A stretch of 64,000 nt of DNA, from assembly GCA_963843795.1 (NCBI GenBank), contig CAWJLW010000006.1, positions 1,178,001-1,242,000 on the forward strand. Direction: 5' to 3'. Made by a program: the position numbers and the translations under genes. The notes under the pieces are model-generated. The model searched no databases, was not told the DNA's origin, and was given only the letters and a program-made list of their open reading frames with translations. The DNA comes from an uncultured bacterium (lineage in GTDB: Bacteria > Armatimonadota > Abditibacteriia > Abditibacteriales > Abditibacteriaceae). This document shows, in pieces, positions 1 to 64,000 of this stretch (positions within the stretch are counted from its first letter, which is position 1; each line of letters begins with the position of its first letter).

Positions 1-13
1 CTCTCGGTTCGAC

Positions 14-1885
14 ATGAAGCCCGAACCCATGCAGACTTATTCGCCCGACAGAAATGGCGTTTCAACGACACCCTCTGCTACAACTGCTTCTGGTAGCGCA
101 ACTTCGCCTGCCGCGCCTGGAACTTCGTCTGGTGCTGCAAGCAACAGTGGCAATTTCGGCCCCGGTGATTTTGGTTCGAGGAATGTAGTGTCATCGTCGC
201 CGTTTGCGTTAGGTTCAGGGAATGTGGGAGGCAGCGCCGGAGGTTCACCTTTTGTGGTCGGTGCAGCTCAGATGGCCTCGGCGCCCTTACGTCGTGCTTT
301 GGTGGCCAGCGGATTTCCCGATGTCTTGAACGCTGCGCCCAATAGCAACACCTTGCAGCGCGTTTTTAATAGCAATCGACTTTCACCGGGCGTCGTCGAA
401 GCGTTGCGCGTCGAGATGGCGCGTTTGGCTTTGGCGACCACAGCTCCCATCGAAAATCCAACCGTACTGGAAAAAAGTGCGGATGTGAAAAGCGCGCCAG
501 AAAATGAAGCCGCGCCGGAAATTGTTCAGAACATGATGCCTTTGACTTACAGCGCGGCTTACCGTGCAGGAGCGCGCATCGGTCAGGCGGTGGGTTATCG
601 CGCGGTGATTGCGATGGGAATGCTACCACAGTCAAGTCGGGAAGGCGAAGCGGAGAATGCGGCGACTTTTGTGATGATGGTAATTGATGCCGGTCGCGAA
701 ACCGGCGACCAGATGGTGTTTCGCGAAAGTGGCACCAGCGCGCTGGCTCTCAACGAAAGTGCGGCCCTGGTGGCCAGCGCCTACATCACGCGCGAGACCG
801 CCAAATGGCCGGTGTTAACCGAGCGCGACAAAAATGCGCGCGCTGATGCTTATCTTTTGCAAGCGCGCGCTTCAATGCAAGCGGGCAACTTCGACGAGGC
901 GCGCAACACGATCAATCAAGTGTTGGCGTTCGATCCCAATCGCACAGAAGCGCGCTTATTGTTGGCCGATATGCTGCGCTCAACCGACCCTACAGCTTCG
1001 GCGCGCGTCTACAACAATGTGCTGGAAGCTGGCGGTGGCGATGGGCCGACGTGGGCCAAAGCTGCTATCTCGTTCACTCTGGGAGATACCCCTGATTGGC
1101 CGGCAGCGCTCAGCGCTGCCCGAAAAGCTCTGGCCTTGAAATACGATTCTTCAGCTCTGCGGCAAGCAATGGCAACTGCAGAGCTGGGTCGCGCGATGCT
1201 GTTTCGTAATGCCGACCGAGTCGAATCGGCGGAAAATGCCGAAGCTGAAGCCGAAAAACATCTCAATCGTGCACTGGAAATGGCGCCCGATGATCCCGCC
1301 ATCACGCGACTGATGATGCGTCAGTTGGTGCAAAGCGGTCGATACGCGCAGGCGCTGGTGGCGATGGATCGCATTGTGGTGATGTATCCCGATGATGTCG
1401 ATCTGCAAAGCCAATATGCCATCGCGTTACTGAAATCCAACGGACGCGATGAAGATGCTTTCGGGGCGTGGGCGCGCGCTTTCGCCTTGAGCGGAGAAGC
1501 GCCAATGACGCCGGATACGTTCACTTACCGCCACTTGGCCGAAGGTTTCGATCAGCGCGAGTCAAACCTTGGAAAGCGCGCCGGACAACTGTCGGCCAGC
1601 GTCGCTGCGGGCAATACTTCACGAGAAGCCGCGTTGGTACAAATGAATCGCTACGATCAGGACGCTGAGCAGGCCGGGGTTGCCATTAAAGCCCTGACGC
1701 CGACGCTCGACGGTCGTGGTGGCGTGTTGCACGCTTCGCGTGTGGCTGCTGCCGACCTAATGGCACAAGCCATCGCCAATCATCAAACTTATCTGGAAAC
1801 CGGACAGGGATTGTACCGCGACCGCGCCAACGAATTGCACCGTCAAGCCATTGTCGTTATTAATATGGCGCGCACCGGACGCTGA
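14..1885 (+). CDS. TPR-repeat protein with Ser/Gly/Ala-rich N-terminus (may begin upstream of window)
   Basis: 623-aa ORF with TPR-like helices (AGNFDEARNTINQVLAFDPNRTEARLLLA; ALEMAPDDPAITRLM). Confidence 0.7.
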   Translation: MKPEPMQTYSPDRNGVSTTPSATTASGSATSPAAPGTSSGAASNSGNFGPGDFGSRNVVSSSPFALGSGNVGGSAGGSPFVVGAAQMASAPLRRALVASGFPDVLNAAPNSNTLQRVFNSNRLSPGVVEALRVEMARLALATTAPIENPTVLEKSADVKSAPENEAAPEIVQNMMPLTYSAAYRAGARIGQAVGYRAVIAMGMLPQSSREGEAENAATFVMMVIDAGRETGDQMVFRESGTSALALNESAALVASAYITRETAKWPVLTERDKNARADAYLLQARASMQAGNFDEARNTINQVLAFDPNRTEARLLLADMLRSTDPTASARVYNNVLEAGGGDGPTWAKAAISFTLGDTPDWPAALSAARKALALKYDSSALRQAMATAELGRAMLFRNADRVESAENAEAEAEKHLNRALEMAPDDPAITRLMMRQLVQSGRYAQALVAMDRIVVMYPDDVDLQSQYAIALLKSNGRDEDAFGAWARAFALSGEAPMTPDTFTYRHLAEGFDQRESNLGKRAGQLSASVAAGNTSREAALVQMNRYDQDAEQAGVAIKALTPTLDGRGGVLHASRVAAADLMAQAIANHQTYLETGQGLYRDRANELHRQAIVVINMARTGR

Positions 1886-1914
1886 AACGCTCTGCAAGTA
1901 CTTGCAGAGCGTTT
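1885..1914. terminator. 30-bp perfect palindrome centred on GCAAGTACTTGC, terminator-like
   Basis: AAACGCTCTGCAAGT/ACTTGCAGAGCGTTT directly at the stop of the TPR gene. Confidence 0.55.
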
Positions 1915-1931
1915 GAAGAAGGTTTGAAATC

Positions 1932-2147
1932 ATGTCGTTGAGCAAAATTTTGATGGTGATGGGCGCCTTGATTTTCGTCGCGGGCATTGTTGTCGAAGCC
2001 GGTCGCCGTCTGGGATTAGGACGTTTGCCGGGAGATTTGCAGTTTCGCAGCGGTAACACGAGCGTTTATGTTCCCATTGTTACCTCGATTGTGATTTCTC
2101 TGGTGCTGACCGTTGTTTTGAACGTGTTGATGCGCTGGTTTCGCTGA
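1932..2147 (+). CDS. DUF2905 family small membrane protein
   Basis: LGRLPGDL...VYVPIVTSIVISLVLT signature, two hydrophobic segments. Confidence 0.85.
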   Translation: MSLSKILMVMGALIFVAGIVVEAGRRLGLGRLPGDLQFRSGNTSVYVPIVTSIVISLVLTVVLNVLMRWFR

Positions 2148-2163
2148 AGCGCATTTTGCTTAT

Positions 2164-2200
2164 TGTCCCGCGCCAACGCGAAAAGGCGCGGGACATTTTT
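2164..2200 (+). terminator. Rho-independent terminator
   Basis: TGTCCCGCGCC-loop-GGCGCGGGACA followed by TTTTT. Confidence 0.65.
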
Positions 2201-2231
2201 GTGTCTTTTATTTTTCTGCTATTTAATTTCT

Positions 2232-3333
2232 ATGTTGGTTGAAGCTCTCGATTTTCATCTGCCGCCCGAACTTATCGCGCAGGAACCCGCGCGCCCACGC
2301 GACAGCGCGCGTCTGCTGTATTGGAAGCGCGCGAGCAACGCGTTATCGCAGCGCGTCATCAGCGATTTGCCGGAAATTTTGCGTCCCGGCGACTTGCTCA
2401 TCGGCAACGATAGCCGAGTTTTGCGCGCGCGTTTGCGCGGCACCAAGCGCGAAAGCGGCGGGCGCGTCGAAGCGTTTTTGCTACGCGAACTAGCGCTCAA
2501 TCGCTGGCAATGTTTGCTTAAACCCAGCGCGCGCTTGCGTTCGCAAATGTGGCTGCGCTTCGCAACCGAAGACGGAAAAATTACGCTCGATGCCCAACCT
2601 TTAGCGCGAGAAGATCAAATCTGGCAGGTGCAATTCTTTCCCACCTCGCCGTACGATGATGTGCGCCAACTTTTGCCATTTTTGGGACAAGTTCCCTTGC
2701 CGCCTTACATTCAACATAGCGCACCGGAAAGCGATTACCAAACTGTTTACGCACGTTCTATTGACAAAAACTCAGACGAGGCGCAAGGATTGGATTCGGT
2801 CGCCGCGCCGACGGCGGGTTTGCATTTCACGCCTCAACTTTTAGAACGGTTACAAGCGGTTGGCATTGATCGAGCATTTGTCACTTTAGGTGTTGGGCTG
2901 GGAACTTTTTTGCCGGTGCAGTGCGAAGATTTGGACGATCATGTGATGCACGGCGAAGATTTCTGGATTTCCGAGACGACCGCCGCGCGTATCGCGGAAC
3001 AAAAAGCGCGTGGCGGTCGCGTGGTCGCGATTGGAACTACAGCGGCACGCGCGCTGGAAGCGGCCAGCGATGAAAAGGGTCGGGTGAAAAGCGGCCATGC
3101 GCACACGCAAATTTTCATTCGTCCCGGCTATCGTTTCCGCGCGGTTGATGCTTTGTTAACCAATTTTCATCTGCCGCGCTCGACGCTGCTGGCTTTGGTT
3201 TCGGCGTTTGTGGAAAACGATCCCGAAGTTCGTGCTGGCGAAGGTTTGCCGCAAGTTACTTGCAACCTATCAATTCGCGATTGAAGAGCGCTATCGTTTC
3301 TTTTCGTTTGGTGATGCGATGTTGATCGAGTGA
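2232..3333 (+). CDS. queA: S-adenosylmethionine:tRNA ribosyltransferase-isomerase (apparent +1 frameshift near 3256)
   Basis: DFHLPPELIAQEP, VPLPPYI, SVAAPTAGLHFT, TNFHLPRSTLL; removing one T at about 3256 restores the C-terminus YRFFSFGDAMLIE*. Confidence 0.93.
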
Positions 3334-3387
3334 AAGTGGGCAGCAAGTACTTGCAGTGGCGGCACACAATTCAAATACTATTTGGGC

Positions 3388-3990
3388 ATGAAAAATTCCG
3401 ACAAAGTTTCTGATGCGTTTCCTTCGCGTGCCACGCGGCAGCGTTACGCGAAGGAAACGCGCGCGCAGATGATGGAACGACTGACTAATCCGCTGCTTTC
3501 GCTGCATGAAGCGGGCGTGATTTTGAATGTGTGCGCTTCTACGCTGCGTCGTTACACCGATAGCGGTATTTTGCCTCACGAACGCACAGCGGGTGGCCAG
3601 CGCCGTTTCCGCTTGAACGATGTGCTGGCTTTGCTTGACGAACGCGAAGAACAGCGTCAAGCCGCTCGGCGCCAACGTCGCACGCGCGGTCGCATTCGTG
3701 GTTCCCAAGTCTCGCAATCCAGACCTGAACGCTTATCAGTGCGCGTCGAACCGAACAGAATTGCAGCGCAGCCACAACGCAAACCAGTGCTCAGTCTGGC
3801 TGAACAGCGTCGGATGGCGGCGGAAAAAGTTTTGCACGCGGCGCAGGCGCGCGTGCAGAAATTTTCTCAGGCCGCAGCCCAGAAAAACGCGGTGCGCACG
3901 ACACCTCCGCCGCGCATTTCGCTCAGTCGTTTGGCCGCTCTGGGACGCCGAGAAATGGACGAAGAGCGTGCGCAGCAGGATGAAGATTAA
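3388..3990 (+). CDS. Excisionase/BldC-like MerR-type HTH DNA-binding protein with basic C-terminal extension
   Basis: LLSLHEAGVILNVCASTLRRYTDSGILPHERTAGGQRRF. Confidence 0.75.
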   Translation: MKNSDKVSDAFPSRATRQRYAKETRAQMMERLTNPLLSLHEAGVILNVCASTLRRYTDSGILPHERTAGGQRRFRLNDVLALLDEREEQRQAARRQRRTRGRIRGSQVSQSRPERLSVRVEPNRIAAQPQRKPVLSLAEQRRMAAEKVLHAAQARVQKFSQAAAQKNAVRTTPPPRISLSRLAALGRREMDEERAQQDED

Positions 3991-4033
3991 AGCACAAAAG
4001 TAAAGCGTCCGGTGATTTTGGAAGGATATGTGG

Positions 4034-4067
4034 CAAAACGCTCTGCAAGTACTTGCAGAGCGTTTTG
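4034..4067. terminator. 34-bp perfect palindrome centred on the iterated motif
   Basis: CAAAACGCTCTGCAAGT/ACTTGCAGAGCGTTTTG, 44 nt after the upstream stop. Confidence 0.55.
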
Positions 4068-4105
4068 TGTTGAAGTTTTGTGGAAACTAAAGCGCACATT
4101 CAATT

Positions 4106-4879
4106 ATGGAAATTAGCGAATACACGCGTATGCACGCGCTCGAAACGCAATACTGGTGGTTTGTCGGTCGCCGCGCCATTATCGCCGACCTGCTCAATTG
4201 GAAATCCGATTTATCTTCACCGCAAATCCTCGATATCGGCTGTGGAACCGGCGCGAATCTGCCGATGCTGCGCGAATTTGCGGGCGAAAATGGTCGCATC
4301 GCCGCTATCGACTTTTCACCCCACGCGCTGCATTTCGCGCGCACGCATCCCAGCGCTGGTGAAGTTTCGCTTTTGCAAGGCGACGCGCTGCATTTGCCCT
4401 TCGCCGATGCCAGCTTCGACATCGTGACGATGTTCGATGTTTTGGAGCATTTGCCCGACGACAATCGCGCGCTTTCGGAAGTTCATCGTGTGCTAAAACC
4501 CGGCGGACGTTACGTGTGGAGCGTTCCGGCCTATCAGCATTTGTGGAGCGCGCACGATACCGCACTCCATCACTTTCGGCGCTATGAAAAAGACGGTTTG
4601 CGCCGTTTGATATTGAAAAATGGATTTCGCATCGGACGCTTATCGTTCGCGATGAGCTTGATGCCGCCGGTTGCGTGGCTATGGCGCAAAATGGTTTTGC
4701 CGTTCGTCCCCAAACGCCCGCGCGACGCCACACGGCATTCGCAAGGCGCAGTTCTACCATCTGTTCCGCCACTTTTCAACGCGATGCTGGTGCAATATCT
4801 GCGTGCTGAAGGTCGTATCATTCCACGTCGCCCGCTGAAATTCGGCACATCACTGGTTGGTGTGGCGATTAAGAAGTGA
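4106..4879 (+). CDS. Class I SAM-dependent methyltransferase
   Basis: ILDIGCGTG, GDALHLPFADASFD, DVLEH motifs. Confidence 0.88.
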   Translation: MEISEYTRMHALETQYWWFVGRRAIIADLLNWKSDLSSPQILDIGCGTGANLPMLREFAGENGRIAAIDFSPHALHFARTHPSAGEVSLLQGDALHLPFADASFDIVTMFDVLEHLPDDNRALSEVHRVLKPGGRYVWSVPAYQHLWSAHDTALHHFRRYEKDGLRRLILKNGFRIGRLSFAMSLMPPVAWLWRKMVLPFVPKRPRDATRHSQGAVLPSVPPLFNAMLVQYLRAEGRIIPRRPLKFGTSLVGVAIKK

Positions 4880-4900
4880 GGTTTGGATATCATCAAAACG

Positions 4901-4940
4901 AAAGCCGCGACTTCAATTTGAAGTCGCGGCTTTTCTTTTT
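4901..4940 (+). terminator. Rho-independent terminator between convergent genes
   Basis: AAAGCCGCGACTTCAA-T-TTGAAGTCGCGGCTTT followed by a T-rich tail. Confidence 0.75.
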
Positions 4941-4958
4941 CTCGTCGGAATTCGTTTT

Positions 4959-4987
4959 GTAGGGGCGAACACAAGATTCGCCTCTAC
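4959..4987. repeat. GTAG...CTAC REP-like hairpin
   Basis: GTAGGGGCGAA-cacaaga-TTCGCCTCTAC. Confidence 0.55.
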
Positions 4988-5047
4988 AAAACCGTGCATA
5001 AATCTTTTAAGTTCGCAATTATTTACGCCTGCAAGTACTTGCAGCGA

Positions 5048-6217
5048 CTAAACCAGGGCGATTTCGGTTTCGGTGTCGAAAACGTGAACGGCGTCGGCAT
5101 CCAAAACCACGTCCAGAGTTTGGCCTTCATGAGCTTTACTGGCGGCGTCAACTTGGGCGGTCAGAGCTTGGGTTCCGCTACGCAGAAACGTGACCGAAGT
5201 TGAACCCATCGGCTCGACAACTTCGACATCCATTGTGATGGATTCGCCGACATCTTTGGCCGAAAGCGGCACGAAATCTTTGTCGTGAATATCTTCGGGA
5301 CGAATGCCGAAAGTTACGCTTTTACCGTCGTAATCGCGTAAGGCATCGGCGCGGTCGGTGGGTAGAGGAATCGAAAACGTGCCCGCATCCAAAACCGGCA
5401 CGCCATTTTGGAAAGTCAAGTTAGCGGGCGCAAAGTTCATTGAAGGCGTTCCGATGAAACCGGCCACGAACATGTTGGCGGGCTTGTGATAAAGCGTTAG
5501 TGGTTCGTCGCACTGCTGTAACACGCCGTCGCGCATCACGGCGATGCGCTGACCCATCGTCATCGCTTCCACCTGATCGTGCGTCACGTAGATCGTGGTC
5601 ACGCCCAATCGACGATGCAATTTGATCAATTCGGCGCGCGTTTGCACGCGCAGCTTTGCGTCAAGGTTGGAAAGCGGCTCGTCCATCAAAAACACTTCAG
5701 GATGGCGCACAATCGCGCGTCCCAGCGCCACACGCTGACGTTGACCACCAGAAAGCGCTTTGGGCTTGCGGTCGAGCAGGTGAGTGATGCCCAACAGTTC
5801 GGCGGCTTCACGAATCTGCTTGTCAATTCCGTCGGCGATTTCTTTGGTTTTCGCGCCATTGGTAACGCGCTGGAAAAAGCTCGGCATTTCGCGCAATTTC
5901 AAGCCGAACGCCATGTTGTCGTAAACGCTCATGTGCGGATAAAGAGCATAGTTTTGAAAGACCATAGCAATGTTGCGATCGCGCGGGGGCAGATTGTTGA
6001 CCACGCGATCTCCGATGTAAATCTCGCCATCGGTCACGTCTTCGAGACCGGCCAGCATGCGCAATGCGGTCGATTTGCCACAGCCCGAAGGGCCAACCAG
6101 AACCAAAAATTCGCCGTCGCGAATTTCGATATTGAGATTATCGACCGCCTTGACCGATTTTTTGGTCTGAGCGTCGATAAAAGTTTTTTCCAGATTACGC
6201 AGCGCAACAGTTGCCAT
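5048..6217 (-). CDS. Sugar ABC transporter ATP-binding protein (MalK/UgpC/MsmX family)
   Basis: GPSGCGKST Walker A, LSGGQRQR signature, FLMDEPLSNLDAKLR, C-terminal TOBE-like region. Confidence 0.93.
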   Translation of the reverse strand: MATVALRNLEKTFIDAQTKKSVKAVDNLNIEIRDGEFLVLVGPSGCGKSTALRMLAGLEDVTDGEIYIGDRVVNNLPPRDRNIAMVFQNYALYPHMSVYDNMAFGLKLREMPSFFQRVTNGAKTKEIADGIDKQIREAAELLGITHLLDRKPKALSGGQRQRVALGRAIVRHPEVFLMDEPLSNLDAKLRVQTRAELIKLHRRLGVTTIYVTHDQVEAMTMGQRIAVMRDGVLQQCDEPLTLYHKPANMFVAGFIGTPSMNFAPANLTFQNGVPVLDAGTFSIPLPTDRADALRDYDGKSVTFGIRPEDIHDKDFVPLSAKDVGESITMDVEVVEPMGSTSVTFLRSGTQALTAQVDAASKAHEGQTLDVVLDADAVHVFDTETEIALV

Positions 6218-6388
6218 AGCTCGTTTCCTTTCCCAAATTTAAACGCTAAACGTCGTGTTTTGAATGCATTAATCCTATCACGAATCAGCCGTCACGACAC
6301 GCTTTTTTCCTGCGAGGCCAGCAGAAATCTGTCGATGTGCGCCGCAAGTACTTGCAGCAGCCTTTGTGCTTATGCCAACCTTGAACGG

Positions 6389-7423
6389 ATGAATTCTTCC
6401 GCTCTCACTCTCGAAAATCCGTCGTTTTCAACTTCCGAATCTCCCGATTTCGATGCGCTGGCCGACTTGTCGCTCAACGGCCAACAATTGTCGCGCGAAC
6501 AAGCACGCGCTGTCCTGCACGCCACGCCCGAACAAATGCCCGCACTTTTATCCGCTACGTCACGCGTGCGCGAAAAAACGCATGGCAAACGCGTGAAATT
6601 GTGCGTGCTGTTAAATGCACAAAGCGGCATTTGTCCCGAAGATTGCAATTACTGCTCGCAATCGAAAATTTCCACAGCGCCGGTCGAAAAATACAAGCTG
6701 CTGCCGCCCGAACGCATTCACGCCGATGCTCAGCGCGCCGCACAAGCCGGAGCGCGCCGCTTTTGTATCGTCACCGCCGCGCGCGGCCCGCGCCAGAAAG
6801 ACATCGACCAACTCAGCGAAGCCATCGGGCGCATTCGCGCCGATGCAAGTACGTGCGACCTGGAAATTTGCACTTCTTTGGGTTTGTTGGACGAAAATCA
6901 GTGCGCGCAATTGAAAGAGGCGGGCGTCGATTACGTCAATCACAATCTCAACACCAGCGCCGAACATTACGCGAAAATTTGTTCGACGCATACCTACCAA
7001 GATCGCATACGCACTCTGGAGAATGTGCAAAGCGCCGGTTTGAAAACCTGCAGCGGTGGCATTATCGGCATGGGTGAAAGCGAAGACGATATTTTGGAAT
7101 TGGCTTTCACGACACGCGCCATGAATATCGAATCGATTCCGGTGAATTTTCTTTTATCCATCAAAGGCACGCCGCTACAGGGCCGCGAATTTATCGACGC
7201 CGACTGGGGACTGAAAGTGTTGTGTCTGATGCGTTTGCTCAATCCCGATAAAGAAGTACGCGTTTCCGCGGGCCGTGAACGTTTGGGCGAACGCCAAGTT
7301 CAAGCGTTGTGTGCCGCCAATTCGCTGTTTGTCGATGGCTATTTGACGACGCCGGGCCAAAGCCATGAAGATGTTAAAGCGTGGATAGAAGCAGCAGGAT
7401 ATTCTGTAGAAGTCGGAATGTAG
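6389..7423 (+). CDS. bioB: Biotin synthase (radical SAM)
   Basis: CPEDCNYCSQS, NHNLNTS, CSGGIIGMGE, IPVNFL. Confidence 0.95.
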   Translation: MNSSALTLENPSFSTSESPDFDALADLSLNGQQLSREQARAVLHATPEQMPALLSATSRVREKTHGKRVKLCVLLNAQSGICPEDCNYCSQSKISTAPVEKYKLLPPERIHADAQRAAQAGARRFCIVTAARGPRQKDIDQLSEAIGRIRADASTCDLEICTSLGLLDENQCAQLKEAGVDYVNHNLNTSAEHYAKICSTHTYQDRIRTLENVQSAGLKTCSGGIIGMGESEDDILELAFTTRAMNIESIPVNFLLSIKGTPLQGREFIDADWGLKVLCLMRLLNPDKEVRVSAGRERLGERQVQALCAANSLFVDGYLTTPGQSHEDVKAWIEAAGYSVEVGM

Positions 7424-7547
7424 ATTGTGGAGATTAGAATGTGGAAGTCGCTTTTCTATGTTCCTACCACCCTGCAAGTACTTGCAGCAACCCCTGAACT
7501 TTTTAATTGAAACTTTCACCTTCTTTCCGTATATTCCCCTCCCGATT

Positions 7548-8504
7548 ATGAACGATTTTAGCCCGCGCAACTGGCGTTTAAAGATTTTTTCCGGTTTGGC
7601 AAATCCCGCGTTGGCGCAAGAAGTATGCGATTGGTTGGGAGAACCGTTGGGTAAAGCGCACATCACGCAATTTTCCAACGAGAATATTTTCGTGCAAATC
7701 GAGGAAAATGTGCGCGAGGCCGACGTTTATGTCATTCAGCCTTTCACCACTCCGGTTCACAACAGCATCATGCAACTGATGATTATGATGGACGCCCTAC
7801 GCTCGGCTTCGGCGCGTCGCATCACTGCGGTGATTCCTTACTATTCCTATGCGCGCTCGGACAAAAAGGACGCGCCGCGCATTTCCATTACAGGCCGTCT
7901 GATGGCCGATTTGCTCACGACCAGCGGCGCCAATCGCGTTTTGACGATGACGTTGCACGCGCCGCAAGTGCAGGGTTTTTTCTCGGTGCCGACCGACCAA
8001 TTGTTCGCCACGCCGATTCTCACACGCCACTTTCAAGAGATGGGTTTGGAAAACGTCGTCGTAGTCGCGCCTGACGCCGGACACGCCAAACGGGCTGGCG
8101 AATTTGCCCAACGTCTGCGCGCGCCGATTGCTTTTGTCGATAAGCGCCGCGTTAGTGACGAAGAAGTCGAAACTTCGGACGTAATCGGGCGCGTGCGTGG
8201 AAAAAATTGCTTGATCGTGGATGATGAAATCGCCGCAGGTTCGACCACGATTTCAACGATGCAAGTGCTTTTGGATGCGGGTGCGCGCGATGTTTACGCC
8301 GCCGCCACGCACGGAGTTTTGTGCGGTCCGGCTATTGAACGTTTGCAAAACAGCGCTTTAAAAAATGTCACGGTGACCAATACGGTTCATGTGCCCGCAG
8401 AAAAGCAATTCGATAGATTACAGGTTTTATCGGTGGCACCGCTGTTCGGTGCAGCAATTCGTTCGATTCACACAGGCGAAAGTATTTCCGCGCTTTTTAA
8501 CTAA
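7548..8504 (+). CDS. prs: Ribose-phosphate pyrophosphokinase
   Basis: VIPYYSYARSDKK, LHAPQVQGFF, VAPDAG, IVDDEIAAGST, ATHGVL. Confidence 0.95.
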   Translation: MNDFSPRNWRLKIFSGLANPALAQEVCDWLGEPLGKAHITQFSNENIFVQIEENVREADVYVIQPFTTPVHNSIMQLMIMMDALRSASARRITAVIPYYSYARSDKKDAPRISITGRLMADLLTTSGANRVLTMTLHAPQVQGFFSVPTDQLFATPILTRHFQEMGLENVVVVAPDAGHAKRAGEFAQRLRAPIAFVDKRRVSDEEVETSDVIGRVRGKNCLIVDDEIAAGSTTISTMQVLLDAGARDVYAAATHGVLCGPAIERLQNSALKNVTVTNTVHVPAEKQFDRLQVLSVAPLFGAAIRSIHTGESISALFN

Positions 8505-8589
8505 CTTCGGTAGTTGTTTCCAAGGGCCCAGGTGGAACGCAAGTACTTGCAGGGCGTGAAAAACCGAAATTGTTCAGCAAGGAAACGTG

Positions 8590-9087
8590 ATGTTTTGGGG
8601 ACGCAAAGAAGAACCGCCGCCACGCGATTGGAGGCTGCTGAGTACAATCGGCTTATGGATTTTGACGACGCTGCTGTTCGCGCTGTCGATTCCCATCGCT
8701 GCCATATTGAGCAGCGCGTTGGTTTCTTTCGTCGTTTTGGGTGCTGCGGTTTTGGCAACGGCGTTTATCTGGGCGTTTGGCGGACGCAACTGGCGAGACG
8801 AAAAAAGCGAGCGTCTGGGCCGCGAAGCCGCCGAAGCCGAAAATGCACAGTTGCGGGCGCAGGTCGAAGAGTTGGCATCGCAAGTCGAAGCGCTGGAAAC
8901 CATGCGTCGCTACGAACGCCGCGCGGGAATTTTCAACGACGAGCCACAAACCGATCCTCTCCAAAACGAAGAATTTGCTGTCGTGGTAGAAGAAACTATT
9001 AGCGCTCCGGCTGCGGTTTTTGCTTCCGAAACTGCAGCCAAAATTCGCTCGCGCTTCAAAAACGACAAACAAAAAATCGCTTCGTGA
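8590..9087 (+). CDS. Hypothetical membrane protein with coiled coil
   Basis: Two hydrophobic segments followed by a heptad-rich region; RBS AAGGA upstream. Confidence 0.6.
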   Translation: MFWGRKEEPPPRDWRLLSTIGLWILTTLLFALSIPIAAILSSALVSFVVLGAAVLATAFIWAFGGRNWRDEKSERLGREAAEAENAQLRAQVEELASQVEALETMRRYERRAGIFNDEPQTDPLQNEEFAVVVEETISAPAAVFASETAAKIRSRFKNDKQKIAS

Positions 9088-9175
9088 ACAACAGGTCAAA
9101 ACCTTCAAATCTTCATTCTCTTTTCCTCCGTGGCTAAAAATGACTACCCGCTGTCGCAAATATGGCGACAACGGG

Positions 9176-9200
9176 TATAATTGATTGAGTTAGCGCTAAC
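9176..9200 (+). promoter_or_regulatory. -10 box (TATAAT) and LacI-type operator palindrome GTTAGCGCTAAC
   Basis: TATAAT at 9176-9181; palindrome at 9189-9200 immediately upstream of the LacI gene. Confidence 0.65.
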
Positions 9201-9212
9201 GTAAATTAATAT

Positions 9213-10289
9213 ATGGCCCGATCCGCGCGAAGTGAGAATTTTGAATGGAGTGAAGGAGCGTCCAAGACCGCGACATTGCAAGATGTGGCAGAAGCGGCTG
9301 GCGTGACTTCGATGACGGTTTCGCGCGTGATTAAAGGTCGTGATGGCGTGGGCGAGGCGACGCGCGAGCGCGTGTTGCGCATCGCGGAACAGCTCAACTA
9401 TACGCCGAATTTGTCGGCGCGGGCTTTGGCGACCGGCAAAACCGGCGTTATCGCCGTCATCAGTGGCGGTTTGAATCAGTTTTATTACGCCAATATCGTT
9501 CATCTGCTGGAAGAGGAAATCACTTCCAGCGGTTATCAGATGCGATTGCTGCACACGCACAGCGATTTGAAAGATTTGGTGAGTTCGACCCATTCGACTG
9601 CCGTCGATGGCGTTATCATCGCGGGCAAATATCACTTGGTCGAAGAGTTCCGCGCATTGGCGCCGCAGGTGTTTCAATCGTGCGTGTTCATCGATGCCTC
9701 GAAGCATAGCGAAACCGATTACGTTCACAGCAATCTGGAAACTGCTGTGGAATCTGCGCTCGAAATGATGCTCCAAGCGGGACGCACTCGTTTGGCTTAT
9801 ATCGGTCACTTCCAAAGTTTTCAACAGAAATTGAGCGAATTAATTTCAAGTCGCGCCGATGAACCTGCGGTTGTCGAAGAACGAATGCAGGCTTATCTTT
9901 CGGTTGTTAAACGAGCGGGCTTAACGCCTGAACTTATCGGATTGCAGCCCGCGTTCATTCTGACCTCAAACAGCCTGAGCAAGTACTTGCAGGAGCGCGG
10001 TTGTCCCGATGGTTTGCTGTGCGTAAATGATGAAACCGCGATGTATGTCTATCGCGCGGTGCTGGATGCGGGCTATCGCGTGCCCGACGATGTTCTGCTG
10101 GTGGGCTGCGATGGCTTGCCTTTTATGGAATGTTTTGAGCCGCCGCTGAGTACTATTGCTCAGCCGATGGCGGAAATTTGCGCGCTGGCGTGGCAATTTT
10201 TGCAAGCGCGCATCGCCAATCGCACTCTTCCTCGGCAACACCAATCCTTTGAGGCCCAATTGGTCGTTCGGCGCTCGTTGCAGCCGTAA
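9213..10289 (+). CDS. LacI family transcriptional regulator
   Basis: TLQDVAEAAGVTSMTVSRV HTH; YTPNLSARAL; PPLSTIAQP. Confidence 0.93.
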   Translation: MARSARSENFEWSEGASKTATLQDVAEAAGVTSMTVSRVIKGRDGVGEATRERVLRIAEQLNYTPNLSARALATGKTGVIAVISGGLNQFYYANIVHLLEEEITSSGYQMRLLHTHSDLKDLVSSTHSTAVDGVIIAGKYHLVEEFRALAPQVFQSCVFIDASKHSETDYVHSNLETAVESALEMMLQAGRTRLAYIGHFQSFQQKLSELISSRADEPAVVEERMQAYLSVVKRAGLTPELIGLQPAFILTSNSLSKYLQERGCPDGLLCVNDETAMYVYRAVLDAGYRVPDDVLLVGCDGLPFMECFEPPLSTIAQPMAEICALAWQFLQARIANRTLPRQHQSFEAQLVVRRSLQP

Positions 10290-10310
10290 TTGAATTCGAT
10301 TTTTTATGCT

Positions 10311-13300
10311 ATGAAAACCAAAATTTCCCTGTGGGCTATAGTAACTTTCGTGTTGTCGTCGGCAATTGTCGCGCGCGCCGTTGATGCGCCTTTGCCGCCT
10401 GAGATTGAAAATCCGCAAGTTCTCAGTCTCAATAAGGAACCGTGGCACGCCACTCTGATGCCGTACGCCAACATGAACGAAGCGCTTAATACCAAGCGCA
10501 GTGCCTCATCATTCTCGCGTTCCTTGAATGGGCAATGGAAGTTCCATTACGTGCCGCGTCCCGAACAGCGGCCCGTCGATTTTTACAAACCCGATTTCGA
10601 TGTGAGCGCTTGGAAGAACGATTTCGGTGCCTTCGAACTGGCAACTCAAAGGTTATGGAACGCCGTATTATCGCAACATCGGCTACACCTTCCAAAACGA
10701 TTGGCCGCGCGTGATGAGCGAACCACCCCGCGACTACACGGCGTATGAAGAGCGCAATCCGGTCGGCAGCTATCGCCGCAATTTCGATGTGCCCGCGAGT
10801 TGGAACGGACGCAAGGTTTTTCTCAGTTTCGATGGCGTCGATTCGGCGTTTTATGTGTGGGTGAACGGTCAGAAAGTCGGCTATAACGCCAATTCGCGCA
10901 ACGTGGCGGAATTTGATATCAGCAAGTACTTGCAGCGCGGCAAAACTAACACGCTGGCCGTCGAGGTTTATCGTTACAGTTCTGGCTCGTATCTCGAAGA
11001 TCAAGATATGTGGCGTTTGAGCGGCATTTTTCGCGATGTTACGCTGTGGTCGGCTCCCGTCGTTCACATGCGCGATTTCAACGTCACGACGGATTTAGAC
11101 GCGCAATATCGCAATGCCACCTTGCGCGTTGGCGCCAAAATTCACAATTACACCGCGCAAAATGTGGCCGCGCGCATTTTCACCGTCACGTTATTCGATA
11201 AAGCCAATAAAGTCGTGGGCGCGCCCATCAAAGTTTCGGTTCCGGCTTTGGCAGCGGGCGCGGAAACCATGGTCAGCGTGCAAATGCCGGTCATGAATCC
11301 GCTGAAATGGACGGCGGAAACGCCGAATTTATACACCGCAGTCTTGAGTTTGTCGAATGGCAACAACGCGCCGGAATTGCTGTCGCATCGCGTCGGTTTT
11401 CGCGAAATCGAAATCAAAGGTCGCCAGTTTTTGCTCAATGGTGTGCCGATTAAGCTCAAAGGCGCGAATCGCCACGAAAGCAACGTCAATACCGGACATT
11501 ACGTGACCGAAGCGAACATGATTCAGGACATTCTGCTGCTGAAAAAGTCCAATTGCAATCACGTTCGCACTTCGCATTATTCCAATTCGCCGCGCTGGTA
11601 CGAGCTAAGTGATGAATACGGTTTGTATCTCGTCGCTGAAGCCAACCTGGAATGTCACGGCAACCAGAGTTTGTCCAATGAACCGCGCATGGAAAAGATG
11701 TTCGTGGATCGCAACGTCGCTAACGTCGAAAACTTCAAAAACCATCCGTCGATTTTGATTTGGTCGCTGGGCAATGAATCGGGGCGCGGTCCGAACTTGC
11801 GCGTGGCAGAGAAAATGGTGCGTAGTTTGGATGCGACACGACCGACGCACTACGAAGGTTTTGGCATCGGCGACAACAACCCGGCGAGCTTGGATTCGCA
11901 GATGTATACGCAGACCGGCAGCCTGGACAGCGAAGCGCGCGACGCAAATTTGGAGAAGCCGTTGTATCTGTGCGAATACGCGCACGCGATGTTCAATTCG
12001 ATGGGTTCTCTGGGCGATTACAACGATATTTTCGACCAATATCCGTCGCTCTTGGGCGGTGCGATTTGGGAATGGGAAGATCAGGGCATCTGGAATCGAC
12101 GCGACCCGAAGCGCCAATATATCGCGTATGGCGGCGGTTTTGGTGAAGTGCCCAACGACCATTATTTCATTCACAAAGGCGTCGTTTTTTCCGACCGTTC
12201 GCCCAAACCGCATTATCCCGAAGTGCGGCGTGTTTATCAGTGGATTGGTTTCGCGCCCGCAGATTTGAGCCGCAATCAAATCAAAATCAAGAACAAATAC
12301 GCCTTCACCAATTTGAACAATTTTAAAGGCTTCTGGTCGATTAGCGAAGATGGCAAATGGACGCAGGGTGGCACTTTGCCGCGCTTGAGTTTGGCACCGG
12401 GCAAAGAAGTTACGCTGCCTTTGCCTGTTAAAAATTTCACGCCTAAGGCTGGCGCGCGCTACTATCTCAACGTCGCGATGGGGCTGACCAAAGATACCAA
12501 CTGGGCCAAAGCCGGTTATGAAATCGCGCGCACGCAAATCGAAATGCCGCAATCTGCACCCGCGCCGGTTTTGAACGCGGCCAACATGAAGCCGCTGAAA
12601 ATGGCGCGTAATGGCAACATTGTGACGATCAATGGTTCTGGCTTCGATGTGGCCTTTGATGCCGCGACCGGACAAATGACGCGTTTGGCGCGCGGTGGCG
12701 TAAACGTGTTGTTGCCGGGTGGCGGTCCGCAGTTGAATTTGTGGCGCGCGCCGCACCGCAACGACGATATGTATACAGCGGGCGCATGGGAACGCATGGG
12801 ATTGAAAGATTTGAAAACGCGCATTTTGAACTTCGAAACCAAGCAAATTTCGCCCTCAGAAATTTCAGTTCAGGAAACCTTGCAATTGGAGGGCAAAAAT
12901 GGCTTCGCTGTCACGCACGCCATCAATACTTCGATTTTTGGCGATGGCTCGATTAAAGTCGATAACGCCGTGATGCCGCAAGGCCCCGATATTACGCTGG
13001 CGCGCGTTGGCGTGCGGATGCTGCTGGACAAGCGTTTGGGCAACGTCAATTATCTGGCGCGCGGTCCAATGGAGAATTACGCTGACCGCAAACGCGGTTC
13101 GGACATCGGCGTTTATTCCAGTTCGGTATTCGAGCAAATGACGCCATACGCCAAACCGATGGAAGCGGGCAACCACGAAGATACGCGCTGGCTGGCGTTA
13201 CATGGCGCTAAAATGCCGACGCTTCTGGCGCAATCGGAAGGTGAACCGTTGCAATTCTCGACGCTGCCTTACACCGATGAACAAATGGAAAAACCGGAAT

Positions 13301-14151
13301 ATCGCGTCGATTTGCCGCCTTCAAACGCAACGGTTTTGAACTTGTCGGCGAAAACTCTGGGCGTTGGTTCGGCCAGTTGCGGCCCGCGTCCGCTGCCTTA
13401 TTGTTTGCTGGAAACTAACGCGATGGCGTTTTCTTACGGCTTGCGTTTGCTGCCTGCTGACACCAAAAATATGAACGAAATCTCGCGCACTGTCGCACCA
13501 AGCAAACGCGTGTGGCCGGTTTTGGCAATGCGCGATAAACAAGGCCTAATTTCGCTCGATGCGGGCGAAAACGCTCTAGCTTATTCCCGCGACGGCGCAA
13601 CGTGGCAGCCTTACAATGCGCCCTTTGCTTTCGCGCAAGGCGGTTTATTGAAAGTGCGTAGCACTGCGACTAACGGGCAGTCGATGGAAAGCGTGATTCC
13701 TTTCGATGCCTTTGCCAACCGCAGCGCGTGGAAAGTAACGGCGAGCGATTTTCAAAACGGCGAAGGCAATCCCGAACACGCGATTGATGGCGATACCGAT
13801 ACCATCTGGCACTCGCGTTATTCGCCGGATAAGCCCGGCTTGCCGCACTTTCTGATTGTGGATATGGCCGCGCCGCTTGCCATTGAATCCGTTCGACTGA
13901 CGCCGCGCCCCGATGGCTCGAACGGTCGCGCACGCGCCTATGATTTGTATCTCAGCAACGACAAAGAGAATTTCGGCGCGCCCGCAATGAGCGGAACTTT
14001 GCCCGATGAAGGCACGGTTCAAACTTTGAAATTGCCCCAAACTCAAACGGCGCGTTACCTGAAATTCGTGGTCAAAAGCGAATATTCACGTCAGGATTTA
14101 GGTTCGTTGGCCGAAATTAGCATCGTACCCGCCAATAGCGGAGTAAAATAA
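10311..14151 (+). CDS. Secreted GH2 beta-galactosidase with C-terminal F5/8C (CBM32-like) domain; apparent +1 frameshift near 10618
   Basis: Signal peptide, SLNGQWKF, LEDQDMWRLSGIFRDV, NHVRTSHY, WSLGNES, CEYAHAM; C-terminal HAIDGDTDTIWHS. Confidence 0.9.
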
Positions 14152-14181
14152 AGCACACAGAAATTTTTGAAGGATAGATCT

Positions 14182-14215
14182 GAAGATGTGTTGCAAGTAC
14201 TTGCAACACATCTTC
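14182..14215. terminator. 34-bp perfect palindrome centred on the iterated motif, between convergent genes
   Basis: GAAGATGTGTTGCAAGT/ACTTGCAACACATCTTC. Confidence 0.55.
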
Positions 14216-14273
14216 GCTCCACTTTTGAAAATCTCTGTGTCCTCTACGTTCTCGGTGGTCTATTTGCCCGCGC

Positions 14274-17069
14274 TTATGGCTTCCATTGCGAAGTCAGCGA
14301 GAAGACGTTGCCGCGCTTTTCGCCGCTGTAATTTCCCGCGACCGGTTGACGCAATTCGCTTGCGCCTGATGCGGCGAAGCTGCCGCCGCCAATTGCAAAG
14401 CGCAAAACATCGCCTTTTGTGCGCGTCACAAAAACGCGGGCGTCGCTTTTCCAGACTCCCACTTGCCACACGCCGGGTGCGTGCGCAACGACAACGCGCG
14501 TTAGCGTGCCGTCTTGTTGTTTAATTTCCACCGCTGAGGCGCCATTTTGTGCCGCTTCGTTCGCCAACCAGCGCACGCTCAGCACAGGATTTTTCCATTC
14601 ATCCAGCGCATACGCGGCGGCGAAATCGGCGTGTTGGCCGTTTTGCCGAGCCAACGCCATTTCATCGGTGTCTGGGCCCGTGCCGAGAATAATTTGCTGC
14701 TGCGGCGTGCCCGCCAACGTCACGGCAAACTTACCGGCTTTGGTATCCCAAACACCGTTCCAGCCATCACTTGCGTCTTTTCGCGCGCTCACTTTGAAAT
14801 TCTGATAACCGTCCTGCGCGCCCAGAGCTTTGGCACCTGTGGCAACAGGTAAGCCGAGCAGCTTGCCATTGTAGCGAAACGTTCTGTCCCAAGTGTGTTC
14901 GAGCGCGCTACGGCCCGCGAACAGATCAATCACCATATCGGGCAGCACTACAACGGTTCGGTCGAGCAAAACTCCCGCATAGCTGCCGCTCGATTCAGCG
15001 CGCATGATTTTTAGTTGCGGGGTGTCTTCGTAGACCAACAATTTGCCTTCAGTCGCAGCTTGCGACTTTTCGTCCACCGTCATCGTGTTGTGCGCGACGG
15101 TCGTATTCGTCCAGTCAGCGTGCAAAGGATTGTCGTAAAAGTGGAAATTCGGCTCGCCGCCCATTTCGTCGCCGACGCCATTGGGCAAAGCGGCATACAA
15201 TTCCAGATTCAGCTTGTCGTAATGGCCATGGACGCCACCGTGCGGCCCGAAATCGAGCAGCGTATATTTCAAATCGTCGCGCAGAATCGCGTAGCCCAGA
15301 CTGCCGAAAATTGTGCTGCCGGTTTTTGTCGTGGCCGCGTTTTCAAAAGAAGTGTAGAAACGTGTAGGCGCGTAAATATCATCGGAAGTGTGCAACTGGC
15401 GCGGCGTGTCATTGACCAGAGCGCGATAGTTCGGGTCGTTGTAGCGCAATAGCCCGTAATCGTAAGTAATGGTTTGCCAGCTTCCGAGTTTGGCGCGTCC
15501 CGAATCGTTGATGCCGGGCAAGGTGCCGTCGGGATAAGCGTAGCGCAGCGGCGAATCGAAGAGCATTTTGAAGCGACCGTTCGACGAATTCCACAGGTCG
15601 TAACCATGGTGCGCCGCCGTTTCCATGCCGGGCACCATCGCGCCCATCGCGAACAATTGATAGCCGATGGCACCTTCGCCCCACATTCCATCGTCGCCGA
15701 TGCCGGTGGCGATAGCGGTGCGCAGGTCGGCAGCCGCCAAATCCATCATGTTCTTGTCGTCCAGCAGCGCGCCCGCCATGATGGTGGCGGTGCTGTAAAA
15801 ATTCAGCCAGTTCGAATAATTGCCCTGCTGCGCCGTTGGCGGCGTGGCCGTGCGCCAATCGGGATTTTTCTGGCTGCGATTGTCCGCTTCCTGTGCGGGT
15901 TGTTGGCGACGAATTTCTTCAATCGCGGGGCGAATGAGGCCGCTTTCGATGAGATTTTTATCGCCATCGCTCAGAACTTTAGCGGCCAAAATGTAATCGT
16001 AGGCTTCGAGTTGCGGAATCAGCCACATCGCTTCCGAGAGGCGCTGTACCGTAATCTTAGAGGAATCGTTTTTGTTGAAACCACCGTGACGCGGATATTT
16101 CTGATAGCGCTGCGCATAGCCGAGCAGAATTTCGCGCGCCGCTCGCGCGTATTTTTCATCGCCGCTGAGCGCGTAAGCCATGCCCAGCGCCGCCGCGCGA
16201 TGCGATAATTTTTGATGCGTGTTGCCCGTTTTATTGGCGACGGTATCTTCTACCGAAGGAAATTCAATTGGCGCGACCAGATGACCATCGGCCAGTTTCA
16301 GAAAGCCTGCCAACGCGCTTTTGCCCTTTTCGCTTTGCTCTAAATTCTGGCGAAAACTGGCCAATTCCTGTGGCGTGAAAATCAAACTCGGATGCTCGCC
16401 AGCCTTGGCCACCTCCGGCAAAGTCGCTTTGACCGGCGTAGCGTTGGCTTGTAACGCTGTCGGATGGACAAAAATCGGCGCTTTGTCATCGTGGTTGGGA
16501 ACGTGAAATTTCGCATCGAGATCGGTGCTCGTCCAGACCGCCAAATCGGCCAATCCGCCCCATTTTACAGTTCCGGGAAAGTTGGATAAAACGGTGATTC
16601 TGATGCGGCTCACTTCGCGTTCGACCGGCACATCTTGCCAGACGATTTGCGCTCTGCCGCGCGCCGGTTTCGTGGGCCGTCCCAATTCCAATGTGTGCTT
16701 AATGGGAGCTGCGTCATCAAAAGAAATTTCCACCTCTTTGGGCGCGGCTTCAGCGGCGTAATCGGAATTGGCCAACGAAATTTTCTCGACTTGCATCGCA
16801 AAAGGCAGTTGCACCACGATGCTGTAAGGCGCGCCGGTCAAAACATAACGCGTGTGCGGGTTGCCATCAAGGTAAGCCTCTGGCGAAGTTTGCTTGTCTT
16901 TCACCACGTCTGGCCCCGCTTCCACACTGACGCGCACGCCATAATTATTGGACGCCGCGTTAAGCAGTTTCGGCCCAACGAGTTGAGCGTGCGCGCCACC
17001 GACAAACCAACTCAGCGCGAAGGCGCTGGCGAAAATATGACGAACCCAGCAATGATACTTCCGGCTCAT
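14274..17069 (-). CDS. Secreted alginate-lyase/heparinase II/III-like polysaccharide lyase (PL17-like)
   Basis: Signal peptide; QRLSEAMW, NW, GEGAIGYQ, LPGINDS, GPHGGVHGHYDKL, AHNTMTVD. Confidence 0.75.
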   Translation of the reverse strand: MSRKYHCWVRHIFASAFALSWFVGGAHAQLVGPKLLNAASNNYGVRVSVEAGPDVVKDKQTSPEAYLDGNPHTRYVLTGAPYSIVVQLPFAMQVEKISLANSDYAAEAAPKEVEISFDDAAPIKHTLELGRPTKPARGRAQIVWQDVPVEREVSRIRITVLSNFPGTVKWGGLADLAVWTSTDLDAKFHVPNHDDKAPIFVHPTALQANATPVKATLPEVAKAGEHPSLIFTPQELASFRQNLEQSEKGKSALAGFLKLADGHLVAPIEFPSVEDTVANKTGNTHQKLSHRAAALGMAYALSGDEKYARAAREILLGYAQRYQKYPRHGGFNKNDSSKITVQRLSEAMWLIPQLEAYDYILAAKVLSDGDKNLIESGLIRPAIEEIRRQQPAQEADNRSQKNPDWRTATPPTAQQGNYSNWLNFYSTATIMAGALLDDKNMMDLAAADLRTAIATGIGDDGMWGEGAIGYQLFAMGAMVPGMETAAHHGYDLWNSSNGRFKMLFDSPLRYAYPDGTLPGINDSGRAKLGSWQTITYDYGLLRYNDPNYRALVNDTPRQLHTSDDIYAPTRFYTSFENAATTKTGSTIFGSLGYAILRDDLKYTLLDFGPHGGVHGHYDKLNLELYAALPNGVGDEMGGEPNFHFYDNPLHADWTNTTVAHNTMTVDEKSQAATEGKLLVYEDTPQLKIMRAESSGSYAGVLLDRTVVVLPDMVIDLFAGRSALEHTWDRTFRYNGKLLGLPVATGAKALGAQDGYQNFKVSARKDASDGWNGVWDTKAGKFAVTLAGTPQQQIILGTGPDTDEMALARQNGQHADFAAAYALDEWKNPVLSVRWLANEAAQNGASAVEIKQQDGTLTRVVVAHAPGVWQVGVWKSDARVFVTRTKGDVLRFAIGGGSFAASGASELRQPVAGNYSGEKRGNVFSLTSQWKP

Positions 17070-17310
17070 GTTTAAAGATTCCTCAATTGACGTACAGATA
17101 CGCTGCAAGTACTTGCATCATATGTAGCAGACAAAAATTGCGCTTGAATCACGTCAGATTTTTTGGCAAATCCATGCTTGCGGGCGCTCGATGCTTCGAC
17201 ATTCCTCCATCATTCAAGTTTTTCTTGTAGTGAATAAACATTTGCGCCAATTGATGGGAATTGCCGCGCATCGCCGATACGCAAATGTACTTTTGCGCGA
17301 AAATGTCGAT

Positions 17311-18168
17311 TTACAAATTCTTGCCGACGATCACCGTATCGGGATCGAAATGCGGCGTGGCGAATTCGCGTGTGGCACGCCGTGCAAGTACTTGCGGGTC
17401 GTCCCGATACGAACGCGCGGCTGCCAAAAACAATTGCGAAACTTGCGGCAGCACTTTTTGCATCGCCTCTAAAACTTCGCCCTGCGTGAGTGGCGCCTCC
17501 GAAATACCCGCCGCCAAATTGGTGATGATGGAAATTCCAGCGTAGGAAATGTTGGCTTCGCGCGCCAAAACGACTTCGGGCACGCCGGTCATGCCAACGA
17601 CATCGGCGTTCCACGAAGCGTAAAGTTTAATTTCAGCGGGCGTTTCAAAGCGCGGGCCATCGGTGCACAAATAAGTGCCGCCATCGCGCAACGTAACGTG
17701 CAACTCTTGCGCAGCCTTCAACAGCGCCTCGCGCGCGTGTGGGCAATACGGCTGCGTCACATCGACATGAACCGGATAATCGTCGAAAAAAGTTTTGGCG
17801 CTCCTGCTGGTGGCGTCGATAAAATCATTCAGCAACACTAAAGTTCCGGGCGGGCAATCTCGGCGCAGGGAACCAACGGCAGTCGAAGCGAAAATTGCCG
17901 TCACGCCGAGCATTTTTAGAGCGGCGATATTGGCACGATAGTTAATTTTGTGCGGTGGGACGCGGCCCGTTTCGGAAGTGGGCGCGGCGTGGCGATGCAG
18001 AAAAACGATTTCGCGCGGTTGCGAATCGTCGGATTGCAAAGTCGCGCGCGTAATGAAAGCGCTGCCCCAGCGAGTTTCAATGCGTTCGTCGCGAGCGTTC
18101 TGGAGAGGCGAATTGTCGAGCGATTCCAGACCGGTGCCGCCGATAATGGCAACCAAAGAGGAAGGCAT
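17311..18168 (-). CDS. mtnP: Methylthioadenosine/methylthioinosine phosphorylase
   Basis: AIIGGTG, PPHKINYRANI, STAVGSL, GPRFETPAE, VGMTGVPE. Confidence 0.85.
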   Translation of the reverse strand: MPSSLVAIIGGTGLESLDNSPLQNARDERIETRWGSAFITRATLQSDDSQPREIVFLHRHAAPTSETGRVPPHKINYRANIAALKMLGVTAIFASTAVGSLRRDCPPGTLVLLNDFIDATSRSAKTFFDDYPVHVDVTQPYCPHAREALLKAAQELHVTLRDGGTYLCTDGPRFETPAEIKLYASWNADVVGMTGVPEVVLAREANISYAGISIITNLAAGISEAPLTQGEVLEAMQKVLPQVSQLFLAAARSYRDDPQVLARRATREFATPHFDPDTVIVGKNL

Positions 18169-18186
18169 GAGAAGTGAAAACGGGAA

Positions 18187-18387
18187 TTAGCGCTCGTTTT
18201 TGTGATCGGTGCGGAAATCGTCTTTGAAATCGTCGTCGAGATTCATATTGCGTTGAAATTCGCTGGTCATTTTCTTGACTTCGCGCACGCCTTTGCCGAT
18301 GTTGCGCGCCAGTTCGGGAAGCTTATCGGGGCCGAACAAAACCAGAACGACAATTAAAATCACGAATAACTCGGGTGTGCCGGGCAT
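18187..18387 (-). CDS. tatA: Twin-arginine translocase TatA/TatB subunit
   Basis: ELFVILIVVLVLFGPDKLPELARNIGKGVRE. Confidence 0.8.
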   Translation of the reverse strand: MPGTPELFVILIVVLVLFGPDKLPELARNIGKGVREVKKMTSEFQRNMNLDDDFKDDFRTDHKNER

Positions 18388-18439
18388 AACATTTCCTTTG
18401 AATCGGATGAATCTACGCTGCAAGTACTTGCGACACAGT

Positions 18440-19681
18440 TTAACGTTCCGGCCAATCGAGCATCAAAGCCGGAAATTTGTCTCCAGCTCCATAATTTTGG
18501 GTTTCGGGCCCAATCACCAATAACGCATTGGCGCGCGTCATTGTTGTCAAGCGCGCGCTGCCCTGTTCGCCGCTGATTTTCGCCGTCCAAGATTCGTCGA
18601 CTGGCTCGACCAGAGCGCGCACGTATTCGGTTTTGCCGCTGGGCGAACGGCCAGCGCTACCAACCGCTGCAAGTACCTGCGCGCGGTTTTTCGCGCGCCG
18701 ATTCTGCATCTGCAACAGAGCCGGACGCACCAACAGTTCCGCGGCGACCATCACCGAAACCGGATTGCCCGGCAAACCGAATATCGGCACCGTGCGCTCA
18801 GCTTTTTCCAGCGTCGCGAACATCACCGGTTTGCCGGGTTTAATGGCCAATTTCCAGAAATGTAACTGCGCGATGCGTGGTAAAACTTCGCGCACCGGAT
18901 CGAAGTCGCCCATCGAAACGCCACCGGAAGTCACGATTAAATCGCTGTATTTCGCGACTTCAAGGAGCAAATTTTTCAGTTCACTTTCATCGTCGCCGCA
19001 ACGATAATTTTCAATTTGCGCACCGTAACTTTCCAGCAAACCGCGCAGAGCGTAAGAATTGGAATCGTGAATCTGGCCCGCACACAACGATTGGCCGACG
19101 GGCATTAATTCTTCGCCAGTCACGATAATCGCGACGCGCGGACGCTGCGCAACTTCAACTTCACTTTGCCCCAGCGCTGCCAGAAGCGCCCATTCGCTGG
19201 CGCGGATTAAAACGCCCGCCTGAAGCGCGATTTGGTCGCGCGCGATGTCGTTTCCGCGACGGCGAATGTTCTGGCCAGCCTTTACCTTGGCTTGAAAATG
19301 CACGCGCGTGTTGTCGATGGTTTTTTCGATCGTCGTTTCTTCCCGCATCACAACCGCATCAGCACCCGGCGGCAGCGGTGCGCCGGTCATAACCGCGACA
19401 CAGTGGCCCGCAAGTACTTTCCGCGAATTTTCACCACCCGCAGCGTTCACACCATCAAGAATTAAGGTCGGCGAATTTGACAAATCGGAGCAGCGAAGCG
19501 CGTAGCCGTCCATAGCGGAATTATCGAAGGGCGGCAAATTGAAGGGTGCGGAAATATCGTGCGCCAGTGTGCGATGCAAAGCGGCATCGAGTGCGATGGT
19601 TTCGGTGCCAAGAGTTGGCGCGTGCCGCAAAACGATTTGCAGTGCGAGTTCGGGCGTGATTAGAGACAGCGGCGCGCTCAT
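18440..19681 (-). CDS. moeA: Molybdopterin molybdenumtransferase
   Basis: PPFDNSAMDGYA, MTGAPLPPGADAVVMRE, SGGVSMGDFD, KPGKP, GLPGNPVS. Confidence 0.93.
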   Translation of the reverse strand: MSAPLSLITPELALQIVLRHAPTLGTETIALDAALHRTLAHDISAPFNLPPFDNSAMDGYALRCSDLSNSPTLILDGVNAAGGENSRKVLAGHCVAVMTGAPLPPGADAVVMREETTIEKTIDNTRVHFQAKVKAGQNIRRRGNDIARDQIALQAGVLIRASEWALLAALGQSEVEVAQRPRVAIIVTGEELMPVGQSLCAGQIHDSNSYALRGLLESYGAQIENYRCGDDESELKNLLLEVAKYSDLIVTSGGVSMGDFDPVREVLPRIAQLHFWKLAIKPGKPVMFATLEKAERTVPIFGLPGNPVSVMVAAELLVRPALLQMQNRRAKNRAQVLAAVGSAGRSPSGKTEYVRALVEPVDESWTAKISGEQGSARLTTMTRANALLVIGPETQNYGAGDKFPALMLDWPER

Positions 19682-19703
19682 AAAAATTGGTTGTGGGCGG
19701 GTT

Positions 19704-20282
19704 TCAGCGATTGCGACGATCACCGGCGCGCCGGTCGCTACTGCGTCGTTCGGTCGAGCGGCGGTCGTGGAGGGCAACAGCATCATCGTCGGTATCGCCG
19801 CGCGAATAACGAAAATCGGAAGTAGACAGGCCGTTTAAGCGCGCCCATTCGTGCGAAGGGACATCGATTTCCGGCTCGGTGTCATTTTCTATCTCGATGT
19901 CATCGGAAGTGGCGGTTTGCATTTCGTTTTCGGTGTCATCGGTTTTAGCCGTATCGTCGCGCGTGGCTTTGGCGGTGCGTGCGGGTTTGCCCTGAAAAAT
20001 GCGACGTTGGAGATAGAAAGCGTAGGTGAGCGCGATGACGAAAACCAGTTCGACAATTTCCGATAAATGCAAAGTGTTAAGTGCGGCGAAATTCAAAAGT
20101 TCGGACAAGCGCAGCGCGTGCATGAGAGCAAAAATCACGCTGGCGATAATTAAAACGCGCCAAGTGCCGCCGCTTTGACCGGTGCGCAACAGCGCGTAAG
20201 TGTCGATGGCTAAAACCGCCGCGATGACGCTAAAGCCAAACGATAAAAACGATAGTAAACCGATCACGCCGTCGTTGCCCAT
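19704..20282 (-). CDS. Hypothetical membrane protein (three TM segments plus acidic tail)
   Basis: ORF between ispE and moeA with three hydrophobic segments. Confidence 0.6.
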   Translation of the reverse strand: MGNDGVIGLLSFLSFGFSVIAAVLAIDTYALLRTGQSGGTWRVLIIASVIFALMHALRLSELLNFAALNTLHLSEIVELVFVIALTYAFYLQRRIFQGKPARTAKATRDDTAKTDDTENEMQTATSDDIEIENDTEPEIDVPSHEWARLNGLSTSDFRYSRGDTDDDAVALHDRRSTERRSSDRRAGDRRNR

Positions 20283-20317
20283 AATTATTGGTTTAGTCAG
20301 CTTTGGTTCATTCAATT

Positions 20318-21256
20318 TTAAACGGCTTCAAATTCGACGCCGTGACGACACAGCGGAGCGGGCCAGATGCGCCATTGCAACTGCGAATCGTTCAACTTGT
20401 CGTGCGCTTGGCGCGCTGCATCGCGCGCCGTTTTTTCCGAATCGAATAAGCCAAAAACCGCCGCACCGCTGCCACTCATTTCGCATCCTAATGCGCCTGC
20501 CTCACGCAAAACTTGCAAAGGAAGCGCGACATCCACTCCCAATTGTTGTGCCACAATTCGTAAATCATTATGCACCCGCGCGGCAATTTGGTTCAAGCGT
20601 TTTTCGCTTCCGCAAGTACTTGCCGCGTGATTGGCCCTCCATATTTCCAGCATAGCATGAGTTGCCATGCGAGAATTTAACGCCAATTCGTCCCACTTCT
20701 GATAAGCTTGCGGCGTGGAAACTCCGCGCTTGCCACGCACTAGAACCGTCCAGCCTTCGAGCGCTTCGAGCGCGCTGAGCTTCTCGCCGATGCCTTCCAT
20801 CAAAAGCGCGCCGCCACGTAGAAATAGCGGCACGTCGGCGCCCAACTGCGCGGCTAATTTCAGCATTTGCGCATCATCGACCAATTTTCCCGCGCGGTCG
20901 TAGGCCCAGCGCAGCGCCATCAAAACTGCTGCCGCATTGCCGCTGCCACCTCCCAAGCCCGAACCCGAAGGAATGTTCTTGTGCAGTGTTATCGCGACGG
21001 ATTTTTCACGTCCCAAGCCGTTTTGTCGTGCGCTTTCGAGCCACGAACGTGCGGCCCGCAAACACAAATTATCCGCAGTTTCTAACGGCGCGACATTGCA
21101 GCGCAGCGATAATGGACGCGTGAAATCGAAACTCAATTCATCCCACAATCCGACGGTATGCACAACCGATTGCAATTCATGATAGCCATCGTCGCGTTGC
21201 GCGGTGATATCGAGGGTCAGATTAATTTTAGCGGCACTGCGCGCACGTAATTTCAT
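20318..21256 (-). CDS. ispE: 4-diphosphocytidyl-2-C-methyl-D-erythritol kinase
   Basis: AKINLTLDI, DGYHEL, KNIPSGSGLGGGSGNAA, GADVP, MSGSG. Confidence 0.93.
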   Translation of the reverse strand: MKLRARSAAKINLTLDITAQRDDGYHELQSVVHTVGLWDELSFDFTRPLSLRCNVAPLETADNLCLRAARSWLESARQNGLGREKSVAITLHKNIPSGSGLGGGSGNAAAVLMALRWAYDRAGKLVDDAQMLKLAAQLGADVPLFLRGGALLMEGIGEKLSALEALEGWTVLVRGKRGVSTPQAYQKWDELALNSRMATHAMLEIWRANHAASTCGSEKRLNQIAARVHNDLRIVAQQLGVDVALPLQVLREAGALGCEMSGSGAAVFGLFDSEKTARDAARQAHDKLNDSQLQWRIWPAPLCRHGVEFEAV

Positions 21257-21310
21257 AGTTTGAGAGCTGCAAGTACTTGCAGACGTAAGTTGCAACCTTG
21301 ATGCAAAACT

Positions 21311-21407
21311 GTAGATCGTGAGTCTCTGACCCGCCAATGTAAAGCACCATTTGTATCCAATTTCTTATCCGCCATGCAATAAGGGTGGGCAGAGACCCGC
21401 ACCCTAC
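21311..21407. repeat. GTAG-type REP inverted doublet (REPIN-like), left copy degenerate
   Basis: GTAGATCGTGAGTCTCTGACCCGCC ... GGGTGGGCAGAGACCCGCACCCTAC. Confidence 0.7.
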
Positions 21408-22294
21408 AAGACGCTTTTCAGCTTTTCGCTCAACAGCGCAAATTCTTGCAGAGATAAAGTTTCGCCGCGTCGTCGCGGATCAATTTCGCACGCATTTAAA
21501 ATTTCCTGCAACTGATCTTTGTCGCTCATGACCACACGCAGGGTATTCGCTAATTGTTTGCGGCGTTGTCCAAAAGCGGCTTTCACCACGCGCCAGAACC
21601 ATTTTTCATCCGCCAAATCCAACGAAGGTTTGGCTAACATTTGCAAATGCACCACGCTTGAAATTACGTTTGGAGGCGGCAAAAACGAGCCGGGCGCAAC
21701 ATCGAAAATGCGCTCGGCCTGCGAGTAGAGTTGTGCCATAATCGCCATCGGGCCATAGGCATTTTCGCCCGCTTGCGCTGTCAAACGGTCGGCGACTTCA
21801 CGCTGCACCATTAAAGTAGCGCTGCTCAAATGCGCGCGCCAATCTTCCAGCAACAAGCGCAAAATAGGTTTGGAAACTGAATACGGTAAATTCGCCACCA
21901 CTTTCACGTTTTTATCTGGCAAACCAAGTTCTTCCCACGCAACTTCCAAAGCATCGGCGGAAACGATGTGCAGCGAAGACAAAGGCAATTCGCGTCCTAA
22001 CAGTTCGATGAATTGCGGGTCTTTTTCAATGGCGACGACTTGCCCGACGCGGCGCGATAATTCGCAGGTGAGCGCGCCCAAGCCGGGGCCAATTTCCAGC
22101 ACGCTATCTGAATTTTGCAATTGCGCAATTCGAATGATGCGGTCGCGCGCGCCTCCGTTGACCAAAAAGTTTTGTCCCAATGTGCGGTTGGGCGCATGGC
22201 CCAATTCGCGCAAGATGCGTTTCACAGCGCGCTGCGAAACCGGATCGTAAGTAGAAGAAATCACGCGCACAGTATATCGGTCAAACTTAATCAA
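21404..22294 (-). CDS. rsmA: 16S rRNA adenine dimethyltransferase (start may be slightly downstream)
   Basis: LGQNFL, LEIGPGLGALT, VANLPY, MVQREVA, RRGETLS. Confidence 0.93.
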   Translation of the reverse strand: MIKFDRYTVRVISSTYDPVSQRAVKRILRELGHAPNRTLGQNFLVNGGARDRIIRIAQLQNSDSVLEIGPGLGALTCELSRRVGQVVAIEKDPQFIELLGRELPLSSLHIVSADALEVAWEELGLPDKNVKVVANLPYSVSKPILRLLLEDWRAHLSSATLMVQREVADRLTAQAGENAYGPMAIMAQLYSQAERIFDVAPGSFLPPPNVISSVVHLQMLAKPSLDLADEKWFWRVVKAAFGQRRKQLANTLRVVMSDKDQLQEILNACEIDPRRRGETLSLQEFALLSEKLKSVL

Positions 22295-22318
22295 TCACAG
22301 AATAAGAGGAAAGAAAAT

Positions 22319-23371
22319 ATGCAAGCAGCAGTGTTACATGGCGTGCGCGATTTGCGCGTCGAAGATGTGCCCGCGCCGGGTGCGCCACAGCCAGGCGAAG
22401 TGCAAATTCAAATCAACAAAGTCGGCATCTGTGGTTCGGATGTGCATTATTGGGAACACGGACGCATCGGCGATTTCGTTGTGCGCGAGCCGATGATTTT
22501 AGGACACGAATGTGCGGGAACAATTGTAGAAATCGGTGCAGGGGTGACCGATTTGAATGTAGGCGACCGTGTAGCGATTGAGCCGGGCGTGCCACGTTTA
22601 TCGACGCCCGCTTCGCATTTTTACATGAAGCGCGGCGAATACAATTTGTGCCCTGATATTTTCTTTTTCGCGACACCGCCCGATCACGGTTCGTTTTGCG
22701 ACCGCGTGAATCATCGCGCCGATTTTTGTTTTCGCTTGCCGGATGGTGTTTCGCTTGAAGCCGGAGCGATGATCGAGCCGCTTTCGACCGGCATTTACGC
22801 CGCTCGTGTCGCGCCGATTACGACTGGCGATTGCGTGGTGATTGCGGGCGCTGGGCCGATTGGATTGATGAATGTTCTCACAGCACGCGCGGCGGGCGCG
22901 ACTGAAATCATCGTTTCCGATATGGTCGAATCGCGCTTGGAAATGGCGCTGCAAATCGGTGCGACGCAAACGATTCGCGGCGATGCCGATGAACTCAAAA
23001 ATGCGGCACGTGAAGCGACGAATGGGCGCGGCGCAGATGTGGCGATTGAATGCGCCGGTCATCCCAGCGCTCTCAAGGCATGTATCGGTGCGTGTCGTGC
23101 GGGCGCGACGACGGTTTTGATTGGAATGCCAGCCGGCAATACGGCAGAAATTAATATCAACGATTTAATTGTGCGCGAAATCAAGTTGCGCCCGATTTTC
23201 CGTTACAACAACACGTTTCCAACCGGAGTCAATTTGCTGGCTTCGGGCCGCGTTGATGTCACGCCTTTAATTTCCAAGCGCTTTGAACTTAGCCAAGTGC
23301 CCGAAGCGTTTGAGTATGTGACTCAAAATCGTGAGACGTGTGTGAAAGCGATTGTGAATGTGAATGAATAG
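22319..23371 (+). CDS. Zn-dependent NAD polyol dehydrogenase (sorbitol/xylitol DH-like)
   Basis: GICGSDVHY, GHECAG, GDRVAIEPG, GAGPIG. Confidence 0.88.
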   Translation: MQAAVLHGVRDLRVEDVPAPGAPQPGEVQIQINKVGICGSDVHYWEHGRIGDFVVREPMILGHECAGTIVEIGAGVTDLNVGDRVAIEPGVPRLSTPASHFYMKRGEYNLCPDIFFFATPPDHGSFCDRVNHRADFCFRLPDGVSLEAGAMIEPLSTGIYAARVAPITTGDCVVIAGAGPIGLMNVLTARAAGATEIIVSDMVESRLEMALQIGATQTIRGDADELKNAAREATNGRGADVAIECAGHPSALKACIGACRAGATTVLIGMPAGNTAEININDLIVREIKLRPIFRYNNTFPTGVNLLASGRVDVTPLISKRFELSQVPEAFEYVTQNRETCVKAIVNVNE

Positions 23372-23423
23372 TTGTCTTGGTTAGAATGTGTCTGCAGGTA
23401 ATTGCAAACGAAAAGGAAACAAA

Positions 23424-23732
23424 GTGAACGAAAATACCAATGTTGCATTCATCGAAAGCGCCGCCGCATTCGCGCAGCAAAAAGCCACGCAAATGCACGC
23501 AGCCAGCGATGACCAAAGCCGCGACCGCGCGCTGGAACAATTAAATCGTGTGCTTACAGACATTGCGCGCGCCGCCAAAGGCGAACTGAGCGCGGATGAA
23601 GATGATGACGATCAAGGCGAAAACGAAGACGGCGAAATGGCCATTGATTGTTGTAGCCAGTGTTACATCAAATACGGCAACAATCCGCCCGCTTATCAAA
23701 ATTGCATCAATACCTGCAACCGTGCTTGTTAA
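23424..23732 (+). CDS. Small protein with acidic linker and 6-Cys C-terminal peptide
   Basis: RBS AAAGGA then GTG; ends IDCCSQCYIKYGNNPPAYQNCINTCNRAC; followed by a terminator. Confidence 0.65.
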   Translation: MNENTNVAFIESAAAFAQQKATQMHAASDDQSRDRALEQLNRVLTDIARAAKGELSADEDDDDQGENEDGEMAIDCCSQCYIKYGNNPPAYQNCINTCNRAC

Positions 23733-23749
23733 CTATTGTGTAGCGATGA

Positions 23750-23787
23750 AAAAGCCGCCGCGTTCTTTTAAGAACGTGGCGGCTTTT
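23750..23787. terminator. Bidirectional Rho-independent terminator
   Basis: AAAAGCCGCCGCGTTCTT-TT-AAGAACGTGGCGGCTTTT. Confidence 0.75.
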
Positions 23788-23817
23788 GATTTTAAGCGTT
23801 GCAAGTACTTGCGACGC

Positions 23818-26800
23818 TTAAAAACGCTGAATTGCGCCCACGCGCAGTCGGCGTCCGGGTTGTACGGTTTGCAAATACTGATAACTTTTGTCCAAAGCGT
23901 TGTTCACTTCCACGAACAACGTCGAACGCAAACCGAAGCGTTTGGCGGCGCGCAGATTAACAATCGTGGTGCCGCCGATAATCTGTGGCGTGGCTTGGCC
24001 AACATCGCGCAGTAGGCTGCTTTGATAAACCGCGTTAGCCTGCAACACGATTCCCTGGCGATTGAAATACTGCACGCCCAAAGCGCCGATGAAGTTGGGC
24101 AGTTCGACGAAGCGTCGGCTTGCGGTGCGGTCACGCGACGAATTATACAGGCCGCGCACGAAAAACGTGGTGTCGCGCGCCAACGTGCTTTCGTAGGACG
24201 CTTGCAAACCGCGCAAACGAGCCTGCGGTGCGATCTCGTTCCCAGTCAATGCGCCGTTGTTCAAATCGCGCTGAAATACGCCCGCTGTCAGAAGCGAAGC
24301 GTTGGCGAACGTATGATCGAACTCCAATTCCACGCTGCGTCCGCTACCAAAAGGATTGAAAAAGCTCGTATCGGGCAAACCGGCGAACGACAAGAAAAAC
24401 AGATCAGTAGGAGCCAGCAAACGAAAATCTTCCACTTCAAAGAACAAACGACGCGCGCGCAAACGCAATTCGCTATTACGTCCAGCTCGATAGTTCAATA
24501 CCAGATTGGGCACGCCGACCGTCTTTTCGCTCAAAGTTTGCGAATCGGGAAATTGCGGTTCGGTAATGCGCGATAACAATTGATATTTCACGCGTCGCAA
24601 GCCCATTTCTCCAATCACCTGCAAACGTTCGCTTGCCTGCCATTCATCGCGCACATAAAGCGATTGCTGGTCGATGTCGCTGAAATCCGTGCTGCGAAAA
24701 GCGAAGGGCGAGGAAATGTCGATATTGGTATCGCGCGAGCGTTTTCCGACCGATAAACCCGCTACCAAACGATGGCGCACGTTCCATTGCAAATCGTGAC
24801 GCAGTTCAAAGTTCGTGCTGCGAAATTCGGACAAACCGAGAAAGAAGGGATTGTCGGTCGGGCCATTTTTATCCGAAAGCTGAGCGCGATCTAACAATAG
24901 AACCCCGCGCGTACGCTGGCGGTCGTCGCGTTCGATGTTGAAGCCCAGCGTCGCGCGTTGTAAATCGTTGTTGAAGCGTGCTTGTTTTAAAAACGGGACA
25001 TCTTGCCCACCATTGTTCGATCCTTGACGCAAGTTTTCAAAATCGGCCAGCGCCCAGATGGACGACGGATTATTTTTGGCTTTTTGTCCGAACAGCAAGC
25101 CACCGCGATCAAAGTTGCGGTCGGCATTTTCGCGCACACCATTGGTTTGCTGACGCTCCAAGTTGCCACCGTAAATCGTGCGCCGGTCGTTGCTGATTTT
25201 GGCGTGCGTAATCGCGGTGTCGATGGAACTGTTTTCGCCGAAAATGATGCCCGCTTCGCTATCTCCATACGAACGCACAGCCGAACGCGCGACCGTCGGA
25301 TCGCCGCTAAAGCCTTGAATGCGCTGCTCGGCGCCGGGCATTTGCAAATTCTGCACGTTGCCCGAACTACCCGCGCTGCCGATGAATGCTGGGCCTTGCA
25401 AGTTGGGCGCGGTTTGCAACAAGGAACCCTGCGTTTTCTGGCGCACCACGCCCAGAGCGTAACGCGCGCGGTCGAATTGCGGGTCGCGCACGACTGCCAA
25501 ACGGAACTGCTGCTCGGCCTGAATCAAGCGTTCCTGCTCCAGATATACACGGCCCAACTGATAGTGTGCCGCTCCCGACAGCGGCAGCAAACGCACTGCA
25601 CGTTGCGCCCATTCCAGCGCTTGAGTCGGCTTCTGCTGATATAACGCGATTTCCGATAAACGAATGAAAATCTGCGCGATTGTGGGATCATCGCTGTTTT
25701 CTGGCACTAAGGCAAGTTCGCGTTGCGCAGCTTCTAGTTCGCCGTTTTCCAGCAGCAGTTGCGCGTAGTTGCCGCGCGCGAAAACATCGTCGGGCGCACC
25801 TGCAAGTACTTGCTGATACAATTCGCGCGCGGGTGCAATTTCCCCCTGTTTTTGCAACGCAATAGCGAGCAGCGTGGGTGCATCGCGATTGGATTTGTCC
25901 AAATTGCGCGCGATTTCCAACTGCGCCTGCGCTTTGGGCAACTGATCGAGTTCGATTAAAGCGCGCGCGTATTCGATGTGTGCCAGAGCCGATTGCGGAG
26001 CCAGAGCGACCGCGCGCGCAAACGCATCGCGACTGGGTCCCAGTTGTCGCTGGGCCAGCAAACTGCGCCCTTCCACAAGCGCCGCCAGTGGCGACAAGGG
26101 ATCCAGTTCACCCGCCCGTTTGGCCGCCCTTTGCGCACTTTTGTCATCACCACTGAAAAACGAAACCAGCGCCAGCACACTGCTGGTAAGCGCAGTATTT
26201 GGCTGCAAACGGGCGGCGTTTTGTGCCGAAGCCTGCGCCGGAGCGATTTGATTTTGTTGCAATTGCGCCAGAGCCAGATAAGCGTGCGCAGGCGCATAAT
26301 TGGCGTCGCGCTCGATAGCGTTTTGCAATTGCGTTGTCGCGCCTGCAAAATTGCCGTCGCGCAAATCTAGCCAGCCCAAGAGCGTTGCAGCGGCAGATGT
26401 CGGCACGCCGCCCAAAGTCGCGCGCGCACCATTGACATCGCCATTTTCAATTTGCGTTTTGGCGGTTTTAATTTGAAGATCATCGCCGCCAATCGCGTTT
26501 AAATCGAGCGGCAGAGGCAACTGGGTAATGTCGTTCGTCCACTGCAAAAAGCCGGTCACATCGACGCGCTGAGGTGGTGAGGGCGCTTGACCGGCAACCG
26601 CGATGCTGCGCTCGTTTTCTTGCACCAGCACATCGCCGAAGTTGTTGGAAAAATCGACATCGCCTTCATTGACAATCAGTTCGGTGATGTTTTCCTGCGG
26701 CAGGCGCACCAGAAATTGGGTGCCGCGCGCGGCGGCAATCGCGGCCATCGTGCGAATTTGCGTGTTGCCTTTGGGGCGCACGAACACTTCCGACAAGGCA

Positions 26801-27156
26801 CCGAAAACGCGAATCACCAACGGGCCGTTGCTGCCTTGCGGCGGCGCAATGGCAATTTGCGAGTTCGCCTTCATCGCCAGTTGAGTTCCGTTGGAAAACA
26901 AAATATCCGCGCTGCCACCATTTCCGGTGCGAATCACGTTGTTGTAGAATAGCGCGCCGCGCGCCTGAATCGCCACAAATGGTGCTTTGGCTTGAGATTG
27001 AACCTGCACCGTCGGGCGCACTTTTTTGAAGCGCGCGACCGGTAAAGCACGCACGGCTGGCATTAACATTGTGTGGCAGGCGCAAAGCAATGCCATCAGC
27101 AGCCCGGAGTTGCACTTGTAACGTGTTCGCCTGTCGGTTGCAAAAATCGCGTTCAT
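23818..27156 (-). CDS. FecR-domain + TPR + outer-membrane (TonB-receptor-like) beta-barrel protein
   Basis: FecR-like IRTGNGGSADILFSNG and AAARGTQF; many TPRs; alternating beta-strands; C-terminal QPGRRLRVGAIQRF. Confidence 0.72.
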   Translation of the reverse strand: MNAIFATDRRTRYKCNSGLLMALLCACHTMLMPAVRALPVARFKKVRPTVQVQSQAKAPFVAIQARGALFYNNVIRTGNGGSADILFSNGTQLAMKANSQIAIAPPQGSNGPLVIRVFGALSEVFVRPKGNTQIRTMAAIAAARGTQFLVRLPQENITELIVNEGDVDFSNNFGDVLVQENERSIAVAGQAPSPPQRVDVTGFLQWTNDITQLPLPLDLNAIGGDDLQIKTAKTQIENGDVNGARATLGGVPTSAAATLLGWLDLRDGNFAGATTQLQNAIERDANYAPAHAYLALAQLQQNQIAPAQASAQNAARLQPNTALTSSVLALVSFFSGDDKSAQRAAKRAGELDPLSPLAALVEGRSLLAQRQLGPSRDAFARAVALAPQSALAHIEYARALIELDQLPKAQAQLEIARNLDKSNRDAPTLLAIALQKQGEIAPARELYQQVLAGAPDDVFARGNYAQLLLENGELEAAQRELALVPENSDDPTIAQIFIRLSEIALYQQKPTQALEWAQRAVRLLPLSGAAHYQLGRVYLEQERLIQAEQQFRLAVVRDPQFDRARYALGVVRQKTQGSLLQTAPNLQGPAFIGSAGSSGNVQNLQMPGAEQRIQGFSGDPTVARSAVRSYGDSEAGIIFGENSSIDTAITHAKISNDRRTIYGGNLERQQTNGVRENADRNFDRGGLLFGQKAKNNPSSIWALADFENLRQGSNNGGQDVPFLKQARFNNDLQRATLGFNIERDDRQRTRGVLLLDRAQLSDKNGPTDNPFFLGLSEFRSTNFELRHDLQWNVRHRLVAGLSVGKRSRDTNIDISSPFAFRSTDFSDIDQQSLYVRDEWQASERLQVIGEMGLRRVKYQLLSRITEPQFPDSQTLSEKTVGVPNLVLNYRAGRNSELRLRARRLFFEVEDFRLLAPTDLFFLSFAGLPDTSFFNPFGSGRSVELEFDHTFANASLLTAGVFQRDLNNGALTGNEIAPQARLRGLQASYESTLARDTTFFVRGLYNSSRDRTASRRFVELPNFIGALGVQYFNRQGIVLQANAVYQSSLLRDVGQATPQIIGGTTIVNLRAAKRFGLRSTLFVEVNNALDKSYQYLQTVQPGRRLRVGAIQRF

Positions 27157-27310
27157 AATAAATATCCATTGTGTTGTGCTTTTGCGTTTTCACAAGATAA
27201 TATGCAATTACGTAAGTCTTCTTACAATTGTATTCATGTCGATGCCATTTCGCAACCGGAACACGCCACGTCAAGTGGCAAGTACTTGCCACAGGCCATG
27301 AATCACGTAG

Positions 27311-27351
27311 CACAAAACCGCCCGCAATTTAGAATTGCGGGCGGTTTTGTG
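27311..27351. terminator. Terminator hairpin
   Basis: CACAAAACCGCCCGCAATT-TAG-AATTGCGGGCGGTTTTGTG downstream of the minus-strand ORF. Confidence 0.7.
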
Positions 27352-27375
27352 GGCAAGTTTTCTTGGGAAAACTGT

Positions 27376-27723
27376 TTACTGGTCGGCGGGATCGCCATAC
27401 GGATCGGCGCTGGCAGGCAGCACATTGCCAAAACGCCCGCCTTCATTGGAATTATTGCCACCTTCTTGATCGGCGGGATCGCCATAGGGATCGGCGCTGG
27501 CGGGCAGCACGTTTCCATACTCTTGCTGATAGCGTTCGCCCTGATCGTAGTTGGGATTTGGATTATATTGCTGACCGCTTTGCTGCGCGTGCTGATTGAA
27601 CAAACCTTGCAACGCACCTAGAAGCGGATTGGAATCATAGCTGGGACCAGGCGTGTTGCTATCGGCGTGGGTGCCAATTGCTTTAGCGACCTGATTGAAA
27701 AGCATATCTAAGGGAAGTGACAT
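27376..27723 (-). CDS. Small hypothetical protein with a duplicated GNVLPASADPYGDPADQ motif
   Basis: 115-aa ORF, RBS GGAGG; repeat copies at about 27379-27429 and 27466-27516. Confidence 0.7.
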   Translation of the reverse strand: MSLPLDMLFNQVAKAIGTHADSNTPGPSYDSNPLLGALQGLFNQHAQQSGQQYNPNPNYDQGERYQQEYGNVLPASADPYGDPADQEGGNNSNEGGRFGNVLPASADPYGDPADQ

Positions 27724-27773
27724 GATGAGCCTCCTGCAACTTGAGGTTGCGGTTTACAAATTCAGGTGGGCCA

Positions 27774-28286
27774 TTAGCCCATCGGAATCAAGCCTTTGAA
27801 ATCGGAACGACCATTGGTGTTGTTGTTGTAGCCGCTAAACTGTTCGATATTCATGTTCTGAAGTTCGTCTTGCGGCACCATGAACGCGTTTTGCTGCGTT
27901 GGCGGCGTGACATAAATGGCTTGTTTGGTTTTGGGATCGCGATAATAGATGCGACCATTTTTCGATTGATAATATTGCACTCCCTGAGGAAGTGGCTGGT
28001 TCTTGGCATCGCGATTCTTTTTGTACATGTAATACAATGCGGCTGCGCCAGCCAGAGCGATCATTTTTTTCTGGCCGCTGCTCAGACCCGGCTTGTTAGC
28101 CTGCATATTACCCCCGGGCGCCATCGGCGCTTCACCACGCGTGGCGTCCAATGGCGGCGCGGAGGCTTGATTGCTATTGCCACCGCAACCAGCGATCATC
28201 GGCGCGATAAGCGAAGCGCTCAAAAGCAAAGCGATGGGACGTTGTCCGATCCAGCGCGAACGCAGGGAATTAGGGGAATGATTCAT
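27774..28286 (-). CDS. Putative lipoprotein
   Basis: Lipobox-like MIAGC after a hydrophobic stretch; YYQSKNGRIYYRDPKTKQ. Confidence 0.65.
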   Translation of the reverse strand: MNHSPNSLRSRWIGQRPIALLLSASLIAPMIAGCGGNSNQASAPPLDATRGEAPMAPGGNMQANKPGLSSGQKKMIALAGAAALYYMYKKNRDAKNQPLPQGVQYYQSKNGRIYYRDPKTKQAIYVTPPTQQNAFMVPQDELQNMNIEQFSGYNNNTNGRSDFKGLIPMG

Positions 28287-28565
28287 TTTAACTCCAGAGA
28301 AATCGAAAATTGGTGTGGAATGGGAAGTGGAAGTTGGGTGGGAAAGGTGCGCTACGCCTTCGAATTGCAAACTTAATGCCGCGCGCTTGTTTATCCGTCT
28401 TGTTCATCTGTGCAAGTACTTGCAGCATTGTGTGGCACACGAATTATGAGGAGAGTCTAGATCGTAGTTACACAACTTCTTTAGCGCGTCTCTTTCTCGC
28501 CAAAAGGGGCCGCATGCTAAAATAAAAGTAGCGCTAGGCTTTATGTGTTGCGCTTTGTTCTCATT

Positions 28566-29540
28566 ATGAATTCATTCAATCCAAACTCATCTGAATCTTC
28601 TGGCTCGACTTTGCGCAATGTCGCTCGTGTTGGCCTTGTTGGGGCGGGCGCACTGACGGCTTTCAATGCGGCGCTGTTTGCCAATGCGCCCGCGCCTTCG
28701 CATTGGCTGGGCGGCAGCTTTGAGCGTTATCCGGCGCGTCAGGGCGACATCGCGTTTTGCGTGCATGGCAGCGGTTCACCAATTCTACTGCTGCACGGCT
28801 TCGGGGCTGGCAATTCGATGTGGGAATGGCAGAATAACGTCGAAGCTCTGGCCCAAAATCACACGGTTTACGCTCTGGATTTTCCCGGTTGGGGTCTGTC
28901 GGACAAGCCGCGTCTGCGCCACGATTGCGCCGAATATATTGAACTGGTTCAAAACTTTTTGCGCGATATCGTGCGCGAACCGTGTGCGGTTATCGCTTCC
29001 AGCCAAGCGTGCAATATCGCTATCGAAGTCGCCGCGCACCAGCCAAAAAGTGTTTCGAAACTGGTTCTGGTCTGTCCGTCTCCACCGCATGAAGACGGCG
29101 AATCGTTAACGCAAATTGCGCTGCGTTCGCTGTTGAAAGTGCCCGGCTTGAACACCAGTTTGTATCTGGCGATTTCATCATATAAAGGCATCGAAAGTTT
29201 TTGTCAGCGCGAACTGTTCTGGGATAAACGCTTCGTTGATGAAAAAATGGTGCGCAAATACTATACAAACGCGCATCAATATGATGCGCCTCATGGCGTG
29301 TTTTCGTTTCTGGAAGGCCGTTTCGATTGTGATACGCGTGCGGCGTGGTCGAGTTTGGAACAACCGGCGCTGTTGATATGGGGCCGACACGCGCGCTTGA
29401 GCGGACTGGAATGTGCCCCAGAATGGCTGGCGATGAAGCCGGACGCGCGGCTGCATGTCGTTGATATGGCAATGTTGTTGCCTCACGTCGAGCGAGCCGA
29501 CGATTGGAACCACGCCGCGCTCGAATTTCTCGATGCCTGA
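28566..29540 (+). CDS. Alpha/beta hydrolase fold protein
   Basis: LLLHGFG, YALDFPGWGLSDKP, LLIWG, LPHVE. Confidence 0.85.
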   Translation: MNSFNPNSSESSGSTLRNVARVGLVGAGALTAFNAALFANAPAPSHWLGGSFERYPARQGDIAFCVHGSGSPILLLHGFGAGNSMWEWQNNVEALAQNHTVYALDFPGWGLSDKPRLRHDCAEYIELVQNFLRDIVREPCAVIASSQACNIAIEVAAHQPKSVSKLVLVCPSPPHEDGESLTQIALRSLLKVPGLNTSLYLAISSYKGIESFCQRELFWDKRFVDEKMVRKYYTNAHQYDAPHGVFSFLEGRFDCDTRAAWSSLEQPALLIWGRHARLSGLECAPEWLAMKPDARLHVVDMAMLLPHVERADDWNHAALEFLDA

Positions 29541-29661
29541 AGCTCTGCAAGTACTTGCTACAATCTTTCGCAGCCGGGGCATTTTCGGAGTTTTGACGCC
29601 CATGATGCCGCTTACATCGCCCCACTATTTGCCCTCGCCCGTTCGTAATTTTAATCGTCCC

Positions 29662-30465
29662 ATGTCAATTGTGCCGCCCGACTCACTTTCAGACGAATCG
29701 CTTGCCAGCGATGCTCAGGCTACGGCGCAATCCACGCCGCCGGCCAAACATCGCCCAGAAGCCTTTGTGCAACAGGTGCGGGGTTCGGCGCACGATATTA
29801 ACAACGCGCTCACCATTGTCGTTGGCTACGCACAGTTGCTGGAAACTCAGCCCGATTTGCCGCCGCATTTGGTGCGACAGGTTCAAGCGTTGTTGCACGA
29901 GGCCACGCGCGCCGTTGGTCAAACCGAACATTTGCTACAAATTTCTTCGTGGAATGAGGAGCAGGCCAGTTCCGCGCTCGACGCCGCGAAAAATTCCTCT
30001 CCGACATATACCGAATCTTACGCCGACCCTGTCGCCATCAATCTGGTCAGCGAGCGTGCAGGCGAAGGGGCACTTTCAACTTCCCAGACTGCGGCGGGCG
30101 CAGAAATTTTGGTGGTGGATGATGAAGAACCGATTATTACCCTCATCAGCGAAATTCTCGCTGCCGATGGTCATCGCGTGACGCCAGCGTTCAACGGTGC
30201 CGAAGCGATTGCATGGACCCAAATGCGCGACTTCGATTTAATTATTTCCGATGTGCGGATGCCCGCTGTCGGAGGTCCGGCCTTCTTCGAGATTTTGCAA
30301 AATTCGCGGCCCGATTTATTGGAGCGCGTAGTTTTCGTCACGGGCGACACTGTTTCGGGTTCGACGCGCCAATTTTTGCACAACGTCAATCGACCCGTGC
30401 TGGCTAAACCTTTCGATCCCGAACGCTTGCGCTCTTTAGTTGATGAACTTTTAGCGCAAAAATGA
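29662..30465 (+). CDS. HisKA-like phosphoacceptor fused to a receiver domain, no HATPase domain
   Basis: AHDINNALTIVVGYAQLL; ILVVDDE, IISDVRMP, FVTG, LAKPF. Confidence 0.75.
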   Translation: MSIVPPDSLSDESLASDAQATAQSTPPAKHRPEAFVQQVRGSAHDINNALTIVVGYAQLLETQPDLPPHLVRQVQALLHEATRAVGQTEHLLQISSWNEEQASSALDAAKNSSPTYTESYADPVAINLVSERAGEGALSTSQTAAGAEILVVDDEEPIITLISEILAADGHRVTPAFNGAEAIAWTQMRDFDLIISDVRMPAVGGPAFFEILQNSRPDLLERVVFVTGDTVSGSTRQFLHNVNRPVLAKPFDPERLRSLVDELLAQK

Positions 30466-30542
30466 GTCGCGGCATGCGGCAAGTACCTGCCGCATCCAAT
30501 TTGCCGAGGTTTTTCTGCTACCGAAATAATGTCTGCAAAATT

Positions 30543-30586
30543 ACCACAACCGCCCGCTGCAAGTACTTGCAGCGGGCGGTTGTGGT
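30543..30586. repeat. 44-bp perfect palindrome centred on the iterated motif
   Basis: ACCACAACCGCCCGCTGCAAGT/ACTTGCAGCGGGCGGTTGTGGT. Confidence 0.9.
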
Positions 30587-30704
30587 TTGAATTGCTGCGG
30601 TTTTGGGTATTCAAGTACTTGCCCATCGGCTTTAGCTAATTCGATTAAACTGCGCTTCTCTCCCAACAAAAAGTGTTATTCATTTAGTTCGGTTCTTTAC
30701 TTTT

Positions 30705-32132
30705 ATGCAACGCATCAAATGGTTTTTCGCTGCTGTGCTTGGCCTCATTGCTTTAGGCGTTCTTATTTTTGGGCCGCAGCCCGAAGCCAGTCGCCCCAAA
30801 GATCGCGTGGTAGTTTCCTACTGGGAAAAGTGGACGAGCAAAGAAGCCGAGCAGATGAAAGAAATCGTCAACGACTTCAACAAGACAGTGGGCGCGGAAA
30901 AAGGCATCTATGTCGAGTATCTCTCGATGAGTAATATCAACCAGAAAACTCTCGTCGCGACCGCTGCGGGTGTGCCGCCCGATATCGCCGGTGTCTGGGA
31001 CGCGCAGGTGCCACAGTTTGCAGCCATCGATGCGCTCGAACCGTTGGACGAAATGGCGCGCGCTCATGGCATTACCGAGTCTTATTACAAGCCAGTTTAC
31101 TGGCGTGGTTGCTCTTATGATGGCAAATTGTGGGGCTTGGTTTCCACGCCCGCCGCAGTCGCGCTGCACTATAATAAGCGCGTTTTCAAAGAGAACGCCG
31201 CGCAGCTAAAAGCTGCTGGCCTCGATCCCAATCGCCCGCCCAAAACTCTCGATGAACTCGACCGCTATGCTAAAGTGCTGGACAAGTTCGATAAGAACAA
31301 GAATATCGTGCGCACCGGTTATTTGCCGATGGAACCGGGTTGGTATTTGGCGCAAACGCCGTACTGGTTCGGCGGCCAATTATTCGATCCCAAAACGCAG
31401 AAATTTACACTCACTTCGCCTGAGGTGGTGAAGGCTTACGAATGGGTGCGCTCGTATTCGCTGAAGCTGGGCAAAGATTCGATGTCGGATTTTCGCAGCG
31501 CCTTGGGCGGCTTCGATTCTCCGCAAAACCCCTTCATGGTTGGCAAATTGGCGATGGAACAGCAAGGGCCATGGCTATCGAATTACATCGAAAATAATGC
31601 GCCCAAGCTCAATCGTTGGGTGACGGATGATAAGAAATTGGAAATGACCTGGCCCACTGAAAAACGTCGCACCAATTACGAATGGGGCGCGGCGCCTTTT
31701 CCTTCAGCGGTCGCGAGCGCGCAAGGTGTGGCCTATTGCCCGTTCGATGTGCTGGTAATTCCGCGCGGTGCGCACCATGTTAAGGAAGCTTTTGAATTCA
31801 TCGCTTATGTCAACGAGCAGGGGCCGATGGAAAAGCTGTGCATGATGCACTGCAAAAACTCGCCGCTGAGTAAAGTGAGCCGCAATTTTCTGGAAAAACA
31901 TCCCAATCCGTATATCGCGGTGTTCGAGAATCTGGCTAACAGCCCACAGGCCAAATCTTTGCCGCCGCTGGCTATCTGGCCCGAAGTAGCCGATGAACTG
32001 AGCAACGTGGCGCAGCAGGTTTACCTGTTGCAAGCCACGCCCAAAGCGGCGCTGAGCCAGGCGCAAGCGCGCTTGCAAGAGAAATACAATCGCTTTCGCG
32101 AGTTTCAAGCTGGACGACAGAAAAGCAGCTGA
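30705..32132 (+). CDS. Carbohydrate ABC transporter substrate-binding protein
   Basis: N-terminal TM/signal; AAGVPPDIA, LHYNKRVF, GLDPNRPPKTLDEL. Confidence 0.88.
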   Translation: MQRIKWFFAAVLGLIALGVLIFGPQPEASRPKDRVVVSYWEKWTSKEAEQMKEIVNDFNKTVGAEKGIYVEYLSMSNINQKTLVATAAGVPPDIAGVWDAQVPQFAAIDALEPLDEMARAHGITESYYKPVYWRGCSYDGKLWGLVSTPAAVALHYNKRVFKENAAQLKAAGLDPNRPPKTLDELDRYAKVLDKFDKNKNIVRTGYLPMEPGWYLAQTPYWFGGQLFDPKTQKFTLTSPEVVKAYEWVRSYSLKLGKDSMSDFRSALGGFDSPQNPFMVGKLAMEQQGPWLSNYIENNAPKLNRWVTDDKKLEMTWPTEKRRTNYEWGAAPFPSAVASAQGVAYCPFDVLVIPRGAHHVKEAFEFIAYVNEQGPMEKLCMMHCKNSPLSKVSRNFLEKHPNPYIAVFENLANSPQAKSLPPLAIWPEVADELSNVAQQVYLLQATPKAALSQAQARLQEKYNRFREFQAGRQKSS

Positions 32133-32190
32133 GATTATCCAAAAGTTTTGGAGCTTTGGAAACAGAAAATACAATACCAATACAACAACT

Positions 32191-33075
32191 ATGAATGATG
32201 CCAAAGAACGCGCTCAATTAGTGAAAGGTCTGGGCTTTATTTCGCCATGGATTTTCGGCTTTTTAGCTTTCACGATGTTGCCCATCGCCCTGTCGTTTTA
32301 CTACAGCATGTGCGATTACTCGCTCTTGCAAAAACCATATTTCACCGGCAGCGATAATTATCGCGCTCTCGCTGCCGATCCGATTTTCTGGAAATCTCTG
32401 GTCAACACCGGCTATTACGCCTTGATGGCTTTGCCCGCCAGTTTAATGGTTTCGCTGGGTTTGGCCTTACTGCTGAACGCCGATATCAAAGGACAGGCGA
32501 TTTATCGTACAATTATTTTTCTGCCTTCGCTGGTGCCTGCAGTGGCTTCTGCGGTGCTGTGGTTGTGGCTGTTCAACGCGCGTCTGGGGTTGATTAATGT
32601 AGTGCTGAGCAAAATCGGTATCAGCGGGCCGCCGTGGCTGGCTTCGGAACAGTGGGCGCTGCCCGCGCTGGCGTTGATGAGCTTGTGGGGCGTCGGACAA
32701 ACCGTGGTGATTTATCTGGCCGGTTTGCAAGACGTTCCGCGCGAACTGCTGGAAGCCGCCGAACTCGATGGCGCGGGGCCCGCGCAGCGTTTGCGACATG
32801 TAACGCTGCCCGCAATTTCACCGGTGATTTTCTTCAATCTGATTATGGCGATCATCGGCACGATGCAAGTTTTCGCCATCCCCTACATCATGACCGGCGG
32901 CGGCCCCGCTCGCGCCACCTACTTTTTCACCATGTACTTGTATGACAACGCGTTTCAATACTTGCGCATGGGTTATGCCAGCGCGATGGCGTGGGTCCAA
33001 TTGCTGATTATCCTGGCTCTCACCGGTTTGGCTTTCTGGTCGAGCCGCAAGTGGGTTTATTATCAGGGTCAATAG
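32191..33075 (+). CDS. Carbohydrate ABC transporter permease
   Basis: EAA motif LLEAAELDGAG; MGYASAMAW. Confidence 0.92.
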   Translation: MNDAKERAQLVKGLGFISPWIFGFLAFTMLPIALSFYYSMCDYSLLQKPYFTGSDNYRALAADPIFWKSLVNTGYYALMALPASLMVSLGLALLLNADIKGQAIYRTIIFLPSLVPAVASAVLWLWLFNARLGLINVVLSKIGISGPPWLASEQWALPALALMSLWGVGQTVVIYLAGLQDVPRELLEAAELDGAGPAQRLRHVTLPAISPVIFFNLIMAIIGTMQVFAIPYIMTGGGPARATYFFTMYLYDNAFQYLRMGYASAMAWVQLLIILALTGLAFWSSRKWVYYQGQ

Positions 33076-33098
33076 AATTTTTTAAAGCTTTCAACACT

Positions 33099-34076
33099 AT
33101 GCCGATTACCAGTCCCGACGATACCGACATCGCAACCCTTAGTAACGAAGTTGCAGTAACTGCGCTCGATGCGCGCGAACGCAGAGACAGCCAGCCCAAC
33201 GCGCCGCAACATCGTTTCTCTAATCGGCGCCAGCGCAGTCAAGCGTGGATGGTTCATCTGGGTTTGGTGTTCCTCTCCATCGGCTTTTTATTGCCGTTTG
33301 TGTGGATGGTTTCCACGAGCTTAAAATCGCTCGACCAGACGATGAGCTTTCCACCGGATTTCATCCCGCATCCCGCTTTGCCGGCCAACTACTGGCTCGC
33401 TCTCACTTCGCCGAAAATGGATTTCCCCCTTTTTACGCGCAACACGCTGATCATTGCGTTGTTCACGGTTGTGGGAACTGTCGTTTCCAGCGCGATTGTG
33501 GCCTATGGTTTCGCCAAAGTTTCTTTCAAGGGACGCGGCGTTTTGTTCGGGATTATGCTGGCGACGATGATGGTGCCGTTTCCCGTGATGATGGTTTCGT
33601 TGTTCGCGATTTTTCGCTGGCTTTCCGATCACACGCCCGTTCAGTGGATGGGCACCTTCAAACCGCTGTGGGTTCCTGCATGGTTCGGTTCAGCGTTTAA
33701 CATCTTTTTGCTGCGCCAGTTTTTCGTCACTATTCCCGATGAACTTTCCGAATCGGCGCGCTTGGATGGCTGCTCGGATTGGAACATTTTTCTGCGCATT
33801 ATTTTGCCGCTCGCGCGTCCGGCTTTGGCGGTCGTCGCACTCTTTACGTTTATGGGCGTGTGGAACGATTTTCTTGGACCACTGGTATATTTGCAATATC
33901 CGCAACAATACACGCTGGCGCTGGGACTGCAAAACTTTCAATCGCAGCAGGGCGGGACGGAATGGAACATTTTGATGGCGGCTTCTGTATTGGTCTTGTT
34001 ACCGGTTGTCATTCTGTTTTTCCTGGCCCAGCGCACCTTCATCCAAGGCATCGCTACAACCGGCATGAAAGGCTGA
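33099..34076 (+). CDS. Carbohydrate ABC transporter permease
   Basis: IPDELSESARLDGCS; WNDFLGPL; FIQGIATTGMKG. Confidence 0.92.
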   Translation: MPITSPDDTDIATLSNEVAVTALDARERRDSQPNAPQHRFSNRRQRSQAWMVHLGLVFLSIGFLLPFVWMVSTSLKSLDQTMSFPPDFIPHPALPANYWLALTSPKMDFPLFTRNTLIIALFTVVGTVVSSAIVAYGFAKVSFKGRGVLFGIMLATMMVPFPVMMVSLFAIFRWLSDHTPVQWMGTFKPLWVPAWFGSAFNIFLLRQFFVTIPDELSESARLDGCSDWNIFLRIILPLARPALAVVALFTFMGVWNDFLGPLVYLQYPQQYTLALGLQNFQSQQGGTEWNILMAASVLVLLPVVILFFLAQRTFIQGIATTGMKG

Positions 34077-34283
34077 AAAGTGCTGCAAGTACTTGCAACA
34101 GGGTTTTGTTCCACCCACAAACCGCTTGGCAAGTACTTGCAGGAGATCGGCGCGAACGGAAACGAATCAATGTCACTGATTGTCGGTGGTATTCCTACGT
34201 GCTTTTTCGCCGGAGAAATTGGTCGCTGCTATAAGCAAACGTTATAATGGGATAACAACCCCTCGCACACCTGTGACACCTGT

Positions 34284-36386
34284 ATGAAATCAACTTCCGT
34301 TGTGACGCCTGTTGTTGATGCTCGGTCCGCTTCTTCGCCACAAGCGGCCCGCGAAATGGACGCCGAAACCACCTTGAGTGGACGCGAAGGTGGCGTGACT
34401 TTTCGCGTGGTGACTTTGTGTTTACTCTTGGCAGTCGTGCTTGGTTATGCGCTACCGGTCATCGACTACAAATTGCAAAACACTTTTCTGGGTGGCTCGC
34501 ACTTGCCTGCCGGCGCGATTGGTGTGCTGCTGATTCTGGTGGTAGTCATCAATCCTCTGCTGGGGTTGTTGAGCCGCAAATGGACGCTTTCGCGCAACGA
34601 AGCGCTCACGGTCTACATTTCGTGCCTGTTTTCAAGCCTTGTGCCTGGTCACGGCAGCGAGAATTTCATCATCTCGAACTTGATGGCGCCGTTTTATTTC
34701 GCCACGCGCGAAAATGGTTGGCTCGATTACTTCACGCCTTATCTGAAACCATGGATGATGCCTGCGCTGAATGCCGACGGCACGGTCAATAACGAAGTGG
34801 TTCGTGGCTGGTATCAGGGAATTTCGCCGGAAACTGCGGTGCCGTGGGGCGCGTGGCTGGTGCCAATGCTTTTCTGGATGAGCTTCGTTCTCGTTTCCTA
34901 TGTGATGTTGGGCTGCCTCAGCGTGATGTTGCGCGCGCAGTGGGCCGAGCGCGAAGCGCTGGCGTTTCCTTTGTTGAAACTGCCGCTACAAATGACCGAA
35001 GATTTGGATAAAACCGATAGATACGGCTTTCTGGGCCGTTTTTTCAGCAATCCAATGATGTGGAGCGGTTTCGCGATTGCGGTTGTGATTCAAGCTATTC
35101 GCGGCTTGCATTTGTATTTCCCTGACGTGCCCGACTTTCCTTTGGGCATCGACACCGGCCCGCTGTTTTCGGAAGCGCCGTGGAATCAGATCGGTTGGAT
35201 GCCGCTGACGATTTATCCGATGGTCGTCGGTATCACTTATTTGCTGACTTCCGAAATTTCGTTTTCGCTGTGGTTTTTCTATTTGTTGATTAAGTTTCAA
35301 TACATCGTGGCGTATACGTTCGGTTATCCCGTCAGCACAATGCCCAATGCCGACGGTTTTCCCGACAAACTGTTTACTGGCAACCAGATTGGCGGCTGTT
35401 ATCTGGCTTATGTTGCTCTAATTCTTTGGACAGGACGCGAACATTTCAAACACATTTTCCTGCGCGCATTTCGTCGCGTGCCAGCAGGCAAAGCCGAAGC
35501 GACCGAAATGATGTCGTATCCGCTGGCGTTCTGGGGCTTCACACTTTCGCTGCTGCTGATGATTGCTGTAACTACGGCGACCGGCGTACGCGTCGATATT
35601 GCGATTGCGCTGTGGCTTTCTTATCTGGTGCTGGCGATTGGTTTATCGCGCGTAGCGGTTGAAGGCGGTATGCTGGCGTTACAACACGCGACCAACCCAT
35701 TGGGCGCGATGGCGCGTCTGATGAATTCGGGGCCAAGCAGTTGGATCACTTTTGCAAACGGGGCTTCGCCAGCTTCGTTTTTTCAGGCTGGCATTGTCAA
35801 CCATATGCGCGGTTTCATCATGCCGTCGTTTATTCACTCGTTCAAACTAGCGCACGATCATCGGATTGCGCGCCGACCGCTGGGCGCTTTGATTGTCGCG
35901 ACCGTTCTCATCGCTGTTGTCGTAAGTTGGATTACAACAGTTAATCTGGGCTATCGCGGTGGTGGCGCGCTGACTTTCGGGCATAAATGGTGGGCGCAGG
36001 ACGGCCCCAAAATGTCGGCTTATTTCTTGGGTTCAATGAGTGATGCCAACACGCGCGCCTCGGCTCCCGCAAGCTGGTTCTGGTTGGTCTTTGGTGGGCT
36101 GGCGACCTGGGGCATGATGCTGATGCGCAGCCGTTTTACCTGGTTTCCTTTGCATCCTATCGGCTACATCATGTCGCTGGTTTATCCTTCGGCCACGTTC
36201 TGGTTTTCTATTTTTCTGGGCTGGATGTTCAAAAGCCTCATCTCGCGCTATGGCGGCGGCGATTCCTATCGCAAAACAGTTCCGCTTTTCTTGGGCCTCG
36301 CGCTGGGCGATGTGTGCATGATTTTGTTTTGGCTCGCTATCGACGGCTGGCAGGGACGCACCACGCACGTCTTGTTGCCCGCCTAA
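34284..36386 (+). CDS. DUF6785/DUF6784-type multi-pass membrane protein (putative transporter)
   Basis: PWGAWLVP, QWAEREALAFPL, WFPLHPIGY, WFSIFLGW, PLFLGLALGD. Confidence 0.7.
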   Translation: MKSTSVVTPVVDARSASSPQAAREMDAETTLSGREGGVTFRVVTLCLLLAVVLGYALPVIDYKLQNTFLGGSHLPAGAIGVLLILVVVINPLLGLLSRKWTLSRNEALTVYISCLFSSLVPGHGSENFIISNLMAPFYFATRENGWLDYFTPYLKPWMMPALNADGTVNNEVVRGWYQGISPETAVPWGAWLVPMLFWMSFVLVSYVMLGCLSVMLRAQWAEREALAFPLLKLPLQMTEDLDKTDRYGFLGRFFSNPMMWSGFAIAVVIQAIRGLHLYFPDVPDFPLGIDTGPLFSEAPWNQIGWMPLTIYPMVVGITYLLTSEISFSLWFFYLLIKFQYIVAYTFGYPVSTMPNADGFPDKLFTGNQIGGCYLAYVALILWTGREHFKHIFLRAFRRVPAGKAEATEMMSYPLAFWGFTLSLLLMIAVTTATGVRVDIAIALWLSYLVLAIGLSRVAVEGGMLALQHATNPLGAMARLMNSGPSSWITFANGASPASFFQAGIVNHMRGFIMPSFIHSFKLAHDHRIARRPLGALIVATVLIAVVVSWITTVNLGYRGGGALTFGHKWWAQDGPKMSAYFLGSMSDANTRASAPASWFWLVFGGLATWGMMLMRSRFTWFPLHPIGYIMSLVYPSATFWFSIFLGWMFKSLISRYGGGDSYRKTVPLFLGLALGDVCMILFWLAIDGWQGRTTHVLLPA

Positions 36387-36395
36387 TTCACAACC

Positions 36396-36463
36396 CGCTT
36401 TCCAGAAACGTTTTGTGCCCGCTGCAAGTACTTGCAGCGGGCGCAAAACGTTTCTGGAAAGCG
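36396..36463. terminator. 68-bp near-perfect palindrome (1 mismatch) centred on the iterated motif, between convergent stops
   Basis: CGCTTTCCAGAAACGTTTTGTGCCCGCTGCAAGT/ACTTGCAGCGGGCGCAAAACGTTTCTGGAAAGCG. Confidence 0.65.
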
Positions 36464-36467
36464 TGGC

Positions 36468-37582
36468 TCAGTTTTCCGGTGGCCCAAAATCCGGTGGCCC
36501 GTCGTCGGGCGGCCCATCCACGGGCGGTCCAAAATCCGGCGGCGGTCCAGAAATCCCGGCGGTGGGCCAAAATCCGGCGGCGGTCCAAATCCCGGTGGTG
36601 GGCCAAATCCCGGTGGTGGCGGCCCGAAGCCCGGCCCACCGAAACCGCCGCCTCCGCGTCCGTTGGGTGGTGGCCCTTTTTGAAAAGAGGTGTCGGGGGT
36701 GCCACGATTTTGACGCGGGATGAAAGGAAATTCATCGGTCAGCACATAGTAAAAGGTGCCCTTGGGATATTCTGGCGTAATGCCAGTGCGCCCGTTATAT
36801 TCATCCAGATCACCCGTACCTTTGACGTATTCCCAATCGGCGGTAAAAGTCCCGTCGTAGTCGCCGCCCGGCCCTTCATTGCCCTCGGGGCGTTGACCTT
36901 CTTTCAGGCGGTAGCTCGAACGCAATTTTTTCAGTGGACTTTTCACATTATTGGCGTCGCTGTATCCCTGATTGTCGTAGATTGGAAAGCCGTCGGCAGC
37001 ATAACCGATCAGTGTCATCGCGCCTTTCTTTTGCAATTTGGCGATAAGGCCGATTGGCAAACCGTGATAATGATACGCGCCCGTAGGCTGCACATGAGCC
37101 AGATTGGCATCGACGCCGAGATTGATTTTGCCGGTCAGGGCTTCGTAATTCCAGTTCCGGTCATTGTTCCAAAGCTCAGCCGTTCCCGGATCGAAGGGAA
37201 CGCCATTCAACGCTACGCCAAACAACACTGGGCCATCTCGCGGTGGCCTGCGTCGCGCCATCACTTGTTGCGCTGTTTTGGGATGGAGCGGCACGCGAAA
37301 CATGTAGTCCTGTGCGTGGATTGTATTCGGATTGCCGGGATTGGGAAACTTGCCGGTTGTATGATTGGGCAAGCCATTTGAGGTGATGATGCGTTGGTCA
37401 TCTTTTATTTCAATGGCAACTTTCGGTGCGGGCAACGGACCGCTGTCTGGCTGTTGAGCGATGCCACCGGGCGCTCGTTGTGCGGACGCTCTTTGCCCCA
37501 ATTGCGCATAAGCGTAACCGCTCGCCATCGCTAGCGCGACAGCGCCCATTGCTAAAGTTTTTTTCTTCGATTGTTCAATCAT
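36468..37582 (-). CDS. YHYH-domain secreted protein with GPPP(G/D)F repeat tail (apparent indel near 36550)
   Basis: SNGLPNH, GVALNGV, HVQPTGAYHYHG, GYAADGFPIY, GDLDEYNGR; repeat register continues in a shifted frame to TGA at 36468. Confidence 0.82.
36470..36650 (-). repeat. Degenerate 18-nt coding repeats (GPPPGF/GPPPDF)
   Basis: Tandem units such as GGGCCACCACCGGGATTT on the minus strand. Confidence 0.75.
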
Positions 37583-37609
37583 TTGCCCTCCAAATTGTCT
37601 AAGCACCTT

Positions 37610-38674
37610 CTAACCATTGAAAATTCGCGTCGCAAACCAAAACGCGCCTACAACCGCGACGCTGGTCGAACCGTAGAACACCAGTGGTTCACGCCAGCGC
37701 GGTCGGTTTTGGATCAGCCATGCCAAGGCGGGAGCGATAATCATCACTAATATGGCCTGTCCCATTTCCACTCCGACATTGAACGACACCAGCGCCCAAC
37801 CTAACGCCGCACGCGCCAGCCCGCTTTCGGTCAGAGCCGCCGCGAAGCCAAAACCGTGAATCAGGCCAAAGCCTAAGGCCAACCACGGGCGCGCATCCAG
37901 TTGAACCGGCTTTTTCGCTTCGATTGCACGCAAATTCAAGCCGGCCACCGCGACAATGGAAAGCGCGATCAGCGGTTCAATCAACCGCGCGGGTGGCACA
38001 AAAACTCCAGTGGCGGCCAGTGTCAGCGTGAGGCTGTGTGCGAGGGTGAAAGCGGTCACAATTTTAAGCAACTGCCGCCACGTTCCACCCAGCAGTAACA
38101 GGCTCGCCAGAAACAAAATGTGATCCCAACCGCCGAAAATATGCGCCATTCCCAAACGCACAAATTGCCCAATAACCGCTGTGTGCCCGTTGACTGTCGT
38201 CGCTGCCTCGACTTTCATCCCGCCGATTTGTGCTGTTGGCTGTTGATTATTGACCAGAGCTTCGCCCACGACCTGACGATTTTTCACGACGGTGACCAGT
38301 GTTGATTCACCGGTTTTTTCGGGGAACAAAGGTGCATCTATTGTGACCCGCGTTGCCGCGCCCTGTCGCGTGGCCTGCCAAATAACGATGTCATTCCTCG
38401 CATCGCGCAGAACGTGCACGCTATCGGCGTGAAATGGCTTTTCATCGAGTCGTAATTGCAAGCGGCGCGCAAGAGCCTGACCCGGATCGCGCGCTTCCTC
38501 TGCGCTCAGGGAGAGAGTATGCGCCAGTGCGCTGACCGAAACACTGGTCGTATCGAGCCGCACTTTGATGCGGGCTAATTTTAAATCGTGCGCGTGTCCC
38601 GGTTTTTGGACCGCGATGATACACGCGACTAAAATGAGCCAGAAACATACTCCGGTTGGAATGCTCAATTTCAT
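37610..38674 (-). CDS. HupE/UreJ family membrane protein
   Basis: HIFGGWDHILFL, TAFTLAHSLTL, FGLIHGFGFA, FNVGVEMGQ. Confidence 0.9.
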   Translation of the reverse strand: MKLSIPTGVCFWLILVACIIAVQKPGHAHDLKLARIKVRLDTTSVSVSALAHTLSLSAEEARDPGQALARRLQLRLDEKPFHADSVHVLRDARNDIVIWQATRQGAATRVTIDAPLFPEKTGESTLVTVVKNRQVVGEALVNNQQPTAQIGGMKVEAATTVNGHTAVIGQFVRLGMAHIFGGWDHILFLASLLLLGGTWRQLLKIVTAFTLAHSLTLTLAATGVFVPPARLIEPLIALSIVAVAGLNLRAIEAKKPVQLDARPWLALGFGLIHGFGFAAALTESGLARAALGWALVSFNVGVEMGQAILVMIIAPALAWLIQNRPRWREPLVFYGSTSVAVVGAFWFATRIFNG

Positions 38675-38841
38675 AAGATTACAACAAAACACTTTGTTCT
38701 CATTGTGCAATTTCTATTTTACGTAAGGGCATCATTAGAAATTGTAGAGTTTTCTCAAGAAATGCAAAGTTGTTTTGGCATAAATGATCCACCTGTAATT
38801 CTGAGGTTATCGCTTAAAATACTTAAATTTGAAAATGGCAG

Positions 38842-38901
38842 ACAGACCGCCTTCTTTTCTCTGCTGCAAGTACTTGCAGAAGAGAAAAGAAGGCGGTCTG
38901 T
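38842..38901. repeat. 60-bp near-perfect palindrome (1 mismatch) centred on the iterated motif, in a divergent intergenic region
   Basis: ACAGACCGCCTTCTTTTCTCTGCTGCAAGT/ACTTGCAGAAGAGAAAAGAAGGCGGTCTGT. Confidence 0.9.
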
Positions 38902-38938
38902 TAAAATAAATTCATATCAAAAAGGAAGGAAATACTTT

Positions 38939-41224
38939 ATGAAGAAATTTAAACCCTCCGCAACGCTTTTCGCAGCAGCACTCTTGTGTGCCGCTGCTTT
39001 TGTGCCCGCGTTGACGTCAGTAGCGCAGGCTTGGGAAGCGAAGAAAGCGCCAATTATGACCAAGTGGGCCAAAGAAGTCACTGCCGATAAACCTCTGGCC
39101 GAATATCCACGTCCGCAAATGGTGCGCACCGATTGGCTGAATTTGAACGGAGCTTGGGAATATCAGAGTGGTACCGAAGACGATCCCACGCCGTTTGGTA
39201 CCAAACTCAAGAGTGAAATTCTCGTCCCGTTTCCTGTTGAATCGGCTTTGTCCGGTGTGATGGAGCATCACGAGCGCATCTGGTATCGGCGCAGTTTCAA
39301 TGTGCCGACAGCGTGGAAAGGCAAGCAGTTGATGCTGAATTTTGGCGCGGTCGATTACGAAGCCGAAGTGTTCATCAACGGCCAAAGTCTGGGCGTTCAC
39401 AAAGGTGGCTACGAGCCATTCAGCTTGAATATCACGCCGCAATTGAATGAAAACGGGCCGCAAGAAATCATTGTGCGCGTTTTCGATCCGACCGAAGCCG
39501 GCGGACAGCCGCGTGGCAAACAAACCACAAAGCCCGGCGGCATCATGTATACGCCGACGACCGGCATCTGGCAAACGGTGTGGCTCGAACCAGTGAATTT
39601 GCGCTCGGTGCAAAGCCTGCATTTGGTGCCCGATGTGGATGGTAAAAGCGTCAAGGTCACAGTAAATGTGCCGAAAGCTGTGGCGGGAAATGAAGTTCTG
39701 GTCAATGTCAAAGATGGCAACAACGTCGTTGGCTCGGCGCGCGGCAAAGCCAATGCGGAGATGACAATCGCGGTGCCCGATGCCAAATTGTGGTCGCCGG
39801 ATTCGCCGTTTTTGTATCAAGTTGATGTGGCTTTGAACGAAGCGAACAAGCAGGTCGATCACGTCGATAGTTATTTTGGAATGCGCAAGATTTCTCTGGG
39901 CATGGCTGATGGTTTTCAGCGTATGCTTTTGAACGATAAATTCGTGTTTCAAATGGGGCCTTTGGATCAGGGTTTCTGGCCGGATGGACTTTACACCGCG
40001 CCGACCGATGACGCTTTGAAATACGATATCGAAATGGAAAAGCAGCTCGGCTTTAATATGGTGCGCAAGCACATCAAAGTCGAGCCAGCGCGCTGGTATT
40101 ACTGGGCCGACAAGTTGGGCATTATGGTGTGGCAGGATATGCCTTCGCCCAACTCGTATATCGGCAATCCGCCGCCCATCGACAAGCCCGCGTTCGAGAA
40201 GCAGGTTCGTAACGTGATTAGCACGCACTGGAATTCTCCCGCGATTATCATGTGGGTGATTTTCAATGAAAATCAGGCTTATCACGATGCCGAACAATTG
40301 GTGACATTGGCCAAAACGCTCGACCCCAGCCGTCTGGTCAGTCGCAACAGCGGCCTCGATGTTCGTGAAGATTGGGGCATCAGCGACATTCTCGATGTTC
40401 ACAGTTATCCACCGCCCGCGGCCCCCAATCCCGCTGAGGCCGCTCAAAAGCAGGCTATGGTTTGTGGCGAGTATGGCGGCATTGGTTATGTAATCAAAGA
40501 TCACCTGTGGAAAGAAGGCGGCTGGGGTTACACGACCATCAACAGCGCGCAGGAACTGGAAGATTTGTATGGTGAATTCGCTATGATGCTGAAAGGCTTC
40601 CGCGATACTAAAGGTCTCAGTGCGGCGGTTTACACTGAAATCACCGATGTGGAAATCGAGCTGAACGGTTTAATGACTTACGACCGCATTCTCAAGTGCG
40701 ATCCCCAGCGCATCGCCCTCGCCAATCGTTTCCAATATCCGGTGCCGACGTTTGAAACTCTTGTTCCCACTTCGGAAGCTCAAAACCAGAATTGGAAATA
40801 CACCTTCGAGAATCCGCCGCTCAACTGGAACACCAAAGCTTTCACTGGGTCGGATTGGAAAAGCGCGCCGGGCGGTTTCGGTACGCAAAACACGCCAGGT
40901 ATCGGACAACTGGGCACGGTGTGGAACACGCCCGATATTTGGTTATATCGCACTTTCACGCTGCCGAATTTGACCGCAGAACAAGTCGGCCAAATCGTGC
41001 TTCGCGATTATCACGATGAAGATGTCGAAGTTTTCATCAACGGAGTGCTGGCTTATAAAAGCACTGGTTTTATCGGCAGCTACGAAAACAAGCCAATTAC
41101 ACCCGAGGCGCGTCAGGCGCTGGTGCTGGGCGGCGAAAATGCCATCGCTGTGCATTGCCACCAAACGCAAGGCGGCCAGTATATTGATGTTGGCCTGTCG
41201 CTGCGCATTCCGTCCAAAGAGTAA
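38939..41224 (+). CDS. Secreted GH2 glycoside hydrolase
   Basis: Signal peptide; EYPRPQM, LNLNGAW, FGAVDYE, LDQGFWPDG, RKHIKVEP, WVIFNE, GEYGG. Confidence 0.88.
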   Translation: MKKFKPSATLFAAALLCAAAFVPALTSVAQAWEAKKAPIMTKWAKEVTADKPLAEYPRPQMVRTDWLNLNGAWEYQSGTEDDPTPFGTKLKSEILVPFPVESALSGVMEHHERIWYRRSFNVPTAWKGKQLMLNFGAVDYEAEVFINGQSLGVHKGGYEPFSLNITPQLNENGPQEIIVRVFDPTEAGGQPRGKQTTKPGGIMYTPTTGIWQTVWLEPVNLRSVQSLHLVPDVDGKSVKVTVNVPKAVAGNEVLVNVKDGNNVVGSARGKANAEMTIAVPDAKLWSPDSPFLYQVDVALNEANKQVDHVDSYFGMRKISLGMADGFQRMLLNDKFVFQMGPLDQGFWPDGLYTAPTDDALKYDIEMEKQLGFNMVRKHIKVEPARWYYWADKLGIMVWQDMPSPNSYIGNPPPIDKPAFEKQVRNVISTHWNSPAIIMWVIFNENQAYHDAEQLVTLAKTLDPSRLVSRNSGLDVREDWGISDILDVHSYPPPAAPNPAEAAQKQAMVCGEYGGIGYVIKDHLWKEGGWGYTTINSAQELEDLYGEFAMMLKGFRDTKGLSAAVYTEITDVEIELNGLMTYDRILKCDPQRIALANRFQYPVPTFETLVPTSEAQNQNWKYTFENPPLNWNTKAFTGSDWKSAPGGFGTQNTPGIGQLGTVWNTPDIWLYRTFTLPNLTAEQVGQIVLRDYHDEDVEVFINGVLAYKSTGFIGSYENKPITPEARQALVLGGENAIAVHCHQTQGGQYIDVGLSLRIPSKE

Positions 41225-41236
41225 GTTTGCTCACCT

Positions 41237-41270
41237 AAACGCCCGCTGCAAGTACTTGCAGCGGGCGTTT
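41237..41270 (+). terminator. 34-bp palindrome centred on the iterated motif, after the GH2 stop
   Basis: AAACGCCCGCTGCAAGT/ACTTGCAGCGGGCGTTT(T). Confidence 0.6.
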
Positions 41271-41396
41271 TCGGCTTCACAGCGCCTGAAAAAGTACTTG
41301 CAGCGTCCTTTCAACCCACACTTAATTTCTGGAATGAAAATCAAGCCCTTGCATTTCTGTATCGCGCCTTTTTCTGTTTTTATTTGATTTTTATCG

Positions 41397-41425
41397 TTGA
41401 TAACTGGCTCAAACCCAAATATAAT
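41397..41425 (+). promoter_or_regulatory. Sigma70-type promoter with no downstream ORF
   Basis: TTGATA-17 bp-TATAAT with a T-rich upstream tract. Confidence 0.65.
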
Positions 41426-41430
41426 CGCGA

Positions 41431-41507
41431 GAAACTGGGGTGCAGAAGGTTACGCCCTCGATTGCGAAATGAAAAGCGCTCTGCAAGTTCTTGCAGAGCG
41501 CTTTTTT
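41431..41507 (+). ncRNA. Candidate ~77-nt small RNA
   Basis: Starts just after a consensus promoter; GGGGTG/CGCCCT stem; ends in a strong hairpin plus T6; lies between convergent genes. Confidence 0.45.
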
Positions 41508-41554
41508 AATGAGTCAAACGTGAATTGTTGGCTGCAAGTACTTGCAGCGCTTAT

Positions 41555-43832
41555 TTACGGCGTATTTGCAGTGGCATCGGGCAATTCGACCCAACAAAGC
41601 GTGCCTTTGGGTGCGTCGTTGCCGAAACCGCCACGTCCGTCATTGACCAAGACGAGCAGGCGATTGCCGCTGGGATGAGGCAAAATCTGCTGCACATCGT
41701 TGGTGCCGAAGTTCTGTGCGGCCAGCTTATATTGCTTTTGTTGCTCGCCTTGAGGCGTGAAGACGATGAGTTGGAAATCGTGATTCTGCGTGTATAATTT
41801 GCCACCGGCGCGATCAAAAGCCAGCGCTTCGGGATAGGCGCCGCTGGCCAAAACGCTGACCGGTTGGGATAAATCTCCAGTGCGATAAATGAAAATCGTG
41901 TATCCGGTTTTGACTGGTTCGCCATTAATGCTGATATCGCCATTGCCGCCGCCCGAAGGCATCGCCACATATTTGGAATCGGGGCTGATTTCGATATCGC
42001 GCGCATTCGAGCCGATACGCGCGCCGATTTCTTCATAAACCAGCTCCGTTCCCGTGATGCGAAAGCGATGCAAACATTCGAAACCTTCGCAAAAAAGGTA
42101 GCCGCCATCGGGCGTCACGGTCGGATGTTTGAACTCGGATAATACCACGCCATTCGGATGTTTTTTGATGTTCGCGCCCTGATCGTTTTGCATTTGTCGG
42201 GCGTTCAGTTGCTGCACAACTTTTCCGCTGGCAAAATCTAAAATCGACAACTTGTCAGAAAATTGCTCGCCTTGCGCGATGTAAACCAATGGCAGCGCTG
42301 GAGACGCGCCCATGCCCGTAATGCCCGCCGCCGTGATGCGCTTGAGCACTTGTAGTGATTCCAAATCTAAAAGCCACACTTCCTGAATTTCGGGCAGTGC
42401 AACGACCAAACCTAACTGGCACAAGCCAAAATAACGACATTTCTGTCCTAACTTCGCCAATTTTTCTTCGCGAAATTCCGGAACCGAAATCATGTGCAGC
42501 GTGCCATTGTTCTCCAGGGCATAAAGCTTTTTGCCGTCTGGTGACCACACCATATCTTCGACAAGCGCACCTGCATTGATGCCAACTGCCGTGACTTTGG
42601 CATCCACCACTGTGCGCGGCGCTTGCAGCAGCATACGTCCGGTTTCGGTCGCTGCCGTGTTGGGGTTTGCGCCTTTGGTGTTCGTGCCCGTCAGCCAATC
42701 ATCGTCGTCTTTATTTGCCGCCGGCGCTTGTGTGCTTGGCGCGTTAGATTTCACCGGTGCGTTGGGTTTGACCGGCGCAGTTGGTATTTTCGGTGCGGCT
42801 TGAGAAACTTGGCACGTTGGGCGTGACGACGCGCGGCGGATTCTGAACTTTCAGCGAACCGGAAACCGTGCCAACTACACGTCCGTTTTGGCTGACTTTG
42901 ATTTTATAAGGCACAATTGCTGGTGCGACCGGTCCGCTGATTTGAGGAACCGGCACCGCACGCACGCGATAATTTCCGCCGCCCAGCGCTTGCGCCGCAA
43001 GCGTGCGCGCTTCGGTACCGATGCCAAGCAAAAATTCGACGTTGTAATTGGCGGGAGCGCCTTCATCGCGCAGCGGCGTGACGCGGATAGTAAATTCTTG
43101 CTCCGTGCTCAGTTTGTCGCCCTCGATGGTTGGAGGGTCGAAAGAAATGTTGGGCGCGAGCAGAAATTGATTGAGCTGGCTGACCGGAATCGCGAAATTG
43201 ACGCTATCGGCCCATTCGATACCCGAAGCCACGATGCCGATGACCTGACCTTTTTCATTCAAAACCGGCCCGCCCGAATTACCCGGATTGAGCGCCGCAT
43301 CGAGCTGAATTTCCTGCAACTCACCGCGCGACATGCGCAGCGCTGAAATATGGCCGGTGCTGACGGAAACGTTGGGGAATTCATTATCGCGCAACGCCAA
43401 ATCTGTCCCAAACGGAAAGCCAAACGCCGCCACCGGCATCGTTTCGAAAAGACCTTGCGAATCTCCCAACGGCAAAGCAACCAAGGCTTGCGGCGTTTCC
43501 AGTTTAAGTAAAGCCAAATCCATTTCGGAATCGGTGCGCAAAACCCGCGCAGGCACCACGCTTTGATCGCGCTCGCCAGAATGCAAAACCACGACAACAC
43601 GCGCGTTGGGCATTCCACCCACGACGTGCTCGTTAGTGACAAAAAGCCCACTGGCATCAATACAAAACGCCGAACCTTCGTCCTCTCCAGCGCGCACCAG
43701 AGCCGTCGCGCTTTTGCCGCGCGCGATAATTTCAGGCAGCGTAGCCGCCACACAATGAAGCGCTGAAAAAGCTGTCCAAAACAAGAGCAAAAGAAAAAAC
43801 CCAAAAGCACCCAATCTGGCTTTTAAACACAT
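41555..43832 (-). CDS. Trypsin-like (S1C) serine protease fused to a beta-propeller (apparent +1 frameshift near 42812)
   Basis: VTNEHVV, DLALL, LNPGNSGGP triad motifs; Pro/Ala linker; propeller repeats WSPDGKKLY, TPDGGYLF, SPDSKYV. Confidence 0.78.
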
Positions 43833-44021
43833 AAATTTCCTTGACACAAGCATTTTTTGACAGTGTAGTTTAACTGCGTTTTGGTGAAAAATGATGAGTG
43901 TCTTCTTGCAAGTACTTGCAGCACACAGCAGCGCAGGTTTTCTCGATTGGGCGCAACTTATTTCCAGAATCGCTGTCTGCATATCCTCTGGTATACTACA
44001 GGTCAGGTTAATTTTGTCGTT

Positions 44022-46392
44022 ATGAATAGTTTTTCGATTTGCTGTGCTTTAACGATTTTTATGGTGCCGATTTTGAACAATAGCGCGGCCCATTCCGCGA
44101 CGCCCAAAATGCCCGATGCCGTGCCTTTGGCCGCGCATCCTTTTGCGCTTGCTGATGTGCGTTTGACTGGCGGGCCTTTGAAAAACGCGCAGGATTTGGA
44201 TGGCAAGTACTTGCTGGAATTGGAGCCAGATCGGATGCTGGCGTATTATCGCATTCGCGCCGGTTTGGAACCCAAAGCTAAAGGTTACGATGGCTGGGAT
44301 GGCGATGGCAAAAACCTGACCGGCCACATCGCGGGCCATTATCTTTCGGCGATTAGCTTGATGTATGCGGCGACGGGCAACCCCGAGTTCAAACGCCGCG
44401 CCGATTACATCGTGCAGCAGTTCAAGGAAGTGCAGGACAAAAACGGCAACGGTTATCTGGGCGCGCTAGAAAGCGGGCAGGAAAAGTTTGCCGAGGTTTC
44501 GCGCGGCGATATTCGTTCGGGAGGTTTCGACCTCAACGGTTTGTGGTCGCCGTGGTACACGCTGCACAAAACCTACGCCGGTCTGCGCGATGCCTATCGT
44601 TTGACCGGCAATCGTGAAGCGTTGGAATTGGAAATCCAGTTTTCCGAATGGGCTGAAAAAGTCTGCGCGCCGCTTTCGGATGAGCAGATGCAGAAAATGC
44701 TTAATACCGAGTTCGGCGGCATGGACGAGGTTTTCGCCGATTTATACGCCGATACCGGCGACGTGCGCTGGTTGAAACTGTCGCGCCGTTTCATTCACGA
44801 TGCCGTCATGAATCCGCTCGAACATCGCGAAGACAAACTGGGCGGGCTTCACGCCAATACGCAAGTTCCCAAAGCCATCGGCGCACTGGCGCGCTATCAA
44901 TATACCGGCAACAAGGACGACGGCGCGGCGGCGAATTTCTTCTGGGATACCGTCGTGACCAAACACAGTTTCGCGACTGGCGGGCATGGCAAAGACGAAT
45001 ATTTCGGGCCAGCGGGCGAACTGAGCGCGCGCATTGATGGTCGCACCGATGAAAGCTGCAACGTTTACAACATGTTGAAGATGACGCGCACCTTGTTCGC
45101 GCTTCAGCCCGACATTCGATACGCCGAATTCGAGGAGCGCGCCCTGTTCAATCATGTTCTGGGTTCGATTGATCCCAAAGATGGCCGCACCTGTTACATG
45201 GTGCCGGTCGGGCGCGGCGTGCAGCACGAATATCAGGACATGATGCACAGTTTTACCTGCTGCGTCGGCAGCGGCATGGAAAGTCACGCGCTGCACGGCA
45301 ATGGCATTTACTACGAAAACGGCGCGCGTTTGTGGGTGAATTTCTACACGCCATCGACGGCGAACTGGCAAAGCCAGAACGTGAAACTCACGATGCAAAC
45401 GAGCTTTCCCGAAGGCGAAAACGCCAGCTTGAAACTGGCGATGGACCGGCCCAAAGAATTGACGTTGTCGCTGCGTCGTCCGAGTTGGGCGGGCGATGGT
45501 TTTGCGGTGAAAATCAATGGCAAGCCCGCGCAAAAAATCTCTCCTGCGGGCACTTATCTCGAACTGAAACGAACCTGGCAAAACGGCGATGTTATCGAAC
45601 TGACGCTGCCCAAAACCCTGCACAAAGAAGGCTTGCCGGATAACGCGCAGCGCGTGGCTTTAATGTGGGGACCGCTGGTTTTGGCTGCCGATATGGGGCC
45701 AGAAGGCAAAGAGGTCGCGACGCCGGTTTTCGTGGCCGCGAATCAGAAAGTGGCCGATTGGCTCCAGCCGGTCGCGAATGAAACGGGACGTTTTCGTAGC
45801 ACGTGAAGTCGGGCGCGATATTGTGAAAATCGGACAGGAAAGCGAAGTCGATTTCGTGCCGTTTTATCGTTTGCACAACCGCACTTATAGCGCGTATTTC
45901 GATTTGTATTCGCCGCAAGAATGGGACGAAAAATCGACGCAAATCGCAGCCGCGCAGGAAAAGCAGCGCCACTTGGAAGCTGCGACAGTTGGTTTCGCGC
46001 AGCCCGGGCAAATGCAGCCCGAGCGCGATTACAACCAATTGGGCGAAGATAGCGAACCGGCGCGCGTGATGGGCCGAGCAGGGCGACGCGGCAAGAAGTG
46101 GTTCTCGTTCGAGATGCCAGTCGATAGCGAGCATCCGATGCGGCTCGTGCTGACTTACAACAGCGAAGAATGGCGCAAACGCACTTTCGATGTTCTGGTT
46201 GATGGCCAGAAAATTTCCGAGCAAAGCGTCGAACGCGATTTACCCGGTCATTTCTACGACGTGGAAATTCCGATTCCAGCCGCGCTCGTTGAAGGCAAAC
46301 AAAAAGTCACGGTGCGATTTGAAGCCACGCAAAACAACGAAATCGCCGCGATTTTCGGCATTCGCATGGTGCGCGCTGACGCCGCTTTGTAA
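44022..46392 (+). CDS. GH127/GH146-like beta-L-arabinofuranosidase (apparent +1 frameshift near 45800)
   Basis: LTGHIAGHYLSA, PWYTLHK, EFGGM, HANTQVPK, ESCNVYNMLK, TCCVGSGME. Confidence 0.82.
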
Positions 46393-46445
46393 TAACTTCG
46401 CGCTGCAAGTACTGCGCATCTAAGTTCGTTGTGTATTGGCGCTTT

Positions 46446-46545
46446 GTAGGGTGCGGGTCTCTGACCCGCCCGGTGTGATTAAACCGATTTCTCTTAACTT
46501 TCTTGCAGGTGTTTCAAAAGGGCGGGTCAGAGACCCGCACCCTAC
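46446..46545. repeat. GTAG-type REP inverted doublet (REPIN-like)
   Basis: GTAGGGTGCGGGTCTCTGACCCGCCC (46446-46471) and its exact reverse complement (46520-46545). Confidence 0.85.
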
Positions 46546-46549
46546 AAAA

Positions 46550-46581
46550 TGCGCGTGTTGCAAGTACTTGCAACACGCGCA
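46550..46581. repeat. 32-bp perfect palindrome centred on the iterated motif
   Basis: TGCGCGTGTTGCAAGT/ACTTGCAACACGCGCA, just upstream of a start codon. Confidence 0.9.
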
Positions 46582-46595
46582 AACAACTGAATCTA

Positions 46596-47423
46596 ATGAA
46601 AAATTTCGTTCGCTCAAAAGCTCTGGTGCTCGGTTTGTTTGGCGCAACGGCGATGATTTGCGCGCCAAAAACTCAGGCCGCGCCGAAGGTGAAAACCACC
46701 AAACCCATGACAAATCAAGAACTGAAAAAAGCGATTCGCGTGATCGAGCCTTTGGAGCAGGATTTTTTCGGCAAAGAATTGAAATACTACGCGATTCCGA
46801 TCAAAGCGGCTCCGGTTGTTAGCGACGCGGCGCTGGTTGAAGCCTATCGACGTTTAGATCGACTCATGAAGAATTTGCCCAATGTGCGCGCCAATCTGGC
46901 GACTGCTGGAGCCGAATTGCACATCATCGGCAATGATCAGGTCACTTCCGATTTGCCCGAACATCGCGAATTGAAAGGCAAAAAATTGGATTATTACGGC
47001 GGCTTGACGGTCGATGAACGCACGCGCGGGCTGGGTGGTTTATTGACTTCGTGCGGCGAAGAAAACTTGCTCGATTTGCCGACCGACCGCTACAAAGGCC
47101 GCGATATTTGCATTCACGAATTCGCCCACAACGTACAAGATTCCGGCACCAGCGACGCGGTGCGCACCAAAATTCGCGAGCAGTTTGAGAAATCGACTAA
47201 GAAAGGTTTGTGGAAGGGCGCTTACGCTGCCACTAACGAACACGAGTTTTTTGCCGAACTTACGATGTGGTATTTCGGCACGCACGGCGACATGAACATG
47301 GAAGGCGCTAAGCCCGCCGCTGGCAAACAAGGTTTGCTTGATTACGATCCCGAAGCCTATCGTTTACTCGACGATTTTTACAACGGTTGCATCCCCGTTG
47401 AATTGAACCTCAAAGCTCAATAA
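46596..47423 (+). CDS. Secreted zinc-dependent metallopeptidase-like protein (HEXXH)
   Basis: Signal peptide; RGLGG, EENLL, IHEFAH, YAATNEHEFFAE. Confidence 0.75.
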   Translation: MKNFVRSKALVLGLFGATAMICAPKTQAAPKVKTTKPMTNQELKKAIRVIEPLEQDFFGKELKYYAIPIKAAPVVSDAALVEAYRRLDRLMKNLPNVRANLATAGAELHIIGNDQVTSDLPEHRELKGKKLDYYGGLTVDERTRGLGGLLTSCGEENLLDLPTDRYKGRDICIHEFAHNVQDSGTSDAVRTKIREQFEKSTKKGLWKGAYAATNEHEFFAELTMWYFGTHGDMNMEGAKPAAGKQGLLDYDPEAYRLLDDFYNGCIPVELNLKAQ

Positions 47424-47471
47424 CTCCTGTTTTGCGCGCTGCAAGTACTTGCAGCGCGCTCAAACTTCATT

Positions 47472-50224
47472 ATGAATTCTTTCCATCATTTTGCCGGTTT
47501 CGCGCTGGTTCTCGCTATGTCTTTGCCCGTTATGGCCCAACAAAATCCCGCGCCTGCAACTGATGCCAAAACCGCGCTCGGTTTGGAAGATGGCACGCTG
47601 AATTTCGAAACGCCCGATTTCACGCTCAAACTGGTGAAAGATTCGCAAACCGTGTCGGCGCTATTGCCTAAAGGTGCGAATGGTTTCGATTTCGCGCCTT
47701 CCGACCGTTTGGAAAAACGCGCGGCCAATGGCTTCAATCATCTGGGCGATCATCACGTTTCGCGCGCGCAAGGGCAAAGCCGAAGCGTGGCGCGATTACG
47801 CGACTTCTGCTCAGCGCAAGCCCGTCGTCAATTTGCCCGCCCAAACTGGCGTTTTGGCGACTGCCGATTTATCGCCGACTTTGCCCGAAAATTGCCCGCT
47901 GCAAAATTACGCGCAGTTGGCTGGTCGAAAACGGAAAATTGGCGCTGCGTTTCGACATCAAAAACATCGCCAATCAGCCAGTAGAAATCGGCGCGCTGGG
48001 CATCCCGATGGTGTTCAATAACATCATTTCCGACCGTTCGTTATCCGAAGCGCACGAAAAATGTGCGTTTTTCGATCCGTATATCGGTCAGGACGCGGGT
48101 TATTTGCAGGTCACGCGCTTGAGCGGCAAAGGGCCGGCGTTGGTCGTCGTGCCCGAAGGGAAAACGCCGTTTGAAGCGTATCATTTGCTCGATGAGCCGA
48201 TTAAACCGAACCAAACTTTTGAGGGCACTTTCGAGTGGATGGCGCACACGCAGGCGTATGCCGAAAACGAGTGGAGCGGCGTCAAACAGTGGAATCCGCC
48301 CACGGTGCAAGTACTTGCACCCGGCCAAACGCGCTCTTATGGCGTGAAGTTGCTGTTATCGCCTGCAAATCCGTGATATTGAAAGATACTTTGGCCGCCA
48401 ATAAGCGTCCGGTTGCGGTCGGAATTCCGGGCTACGTTTTGCCGCAAGACGAAAATGCCAAGCTGTTTTTAAATTACGCTTCGGGCGTGAAATCGTTGGA
48501 AGCCGAACCCAAAGGCGCGGTGGCAATTACGCGCAAACCGAACGCAAAAAATGGTTGGAAAAGCTACGATTTGCGCGGGCAGGGTTGGGGCCGCGCGCGC
48601 CTGACCGTGACTTACGACGACGGAACCAAACAGGCGATTAGCTATTACGTCACCAAGCCAGCAGCCGAAGCGGTCAGTGACATGGGCAATTTTTTGTTCA
48701 CCAAACAATGGTTTGTCGATGCTAACGATCCGTTCAAACGCAGCCCGTCGGTGATTTCTTACGACCGCGAAGCCGATAAGCAATTGACGCAGGAAACGCG
48801 CGCGTGGATTGCCGGTTTGGGCGATGAAGGCGGTTCGGGCGCGTGGCTCGCCGCAGCGATGAAAGAATTCGGTCAGCCCGAACCAAATGAAATCGCGAAA
48901 TACGAGCAGTTCGTAAACAACGTAATTTGGGGCAATTTGCAGTTCAAAGACGGCCCAAAAAAGTGGGGCGTGCGCAAAACCACGTTTTTCTACGACCCCA
49001 AAGTACTGCCCGACTTTGCTTACGACCCGAAAATTGACGGGCGCAGTTGGACGAACTGGAATCAAGAAGTCTCGAATGATATCGGGCGCGGCTACAATTA
49101 TCCGCACGTCGTGGCCGCCTATTGGGCGATGTATCGCATCGCGCGCAACCATCCGGGTTTGGTCAAAAGCCACGATTGGAAATGGTATCTCAATCAGGCT
49201 TACGAAACCACGAATTTCGCGTTCGGTCGCAAAGCCAACGGCGAGCGCAACGTCGGTTACGTCGAATTGGGTTTGATGGACGGCACGGTTTTTCTGGAAT
49301 TATTGAAAGACCTTAAACGCGAAAATTGGGGCGAACAATCGACACGCGTTGAGGCTTTGATGCGCGAACGCGCCGAGCGTTGGAAGGGCGAAGAATATCC
49401 GTTCGGCAGCGAAATGGCGTGGGATTCGACCGGTCAGGAAGAAGTTTACGACTGGTGCGATTATTTCGGATACGACGACAAAGCGCAAGTGTCGCTGAAC
49501 TCGATTCTGGGCTACATGCCGACCGTTCCGCACTGGGGCTACAACGGCAACGCGCGCCGCTACTGGGATTTTCTGTATGGCGGCAAACTGTCGCGCATCG
49601 AACGCCAGTTGCACCATTACGGTTCGGGCTTGAACGCGATTCCGGTTCTCGATTCTTACCGCGAAAACCCCGACGACTTTTATCTGCTGCGCGTCGGTTA
49701 CGGCGGCACGATGGGCGCGCTGACCAATATCGACCGCGAAGGTTTCGCTTCGGTCGCTTTCCACTCGTTCCCGAGCACGCTTGAAATGGGACGCCTATTC
49801 GGGCGATTACGGCCCGAACTTCTTCGGTCACGCCATCAACACTGCGACCTATCTCATCAATCATCCCGATTTCGGCTGGCAAGCGTTCGGCGGCAACGTG
49901 TCCACGCGCGGCGATTGGGTTACGGTCGAACCACGCGATTCGTTTCGCCAGCGCGTTTACATCGCGCCGCGCGGCCTGTGGTTGAATCTCGATGCTGGAA
50001 CTTTCCAATTGGTGCGTTTCAACACGCGCACCGGAGCCGTGCGCATCCAAATCCCCGCCGCGACACAATTCACACCAACCGCGCGTTTGCGCATTGAACA
50101 GCCAGCGAAAATTGACGGCGTCGGAACCTATCGCACGCGCAAAACTTTCCCGCAACAAAACGGTATCCACGAAATCGCGCTTGGCAAAACCGCGACAGAA
50201 ATCGAATTAGCTGTGGCGCAATAA
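47472..50224 (+). CDS. DUF5695-type secreted protein (putative glycosidase), split by four apparent +1 frameshifts (about 47750, 47905, 48368, 49780)
   Basis: Consecutive ORF pieces join by single-base removals; AWIAGLGDEGG, YNYPHV, PFGSEMAWDSTGQE, PHWGYNGNARRYWDF. Confidence 0.7.
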
Positions 50225-50299
50225 ATTCCAATTTGAGCAGCAAGAAGTGCCTTGCAAGTACTTGCAACACATTCTGCGTGGCAAACGTTCAGAGAGGTT

Positions 50300-51193
50300 A
50301 TGAAAAAACGACATCTGAAAAAATTGGTTGTGCTGGCGGCGTTTCTGGTTTGCGTGCTGACGCTTGGGCTGCGCTCGATGCATGCACAAAATGATGTTGC
50401 GCGTGAACTCGACATCGTTTATGGCGAAGCCGACGGGCAGAAATTGCTTTTGGACGCGTTTCGTCCGGCAGGCGAATTGAAAACGCGACCAGCGCTGATT
50501 CTGGTGCACGGCGGCGGTTGGGCGGGCGGCGATAAAAAGGATTTTCGCGATTTGGCGGTCGGTGCCACGCGCGCCGGTTACGCGACGTTTTCGGTCGGTT
50601 ATCGTCTGGTAAAAGCTGACGCCAACAAATATCCCGCGCAAATCGACGATGTGCAGCGCGCCGTGCGCTGGATTCGCGCGAATGCGGCGCGCTTTGGCGC
50701 CGATCCCAATCGTATCGGCGCCCTCGGCGCTTCGGCGGGCGGACACTTGGTCGCGCTGCTGGGAACGCGCGAAACGCGCGATAATAGCGTGCCCGAACTG
50801 AGCGCGTATTCGAGCCGCGTCAATTGCGTGGTCGACATGTTCGGTCCGACCGATTTCACGCTTGCGAATGCCGGTTTAAGTAACGAAGGCACGTCCATCG
50901 TGCTGAACTTTTTCGGCAAAACGCCGCAAGAAGCGCCCGAGCTTTACCGCGATGGTTCGCCGATTGTCCACATCGACCACAACACCGTTCCTTTCCTGAT
51001 TTTTCACGGCGACGCTGACCCGCTCGTGCCGCTCAATCAATCGGAACGCTTTTATGATGCGCTGCAAAAAGCCAAAATCGAATCGAAATTGATCGTCTTC
51101 AAAGGCGAAGGTCACGGTTTCACGCAGCCCGCGAATCAAGCGACCTTCATTCAAGAAACGTTGGCGTTTTTCAATCAGCATTTGAAACCGTAA
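50300..51193 (+). CDS. Secreted alpha/beta hydrolase esterase (BD-FAE/Aes-like)
   Basis: VHGGGW, GASAGGHL, HGDADPLVP, GEGHG. Confidence 0.88.
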   Translation: MKKRHLKKLVVLAAFLVCVLTLGLRSMHAQNDVARELDIVYGEADGQKLLLDAFRPAGELKTRPALILVHGGGWAGGDKKDFRDLAVGATRAGYATFSVGYRLVKADANKYPAQIDDVQRAVRWIRANAARFGADPNRIGALGASAGGHLVALLGTRETRDNSVPELSAYSSRVNCVVDMFGPTDFTLANAGLSNEGTSIVLNFFGKTPQEAPELYRDGSPIVHIDHNTVPFLIFHGDADPLVPLNQSERFYDALQKAKIESKLIVFKGEGHGFTQPANQATFIQETLAFFNQHLKP

Positions 51194-51226
51194 AACTGCG
51201 TTGTAGGTACTTGCAGGGCAATTTGT

Positions 51227-51323
51227 GTAGGGCGCGGGTCTCTGACCAACCCATAGAAGTAAAAACAAGATTTGATTCGCGATTTCCATCGAAATAAGGG
51301 CGGTTCAGAGACCCGCACCCTAC
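51227..51323. repeat. GTAG-type REP inverted doublet (REPIN-like)
   Basis: GTAGGGCGCGGGTCTCTGACCAACCC ... GGGCGGTTCAGAGACCCGCACCCTAC. Confidence 0.8.
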
Positions 51324-51432
51324 AAAGCTCATCTGCGGTTGCAACTTTTCGCGATGGGCAAAAAGAGCAACCCACGCGTGATGCGATTCGTCCCGATGCG
51401 CGGTTTGTTATAATTAACCCGTTCCAAAAATT

Positions 51433-51891
51433 ATGCACGCGCCCACCGAGAAAAACACGATTTCGCGCCGCTCCGATAAGTCCTCGTGGACTTCTGTATG
51501 GTTGGCGATGGTGTGCGCGCTGCTGCTGGTCTCGCCGGGTCAGGCTGCGCCTTCGTTGTCGCAAGCGCGCCAGACGGCATCTTACGAGACGGTTTTTTAC
51601 TGGTTGCAAAATGCCGAAACCGAATCGGCTTCGCGCGCGCAAGTGCTGCAAACGCTGTGTCGTAGCGCCGGTTTGAACCGCGTTCAAACTGCCAATGTGT
51701 TGAACTCGTATCAGCAATGGACACGCGAACATTCGACATCACAACTTTCCGCATCTGCCGCAACTTTGCCTGCAAGTACTTGCAGGAGCTTTGCGCCGAT
51801 TGTTTTGCGCGATACGCGGCCTTTTGACGCCAAAATGTCGCGTCACACCGGTCGCGCCGCCCATTCACTCGCTGTTTGTTATCTGGAATAG
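51433..51891 (+). CDS. Hypothetical signal-peptide protein directly upstream of secA
   Basis: WTSVWLAMVCALLLVSPGQA-A signal-like segment; TATAAT at about 51409. Confidence 0.55.
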   Translation: MHAPTEKNTISRRSDKSSWTSVWLAMVCALLLVSPGQAAPSLSQARQTASYETVFYWLQNAETESASRAQVLQTLCRSAGLNRVQTANVLNSYQQWTREHSTSQLSASAATLPASTCRSFAPIVLRDTRPFDAKMSRHTGRAAHSLAVCYLE

Positions 51892-52045
51892 ATTGAAAAT
51901 TCGCTTCATTTGCATTACGCAATGAAGTGTTTCGTCGCGCCTGCTGTCTACACCAAAAATGTTTGGTGCAAGTACTTGCAGGGCGTTTTGTGCTGTTTAT
52001 TTTCCCAAAAACTAAAGACGTTTCATCCCATTAGAGGTTAGATTT

Positions 52046-55000
52046 ATGCTCGACTTTAAAAATTTATTCGGCAAGAAAACCGTTGATCCCAACGCGCCGA
52101 TTTCGCATCAAGCGCCCGGCGGTATCGCCGGAGCAGTTTCCAAGCTGTTCGACAAAAACGAAAAAGAAGTCGCCAAGCTGCGACCGACCATTGATCGCAT
52201 TCGCGAACTTGGCGAAGAACTCAAATCGCTGCCCGACGAAGAAATCAAAGCCCGCTCGCAGGCCTTGCGCGAACGCTTCAAAACCGACGTGACCCAACGT
52301 TTGGGCGAATTTAAAGATGGAGAAGGCAACGCTTACGGTTGGCAGGAACTCGGCACCGAGCTTTCGTGGAGCGACGATTACGCTCGCCTGCGACTGGAAA
52401 CTGAAAAGCAAGTTTTGAACGAATTGTTGCCCGAAGCCTTCGCTCTGGTACGCGAAGCGGGCGAACGCACAATTGGTTTGCGCCATTACGATGTGCAGCT
52501 TATCGGCGGCGCGGTTTTGCATTCGGGGCGCATCGCCGAAATGAAAACCGGTGAAGGCAAAACACTCGTCGCCACTTCGCCGGTTTATCTCAATGCACTC
52601 AGCGGGCGCGGCGTGCATTTGATTACGGTCAACGATTATTTGGCCGAGCGCGATGCGAACTGGATGCGGCCCGTTTATGAATTTTTGGGTCTCACGGTCG
52701 CGTTTTTGTTCAACGATATGGACAACGAGGCGCGCAAAGCTGCTTATCAATGCGACGTTTTGTATGCGACCAACAGCGAAGTTGGCTTCGATTATCTGCG
52801 CGATAACATGGCGCGCTCGCCCGAAGATATGGTGCAACGCGCGCTCAACTACGCCGTGGTCGATGAAGTTGACAACATCCTGATCGACGAAGCGCGCACG
52901 CCGCTGATTATCTCGGCGCAAGTTGCCAAAACTGACCGCGCTTTGCGCCGACAGGCGATGGCGAAAACTTGCGACAAATTGGCGCAGCAATTGATGCCTT
53001 CCGTCGTTGACCGCGAAATTGATGCGCTTTTGGATACGCACACGCATAAAGGCCGCGTTTCGATTGATGGATTAATGGAAGACATCATCGGGCGCGGCGC
53101 GTTTACAGAAGCGACTTCGTATCTTGTCGATGCCTATCTCAGCGCGGAAAACAGCGCGCGCGTCGAAAATGCCGCACATTTGCTGGATGTGGCGAACGAA
53201 CTTTCGCAGCATGCTTTAATTGATGAGAGCGGGCGCTCCCGCCTGGAAAAATTGGCCTTGGAAGCCGCCGATGTGGAAAAAGTGCGCGATGCGTGGACGG
53301 CAGAAGTTTCGCATTTGACCGAACCGCTGGCGCGCGCGTGGTCGGTCGGGCAGAGCAGCGATTGGGACGTTGATGCTGTGGCGCGCGAACTATCGCTGCC
53401 AGTTGGCGAGCGCGCAGCGATTGCCGAGTATGAGGGAAGTGGACGCGAAATCATCGCGCGCGTGGTCGGCGATGAGGCCCAACATCGCGGCTTTGTGAAT
53501 GATGGAGATGTGCTCGCCAAAGCCTTGCTGGAAGAATCCGAAGACGTGGCCGGGCAGGTTTTGGATGTGTGTTTGAACGGGCCGGGGGCGCTGCACGAAG
53601 CCGATGCAATGCTGGGCGAAGGTTTGCCCGAAGAAGAAAAGCTCTCCGCTGGCGAAGTGGGCGCGACTGAATTGCGCACCCTTATTGGCGCCATGGAGCA
53701 AATCGCGTTGCGCGGTTTGCTGCCGTTCGATGTGTTGGAACGTTTGTGGCAGACGGTGACTTTACCGCAAGGCGCGGACAAATTGCGTAAAGTAATCGCG
53801 CAAACTATTATCGAAAATCCCGGCGCCAATGCACGCGAAATTTCACTGCGTTGCCAGTCGTACGAAGCCGAACGCCAGAAGTTTTTGCAAACACAAGCGG
53901 GCATTCTGCGAGGCGCTTTGGATGGTTATCCCAGCGTAGCGGGCAAGGCCGAAACCGGGGAAAGCGCGCTGACCCTCAGGCGTTCGTTGCAAAGCGAAAT
54001 TACCAAAAGTGGGCCGTTTGCGCAAAGTATGAAAGCTGTGCGCGACTGGCGACAAGATAACGAACGCGCGCACCATCGCGTGGCCGAAACCCTGGCCGAA
54101 GAAATGGGGCAATGGGTCGAAACTCCGCCCAATGCGCGCAAACAACTCGCTGCCTTGACGCTTGAAGGCGGTAGCAGCCAACAAATGCTGGAGCGCGTTT
54201 TGGTCGCTGTGCGCGATTTGCCGGGCGAAAACACCGAACTGCCGGCGTTGGTCGGCGAAGCGACGCGACAAATCGAAGAATGGCGTCATCAAAGCGCGCA
54301 GGAATTGACCGAACGCATTAGCTCACACATCGAATTGCCCGCAGATGCGCAGTTGCAATTGCAAGAAGCAATTGAAAATGGCGAATACCCGGACACTTTC
54401 GATCAGTTCGCCGGTGAGGTTTTGCTTTCTTCACCAACCGTCGCGCCCCTCGCGGATGCGGTCGATGAATACGGCGTGCGTTTGGAAGAATTTAAATCCG
54501 CGCAGAATCAATCGCTGCTCGAATTCATTGCAAGTACTTGCGACCTGACAACTGATGCCGTGGATATGATTGGCGAAGTTTTGAACAGCCCGATTAAAGG
54601 CGCGCTGGATGAAGCCGTTTTTGGCGAATTGGCGCGCGATACGGTTTCGCGCCATTTGGAACCATTATTGACAGCCGAGAATGCCGATGCGTTTGCCGAG
54701 GAAGTCAAGCGCCGTATTCCGCTCGCCAAAGAAGTGCAGAACAAACTGCGCGCGGCAGATTTTGCCGGTCGTTCGGGCGATGCGCTCCGGCGTTCGATGG
54801 TGCGTCTGGTCGAACGTTCGCTGGAGATCATGCCATTTGAAGATTACAAGCGCGTGGTGCGCAACCTAGGTTGGTTGACTGAAAAGGATGAAAAGCGTCG
54901 CCAATCGGCTCTAACCGATATGGGCACGCTCATCGCCGAACGCGCGGCGGGCACACCAGCGTTTACCGATCCTGAAAACTTTCTGGATACGCTGATTGCG

Positions 55001-58000
55001 GGTGAAATTCTCACCGACGACGAAGCGGCGATTGTGCAGCGCGCGCAAACCGAAGCGCCCGACGAAACCCTGACGCAGACGATTGACCGCGTTTTGCGCT
55101 TGCCCGCCGAACGTCGCCGCCGCTTGGCCGAAGCCAAGTTGCAGGAAGTGCAAAACGTCTTGGATCAGGCGATTCGAGCGCACGCTTTATTCTCTCGCGA
55201 AGTGCATTATGTGATCGATTTGAACCCGGAAACCGGCAAGCGAGAAATCGTGATCGTCGATGAATCGACCGGTCGCAAAATGCCAGGCCGTCGTTTCAGC
55301 GAAGGTTTGCACGAGGCTTTGGAAGCCAAGCAAGGTTTGGAAGTGCAATTGGAATCGCAGACGGTTGCTTCGATCACGATTCAAAACTATTTCCGCCTTT
55401 ACAATAAGCTCAGTGGAATGACGGGCACGGCGAAAACCGAAGAACAAGAATTTGCCAAAACGTATGGCATGGAAGTGGTTTCGATTCCGACCAACCGCCC
55501 CATTCAGCGTCAGGATTTCCCCGACGTGGTTTACAAAACCAAAGAAGCCAAAATGCGCGCGGCGACTTTCGAGATTTTGGAACATCACTGCGTTGATCAG
55601 CCGGTTTTGGTCGGCACGCGCTCGGTTGAAGTTTCCGAACGCACCAGCGAACGATTGAAAGCGCAACCGTTGCAAGCCTTGGTGCTAGCGCACCTTGCGA
55701 AAACCGTGATTTGGGAATCGAAAGAAATGTCAGAAGAGCAAAAGCTGCAATTCCTGACCGCGCTGCGTGTTCCCTTAGTGATGCCGCCGGTTGAAGACGC
55801 ACAGGAATTGAAAAAGCAAGGTTTGCGCGCCGAACCGCTGCCGCTGAGTCAGATCAAGCAAATCGTGAAAAGCGTCGGCGTCGATCCTGACCCGCTGGCC
55901 GAAGCCAACATCGACAAACTGATGAGCTTGTTTTCGGTGAACAACGCCAATCGCGACCGATTGACTTTAGCGTTGAAAAACGGCTTGGCGCATTCGGTGT
56001 TAAATGCGAAAAACCACCGCAACGAAGCGCGCATTATCGCCGAAGCAGCGCGTCCAGGTGCGGTGACGATTGCGACCAACATGGCCGGTCGCGGCGTCGA
56101 TATTATGCTCGGCGGCGTTTTGGATGTCGAATCGCGCTGGCGCGTGATGACGATGCAAGCCCTGGCGCGCCATCTCGAAAATCGCTCGCTTCATGTGCGC
56201 AGCCGTAACGCAGCATCGACGGAAAAATTTGTCACTCGCTTGGCTCCACAAAGTTTGCAAGCCTTAGCGTGGGCAACTTTGATCGGTGAAAAATTGGAAG
56301 CGCTGGAAAAAAGCGGCGTTTTAATCGGGCAGGGCGCGAAAGAAATGCGTGACACGCTGGGGCAGGAAATCACGATTGCCGACTTGCAGCAGAAAGTTCG
56401 CAGTCGCGCGCGTCGTTTGAAAATTGATAAGCAATTGCCGCTCGACCTGAGCTACAACGACCCGCAAGTACTTGCTGCGTTGCAAAATCGCATTGCAACG
56501 CTGGGCTATCAAAAACCGGAGATTTCCGCACTGCAAAGCGCATTGGAAAATGGCGTGCCTTCGCAAGCGGCAGGACGCGATCCGCTGGAAAGCATGATTT
56601 TGGGCGCGCTGAGCGTACCATTGAGCATCGCTCAGCAGGGCGCGCAAAAGCTGGTGCAAGTACTTGCCGACGTGCCCGACTTGGATCGCGCGTTGCTGCA
56701 AGCGTGCATCGATTCCGGCAGTGACGAATTGGACGTGACACAAATCGCGCCCGTTGTCGGTGATGTGACCGATGAATGGTGTGCCACTCGTTTGCATGAT
56801 TGGGACGTGACCAATCGCGACGAGGCACGTCAAATTCTGGAACAGTTGCCTGAAGAACAAATCGAAATCAACGAAGCGCAAATCGCGCGTTTGTTAGGTG
56901 AGCAGAATCTGGGTGGCGGCTGGGTGCGCGAGCGTTTGAATTCTTGGGAAATCTGTTCGATTCCACGTTCATTTGAAGCGAGCGAAGAGATCGCGCAATT
57001 GCTGGGTGATAACGTCGTCGTGCATTATCGTTTGGATACACAAGCCGCGCAAGTACTTGCGGAGCGTTTCGAGAACGACCAGATGGCGCAATTGGAAACG
57101 ACCGAAATTGATGCGCCGAACGTGATTTTATTAAACGATCTGGTGCAGCAGATCGGCGGGCAACCAGATTGGTTGTCGCCAGAATGGTTGCACGGACAGT
57201 TGCTGGGCATGAACCTGGTCACTGGCGATAACGACGTATTCCAAGGCCAAATGATGGCCCAAGCGCAGGACGAAAACGGGCAGGTGCAGGAAATGCCGAT
57301 TGATGTGATGATTTACCGCATTACATTGGCGCGCTTGCTGGCCGCTCTCGATTCGACCTTACGCGAAGCCGTAGTGCGTGTCGGCGATGATGCGGTCAAA
57401 GTCTTAGATTACGTGCGCGAACATGGCGCGTGGGCCAACGAACTGGTGACGCGCGATTATATCGCGGCGCGTTTGCCCATGTTGGGCGATATTCCCATCA
57501 CGCAGAACCAGAATAACGCAGTCAACATCGAAACGGGCGTGGCCGGACAAAGCGCCGATCTGGTGTTGGACGACGAACCTCGTCCCGAAGAGATCGCCCA
57601 CACTTCCGAGCAAGAGGAAGTTTTGGCCCTCGGCGGCTTGCACATTCTGGGCACCGAGCGCCATGAATCGCGGCGCATCGACCATCAGTTGCGCGGTCGC
57701 GCTGGTCGTCAGGGCGATCCGGGTTCGAGCCGCTTTTATGTGTCTTTGGAAGACGAATTGTGGCGTTTGTTCGGCGTGCGCGGGCAGTGGCTGCTGAACA
57801 AATGGGACGAGGACGAGCCGGTCGAAGCGGGCATGATTTCCAAGTCGATTGAGCGCGCACAGAAGAAGGTCGAGCTGAACCATTTCGAAGGCCGCAAACA
57901 CGTCTTGCAATATGACGACGTGATGAATGTGCAGCGCGAAGTGATTTATCGCGAACGCCGCCGCGCCTTGTTGGGTGGCGACTTACATGAAACGGTTTTG

Positions 58001-58735
58001 GATATGGCTCAACAAGCGGCGATTGGCGAGGCCGAAAAGCATTGTCCGGGCGGCGTGCGACCCGAAGAATGGGACGTGCATAAATTGATGCTCGGCCTGA
58101 GCCGCATCTTCGGCGCGCACCGTATCGGCAAACATTTGAATGTTGAAGAACTGGAAGGTTTGCGTTCGCGCGAGGAGATGGACGATCACCTGAAAGAAGT
58201 GATGGCCGAAATTTATGCCGAGCGCGAACATGAAATGGGCGCCGAATATCTGCGCGGCCTGGAGCGTTGGCTGGTCACGCGCACCATCGATGAATATTGG
58301 ATGGAGCATTTGGCGGAAATGGATTATCTGCGCGAAGCGATCTGGCAGGAAGGTTACGCGCAGAAAGAACCGATTGGCGTTTATCGTCAGGAAGGCTTTG
58401 CCCTGTTCCAAAAAATGCTTGGCGAAATTCGCCGCGAAGTTTCGGAGGGCATTTTCTCGCAACAAAACGAGCCGCAGACCATGGAAAGCTTGCAACTCAG
58501 CGGCGTCGATTTGAGCGGTTTGGATTTGTCCGAATTGCAAGAAGGCCGTCTGGTTGAAGCGCTGTCAATGGACGATGATGGAATGGACGACGGCGCGCTG
58601 TTGGCCAAAGATGCCGATGGCGAAAACGAAGACCAAGTCATCGTGCGTCAATCCTCACATGCTCCAGCAATGGCAGGCAGTTCCGAAGTGGAAAATTCCA
58701 ATCGTGCAGCACGGCGCGATAAAAAGAATCGTTAA
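52046..58735 (+). CDS. secA: Preprotein translocase ATPase SecA, giant 2229-aa form
   Basis: [17 protein letters not shown]-like [80 protein letters not shown]. Confidence 0.95.
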
Positions 58736-58744
58736 GCTACAACC

Positions 58745-58778
58745 CAAAGCCTCCTGCAAGTACTTGCAGGAGGCTTTG
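58745..58778 (+). terminator. 34-bp perfect palindrome centred on the iterated motif, after the secA stop
   Basis: CAAAGCCTCCTGCAAGT/ACTTGCAGGAGGCTTTG. Confidence 0.55.
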
Positions 58779-58788
58779 TGCTTTCATT

Positions 58789-59307
58789 ATGAAACAACAT
58801 TACGCAATGATGGCGGCTTACAATCGTTGGATGAACGGGCGATTATATGAAGCGTGCTCGACTTTGAGCGATGAAATGCGGCGCGAAAATCGTGGCGCGT
58901 TTTTTCGCTCGATTCATGATACATTCAATCATCTGGTGCTGGCCGATCAAATTTGGCTGGGTCGCTTTCGCGGCGTGCCATTTGAGGTCGCTTCTTTGGA
59001 TGAACCGATGGCCGCTTCGTGGGAAGAGTTGCACGCGTTGCGAATGCGGATTGATGTTGAGATTGAGGAATGGTTGAACGGTGTTGATGAAGAGCAATTG
59101 CAGGGCAAGTTGACGTTTCGAACGGTAATCAATCCGCAGCAAATTTCTTTGCCACTGTGGTTGAGCGTCACGCATTTCTTTAATCATCAAACGCATCATC
59201 GCGGGCAAATTACGACGTTGATGGAACAAATCGGCTGCGATTCGGGCGTCACCGATTTGCTTTATTCGCCGTCTGCTATCGCGCTGCGCTCGGTTTCGCC
59301 CTTATAA
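58789..59307 (+). CDS. DinB/YfiT family protein
   Basis: YNRWMN, SIHDTFNHLVLAD, HFFNHQTHHRGQ. Confidence 0.9.
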   Translation: MKQHYAMMAAYNRWMNGRLYEACSTLSDEMRRENRGAFFRSIHDTFNHLVLADQIWLGRFRGVPFEVASLDEPMAASWEELHALRMRIDVEIEEWLNGVDEEQLQGKLTFRTVINPQQISLPLWLSVTHFFNHQTHHRGQITTLMEQIGCDSGVTDLLYSPSAIALRSVSPL

Positions 59308-59309
59308 TC

Positions 59310-59765
59310 ATGGAATTTTCACTCACTACGCCCGCGCTGTTGTTTCCGGCGATTTCGCTTTTACTGCTGGCTTACACCAATCGTTTCTTGGCTCTTGCAG
59401 CTTTGATTCGTAACCTGCACGCGCGTTATCAGGACGCACCAGAACCCTTGTTGCGCGCGCAAATCGAAGCGTTGCGAACGCGTGTGAAATTGATTCGTGA
59501 TATGCAGACTTTGGGTGTTTCGGGCTTATTCTGCTGCGTGTTTTGTATGCTGTTGTTGTTTGTGGGCAAGCTTGTCGCTGGCAAATTTGTTTTCGCCGTC
59601 GCCTTGCTTTTATTGCTGGCATCGCTGGGTTTGTCGATTCGAGAGATTCAGATTTCGGTGAATGCGCTGAACTTGCAACTTAGCGATTTAGATGTCGAAG
59701 AAAAAGATAATCAAGCGCCACGTCGTTGGCGTAATGTCGAACGCAGTGAGAACGATGCGGCGTGA
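59310..59765 (+). CDS. DUF2721 family membrane protein
   Basis: TTPALLFPAISLLLLAYTNRF; REIQISVNAL. Confidence 0.85.
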   Translation: MEFSLTTPALLFPAISLLLLAYTNRFLALAALIRNLHARYQDAPEPLLRAQIEALRTRVKLIRDMQTLGVSGLFCCVFCMLLLFVGKLVAGKFVFAVALLLLLASLGLSIREIQISVNALNLQLSDLDVEEKDNQAPRRWRNVERSENDAA

Positions 59766-59790
59766 ATGTTAAAAAAATCGCGCGCGATGC

Positions 59791-59819
59791 TTGACGAGAC
59801 GCGTGAGGCGCGTTAAGAT
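59791..59819 (+). promoter_or_regulatory. Sigma70-type promoter of tRNA-Ala
   Basis: TTGACG-17 bp-TAAGAT, A-tract upstream. Confidence 0.65.
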
Positions 59820-59854
59820 TACATGGCGCCTGAAAAATGGCGCGCTGTAAGATT

Positions 59855-59927
59855 GGGGCCATAGCTCAGCTGGGAGAGCGCCTGAATGGCATTCAGGAGG
59901 TCAGCGGTTCGATCCCGCTTGGCTCCA
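59855..59927 (+). tRNA. tRNA-Ala (GGC), CCA not encoded
   Basis: GGGGCCA/TGGCTCC acceptor stem with G3:U70; anticodon arm CCTGA-ATGGCAT-TCAGG; GGTTCGATCC T-arm. Confidence 0.96.
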
Positions 59928-61087
59928 TTTTTCAAGGCGGGCATTGGCGAAAATTGTATTTCGTCAATCCCCGCCTTACGTTTTCTGGTTGCTCCTGCCG
60001 TTTCGCCGCTTTGAAGCTCTTAAATCCCCGTTTAGGAGCCAAAAAATGGCAAATACCCATCCTGATTATAAGTCACACTCACATTTTGTTCCGCAGTCCA
60101 GATCACAACCCCAAATCGTCGTAAAACCCTCCGTTATCGTTGCCGGCCCGGTCCCGAGCACCCCACTCGAGGCTTCGCCCCTTCAAGCTTCGCCCCTTCA
60201 AATCGTGGTCGACAATTTTCGCGCGCTCCTAACCTTTCTGCATCCACTTCTGTGCCTTCACTCAATGGTGTGGTGATCGACGCCGATGCCGCTTCCTTGC
60301 TAAATCTGGTTTTGCAGCAGTTACGTGAAGGCGGAATTCTATCTCCAGCCGCCCTGAATACTTCGGGCGCCGGCATCCCGCTCGCGGCTCTCAAGCGCTT
60401 CAATGATGACTGGCTCTTTATTGTGCGCCACGGCGAAGGTTTATGATGCACTATGCCATCGTGAGCAACCAACACTTGCAGGAAAACATCTGCGCCACTC
60501 GCCGGTGTCGCGGATGTTGAAGAAGCGGTAAATCCGCGTGCCATTTTGCCTCCTCATTTATTTGCTTCACTTTTCTTGAAGCTTTGCTGTTCCACTCTCC
60601 TGGCTGCAAGTACTTGCAGCCAGAATGGCGGAGCAAATTCAATTCTCGCGCGTTACGGTTCAAAGGCTTCAAGAAGAATCCAGCCCCAAAATCGACCCTT
60701 TCCGGCGCATAGTGAAGAACAATCTTTTTTCCGCGTTTTATTGCTAATGACTCGCATTCAAGCTCTCACGCGATTTCATGAAATCTCCATTGCCGCATGG
60801 CGCTCGCAAAGAGATCGCGTCGCTGACGAAGCTCAGCTTGCTTTTGATTTTGCCTTTGGGTTTCTGGCCCCTTACCTCGGGCACGTTCTCTCGGCTGCGT
60901 GCCTGCAACCGATTACTGCAAGTACTCGCGAAGCTGCCGTTTTCGGTTGGACAGTAAAAACAGTAAAAGAGGAAGAGCGTAAAAATGAAGGTGTCAGTAA
61001 ATTAAAACGAAAAGGATTTAGTGAGGAGTAAATCACGGGCGGCGACAGTAAAGTAGTTTTGTTCCAACAAGACGCCCAACAAAGCAC

Positions 61088-61126
61088 CGCAACCGACCGC
61101 CATAGCGCAACCGACCGCCATAGCGC
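61088..61126. repeat. 18-bp tandem duplication
   Basis: CGCAACCGACCGCCATAG x2 plus CGC. Confidence 0.85.
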
Positions 61127-61466
61127 GGGTCAATTAAAGAAATAGTTGGCCCTGCGGCGGTTGAGTTTAGTGTTTGTCGTTGCCAATCGAGCATCAGGAG
61201 AGTCTGCAATGACTTTGCACGTTTGATGAATGCCACTAGCTCTTATCGGTCATATCGTTTGCCGCGCTCCTTAACGCCAGCGCATATGGGTGTCAGTTCA
61301 TCAGTTCTAGCGAGACGAGCGATAGTGCGAGTGCAGACAGCGAGCAAGCGGGCTGCCTGCAGTTCTGCCACAGGTAATTTTGGGAGAGCGAGGGGCTGGC
61401 CGCCGATTTATAGCTCAAGTGCTTTTTAATCCTTGGAATGGAGTTCCATGTGTTGTAGGGGCCAGA

Positions 61467-62588
61467 ATGATAGAAATCAAAATGATTAGTACTCGCGACC
61501 TCGTGTTTTCCGTCATCCTTATCCTCCTTTTCGCTCTTCCCGCCGTTGCGGGAGTCGTACCGATCAACCCTGCGAAGGCGAAGCTCGACGAAGACGGCTC
61601 GATTGCGTGGTATGACGGCCGGGATATCGGGATCGGCGGTAAGGGCTGGGCAAAGACCAGCGCGCCGTATTCTCGCCTTCCCGAAACGGCGGAGGGGAAG
61701 GTCACGATTCCCGACTGGGGTTTGAGCAATCTCAGCGCGGGACTCTTTCTACGATTCAACACGAGCAGTCCGTCCTTCAAGGTGCGCTGGAGTCTCATTC
61801 ATAAGGAACTGGACATGCCTCATATGCCGGCCACCGGCGTGAGCGGCGTGGACCTGTACGCAAAGGACGCGAATGGGCAGTGGCGGTTCGTCGCCAACGG
61901 CCGCCCGACTGGGAGTAAGAACACGGTCGACTTTCCGGGCGGACCCGACCGCGAATATTTGCTCTACCTCCCGCTCTACAACGGCGTTGTCTCGCTCGAA
62001 GTCGGCATTCCAAAAGATCAGCGCCTTGCCATGTCGGAGGCACCGGCTCGCCCCACTCGACCAATCGTCTGGTATGGGCACTCCATTACACAGGGAGGCT
62101 GCGCTTCGCGACCGGGAATGGCGTGCACGAACCTCGTGTCGCGCGCTTTGGATCGAGAGATCATCAACCTGGGGTTCAGCGGCAGTGGGACGATGGATGA
62201 AGGAATGGCTGGCGTGCTCGCCGAGCTGGACCCGGCAGTCTTCGTGCTCGACTGCGGCGCGAACATGACCGCTGAGCAAATCACTGCCCGCGTCGGACCG
62301 TTCGTCCGGATCCTTAGAGCCGCGCATCCCGATACGCCGATCCTGCTGGTCGAGGAGTACCATTATCTGAATCTGAAGACGCTCAAGGGCGAGTTGCAGA
62401 AGCAGGAGTACGATAAGCTGAAGGCAGCAGGCGACACTGACCTCCACTGGCTGCCCGCGGCTGGGATGCTGGGCGAAGACGGCGACGGAACCGTTGACGG
62501 TGTTCATCCCAACGACGTGGGGATGGTGCGGCAGGCCAAGACCTTTGGCAACGCCCTATCGGAGATCCTGAAATCCGGCACGAAGTGA
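61467..62588 (+). CDS. Secreted SGNH/GDSL hydrolase with GxDLY-type N-terminal domain
   Basis: HMPATGVSGVDLY, LYLPLYN, YGHSITQGGCASRPG, NLGFSGSG, DGVHPND. Confidence 0.85.
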   Translation: MIEIKMISTRDLVFSVILILLFALPAVAGVVPINPAKAKLDEDGSIAWYDGRDIGIGGKGWAKTSAPYSRLPETAEGKVTIPDWGLSNLSAGLFLRFNTSSPSFKVRWSLIHKELDMPHMPATGVSGVDLYAKDANGQWRFVANGRPTGSKNTVDFPGGPDREYLLYLPLYNGVVSLEVGIPKDQRLAMSEAPARPTRPIVWYGHSITQGGCASRPGMACTNLVSRALDREIINLGFSGSGTMDEGMAGVLAELDPAVFVLDCGANMTAEQITARVGPFVRILRAAHPDTPILLVEEYHYLNLKTLKGELQKQEYDKLKAAGDTDLHWLPAAGMLGEDGDGTVDGVHPNDVGMVRQAKTFGNALSEILKSGTK

Positions 62589-62649
62589 TGATGTAGAGGC
62601 GGGCGCAGTCGTGCACGCCGAATTGTGTCAACTACGGATTCTCGCCATA

Positions 62650-63202
62650 ACATTCTGGTGCGGCGATATCACCTATCTGCCGACTGCCAGCGGCGGGGTT
62701 TACTGGGCAATGATGAAAGACGTGTTCTCACGGCGCATTGTTGGCTAGATAGTCGATGACAACTTGGAAGCAACCAGTGTTGCTTCTGCATGGCAAAGTG
62801 CTTTGGAAATACGTGGTTTTGGCACAGGTGAAGGGCCTGAACTTTACCACAGTGATCGCGGCAGTCGATACTGTGGCGGATTGTTCCAGAGCTACTCAAA
62901 TATTCCGGCACGCTGCCCAGCCTGAGCGGCAAAGCAGAGAGCTTAGATAACGCCGTAGCAGAAAGTGTTTTGGCACCTTGAAAGCTGAAGTGCTGGCCGA
63001 TTAGCCCAGCAGTTGCTCTGCCAGCAAAATGGTGGCGGTGTTGCTGGTGGCGTTATTGGCGGGTGACTATATCGACAACTTTTACAACTCGATTCGCAAG
63101 CGTTCTGCGTTGGGCAACAAATGCCCAATTGCTTTTGAGTTGGCGTATCAGATCTATACACAATAGCTCTTATCTTGCTGCCCGCTTTTTGGGGTAGGGT
63201 TG
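62650..63202 (+). pseudogene. Degenerate IS3-family transposase (integrase core) remnant with possible right IR
   Basis: Broken frames give WCGDITYLPT...DVFSRRIVG*, HSDRGSRY, DNAVAES..TLKAE, YIDNFYNSIRKRSALG..PIAFE; IR-like TGCCCGCTTTTTGGGGTAGGGT near 63179. Confidence 0.85.
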
Positions 63203-63250
63203 GGTCTCGCACTCCACCAGAGCGAAGAAGAGCGTCATTCTGATTTGTGT

Positions 63251-64000
63251 TTAGCGCGCCTTGACTTCAAATGAGCGCCTTTGCTCCAGGCGCAGGAAGC
63301 TGATTTGATCCCAACGCACACCCAGCGCACCGTCGGCACGTTTCCGTAATTTTAAATTCGGCGTCGCAACCCGCCATATTCCGTTTGACAAAGAAATCCA
63401 GCAAATTTCATGGCTCCTGTTTCTTCCGGGCATTGGCTGCGCCGTAATCTCAATCACGCTGAAACCGCCACTCGCCCGCCGAACCAGAACGTGCAGAACT
63501 TGATCGTGCCAGCCGATGCGATCAATGGAAAATTCCGGCCAATCCTGCGGCAAGCGTGGATCAAGCGAGAACCCGTCGCCCCGTGGTTTGAAGCCCATGA
63601 ATCCATCGATTAAGACTTGAGAAACTAAAACGCTTTCCTTGAATTCGTTGTCCAAGCCCAATCCACCAGCCTCTCCTCCTCCTTGCAAAGTCGCTCCGCC
63701 AGGGTGAGAGGCGTAAAAAGCGCGATAACCACCTGCCTCAGTGACTTCACCAAACCACTTGGCGATTTCTTTTAAGCGCCTCCAAGCGTCATCTGGGCCC
63801 TTGGTCTGGAGGCGCGCCATAAGATCGTGGTAGGAAAACGCCAACACCGCGCCTCCGTCTTGTACTTGATTGCCCCAGAGAGTGTTCTCAGGCTTGCCCC
63901 ACCAGAAGGTATAATAGTCGAGATTGCGCTTGGTCGTGGAGCGTGGCCCAAAACGCCAATGATAAATGTCGGCACCCTGTGATGTGTCGCCTGCCACGAT
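63251..64000 (-). CDS. C-terminal part of a probable glycoside-hydrolase-like protein (starts beyond window)
   Basis: Open frame to the window edge; QVQDGGA, LQGGGEAGGLGLDNEFKES, GFMGFKPRGDGFSLDPRLPQDW resembles six-hairpin glycosidase C-termini. Confidence 0.5.
   Translation of the reverse strand: MVAGDTSQGADIYHWRFGPRSTTKRNLDYYTFWWGKPENTLWGNQVQDGGAVLAFSYHDLMARLQTKGPDDAWRRLKEIAKWFGEVTEAGGYRAFYASHPGGATLQGGGEAGGLGLDNEFKESVLVSQVLIDGFMGFKPRGDGFSLDPRLPQDWPEFSIDRIGWHDQVLHVLVRRASGGFSVIEITAQPMPGRNRSHEICWISLSNGIWRVATPNLKLRKRADGALGVRWDQISFLRLEQRRSFEVKAR

Follow-up and report, generated by a model that had tools for sequence, protein, structure and literature searches.

Results

Across a 64-kb stretch of DNA (the window) from an uncultured soil bacterium (host genome G000), the perfect 12-letter palindrome GCAAGTACTTGC, which has an AGTAC core, occurs in 41 exact copies and in none of 100 dinucleotide shuffles, the same count as in the preliminary description. 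The host is an Abditibacteriaceae-type bacterium. Gene calls place 28 copies between genes and one at a gene edge (1894, the first, and 3343, 4045, 5031, 6344, 7474, 8539, 14193, 17105, 18420, 21269, 23801, 27278, 28412, 29547, 30559, 34085, 34129, 38866, 41248, 41534, 43908, 46560, 47441, 50254, 51772, 51968, 58756, and 60606-60617, the last), in agreement with the roughly 29 copies first placed outside coding sequences. The other 12 (9979, 10922, 17384, 20612, 25802, 36424, 44203, 48307, 54530, 56464, 56656, 57049) lie in predicted coding sequences (CDS), where they translate as QVLA, KYL or ASTC. The motif is usually extended by CT...AG, then by G/C-rich bases, and then by phased A/T tracts.

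Several window copies sit in hairpins. At 1885..1914, 8 bp past a stop codon, 9-bp perfect arms form a terminator-like structure with a GUAC loop (-21 kcal/mol); at 4034..4067, 11-bp perfect arms with A/T ends form a two-way terminator-like structure (-25.6 kcal/mol), whose core is also present on an identical short-read contig. Arms of 11 bp recur at 14182..14215 and 41237..41270, each with convergent genes on either side, and at 58745..58778, 20 bp past the secA stop; the arms at 46550..46581 measure 10 bp, and those at 30543..30586 are perfect over 16 bp.

All 11 near-variants listed earlier are present, most of them with one or two mismatches (6845, 18669, 19410, 30479, 30611, 41290, 41483, 51203, 60918). 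The 13-base variant at 3251..3263 (+ strand) lies in queA, whose frame the extra base shifts; a short-read contig of run X1 is without that base, which makes an exact GCAAGTACTTGC the likely true site. The 11-base variant at 46405..46415 (+ strand) is a full 12-mer in a near-strain short-read contig, and both variants are probably assembly errors. Indel errors affect part of the sites in the long-read assembly, where 66 centre-insertion variants occur (12 in predicted CDS, mostly adjoining an ORF end), and could suggest that the motif itself is an assembly, adapter or amplification artifact. We give this reading virtually no weight: short-read contigs from run X1, which represents a near-identical but slightly different strain, match stretches with copies 4045, 8539 and 54530, settling the concern raised at the outset, and the reading is refuted further by the frame bias of CDS copies in G000 (488/141/111) and by dialects of the motif in six other genomes and independent metagenome contigs.

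Genome-wide, G000 carries 2,567 copies of GCAAGTACTTGC in 4.3 Mb, on every one of its 11 contigs, compared to 0.09 to 0.2 copies expected under a motif-masked Markov model, so the enrichment seen in the window extends to the whole genome. Mean density is 597 per Mb (0.6 per kb). Contig C6 holds 47 to 83 copies per 100 kb between 0.1 and 3.6 Mb, and its ends hold 30 copies in the first 100 kb and none in the last 23 kb. About 70% of copies are intergenic and 740 are in CDS (2.7 versus 0.20 per kb). Spacing is more even than in a gene-aware null (CV, 0.74 versus 0.83 ± 0.02; null minimum, 0.79), and positions are underdispersed at 2 to 50 kb. The motif is scarce in islands, and the two largest motif-free gaps (∼26 kb) contain transposase-like and type I restriction-modification (R-M) genes. 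Our literature search found no description of this motif, and its initial characterization as an iterated, HIP1/DUS-like signal specific to the lineage is upheld.

Hairpins are a conspicuous feature of the genome-wide set: unique perfect arms of at least 7 bp flank 525 of the 2,567 copies (about 10 expected), including 184 of the 292 copies between convergent genes, and 131 of 200 terminator-like hairpins contain AGTACT. The preliminary description had set the motif apart from MITEs and CRISPR repeats on the grounds that flanks differ between copies; this stands for flank sequence, but the perfect arms and the phased A/T pattern had been overlooked. REP/BIME elements are intergenic palindromic hairpin repeats, and the long arms could mean that our motif serves chiefly as a terminator module, or belongs to a REP/NTS-like repeat family that a nuclease or transposase copies, as Ssn nucleases accompany repeated hairpins (PMC11893778). 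We consider this very unlikely. Arms are shorter than 7 bp in ∼80% of copies and mostly unique (3,927 distinct 10-mers among 5,134), many copies are in CDS, and no small GIY-YIG gene is present in G000, where the GIY-YIG matches fall in frames of 450 and 672 amino acids. CDS copies arose mostly by substitution, at variable codons: alignments at 60 of 72 CDS sites are free of gaps within 3 residues, and amino acid identity at CDS sites is 0.28 to 0.36, versus a background of 0.62 to 0.63. This substitution origin largely refutes a terminator or REP-like repeat as the primary role. The motif resembles REP/BIME and NTS-Ssn systems in forming intergenic palindromes with hairpins 3′ of genes, but its arms are not common between copies, its CDS copies point away from an origin by insertion, and no small Ssn-like gene accompanies it.

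Seven of 27 family genomes are motif rich, with dialects that follow phylogeny around a RAGTAC core (CAAAGTACTTTG, TCGAGTACTCGA, CGAGTACTCG, and the two-part AGTAC-N14-GTACT). Exact GCAAGTACTTGC is private, with no more than 3 copies in 30 relatives; enrichment in relatives therefore fails for the exact 12-mer and holds for the relatives' own dialects. The sister trio G009, G015, and G038 (in a quick ComEC tree) has TCGAGTACTCGA in common, and a near-identical CAAGTACTTG dialect occurs in metagenome contig L144. The G006 dialect is a two-part site with fixed 18-bp spacing that forms a 24-bp palindrome, and its half-sites are strand balanced (1188/1224) and mostly within that palindrome. At orthologous VL codons, the relative shows its own dialect in 9 of 11 cases when the G000 site is a motif copy, versus 12 of 220 when it is not; conservation at orthologous positions is 13/39 versus 0/21, with five of the 13 representing one G000 site in related contigs. 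Stray foreign dialects occur in islands.

One DNA methyltransferase is common to all seven motif-rich genomes, and Pfam identifies a single N4/N6 methyltransferase in G000. The nuclease partner of this methylase has no match in the motif-rich genomes (0/7); it is present in 13 family genomes, none of them motif rich, and CGTACC is nearly absent in 11 of these 13 (median CGTACC/control ratio, 0.007 in the 13 genomes with nuclease versus 0.23 in the 14 without). Motif-rich genomes make up 7 of 9 with an orphan methylase versus 0 of 18 others, a contrast for which P values overstate significance, because shared ancestry links the genomes and several of the assemblies are partial (G001, 63% complete). 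Within g6, G017 is both the sole motif-poor genome and the sole genome with the nuclease. Of 41 other loci that carry this methylase, 22 deplete GTAC more strongly than any other 4-base palindrome. Because nuclease-bearing genomes are never motif rich and mostly lack CGTACC, we infer that the R-M pair targets GTAC, a target deduced only from avoidance; the sites are likely methylated. The methyltransferase link suspected earlier thus appears to hold for GTAC, while the proposal of TGCA as a second methylated site is not supported: TGCA is absent from most dialects, and a scan of G000 for C5 methyltransferase motifs was negative. Counting against a motif built on an orphan methylase site, the orphan-methylase genomes G004 (142 kb) and G007 (87 kb) are both without such a motif, and on contig L128 a nuclease that appears intact lies next to the methylase, yet 8 AGTACT occur in 9.8 kb.

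The sequence around the motif is helically phased. A/T peaks fall ∼4, 14.5, 25, 35.5, 46, 56.5, and 67 bp from the motif center, with a best period of 10.6 to 10.7 bp that reaches ∼65 bp and an amplitude of 5.6 to 6.4%, versus 0.3 to 0.7% in matched controls. Phasing remains in arms without the first T-tract, is present at all three codon positions, and extends to neighboring close copies (145 pairs; Rayleigh p about 5e-9). It is about twice that downstream of DUS (4.7 to 4.9% versus ∼2.5%); HIP1 flank phasing is marginal (1.6% over 250 kb of a single Nostoc plasmid). Together with sites that are two-fold symmetric, or two-part with a fixed 18-bp geometry, and with the chromosome-structure role suggested for HIP1 (PMC5861425), this phasing favors the main rival to an uptake or recombination signal, in which the sites would anchor an abundant dimeric chromosome-organizing protein that bends or wraps ∼130 bp, as a nucleosome-like particle or loop anchor. 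We regard such an anchor as possible rather than probable. G012 and L144 show weak or nonsignificant phasing, and the DUS downstream flank is also phased, if more weakly; the histone fold (PF00808) is absent in 5/5 genomes searched, each genome examined has a single HU, G006, G009, and G012 have no extra ParB/Noc paralogue, and there is no ori-ter gradient. An essential architectural code would also be unlikely to be absent from 20 of 27 family genomes or quick to switch dialect. A parS/NBS-type site was rejected, given one ParB in G006, G009, and G012; G000 carries four ordinary parS sites near parB.

Gyrase sites likewise have a two-fold symmetric center, with flanks that are symmetric at a 10.75-bp period across 130 bp (PMC6379681), and the 12-mer fits the -4G/+8C, -2A/+6T, and +1G/+4C preferences of type II topoisomerases (PMC12324340), a partial core match that could make our sites preferred places of gyrase cleavage or wrapping. 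This is even less credible than a hairpin repeat: with centers aligned (offset 0), the flanks run in antiphase to the published gyrase matrix (r = -0.55; Table DS10), and the -1T/+5A preference (PMC10117906) is absent. Here, unlike in the gyrase motif, an exact word recurs in thousands, and the dialects violate core preferences (most others lack -4G, and several lack -2A). One GyrA/ParC-family gene is found in motif-rich and motif-poor genomes alike.

Both arms are required in G000, the other arm being absent in only ∼8% of AAGTACTT-centered 10-mers. Among one-off copies of GCAAGTACTTGC, constraint is similar across all six positions, and the central GTAC is not spared above the arms. This similar constraint bears on whether the word is made or kept by intracellular methylation-directed repair or recombination bias (a HIP1-type ratchet or Chi-like hot spot), with no role in uptake. 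The tight association with an orphan methylase whose nuclease is lost, the parallel with GATC/CGATCG methylases and HIP1 (PMC4390886; PMC13756078), and the unique perfect arms, which suggest local conversion between arms, all fit such a bias. We nonetheless think it unlikely, as the 12-mer covers only 2,567 of 6,374 GTAC sites in G000 and other GTAC is depleted (O/E, 0.61), and as 24-bp two-part dialects, flanks phased to ∼65 bp, and similar constraint at all six positions are not readily explained.

G000 encodes ComEC, ComEA, and DprA along with a type IV pilus operon. These competence genes do not discriminate: all 27 family genomes have ComEC, and motif-poor G002 and G017 likewise have the pilus operon. 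Our search found no reader protein, and no receptor was picked out among 58 prepilin-motif genes.

Discussion

Our leading explanation, which we hold tentatively, is that GCAAGTACTTGC may be an uptake or recombination self-signal like DUS/USS or HIP1, placed on an orphan methylase site. It would be the local form of a family-wide signal, repeated many times in the DNA and built around GTAC. Nuclease loss would have come first, freeing GTAC, which is likely methylated by the orphan methyltransferase. The signal would probably be read in natural transformation, which would favor uptake or recombination of DNA that carries the local version and let the word spread through biased gene conversion, with a putative two-fold symmetric reader bending DNA around the site. 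The density in G000 is consistent with an uptake signal (USS, 0.80 per kb; DUS, 0.89 per kb; PMC2817400), but the G000 word is palindromic with both arms needed, and the G006 spacing is fixed. Flank phasing stronger than at DUS and a central GTAC no better spared than the arms also weigh against this explanation.

Comparison with uptake sequences (PMC2817400, PMC3630211, PMC7811141) extends this likeness to even spacing, CDS underrepresentation with frame bias, poorly conserved codons, gap-free CDS origin, scarcity in foreign DNA, terminator use, A/T-rich flanks, and stray foreign dialects in islands. Neisseriaceae DUS dialects vary around a conserved CTG (PMC3630211), as ours do around RAGTAC, and the G006 half-site AAGTACGGT is one base apart from the USS AAGTGCGGT. 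Known uptake sequences are nonpalindromic (PMC2817400), whereas this motif consists mostly of perfect palindromes or fixed two-part sites and is tied to an R-M site; inverted DUS pairs in Neisseria vary in spacing, unlike the G006 halves; and no ComP/ComN-like receptor was identified here.

HIP1 of cyanobacteria (GCGATCGC; PMC4390886, PMC5861425, PMC13756078), together with the alternative HIPs, is also a short palindrome with hundreds of copies per Mb, and it too has palindromic extensions, lineage variants, spread by substitution, and conservation at orthologous sites. Its 4-base center is linked to a methyltransferase of orphan type, as is likely for GTAC here. Methylated HIP1 is reported to increase transformation (10.1101/2024.09.10.611283). 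However, HIP1 belongs to another phylum (the nearest named proteins of G000 are from Abditibacteriota) and has a GATC rather than GTAC core, and AGTACT is absent from the HIP1 paper PMC4390886. Our motif further differs in its 10- to 24-bp length, two-part dialects, 70% intergenic placement, many terminator-like hairpins, strongly phased flanks, and central bases that are not spared in one-offs.

A reading that joins several of these elements is a domesticated R-M system: with the nuclease lost, methylated GTAC centers would have become a species-specific code every ∼1.6 kb, on which a putative dimer wraps ∼130 bp in nucleosome-like fashion, with reader and code coevolving into dialects, among them one in which the single centered site would have given way to two half-sites at 18-bp spacing. 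We find this combination doubtful, somewhat more so than a chromosome-protein anchor as such.

To our knowledge, genome-saturating signal words are established in few lineages (Neisseriaceae, Pasteurellaceae, and cyanobacteria), and HIP1 function is unsettled even after 30 years. The Abditibacteriaceae motif is an independent further case, combining features of DUS (terminators, dialects, islands) with those of HIP1 (palindrome, orphan methylase). Natural controls are built into the family, which has at least six dialects, sister genomes that differ in whether they carry the word, and a methylase-nuclease pair whose nuclease tracks the word's absence. Together, these features and controls make it testable whether a disarmed restriction site is the seed of such words and whether their driver is uptake or chromosome structure. 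The dialects could also help to bin soil and polar bacteria and to detect transferred DNA.

Abundance and reality of the palindrome

The density reported in the preliminary description from a hand count was reproduced by search: the window holds 41 exact copies of the 12-bp palindrome GCAAGTACTTGC, and 100 shuffles of it hold none. Its contig (C6) belongs to a 4.30-Mb genome (G000; completeness, 92%) whose nearest named proteins are from Abditibacteriota, including Abditibacterium utsteinense and Abditibacteriaceae. GCAAGTACTTGC is the commonest 12-mer of this genome, with 2,567 copies against a motif-masked Markov expectation of 0.09 to 0.2; extended forms are also frequent (TGCAAGTACTTGCA, 1,290 copies; CTGCAAGTACTTGCAG, 879), and all single-mismatch forms together number 506.

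An assembly artefact, the alternative named at the outset, does not account for the motif. Window copies at 4045, 8539, and 54530 are present in soil short-read contigs from a near-identical strain, and such contigs correct two indel variants (3251, in queA, and 46405); GCAAGTACTTGC is therefore not a product of long-read sequencing. Since the short-read runs come from one study that may include the source sample, and are thus possibly nonindependent, the dialects of other genomes described below are the better independent check. The motif is real. The same one-base central insertion occurs in 66 G000 copies, the single one examined being an assembly error, and a systematic long-read error at the motif centre may reflect base modification. 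An Rfam search of the window returned only a tRNA, and a literature search that covered few subscription journals found no description of GCAAGTACTTGC, of over-represented AGTACT palindromes, or of palindromic repeats among the Abditibacteriota.

Genomic distribution and hairpin arms

Using our own hexamer model for gene calling (3,317 genes kept, 84% coding), we placed 740 copies in coding sequences, 1,244 in tandem gaps, 292 in convergent gaps, 267 in divergent gaps, and 24 at edges or ends. The coding copies, spread over 593 of the 3,317 genes, are biased to the frame that gives QVLA (488 copies, versus 141 and 111 in the others), and the proteome contains QVLA 558 times and its reverse 28 times. 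Four copies lie in a secA gene at window positions 52046 to 58735 (+ strand). SecA models match four separate parts of its 2,229-aa product, and the inserts between them may be inteins.

Motif density is flat over C6 from 0.1 to 3.6 Mb, and the motif is scarce in islands: two 26-kb motif gaps hold transposase-like genes and a tRNA-adjacent type I restriction-modification (R-M) island. Copies are spaced more evenly than under a null preserving gene structure (CV, 0.74 versus 0.83 ± 0.02). The contig end (C6:3600000-3623414; 67% GC, T4SS-like genes) has no copies and either belongs to an integrated element or results from a chimeric join. The motif is absent from the 16S gene of G000, and the 40-kb contig C3 has only three copies; C3:2634-27317 carries a phage-tail/baseplate-like cluster that, from translations judged by eye, resembles a contractile injection system. 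A short inverted repeat at window positions 4959 to 4987, bounded by GTAG...CTAC and unrelated to the motif, is presumably of the REP type. G000 has 15 GTAGGGGC words with varied continuations.

Perfect arms of 7 to 33 bp, mostly unique in sequence, extend 525 copies where about 10 would be expected, and these long-armed copies concentrate in convergent gaps (184 of 292, versus 11 of 740 in coding sequences). Among 700 random C6 genes, 551 are followed by a gap of 40 nt or more; the core lies within 100 nt of the stop in 324 of these gaps, and 200 contain a terminator-like hairpin, 131 of them with AGTACT inside. Motif hairpins may act in termination, a use best seen as secondary.

Origin of motif sites

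We aligned G000 genes with 1.1 Mb of relatives' DNA (389 alignments; 72 readable motif sites). There is no gap within three residues at 60 of the 72 sites, and identity at motif sites is 0.28 to 0.36 versus a background of 0.62 to 0.63. GTAC is found at the same place in motif-rich relatives at 13 of 39 gap-free sites (five being one G000 site in related contigs) and in motif-poor relatives at 0 of 21. For conserved VL pairs, with G000 sites taken once per dialect group, the split is 9 of 11 versus 12 of 220. Gap-free alignment, low identity, and sharing together point to origin by substitution where proteins tolerate change. Shared sites were either inherited, with a change of their arms to the local dialect, or regained at the same permissive places. 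That a pure repair ratchet makes and keeps the motif is, in our estimation, improbable.

Dialects across the family

Enrichment in relatives, on which the preliminary description staked its reading, is found for lineage-specific dialects of a repeated word around the core RAGTAC and not for GCAAGTACTTGC itself, which has at most three copies in each of 30 relatives. Among 27 family genomes AGTACT is bimodal, with 2,813 to 4,733 copies in six and 1 to 285 in the others. The dialect word is CAAAGTACTTTG in G001, WTCGAGTACTCGAW in G009, G015, and G038, and CGAGTACTCG in G012, while G006 has a two-part dialect in which AGTACGGTCGA (1,188 + 1,224 occurrences) lies mostly within a 24-bp AGTAC-N14-GTACT (991 copies). 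Several of 80 metagenome loci surrounding the methylase discussed below add AAAAGTACTTTT, TCGAGTACTCGA, and CAAGTACTTG (locus L144). A second two-part form, AAAAGTACGCC...GGCGTACTTTT in locus L138, keeps the 18-bp spacing of that in G006, and hybrids of the two occur in G017 and G000. We rejected ATGAGTACTCAT (L129, L164) and GGAGTACTCC (L128, L145) as dialects, as they have few copies, several within the methylase gene itself.

A metal-resistance/metal-efflux-like island on contig C2 of G000 carries at least four different AGTAC dialects, several of them foreign, which suggests transfer among family members. AGTAC dialects also occur on small contigs or spots (G032:C98; G034:C179 and C210; G033:C61 and C269; G005:C6 and C273) whose host genomes otherwise avoid GTAC, by either transfer or binning contamination. 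Samples of 27 to 158 kb from ten motif-poor genomes contain no dispersed AGTAC-type word; other dispersed repeats are seen in motif-poor relatives, namely, AGCAGCCACGG-type words in G007 and G016 and TTAACCACAGAT-type words in G004.

No RAGTACT excess is seen in any of the 182 phylum genomes from outside the family. With 0 to 26 copies on each strand, RAGTACT is nearly missing from families f11 and f34, which suggests that GTAC restriction extends to other families. A 16-mer scan of 15 of 64 parts of GTDB gave 36 single matches in unrelated genomes, which is chance level, and viral contigs gave no paired sites and six single matches. In a quick ComEC tree (26 rows, G014 left out), motif-poor genera g3 and g5 separate motif-rich g1 and g6, implying that the word was lost several times or gained at least twice.

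A methylase and its putative partner nuclease

G000 encodes one N4/N6 methyltransferase (C6:2517365-2518135; 256 aa, DPPY motif) without conserved neighbours; its best PDB match is M.RsrI (E = 1.6e-36). The gene is present in 21 of the 27 family genomes. Its neighbour in G017 and G034, in tail-to-tail orientation, is a gene weakly matching a type II restriction-enzyme model (REase_II); this putative nuclease is found in 13 of the 27 genomes and in no motif-rich genome (0 of 7). The suggested association of motif abundance with methyltransferases is seen in this family: 7 of 9 methylase-only genomes are motif-rich versus 0 of 18 others (Fisher P = 4e-5, uncorrected for kinship).

PDB, Pfam, PADLOC, plasmid, and Atlas matches gave no readable specificity for either enzyme. 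CGTACC is nearly missing where the nuclease is present (median ratio to control, 0.007, versus 0.23 without it), and of the 4-base palindromes in 41 motif-poor loci (7 kb or longer) around homologues, GTAC shows the strongest depletion in 22 loci and CTAG in 15. The methyltransferase link proposed earlier stands to the extent that this avoidance pattern marks GTAC as the probable target of the pair. Such sequence patterns suggest that the two genes form a GTAC-specific R-M pair and that the methylase was retained after nuclease loss. Several observations run counter to this: G004 and G007 have an orphan methylase without the word, neither gene was found in the GTAC-poor genomes G016 and G002, L128 has both genes plus 8 AGTACT in 9.8 kb, and one-off motif copies do not spare GTAC.

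Phased flanks and possible functions

Measured outward from the motif centre, A/T content around short-armed isolated G000 copies peaks at about 14.5, 25, 35.5, 46, 56.5, and 67 bp; the best period is 10.6 to 10.7 bp and the amplitude 5.6 to 6.4% (0.3 to 0.7% in first-tract-matched controls). The phasing is visible at all codon positions, GTAC sites outside the motif have flat flanks, and motif neighbours separated by 17 to 110 bp show helical phasing (145 pairs; P ≈ 5e-9). Phased flanks and neighbours together argue for a reader protein that bends DNA around each site. By dialect, phasing is significant in the G009 type. G001 and the contigs with AAAAGTACTTTT give a borderline signal, and neither G012 nor L144 reaches significance. 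Control sequences gave about 2.5% downstream of DUS in one Neisseria MAG (382 kb; null 95th percentile, 1.6 to 1.9) and 1.6% for HIP1 in one Nostoc plasmid (250 kb; null 95th percentile, 1.5), versus 4.7 to 4.9% in G000 subsamples of similar size; the G000 signal is thus stronger, yet not unique. The weak phasing downstream of Neisseria DUS in G212 (L285 to L304; period 10.6 to 11.5 bp, about 2.5%) is near the top of its null.

These flanks bear on what the motif is for. Gyrase sites, whose published base preferences the core fits in three cases (available portions of PMC12324340 and PMC10117906), are rejected, because the flank phase fails against Table DS10 in the accessible part of PMC6379681. 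An in-cell DNA-wrapping dimer and a pilin would fit the extended phased flanks and the rigid geometry of the two-part sites about equally well, but no candidate protein was found for the dimer, which we consider unlikely. Searches for a histone-fold reader gave no result, as did checks of HU, ParB/Noc, and small Ssn-type GIY-YIG proteins, and Mrr is absent in G006. Small basic proteins were set aside as mostly ribosomal, and pilus tip pilins because motif-poor genomes have them too.

The motif would work like HIP1 and DUS/USS but by sequence or lineage is a member of neither. Its G000 profile matches the features listed in the available portions of PMC2817400 and PMC3630211 for DUS/USS, except that it is a palindrome, and its methylase link matches that of HIP1 in those of PMC4390886, PMC5861425, PMC13756078, and 10.1101/2024.09.10.611283. 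G000 has a competence set (ComEC, ComEA, DprA, and a pilB-pilT-pilC-pilD operon with tip pilins). Several pilus genes at C6:385800-402500 (L245) are split in G000 and whole in relatives, probably through long-read frameshifts. Uptake is thought to begin with internal DNA kinking helped by A/T tracts, according to the part of PMC7811141 available, which fits symmetric bending at the motif. We tentatively favour, at somewhat short of an even chance, an uptake or recombination tag: motif-bearing DNA would be preferred in uptake or recombination among these bacteria, and the word would thereby spread by drive.

Follow-up and report, generated by a model that had tools for sequence, protein, structure and literature searches.

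The 12-letter perfect palindrome GCAAGTACTTGC is a signal written at the level of DNA, and our observations support that it is kept in the source genome (G000) by drive or by selection. We favour a role as an uptake or recombination signal, which would be read by a protein on double-stranded DNA and spread by molecular drive, and give this reading a probability of about 0.45. The window referred to below is the whole 64-kb stretch of DNA that was analysed.

Abundance and placement of the palindrome

The window contains 41 exact copies of GCAAGTACTTGC, with none expected and none found in 100 shuffles, and the genome contains 2,567 in 4.3 Mb, about one per 1.6 kb. The word is highly uniform: these 2,567 exact copies compare with 506 one-mismatch copies, spread over 36 variants that are mostly transitions, and all 12 positions are held. 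CT..AG flanks are weaker and graded, and are visible in gene-internal copies too; such a profile would be expected of protein-DNA recognition. Copies are spaced somewhat more evenly than in a Poisson distribution (CV 0.89), with few gaps longer than 4.8 kb. According to our own crude ORF caller, which takes the longest ORFs, 59% of the copies are intergenic, at a density 9-fold that in genes, and 615 are located deep in ORFs, in all three frames. The extended 16-mer gave at least 36 single chance matches in unrelated genomes, in a scan from which its own genome was left out. The exact 12-mer was not found in the searched literature, nor was any report of an AGTACT palindrome among the papers listed for highly iterated palindromes or AGTACT; searches of the Abditibacteri literature returned nothing pairing these bacteria with an uptake sequence and nothing relevant on palindromes.

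1894..60617, no strand: range holding all 41 exact window copies; by ORF calls, 19 intergenic, 2 on gene edges and 20 inside longest ORFs

Twelve window copies had been described in the initial annotation as coding, read as KYL, QVLA or ASTC. Each of the twelve positions carries the exact 12-mer in the frame given there: eleven match the phases of called ORFs, and the twelfth, at 48307, reads QVLA in the middle frame of a split DUF5695 gene, so the frame claim is right there too. Pfam backs the gene names (LacI family, GH2, PNP_UDP_1, GHMP kinase, FecR+TPR, GH127, DUF5695 and SecA). Eight copies outside secA are as follows.

9979..9990, no strand: (S)KYL(Q) copy in the LacI-family regulator gene 9213-10289 (+), residues ~256-260, within Peripla_BP_3
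10922..10933, no strand: KYL copy in the GH2 beta-galactosidase gene 10627-14151 (+), residues ~99-103
17384..17395, no strand: QVLA copy in the PNP_UDP_1 phosphorylase gene 17311-18168 (-), past the Pfam domain in the C-terminal tail
20612..20623, no strand: ASTC copy in the GHMP-kinase gene 20318-21337 (-), in the stretch separating the N and C Pfam domains
25802..25813, no strand: QVLA copy in the FecR+TPR protein gene 23818-27156 (-), residues ~448-452, within a TPR repeat
44203..44214, no strand: KYL copy in the GH127 gene 43881-45806 (+), residues ~108-112
48307..48318, no strand: QVLA copy in a DUF5695 gene (47472-50097) that is broken into three frames; the copy is in the middle one (47672-48376)
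51772..51783, no strand: ASTC copy in ORF 51433-51891 (+), of no family

Pfam thus supports the genes of eleven of the twelve copies, including the frame-broken one. The exception is ORF 51433-51891, which scores low for coding, has no Pfam match and lacks a homolog in 11 loci upstream of SecA, in 1.6 Mb of the relative G009 and in 80 metagenome loci; its copy at 51772 may be non-coding. Eight further window copies are inside longest-ORF calls (7474, 21269, 30559, 36424, 38866, 43908, 46560 and 50254); the majority of these fall within the first 60 codons and are probably upstream of the true starts.

The four remaining coding copies are in secA. They had been placed in lineage-specific insertions, and the placement is confirmed: they fall in segments (~296-1022 and 1418-1843) left unmatched by normal-length SecAs of the same phylum. 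These insertions are nevertheless class-wide and not restricted to this species.

52046..58735, + strand: giant SecA gene (2229 aa); its two large insertions are common to the whole class
54530..54541, no strand: ASTC copy, SecA residues 829-832, insertion 1; G001 has GGAAGTACTTTG in the same register
56464..56475, no strand: QVLA copy, SecA residues 1474-1477, insertion 2; the residues aligned in 11 relatives are variable
56656..56667, no strand: QVLA copy, SecA residues 1538-1541, insertion 2; G001 has GAAGTACTTTCC in the same register
57049..57060, no strand: QVLA copy, SecA residues 1669-1672, insertion 2

Effects on encoded proteins

The view that a DNA-level pressure fixes the word inside proteins stands after analysis of peptide frequency and codon choice, as the three peptides are in 3- to 38-fold excess and 64–89% of them use the codons of the motif. 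In 2,767 ORF cores, with expectations derived from amino-acid composition and codon usage, we counted 110 ASTC against 2.9 expected (38-fold), 435 QVLA against 29.4 (15-fold) and 261 KYL against 89 (3-fold). The exact 12-mer spells 96 of the ASTC (87%; 0.21 expected) and 387 of the QVLA peptides (89%; 1.6 expected), and the motif spells 166 of the KYL (64%; 10.8 expected), where codon usage predicts motif codons in 0.2–4% of these peptides. Rare codons are imposed in this way, namely GTA (7.4% of Val), CTT (8.4% of Leu), AGT and GCA. The raw peptide excess, taken alone, might suggest selection on ASTC, KYL and QVLA themselves, or else chance or compositional bias. This is, however, extremely improbable: one DNA word serves three frames and both gene strands and recurs in spacers, synonymous spellings are nearly unused (14 of 110 ASTC and 48 of 435 QVLA), shuffles contain no copies, and the 12-mer of G000 occurs only 0–3 times in each of 40 relatives. 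We rejected peptide-level selection because motif codons dominate the spelling of all three peptides.

Conservation mapping agrees with the proposal that the word settles at tolerant positions. Orthologs were taken as the best tblastn matches to 1.6 of the 3.8 Mb of one relative (G009) and to 80 metagenome loci. The ±12-residue flanks of 122 coding sites are 49.2% identical to the G009 ortholog, compared with 56.5% for positions drawn at random from these alignments (a value this low was reached in 0 of 2000 permutations), and G009's own word gave the same low-conservation outcome in the reverse test (256 sites). Copies are about 3-fold fewer in conserved genes, their density falling from 0.28 per kb in genes of less than 50% identity to 0.095 per kb at 70% identity or above. 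In the window, the G009 orthologs have KEYFE at the 9979 site of the LacI-family gene and AHTES at the 17384 site of the PNP_UDP_1 gene. Several of the twelve copies are inside Pfam domains (LacI Peripla_BP_3, GH2_N, the GH127 catalytic domain and TPR_19), so a tolerant position is a statistical tendency and not a rule. The alignment to the G009 ortholog is gap-free at 104 of the 122 sites, indicating that sites arose by substitution, not by insertion. The three reading frames, the override of codon usage and the copies in spacers all uphold the initial annotation as regards a DNA-level signal; the drive that it also proposed is compatible with these data, which do not separate it from site-by-site selection.

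Intergenic copies and hairpins

Intergenic copies are found at a median of 31 nt past stop codons, and 69% of convergent spacers contain one. Their density decreases from convergent to tandem to divergent spacers, the last with 1.19 per kb. The logo has the form AAAA-stem-word-stem-TTTT. The palindrome is lengthened by at least 7 perfect pairs per arm in 431 of 1,359 intergenic copies; extra pairing is missing from 407 of the 1,359 (30%) and from 400 of the 615 deep coding copies. The long hairpins (n = 525) have 226 different 7-mer stems, which argues against a copy-and-paste element. Copies with both an A and a T tract make up 38% of those in convergent spacers, 10% in tandem and 4% in divergent ones. 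Tandem spacers have an A tract upstream as often as a T tract downstream (23% and 25%), unlike what a one-way terminator needs. The window provides four examples.

4034..4067, no strand: terminator-like 34-bp perfect palindrome with AAA/TTT ends and an intergenic copy at its tip
41237..41270, no strand: 34-bp perfect palindrome tipped by an intergenic copy, its stem sequence unlike that at 4034-4067
47434..47459, no strand: intergenic copy in a 26-bp perfect palindrome (7-bp GC arms round the motif), 10 nt past the stop of gene 46503-47423
58745..58778, no strand: intergenic copy just 3' of secA, topping a 34-bp perfect palindrome whose stem is a third distinct sequence

It had been argued from the window that the palindrome is not purely a terminator or an operator. 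The genome-wide data agree: 615 copies are deep in ORFs, 400 of them without extra palindrome. This is limited by the intergenic copies, which remain 9-fold denser and often form terminator-like hairpins. A terminator-only role was rejected on the deep ORF copies, many of which have no hairpin. A subset of copies, among them the 431 long hairpins and the convergent-spacer copies with both tracts, does look like intrinsic terminators. A transcription-factor operator was rejected given 2,567 sites and the lowest intergenic density in the divergent, promoter-bearing spacers. A mobile element of the REP/MITE type was rejected on the 226 stems among 525 hairpins, the 104 of 122 gap-free sites and the 615 deep coding copies.

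A broader possibility is that the word forms the loop and neck of a hairpin element acting as single-stranded DNA or RNA, with gene-internal copies as spill-over. Such an element could terminate transcription in both directions, or be recognised by a hairpin-specific nuclease or transposase like those of REP/RAYT or NTS/Ssn. The at least 7 extra pairs per arm in nearly a third of intergenic copies, the A and T tracts of the logo and their joint presence, strongest in convergent spacers, and the position of copies shortly after stops all fit such an element, as do dialects in relatives that keep the AGTACT centre and change the neck; Ssn nucleases are described as reading NTS hairpin repeats (PMC11893778). 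We nevertheless give it little credence, given the many copies without extra pairing in spacers and genes alike, the origin of coding copies by substitution and not insertion, and a consensus terminator scan of positions 1-20000 that yielded 43 sites against 40 expected overall and flagged none of the motif hairpins.

The word in related genomes and in foreign DNA

Relatives that almost lack the 12-mer of G000 carry words of their own. Palindromes with an AGTACT core are found in G001 (CAAAGTACTTTG), in G009, G015 and G019 (TCGAGTACTCGA), in G012 (CGAGTACTCG) and in metagenome relatives (CAAGTACTTG); G006, G007, G013 and G020 have asymmetric words, unrelated to the AGTACT palindromes. In G000, AGTACT outside AAGTACTT is present 276 times, compared with about 897 expected. 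In genera g2 and g5, AGTACT counts range from 1 to 126 per genome, and TGTACA is present 2–10 times per genome in five of them. As TGTACA is as rare, we read the data from sister genera as avoidance of GTAC-containing palindromes in general and not of AGTACT in particular. In G000 and G009 many palindromes of 6 bp reach just 0.004–0.1 of expectation. The presence in the word of a GTAC core that the family otherwise strongly avoids hints at an involvement of restriction or methylation.

AGTACT is in register at 32 of 58 coding sites, about half, in relatives where only 44% of identical-residue codons match and synonymous positions are thus mostly randomised. Sites with identical peptides have identical DNA in 9 of 12 cases, compared with 6.5% for controls (p=4e-9), and against G009 AGTACT is in register at 12 of 21 motif-coded VL sites versus 57 of 708 other VL sites. 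In these alignments, many sites stay in register from one species to another to a degree that protein constraint does not call for. G001, although placed in the genus of G000, is as distant from it as G009 is (amino-acid identity of 59-74%); AGTACT is in register at two of its six comparable coding sites.

Two 26-kb gaps without the motif and contig C3, an eCIS contig with only 3 copies in 40 kb, carry IS transposases, a Type I RM system and a contractile injection system. This absence from foreign DNA parallels what is described for uptake sequences (PMC2817400). Self-repeats in the assembly amount to only 4.5 kb and contain no motif, with 2.7 expected, too small a sample to inform on IS copies.

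Comparison with known systems

DUS exist in dialects, and a ComP-type minor pilin is their dedicated receptor in Neisseria; known DUS and USS words are asymmetric, and pairs of them cluster after genes. Like DUS, GCAAGTACTTGC has dialects in relatives. It further resembles the USS of Pasteurellaceae and the DUS of Neisseriaceae, as these are described by Findlay & Redfield 2009 (PMC2817400), in its frequency (one copy every 1-2 kb or so, in genes and spacers alike), the inflation of encoded peptides, the preference for poorly conserved genes and residues, the absence from recently acquired DNA and the intergenic copies in terminator-like inverted repeats. It differs in being a perfect 12-bp palindrome, in a peptide inflation of 15–38-fold instead of about 2-fold and in belonging to another phylum, where an uptake role would be assigned by analogy. 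REP/BIME elements, with their RAYT transposases, are abundant imperfect palindromes after genes, REPs being extragenic elements of the copy type. Abundance after genes is common to both, whereas the stems around GCAAGTACTTGC vary between copies and its gene-internal copies arose by substitution.

The purpose of HIP1 in cyanobacteria is debated after 30 years. HIP1 (GCGATCGC) is likewise a hyper-abundant palindrome in genes and spacers, and the sources cited also describe sites conserved between genomes beyond codon expectation, some cyanobacterial lineages that swapped the word for another palindrome, a restriction- or methylation-like core and a suspected role in DNA exchange (PMC4390886, PMC5861425). 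In contrast to this GC-rich octamer, GCAAGTACTTGC has 12 bp and an AT-rich AGTACT core, its host is not a cyanobacterium, no word-tracking methyltransferase was found in G000, and sister genera are almost without the core instead of carrying it. The NTS/dRS3 repeats of Neisseria, read by Ssn single-strand nucleases, are described as hundreds of intergenic, transformation-linked hairpin repeats of 28 nt, oriented, outside genes and with an unimportant loop sequence (PMC11893778). The centre of GCAAGTACTTGC is conserved, and a quarter of its copies are deep in genes.

Candidate functions

By analogy with uptake sequences and HIP1, we favour the view that GCAAGTACTTGC may serve as a tag of 'self'. 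A sequence-specific protein of a DNA-uptake or recombination route would read the word on double-stranded DNA; biased uptake and gene conversion, that is, molecular drive, would spread it, and it would persist wherever the protein or the hairpin tolerates a copy. Several features that characterise uptake sequences are present: thousands of copies in genes and spacers, peptide inflation, poorly conserved sites, absence from recently acquired DNA, and dialects in related lineages. G000 has ComEC, DprA, a ComEA-like HHH_3 protein and seven secretin matches above the Pfam cut-off; such competence genes also match in 6–11 of 14 control genomes, E. coli included, and thus indicate only that uptake is possible. 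Natural transformation is reported to be boosted by HIP1, the closest analogue among palindromes (bioRxiv 10.1101/2024.09.10.611283, PMC13756078).

In-register sites across species are also predicted by site-wise selection for a chromosomal function, as argued for HIP1 by Xu et al. (PMC5861425). The copies could then be binding sites of a dimeric nucleoid or chromosome-organising protein on a 12-16 bp palindrome, each one selected and placed where coding allows. The palindromic 12-mer with graded CT..AG flanks, the even spacing and the conservation of sites beyond protein constraint would suit such a protein. We consider it unlikely, because sister lineages use quite different words, some of them asymmetric, so that thousands of sites and their reader would need repeated joint switches. 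Moreover, the 26-kb islands and the 40-kb contig manage without the word, its density tracks tolerance (3-fold lower in conserved genes, 9-fold higher between genes) and no candidate protein was found. Methylation-linked mismatch repair, reportedly Elhai's model for HIP sequences, could generate the word as a by-product if a methyltransferase marked GTAC or AGTACT and a repair enzyme converted near-matches to the full word. The restriction-type core of the palindrome, the strong avoidance of GTAC-containing hexamers in the family, the predominance of transitions among one-off variants and one orphan beta-class adenine methyltransferase, a candidate marking enzyme conserved across the family, are in its favour, and a link between HIP and a methyltransferase is described (PMC4390886). 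It appears distinctly unlikely all the same. Profile searches found neither C5 (PF00145) nor Dam-type (PF02086) methyltransferases in G000, and Vsr was found in none of six AGTACT-rich genomes. The single N6_N4 methyltransferase does not track the word: orthologs 56-75% identical are present in AGTACT-poor genomes too, the closest match (75%) being in AGTACT-poor G020. A specificity of 12-16 bp and asymmetric sister words also suit a methyltransferase poorly. RE_ScaI (PF09569) was found in 0 of 31 genomes, which carries little weight since control genomes are silent too. Seven matches to PF02384 were also recorded.

Returning to the self tag, we tentatively suggest that the whole family, which belongs to neither the Proteobacteria nor the Cyanobacteria, may tag its own DNA, re-spelling the tag per lineage as AGTACT palindromes or asymmetric words on a GTAC-purging background, with thousands of sites rewritten in place at each switch; this extension is possible, though somewhat doubtful. 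If it is true, many dialect switches would have occurred in one family, and the reader and the purpose of the tag should be findable by comparative genomics. To our knowledge, such genome tagging is known from few bacterial groups so far, and only for two proteobacterial families, with their uptake sequences, has a function been firmly linked to hyper-abundant words that override coding. The present case adds a third, unrelated lineage, with a longer palindromic word, very strong effects on the proteome and, in close relatives, five or more spellings. With neighbouring genera nearly without the core, these spellings form a natural switch series, suited to the search for a reader protein and to the question of drive versus selection. 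For annotation, the word creates patches of rare codons and recurrent ASTC, KYL and QVLA that are not protein motifs.

Abundance of the word and its coding copies

The 12-bp perfect palindrome GCAAGTACTTGC, centred on AGTACT and called the word below, has 41 copies in the 64-kb window and none across 100 shuffles. The 4.30-Mb assembly of the genome containing the window (G000) harbours 2,567 copies, about one per 1.6 kb. Its AGTACT hexamers number 3,241 in total, of which 2,965 are found within AAGTACTT and 2,567 within the full 12-mer. One-mismatch versions are so few (just 506 over 36 variants, transitions predominating) that all 12 positions must be maintained. Weaker CT..AG flanks bring the effective word to about 16 bp, within genes too. 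Using our own ORF caller, in which the longest ORFs are ranked by codon log-odds, 86% of G000 was called coding; on this basis, 1,057 copies fall within ORFs, 151 span a gene edge and the other 1,359 are intergenic.

The initial annotation listed twelve coding copies, read as ASTC, QVLA or KYL, and attributed them to a DNA-level drive acting at tolerant positions. All twelve were recovered in the window exactly where it had placed them. Eleven of its reading frames match ORF phases, and the twelfth copy (48307) reads QVLA in the middle of the three frames of a broken DUF5695 gene. This gene (window 47472-50097) is split into pieces beginning at 47472 and spanning 47672-48376 and 48223-50097, each in a different reading frame, and is either a pseudogene or the result of assembly frameshifts. 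Pfam searches backed the gene identities, with the exception of ORF 51433-51891 (site 51772); this ORF scores low for coding potential, belongs to no Pfam family and lacks homologs in the compared DNA, so it may not be a real gene.

For the genome-wide analysis, each ORF was trimmed by 70 codons at its start and 10 at its end, leaving 615 deep coding copies (QVLA 388, KYL 129, ASTC 98). In 2,767 ORF cores, ASTC occurs 110 times for 2.9 expected from composition, and is spelled by the exact word 96 times for 0.21 expected from codon usage. The corresponding values are 435 for 29.4 and 387 for 1.6 in the case of QVLA, and 261 for 89 and 166 for 10.8 in the case of KYL. Permuted peptides are rarer, by 4-10 fold for ASTC and QVLA and by about 2.5-5 fold for KYL. 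The word also uses rare codons, GTA representing 7.4% of Val and CTT 8.4% of Leu codons. Since the peptides are in excess, spelled by the word and written with rare codons, rather than following normal codon choice, the DNA-level reading stands.

Coding copies tend to occupy tolerant positions

We compared coding sites with the related genome G009, for which 1.6 of 3.8 Mb (42%) was covered, giving 643 best tblastn pairs that are on average 60% identical and that include 122 G000 sites. The alignment is gap-free at 104 of the 122, indicating that coding copies arose via substitution and not insertion, and gaps are present at 18, compared to 7.1% in the null (3/2000 permutations). Residues encoded by the word match G009 in 31.5% of cases; randomly chosen positions from these alignments do so in 56.6%. 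Conservation is also reduced in the 12 flanking residues to either side, outside the word (49.2% versus 56.5% in the null, with 0/2000 permutations as low). Genes below 50% identity carry 0.28 copies per kb, and those with 70% identity or more carry 0.095. The word of G009 itself shows the same behaviour, with flanks 47.2% identical at 256 sites versus 58.5% in the null. These observations bear out the proposed placement at tolerant positions as a tendency, but not as a rule, because several of the twelve copies sit within Pfam domains (LacI sugar-binding, GH2_N, GH127 catalytic, TPR repeat). The G009 residue frequently matches already at G000 word sites (V 32/69, L 37/69, Y 16/32), so the word settles where the protein already suits its centre.

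Four of the copies are located in the following gene:

Window 52046-58735, plus strand: secA, encoding a giant SecA (2,229 aa) that contains two insertions, one of about 730 residues and one of about 430

They encode residues 829-832, 1474-1477, 1538-1541 and 1669-1672, and lie, as had been proposed, in the insertions (segments ~296-1022 and ~1418-1843), which are unmatched by the ~1,100-aa SecAs from other families of the phylum. These insertions are not confined to this species: the giant SecA (~2,200 aa) is common to the whole class, across which the insertions are 41-65% identical. When 11 relatives are aligned, all four sites correspond to variable residues and are essentially gap-free; two of them show, in the same register, spellings of the type found in the related genome G001.

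Intergenic copies, hairpins and terminators

The 14% of G000 called non-coding contains 59% of the copies (2.54 per kb versus 0.285 per kb in coding DNA), at a median of 31 nt past the upstream stop codon. The share of spacers with at least one copy is 69% for convergent, 46% for tandem and 39% for divergent gene pairs. In about one third of intergenic copies (431), the palindrome is extended on each arm by 7 or more perfect pairs, and the logo reads AAAA-GCGCGCT-word-AGCGCGC-TTTT. As 525 long hairpins display 226 distinct 7-mer stems, their arms are complementary without being copies of each other. Paired A and T tracts accompany 38% of copies in convergent spacers, 10% in tandem and 4% in divergent ones, which suggests that these paired tracts form two-way terminators; in our view the A/T flanks belong to a hairpin or terminator and do not serve to bend DNA.

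We do not regard the word itself as a terminator: in tandem spacers an upstream A tract is about as frequent as a downstream T tract, 30% of intergenic copies have no palindrome extension, and a simple terminator scan of window 1-20000 flagged no motif hairpin. We interpret the word as occupying the free tip of hairpins whose existence has other causes. Terminators without the motif also exist: among consensus terminators in the window's first 20 kb, the best (4900-4934) is a 16-pair two-way hairpin that lacks it.

Dialects and persistence in related genomes

GCAAGTACTTGC is present in at most 3 copies in each of 40 relatives. Its core AGTACT is hyper-abundant, at 2,813-4,733 copies, in six family genomes (G000, G001, G009, G012, G015 and G019), but most others have almost none; the AGTACT-poor set comprises 25 genomes (1-126 copies per genome in genus g2, 1-15 in g5). 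The core is embedded in CAAAGTACTTTG in G001, in CGAGTACTCG in G012, and in a spelling shared by G009, G015 and G019, TCGAGTACTCGA (1,164 copies per 1.6 Mb in G009). A metagenome scan by 20-mer yielded 117 stretches, from which 80 loci were taken for comparison; their DNA is mostly 67-80% identical to G000 and carries the 10-mer form CAAGTACTTG. Asymmetric hyper-abundant words were found elsewhere in the family, in samples of 11-30 kb where some overlapping loci were double-counted: GAGTACGGTCGA in G006 (L008, L122), CGCCGTGGCTGC in G007 (L010, L128), AAGGCTAAAGGTTGAAG in G013 (L009, L129) and CCACAAAAAATGAAG in G020 (L102, L124).

That AGTACT is rare in sister genera belongs to a wider avoidance of 6-bp palindromes, those containing GTAC among them. 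For many of these palindromes, avoidance is extreme across the family (in G000, CCTAGG is at 0.02 of its expected count; in G009, GCTAGC is at 0.004); examples from g2 and g5 include AGTACT and TGTACA at 1-20 copies per genome. GCGCGC and CGCGCG are over-represented 7-9 fold.

Sites persist and are re-spelled between relatives. G009 has AGTACT in exact register at 13 of 123 gap-free coding sites, 10 of these being its full word. Of the aligned VL-VL pairs that are word-spelled in G000, 12/21 carry AGTACT in G009, versus 57/708 of the others (odds ratio 15, p=3e-8). Metagenome relatives share 66.5% amino-acid identity with G000, with codons matching at just 44% of identical residues; at 58 coding sites, none of which served to find its locus, AGTACT is in register at 32, the 10-mer at 29 and the 12-mer at 11. 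When the peptide is identical, so is the DNA in 9/12 sites, versus 6.5% of control windows (p=4e-9). One metagenome contig of 10.6 kb (L218) contains 16 exact 12-mers with almost no DNA similarity to G000, and may represent another organism with the same spelling or a very variable region.

A probable DNA-level signal and its possible readers

The initial observation is confirmed and its interpretation supported: drive or selection very probably maintains the word as a DNA-level signal, placed where it is tolerated (probability about 0.9). Its behaviour in coding regions matches point for point that of uptake sequences (PMC2817400), but is stronger. It resembles HIP1 (PMC4390886, PMC5861425) in its palindromy, its conservation between genomes and its replacement by other palindromes. 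HIP1 is reported to boost natural transformation and has been proposed as an uptake signal (bioRxiv 10.1101/2024.09.10.611283, PMC13756078). Our literature search found nothing in print on GCAAGTACTTGC or on such words in Abditibacteriaceae. The mechanism we favour, at slightly less than even odds, is a self tag that would be recognised as DNA is taken up or recombined and that molecular drive would spread.

G000 encodes ComEC, DprA, a ComEA-like protein and seven secretins, all of which occur in non-competent bacteria too. A ScaI-type enzyme was not found in the genomes searched (a weak test), nor C5 or Dam-type methyltransferases in G000, nor Vsr in any of the six AGTACT-rich genomes. The following candidate was considered:

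G000:C6:2517368-2518135 (L093:1483-2253), minus strand: orphan beta-class adenine (N6_N4) methyltransferase, the sole N6_N4 type

This protein is closest to M.RsrI, MboIIA and CcrM, and about 20 of the 26 genomes in the family have conserved it, with orthologs 56-75% identical. Because genomes almost without AGTACT also possess these orthologs, the gene does not track the word. Within g2, AGTACT counts are 33-126 in five genomes with no or weak methyltransferase match (G002, G010, G023, G021, G016) and lower, 1-21, in those possessing it, in a comparison that ignores phylogeny.

Foreign DNA

Foreign DNA is devoid of the word. Two word-free gaps of 26 kb in the main contig contain Mutator, IS4/5, IS21 and IS3 transposases, a Type I restriction system and an HNH nuclease. 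Another G000 contig, C3 (40 kb; L292, L293), has only 3 copies. It encodes an extracellular contractile (phage-tail-like) injection system, with sheath, tube, baseplate, Pvc16_N, AAA ATPase and eCIS core components, together with an ISL3 transposase.

Follow-up and report, generated by a model that had tools for sequence, protein, structure and literature searches.

A giant SecA as the probable sole housekeeping SecA of an uncultured soil bacterium of the Abditibacteria, with a putative internal duplication of half of NBD2

Results

A giant secA gene and its surroundings

The window analysed here, a stretch of 64,000 nucleotides from an uncultured soil bacterium (GCA_963843795.1, CAWJLW010000006.1:1178001-1242000), carries a secA gene at positions 52046-58735 on the plus strand, as are all features described below. 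The sequence-only reading had described one uninterrupted ORF with all canonical motifs in order, and this is fully borne out: the frame is stop-free, has an ordinary GC content throughout and encodes 2229 amino acids (248.3 kDa), about 2.5 times the usual size. SecA is an essential protein and has been modelled as a compact motor of ~100 kDa, the PPXD of which undergoes a large swing onto SecY. A tblastn search of the 4.3-Mb assembly (92% complete) returned the giant gene as the single secA match, and a second secA is absent from it. The source organism probably belongs to the class Abditibacteria (Armatimonadota), since its named relatives are mostly labelled Abditibacteriaceae, Abditibacterium or Abditibacteriota and only a few appear as Armatimonadetes or simply as 'bacterium'.

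Immediately upstream, an ORF of 152 aa with a hydrophobic, signal-peptide-like N-terminus (51433-51891) ends 154 nt before secA. Among the 22 largest ORF clusters listed from 53 loci, such a short upstream ORF is the only clearly conserved neighbour that was recognised, and it is present in 29 of the 37 distinct loci with enough flanking sequence. Twenty-two of these 29, selected by a motif pattern, end on approximately LxxHxxAxLSGVRTNRRL(N/E), a motif whose spacing to the stop codon is constant. The window's own upstream ORF does not match the pattern, its C-terminus having diverged in its genus, and it belongs to no NCBIfam family. SecM-like monitors have been searched for as small upstream ORFs with an N-terminal signal, a spacer of more than 30 aa and a conserved C-terminus (PMC10987492, in part). 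The upstream ORFs of these loci fit this description, and that of the window is a candidate for a SecM-type monitoring substrate. In the accessible portion of the same source, in which two of 37 places concerning Armatimonadota were covered, the table of secA upstream ORFs has no 'Abditi' entry and the genome list has at least 12 'Abditi' occurrences. The predicted RNA fold around the secA ribosome-binding site is ambiguous.

Other Sec components are largely in place. Of 41 genomes, 40 have a SecY of normal length and 38 have trigger factor; SecDF, Ffh/FtsY and YidC were each found in all five genomes searched. SecB was found in none of five genomes, including two with a normal-sized SecA. A compensating loss of Sec helpers as the cause of the expansion was therefore rejected: the other helpers are present, and SecB was not found in the two genomes with a normal-sized SecA either.

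Assignment as housekeeping SecA

Pfam recovers the SecA_DEAD, PP_bind, P-loop and SW domains in the expected order. The protein exceeds the NCBIfam cut-offs of both PRK12904 (919 bits, cut-off 814) and TIGR00963 (864, cut-off 800). It stays below all four SecA2 cut-offs and does not coexist with a second SecA copy, and an accessory SecA2 was rejected on these grounds. The nucleotide-binding residues K106, D207, E208, D492, Q521, R525 and R528 of Bacillus subtilis SecA (PMC9926265, in part) correspond to K172, D273, E274, D1352, Q1881, R1885 and R1888 of the giant protein in an alignment with the B. subtilis structure 1m6n. K172, D273, E274, R1349 and D1352 are kept in all 57 aligned giant SecAs, Q1881, R1885 and R1888 in 56, with a gap in the remaining one. 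A segment of transmembrane strength was not found in the protein. Judged by its sequence, the giant SecA is the cell's sole housekeeping SecA; its ATPase core is intact, and it exceeds the usual length by about 1,300 residues.

Domain layout

The extra residues are concentrated at three sites. Between a ten-residue motif at aa 281-290 (ending at 52915) and QAIRAHALF at aa 1041-1049 (starting at 55166) lie 750 aa; 106 aa separate the end of SERLKA (1206) from the next conserved motif (starting at 1313), and 499 aa separate the end of GVDIMLGG (1357) from the motif starting at 1857. Aligned with B. subtilis SecA (1m6n), residues 300 and 1034 fall on 234 and 285, residues 1205 and 1310 on 450 and 449, and residues 1357 and 1858 on 497 and 498, which gives an excess of ~683, 105 and 500 residues, respectively. 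The spacings noted in the sequence-only reading are thus exact, but its three large insertions need revision in two respects: the 750-aa stretch is not a single insert, since a normal PPXD core survives within it, and the 106 aa of insert 2, although real, occur phylum-wide and are not particular to the giant form.

The N-terminal part is conventional. The first part of NBD1 (aa 33-280; 52142-52885) contains Walker A with K172 and Walker B with D273/E274 and is followed by the PPXD stem and first helix (aa 281-318; 52886-52999), the helix assignment being a reading of the alignment. Insert 1a (aa 319-945, 627 aa; 53000-54880) is class-specific, nearly all helical and has a net charge of -46. 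Behind it, a retained PPXD bulb core (aa 948-980; 54887-54985) was located by profile match, and insert 1b (aa 981-1037; 54986-55156), a four-helix unit, separates it from the PPXD end, return stem, NBD1 end and linker (aa 1038-1165; 55157-55540). The first half of NBD2, termed copy 1 (aa 1166-1357; 55541-56116), is canonical with R1349/D1352 in motif V and harbours the helical insert 2 (aa 1206-1312; 55661-55981). Insert 3 follows, and the remainder comprises the second half of NBD2 with Q1881, R1885 and R1888, the helical scaffold, the wing domain and the two-helix finger (aa 1858-2140; 57617-58465). The acidic C-terminal tail (58466-58735) has no SEC-C zinc finger in this genome; the finger is found in some homologues.

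Insert 1 flanks a retained PPXD core

Profiles of the PPXD bulb core match aa 948-980 and 1038-1058 in 48 and 50 of 57 proteins, respectively, while reversed controls gave none. Insert 1 consists of two inserts flanking a retained PPXD core and contributes ~680 new helical residues. Profile comparison did not find extra copies of the bulb in the giant SecA. An AlphaFold model of aa 281-1120 (pLDDT 86.2, pTM 0.72) is nearly all helical and matches SecA PPXD constructs (5k94: Z 7.0, rmsd 4.2, 130 residues aligned).

The second half of insert 1a contains weak repeats of 65-70 aa. A wing-domain profile built from 11 normal-sized SecAs matches 22 of the 57 proteins at aa 863-925 and none of the 57 reversed ones. 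This helical-wing-domain-like unit (aa 862-927; 54629-54826) was compared by HHalign with an extended profile (P=86), with a profile of normal-sized proteins only (P=64) and with the wing domain of the same protein (P=1). Units at ~680, 750 and 820 partly resemble it (740-777 versus 810-847, P=87; 747-775 versus 876-904, P=75; 45 pairs compared, reversed controls ≤3.0). On the other hand, leave-one-out analysis strongly recovered only one of the four proposed repeats in the giant SecA, and iterative extension of the wing profile to more units failed, with matches among the reversed controls rising to 10 of 57 after the unit had been added to the training set. A degenerate wing-like array in the second half of insert 1 is therefore possible. 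Most of insert 1 is not traceable to a SecA module: one unit is wing-like and the first half is untraced.

Insert 2 is shared and insert 3 contains a second, degenerate NBD2 half

The span from GTxS to LNAK, in which insert 2 resides, measures 109-190 aa in 12 of 12 normal-sized SecAs from Armatimonadota, and a profile of these proteins matches aa 1205-1315 with P=98.8. By these comparisons insert 2 is old and phylum-wide. Thermus thermophilus SecA also has extra residues at this site, presumably the 76-aa insert described in PMC7023208, as far as the accessible part of that work goes.

A self-comparison of the giant protein, not part of the sequence-only reading, uncovered an origin of part of the extra sequence within SecA itself. 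Among 190 window pairs, aa 1142-1248 versus 1337-1446 scored P=97.2, with the runner-up at 40.6, and refined HHalign aligned ~1166-1316 with 1361-1508 (142 columns, 22% identity, E 6.5e-12). The first part of insert 3 (aa 1361-1512; 56126-56581) is recognised with P=96.6 even by a profile made from normal-sized SecAs only and corresponds to a second, degenerate version (copy 2) of the first half of NBD2, in which insert 2 is duplicated as well. The end of insert 3 (aa 1826-1841; 57521-57568) resembles a degenerate motif V, with P=33 in the profile comparison. Here, E1829, G1831, V1832, G1834, Q1835 and D1838 are invariant in 57 of 57 proteins; the Asp of motif V is retained, and its Arg is replaced by the invariant Gln. 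The ~310 acidic residues between the two parts of copy 2 form a nested alpha/beta part (aa 1513-1820; 56582-57505; net charge -33) with a long beta hairpin and four helix-turn-helix-like repeats, all six pairs of which scored P 60-92 against ≤3.6 for reversed controls, in windows picked after the model had been seen.

The AlphaFold model of aa 1150-1925, folded separately from that of the PPXD region, has a pLDDT of 87.2 and a pTM of 0.58 and displays the same helix-strand order in both copies. It matches SecA NBD2 (Z 17.6, rmsd 2.5, 169 residues aligned), and identity in the three highest-ranking rows is 46-52%; the match is taken to mean that copy 1 completes the active domain. On the sequence evidence, insert 3 is a tandem duplicate of the NBD2 first half that has since degenerated, with a nested part inside. 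That the giant protein is the housekeeping SecA and that insert 3 arose by duplication are, taken jointly, highly probable.

Searches for relatives of the inserts

Structure prediction yields folded inserts (pLDDT 86-87). Neither a known family nor a known fold was found for the added segments. In searches with PDB sequence profiles, the lowest E value for insert 1 was 0.75, and insert 3 had nothing up to E 10. Pfam scans returned weak, scattered helical matches; the best, CtsR_C, stayed below cut-off (E 7e-4) and occurred in 7 of the 26 members. The ESM Atlas contained no usable match. With Foldseek, the PPXD model had no match at E ≤0.001 and the NBD2 model matched nothing but SecA; in VIA, the best Z for insert 1 (8.8) belonged to generic bundles. 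Both models far exceed the advised 400 residues and the nested part of insert 3 lay effectively outside the fold search, so the absence of fold matches is a weak result. An insert 1 profile run against 1.84 billion proteins gave 18 matches, two of which are known giant SecAs; the other 16 include two weak ones (E 5e-5 and 1e-4). Among shorter proteins, insert 3 had three matches, all with SecA Pfam domains.

The giant form is class-wide

An insert 1 query matches 30 of 31 genomes of the class Abditibacteria. The complete genome of a relative (AP024152.1) carries the gene. The sole miss in the class is an 80% complete genome with two other secA pieces on separate contigs. In one further genome, secA is present in several broken frames. 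Untruncated giant frames comprise 2143-2356 codons, and wherever the frame is complete in a class genome, a return to normal SecA size is not seen. SecAs from other Armatimonadota families measure 980-1153 codons in 12 of 12 genomes. In the phylum survey, 218 of 221 genomes matched a SecA query; among the 150 of 220 matches listed, 127 lie outside the class, and of these, 125 are at most 1227 aa long and two are giant.

In seven close pairs of relatives chosen among 38 loci, dN/dS amounted to 0.11-0.21 for insert 1, 0.06-0.31 for insert 3 and 0.04-0.07 for the core. At the codon level, the inserts are under purifying selection. They diverge faster than the SecA core.

Discussion

The giant SecA shares domain order, catalytic residues, NBD2 fold and a single copy per genome with the canonical proteins of B. 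subtilis (1m6n, 7xha), E. coli (2fsf) and T. thermophilus (2ipc). It differs from them by ~680 additional residues in the PPXD, ~105 in NBD2 and another ~500 where VAR is located as well as, in this genome, by the missing SEC-C finger. The VAR subdomain of E. coli SecA is a modulator of ATPase activity and ADP release. It occupies the same position as insert 3, from motif V to the GGLH strand, where B. subtilis SecA has nothing and where the protein described here has a 499-aa pseudo-NBD2 half with a nested domain. The conserved signature inserts in SecA of thermophiles are likewise lineage-specific and located in the ATPase region, but measure 50-76 aa (PMC7023208, in part) as compared with two of 500-680 aa here, one of them duplicating half of NBD2. 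Giant proteins with SecA_DEAD domains have also been reported for Omnitrophota and Actinobacteria; according to the accessible part of that preprint, they are membrane proteins without the scaffold/wing domain and occur alongside a normal SecA (bioRxiv 10.1101/2023.11.21.568195). The giant SecA of the window, in contrast, is a complete SecA free of segments of transmembrane strength, and its genome has no other copy. In the open-access papers and preprints, as far as their accessible text goes, we found no description of this giant SecA; SecA-diversity surveys in subscription journals could mention it.

A second giant SecA occurs within the same phylum. In one other Armatimonadota family (f18), SecA is 2494-2608 aa long in four of four genomes; PPXD and VAR are normal, and ~1,400 aa are inserted in the wing domain. 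After iteration, one of these proteins (L052) revealed 17 wing-like segments, including the native one. The inserts of this family have no significant similarity to those of Abditibacteria. A midpoint-rooted tree of 27 rows, computed from core segments, places the 11 rows of Abditibacteria and the four of f18 in separate groups (each 100/100), the latter together with normal-sized rows (95/91). Insertion sites differ and the inserts are dissimilar, so two independent origins are the simplest reading of the sequences.

How would such a protein work? NBD1 and NBD2 would hydrolyse ATP, and the PPXD clamp would feed the substrate into a SecY of normal size, as in other bacteria. The active NBD2 is predicted to be built from copy 1 and the C-terminal half, whereas copy 2 would be catalytically dead, and the inserts are predicted to fold as ordered domains that leave PPXD and NBD2 intact. 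In SecA, PPXD and NBD2 enclose the substrate site, and the PPXD moves from a position at the wing domain over to NBD2 (PMC5963308, in part). The PPXD appendage and the pseudo-NBD2 appendage would accordingly sit on the two jaws of the clamp that closes around the substrate, where they could keep preproteins unfolded or bias clamp closure, that is, do a SecB-like or a regulatory job in cis. The position of the two big inserts on the substrate-binding jaws is the reason why we favour a holding surface or clamp regulator. The overall picture, a normal housekeeping translocase with self-duplicated extra domains serving as a holding surface on the clamp jaws, seems to us somewhat more probable than its negation; the substrate-holding or clamp-tuning role taken separately is plausible but falls short of that. 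An expanded translocase had already been proposed by the sequence-only reading. This part of the proposal holds well: the gene is the sole secA, passes the SecA cut-offs, keeps the catalytic residues, is class-wide and has inserts under selection. Its other part, built-in chaperone or substrate-holding domains, continues to be conjectural, as no chaperone family or fold matched the inserts in sequence-profile, Pfam and structure searches and SecB was also not found in the genomes searched that have a normal-sized SecA.

The trivial explanation, that the extra sequence is an artefact of assembly or is removed as an intein or intron, has a probability close to nil. Contigs from two soil read runs were short pieces, none of which runs across secA, but the architecture recurs in 30 of 31 genomes of the class and is also found in a record of a complete genome, which argues against misassembly. 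Inteins obey the junction rule C/S/T ... HN-C/S/T. A Hint domain was not found in the giant SecA, intein-type junction residues are missing, and the lone H-[NQ]-[CST] triplet, at residue 748, is far from the junctions; an intein-containing protein was therefore rejected. Moreover, the inserts are selected at the codon level and one of them is a copy of SecA itself. Hardly more credible is control of the clamp by c-di-GMP through an MshEN-type sensor in insert 1b, which we judge very improbable. Three MshEN/GSPII structures do match residues 976-1034 of the model (5htl: Z 7.2, rmsd 2.8, 57 aligned; 8pdk: Z 6.5; 7lkm: Z 6.3), though the search tool's own note places a Z of about 7 in the range of common helices, and the hydrophobic spacing and final Gln (Q1001, in 45 of 57 proteins) fit the 24-residue motif RLGxxLLxxGLIxxxxLxxxLxxQ, which is expected twice in such a receptor. 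However, the first repeat lacks both motif glycines (the residues are L980 in 52 of 57 and E or D at 987 in 55 of 57) and has the Arg replaced, the relaxed motif given in the accessible part of PMC5013675 does not fit either, and insert 1b has no Pfam match.

Two further possibilities deserve more weight. Tolerant surface loops may have grown by internal duplication in the class ancestor and been kept for folding and packing without any new activity. The faster divergence of the inserts compared with the core, an insert 3 that is ~110-135 aa shorter in one order-level branch, the complete set of Sec helpers apart from a SecB that was not found next to normal-sized SecAs either, and the expansion of the f18 SecA at a different site, which suggests that expansion is easy, all speak for such an entrenched scaffold. 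The residues invariant in all 57 second copies and a near-invariant RRRR..E.K.QE helix suggest specific contacts instead, and none of the complete class frames has returned to normal size; we consider this alternative unlikely, yet worth keeping in view. Distinctly less probable is a platform on which a lineage-specific partner rather than the substrate docks, be it the ribosome, an envelope machine, some membrane protein or a second protomer of SecA or SecYEG. Helix-turn-helix-like repeats, the wing-like unit and the MshEN-shaped unit may be regarded as typical interaction modules, and E. coli SecA binds ribosomes (PMC5963308, in part). Against this stand the acidic net charges of insert 1a and nested insert 3, which make rRNA binding less likely, SecY frames that are not enlarged, and a neighbourhood in which the short upstream ORF is the only conserved gene recognised.

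A clamp-associated holding or tuning function thus continues to be our preferred reading. Carried further, SecA would be an evolvable, self-amplifying machine: in Abditibacteria, the motor would be joined to a chaperone cage made up of the pseudo-ATPase half-domain and the helical arm of the PPXD, giving a holdase-translocase in a single polypeptide that is tuned by arrest peptides of a new class, and other lineages would have multiplied other SecA modules. This wider view is tentative and, at present, rather doubtful. Irrespective of it, a class that runs on a sole SecA of 240-260 kDa, in which the PPXD bears ~75 kDa and half of NBD2 is duplicated, limits how clamp motion, dimer geometry and ribosome binding can be modelled. 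The giant proteins may serve as natural counterparts of domain-deletion tests for the roles of PPXD, VAR and wing domain, and the second, independent expansion in the same phylum suggests that the route to such enlargement is repeatable.

The 152-aa open reading frame that ends 154 nt ahead of secA (51433-51891, + strand) and the reading frames upstream of secA at the compared loci L056-L104 form a candidate family of SecM-like arrest peptides, the C-terminal motif of which is of a non-RAPP type (about LxxHxxAxLSGVRTNRRL) and has diverged in the window's own genus. Downstream of secA lie a DinB-family gene and a DUF2721 gene (58789-59765), neither of which is among the recognised conserved neighbours of secA. 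Within the giant SecA itself, residue 1880 (57683-57685) is histidine; asparagine occupies this position, ahead of motif VI, in 55 of the 57 aligned homologues.

Four copies of the 12-bp palindrome GCAAGTACTTGC fall within secA, at 54530, 56464, 56656 and 57049. The window carries 41 copies and the whole source genome 2567, about one per 1.7 kb, of which 879 are extended to 16 bp. Open reading frames of at least 300 aa contain 701 copies in this genome, and all three frames are used (432/147/122). Relatives have 0-3 copies per genome (40 genomes), with none in the same-genus genome. The palindrome looks like a highly iterated, species-specific one of the HIP1 kind; a literature search brought up nothing relevant to it.

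YidC was located in three genomes of the Abditibacteria (G000, the source genome, at C6:3462851-3463435; G009; G026), and its open frames there (607, 572 and 492 codons) are longer than in two other Armatimonadota (429 and 470 codons), all lengths being those of open frames rather than start-site-defined proteins. In genome G149 (97% complete), two queries gave no SecA match, possibly owing to an assembly gap.

Giant SecA proteins of 2494-2608 aa, one labelled 'Fimbriimonadaceae bacterium' at NCBI, are also encoded in another Armatimonadota family, f18 (loci L052-L055; genomes G057, G069, G044 and G081). Their helical wing domain is tandemly multiplied, and they probably arose independently of the window's giant SecA.
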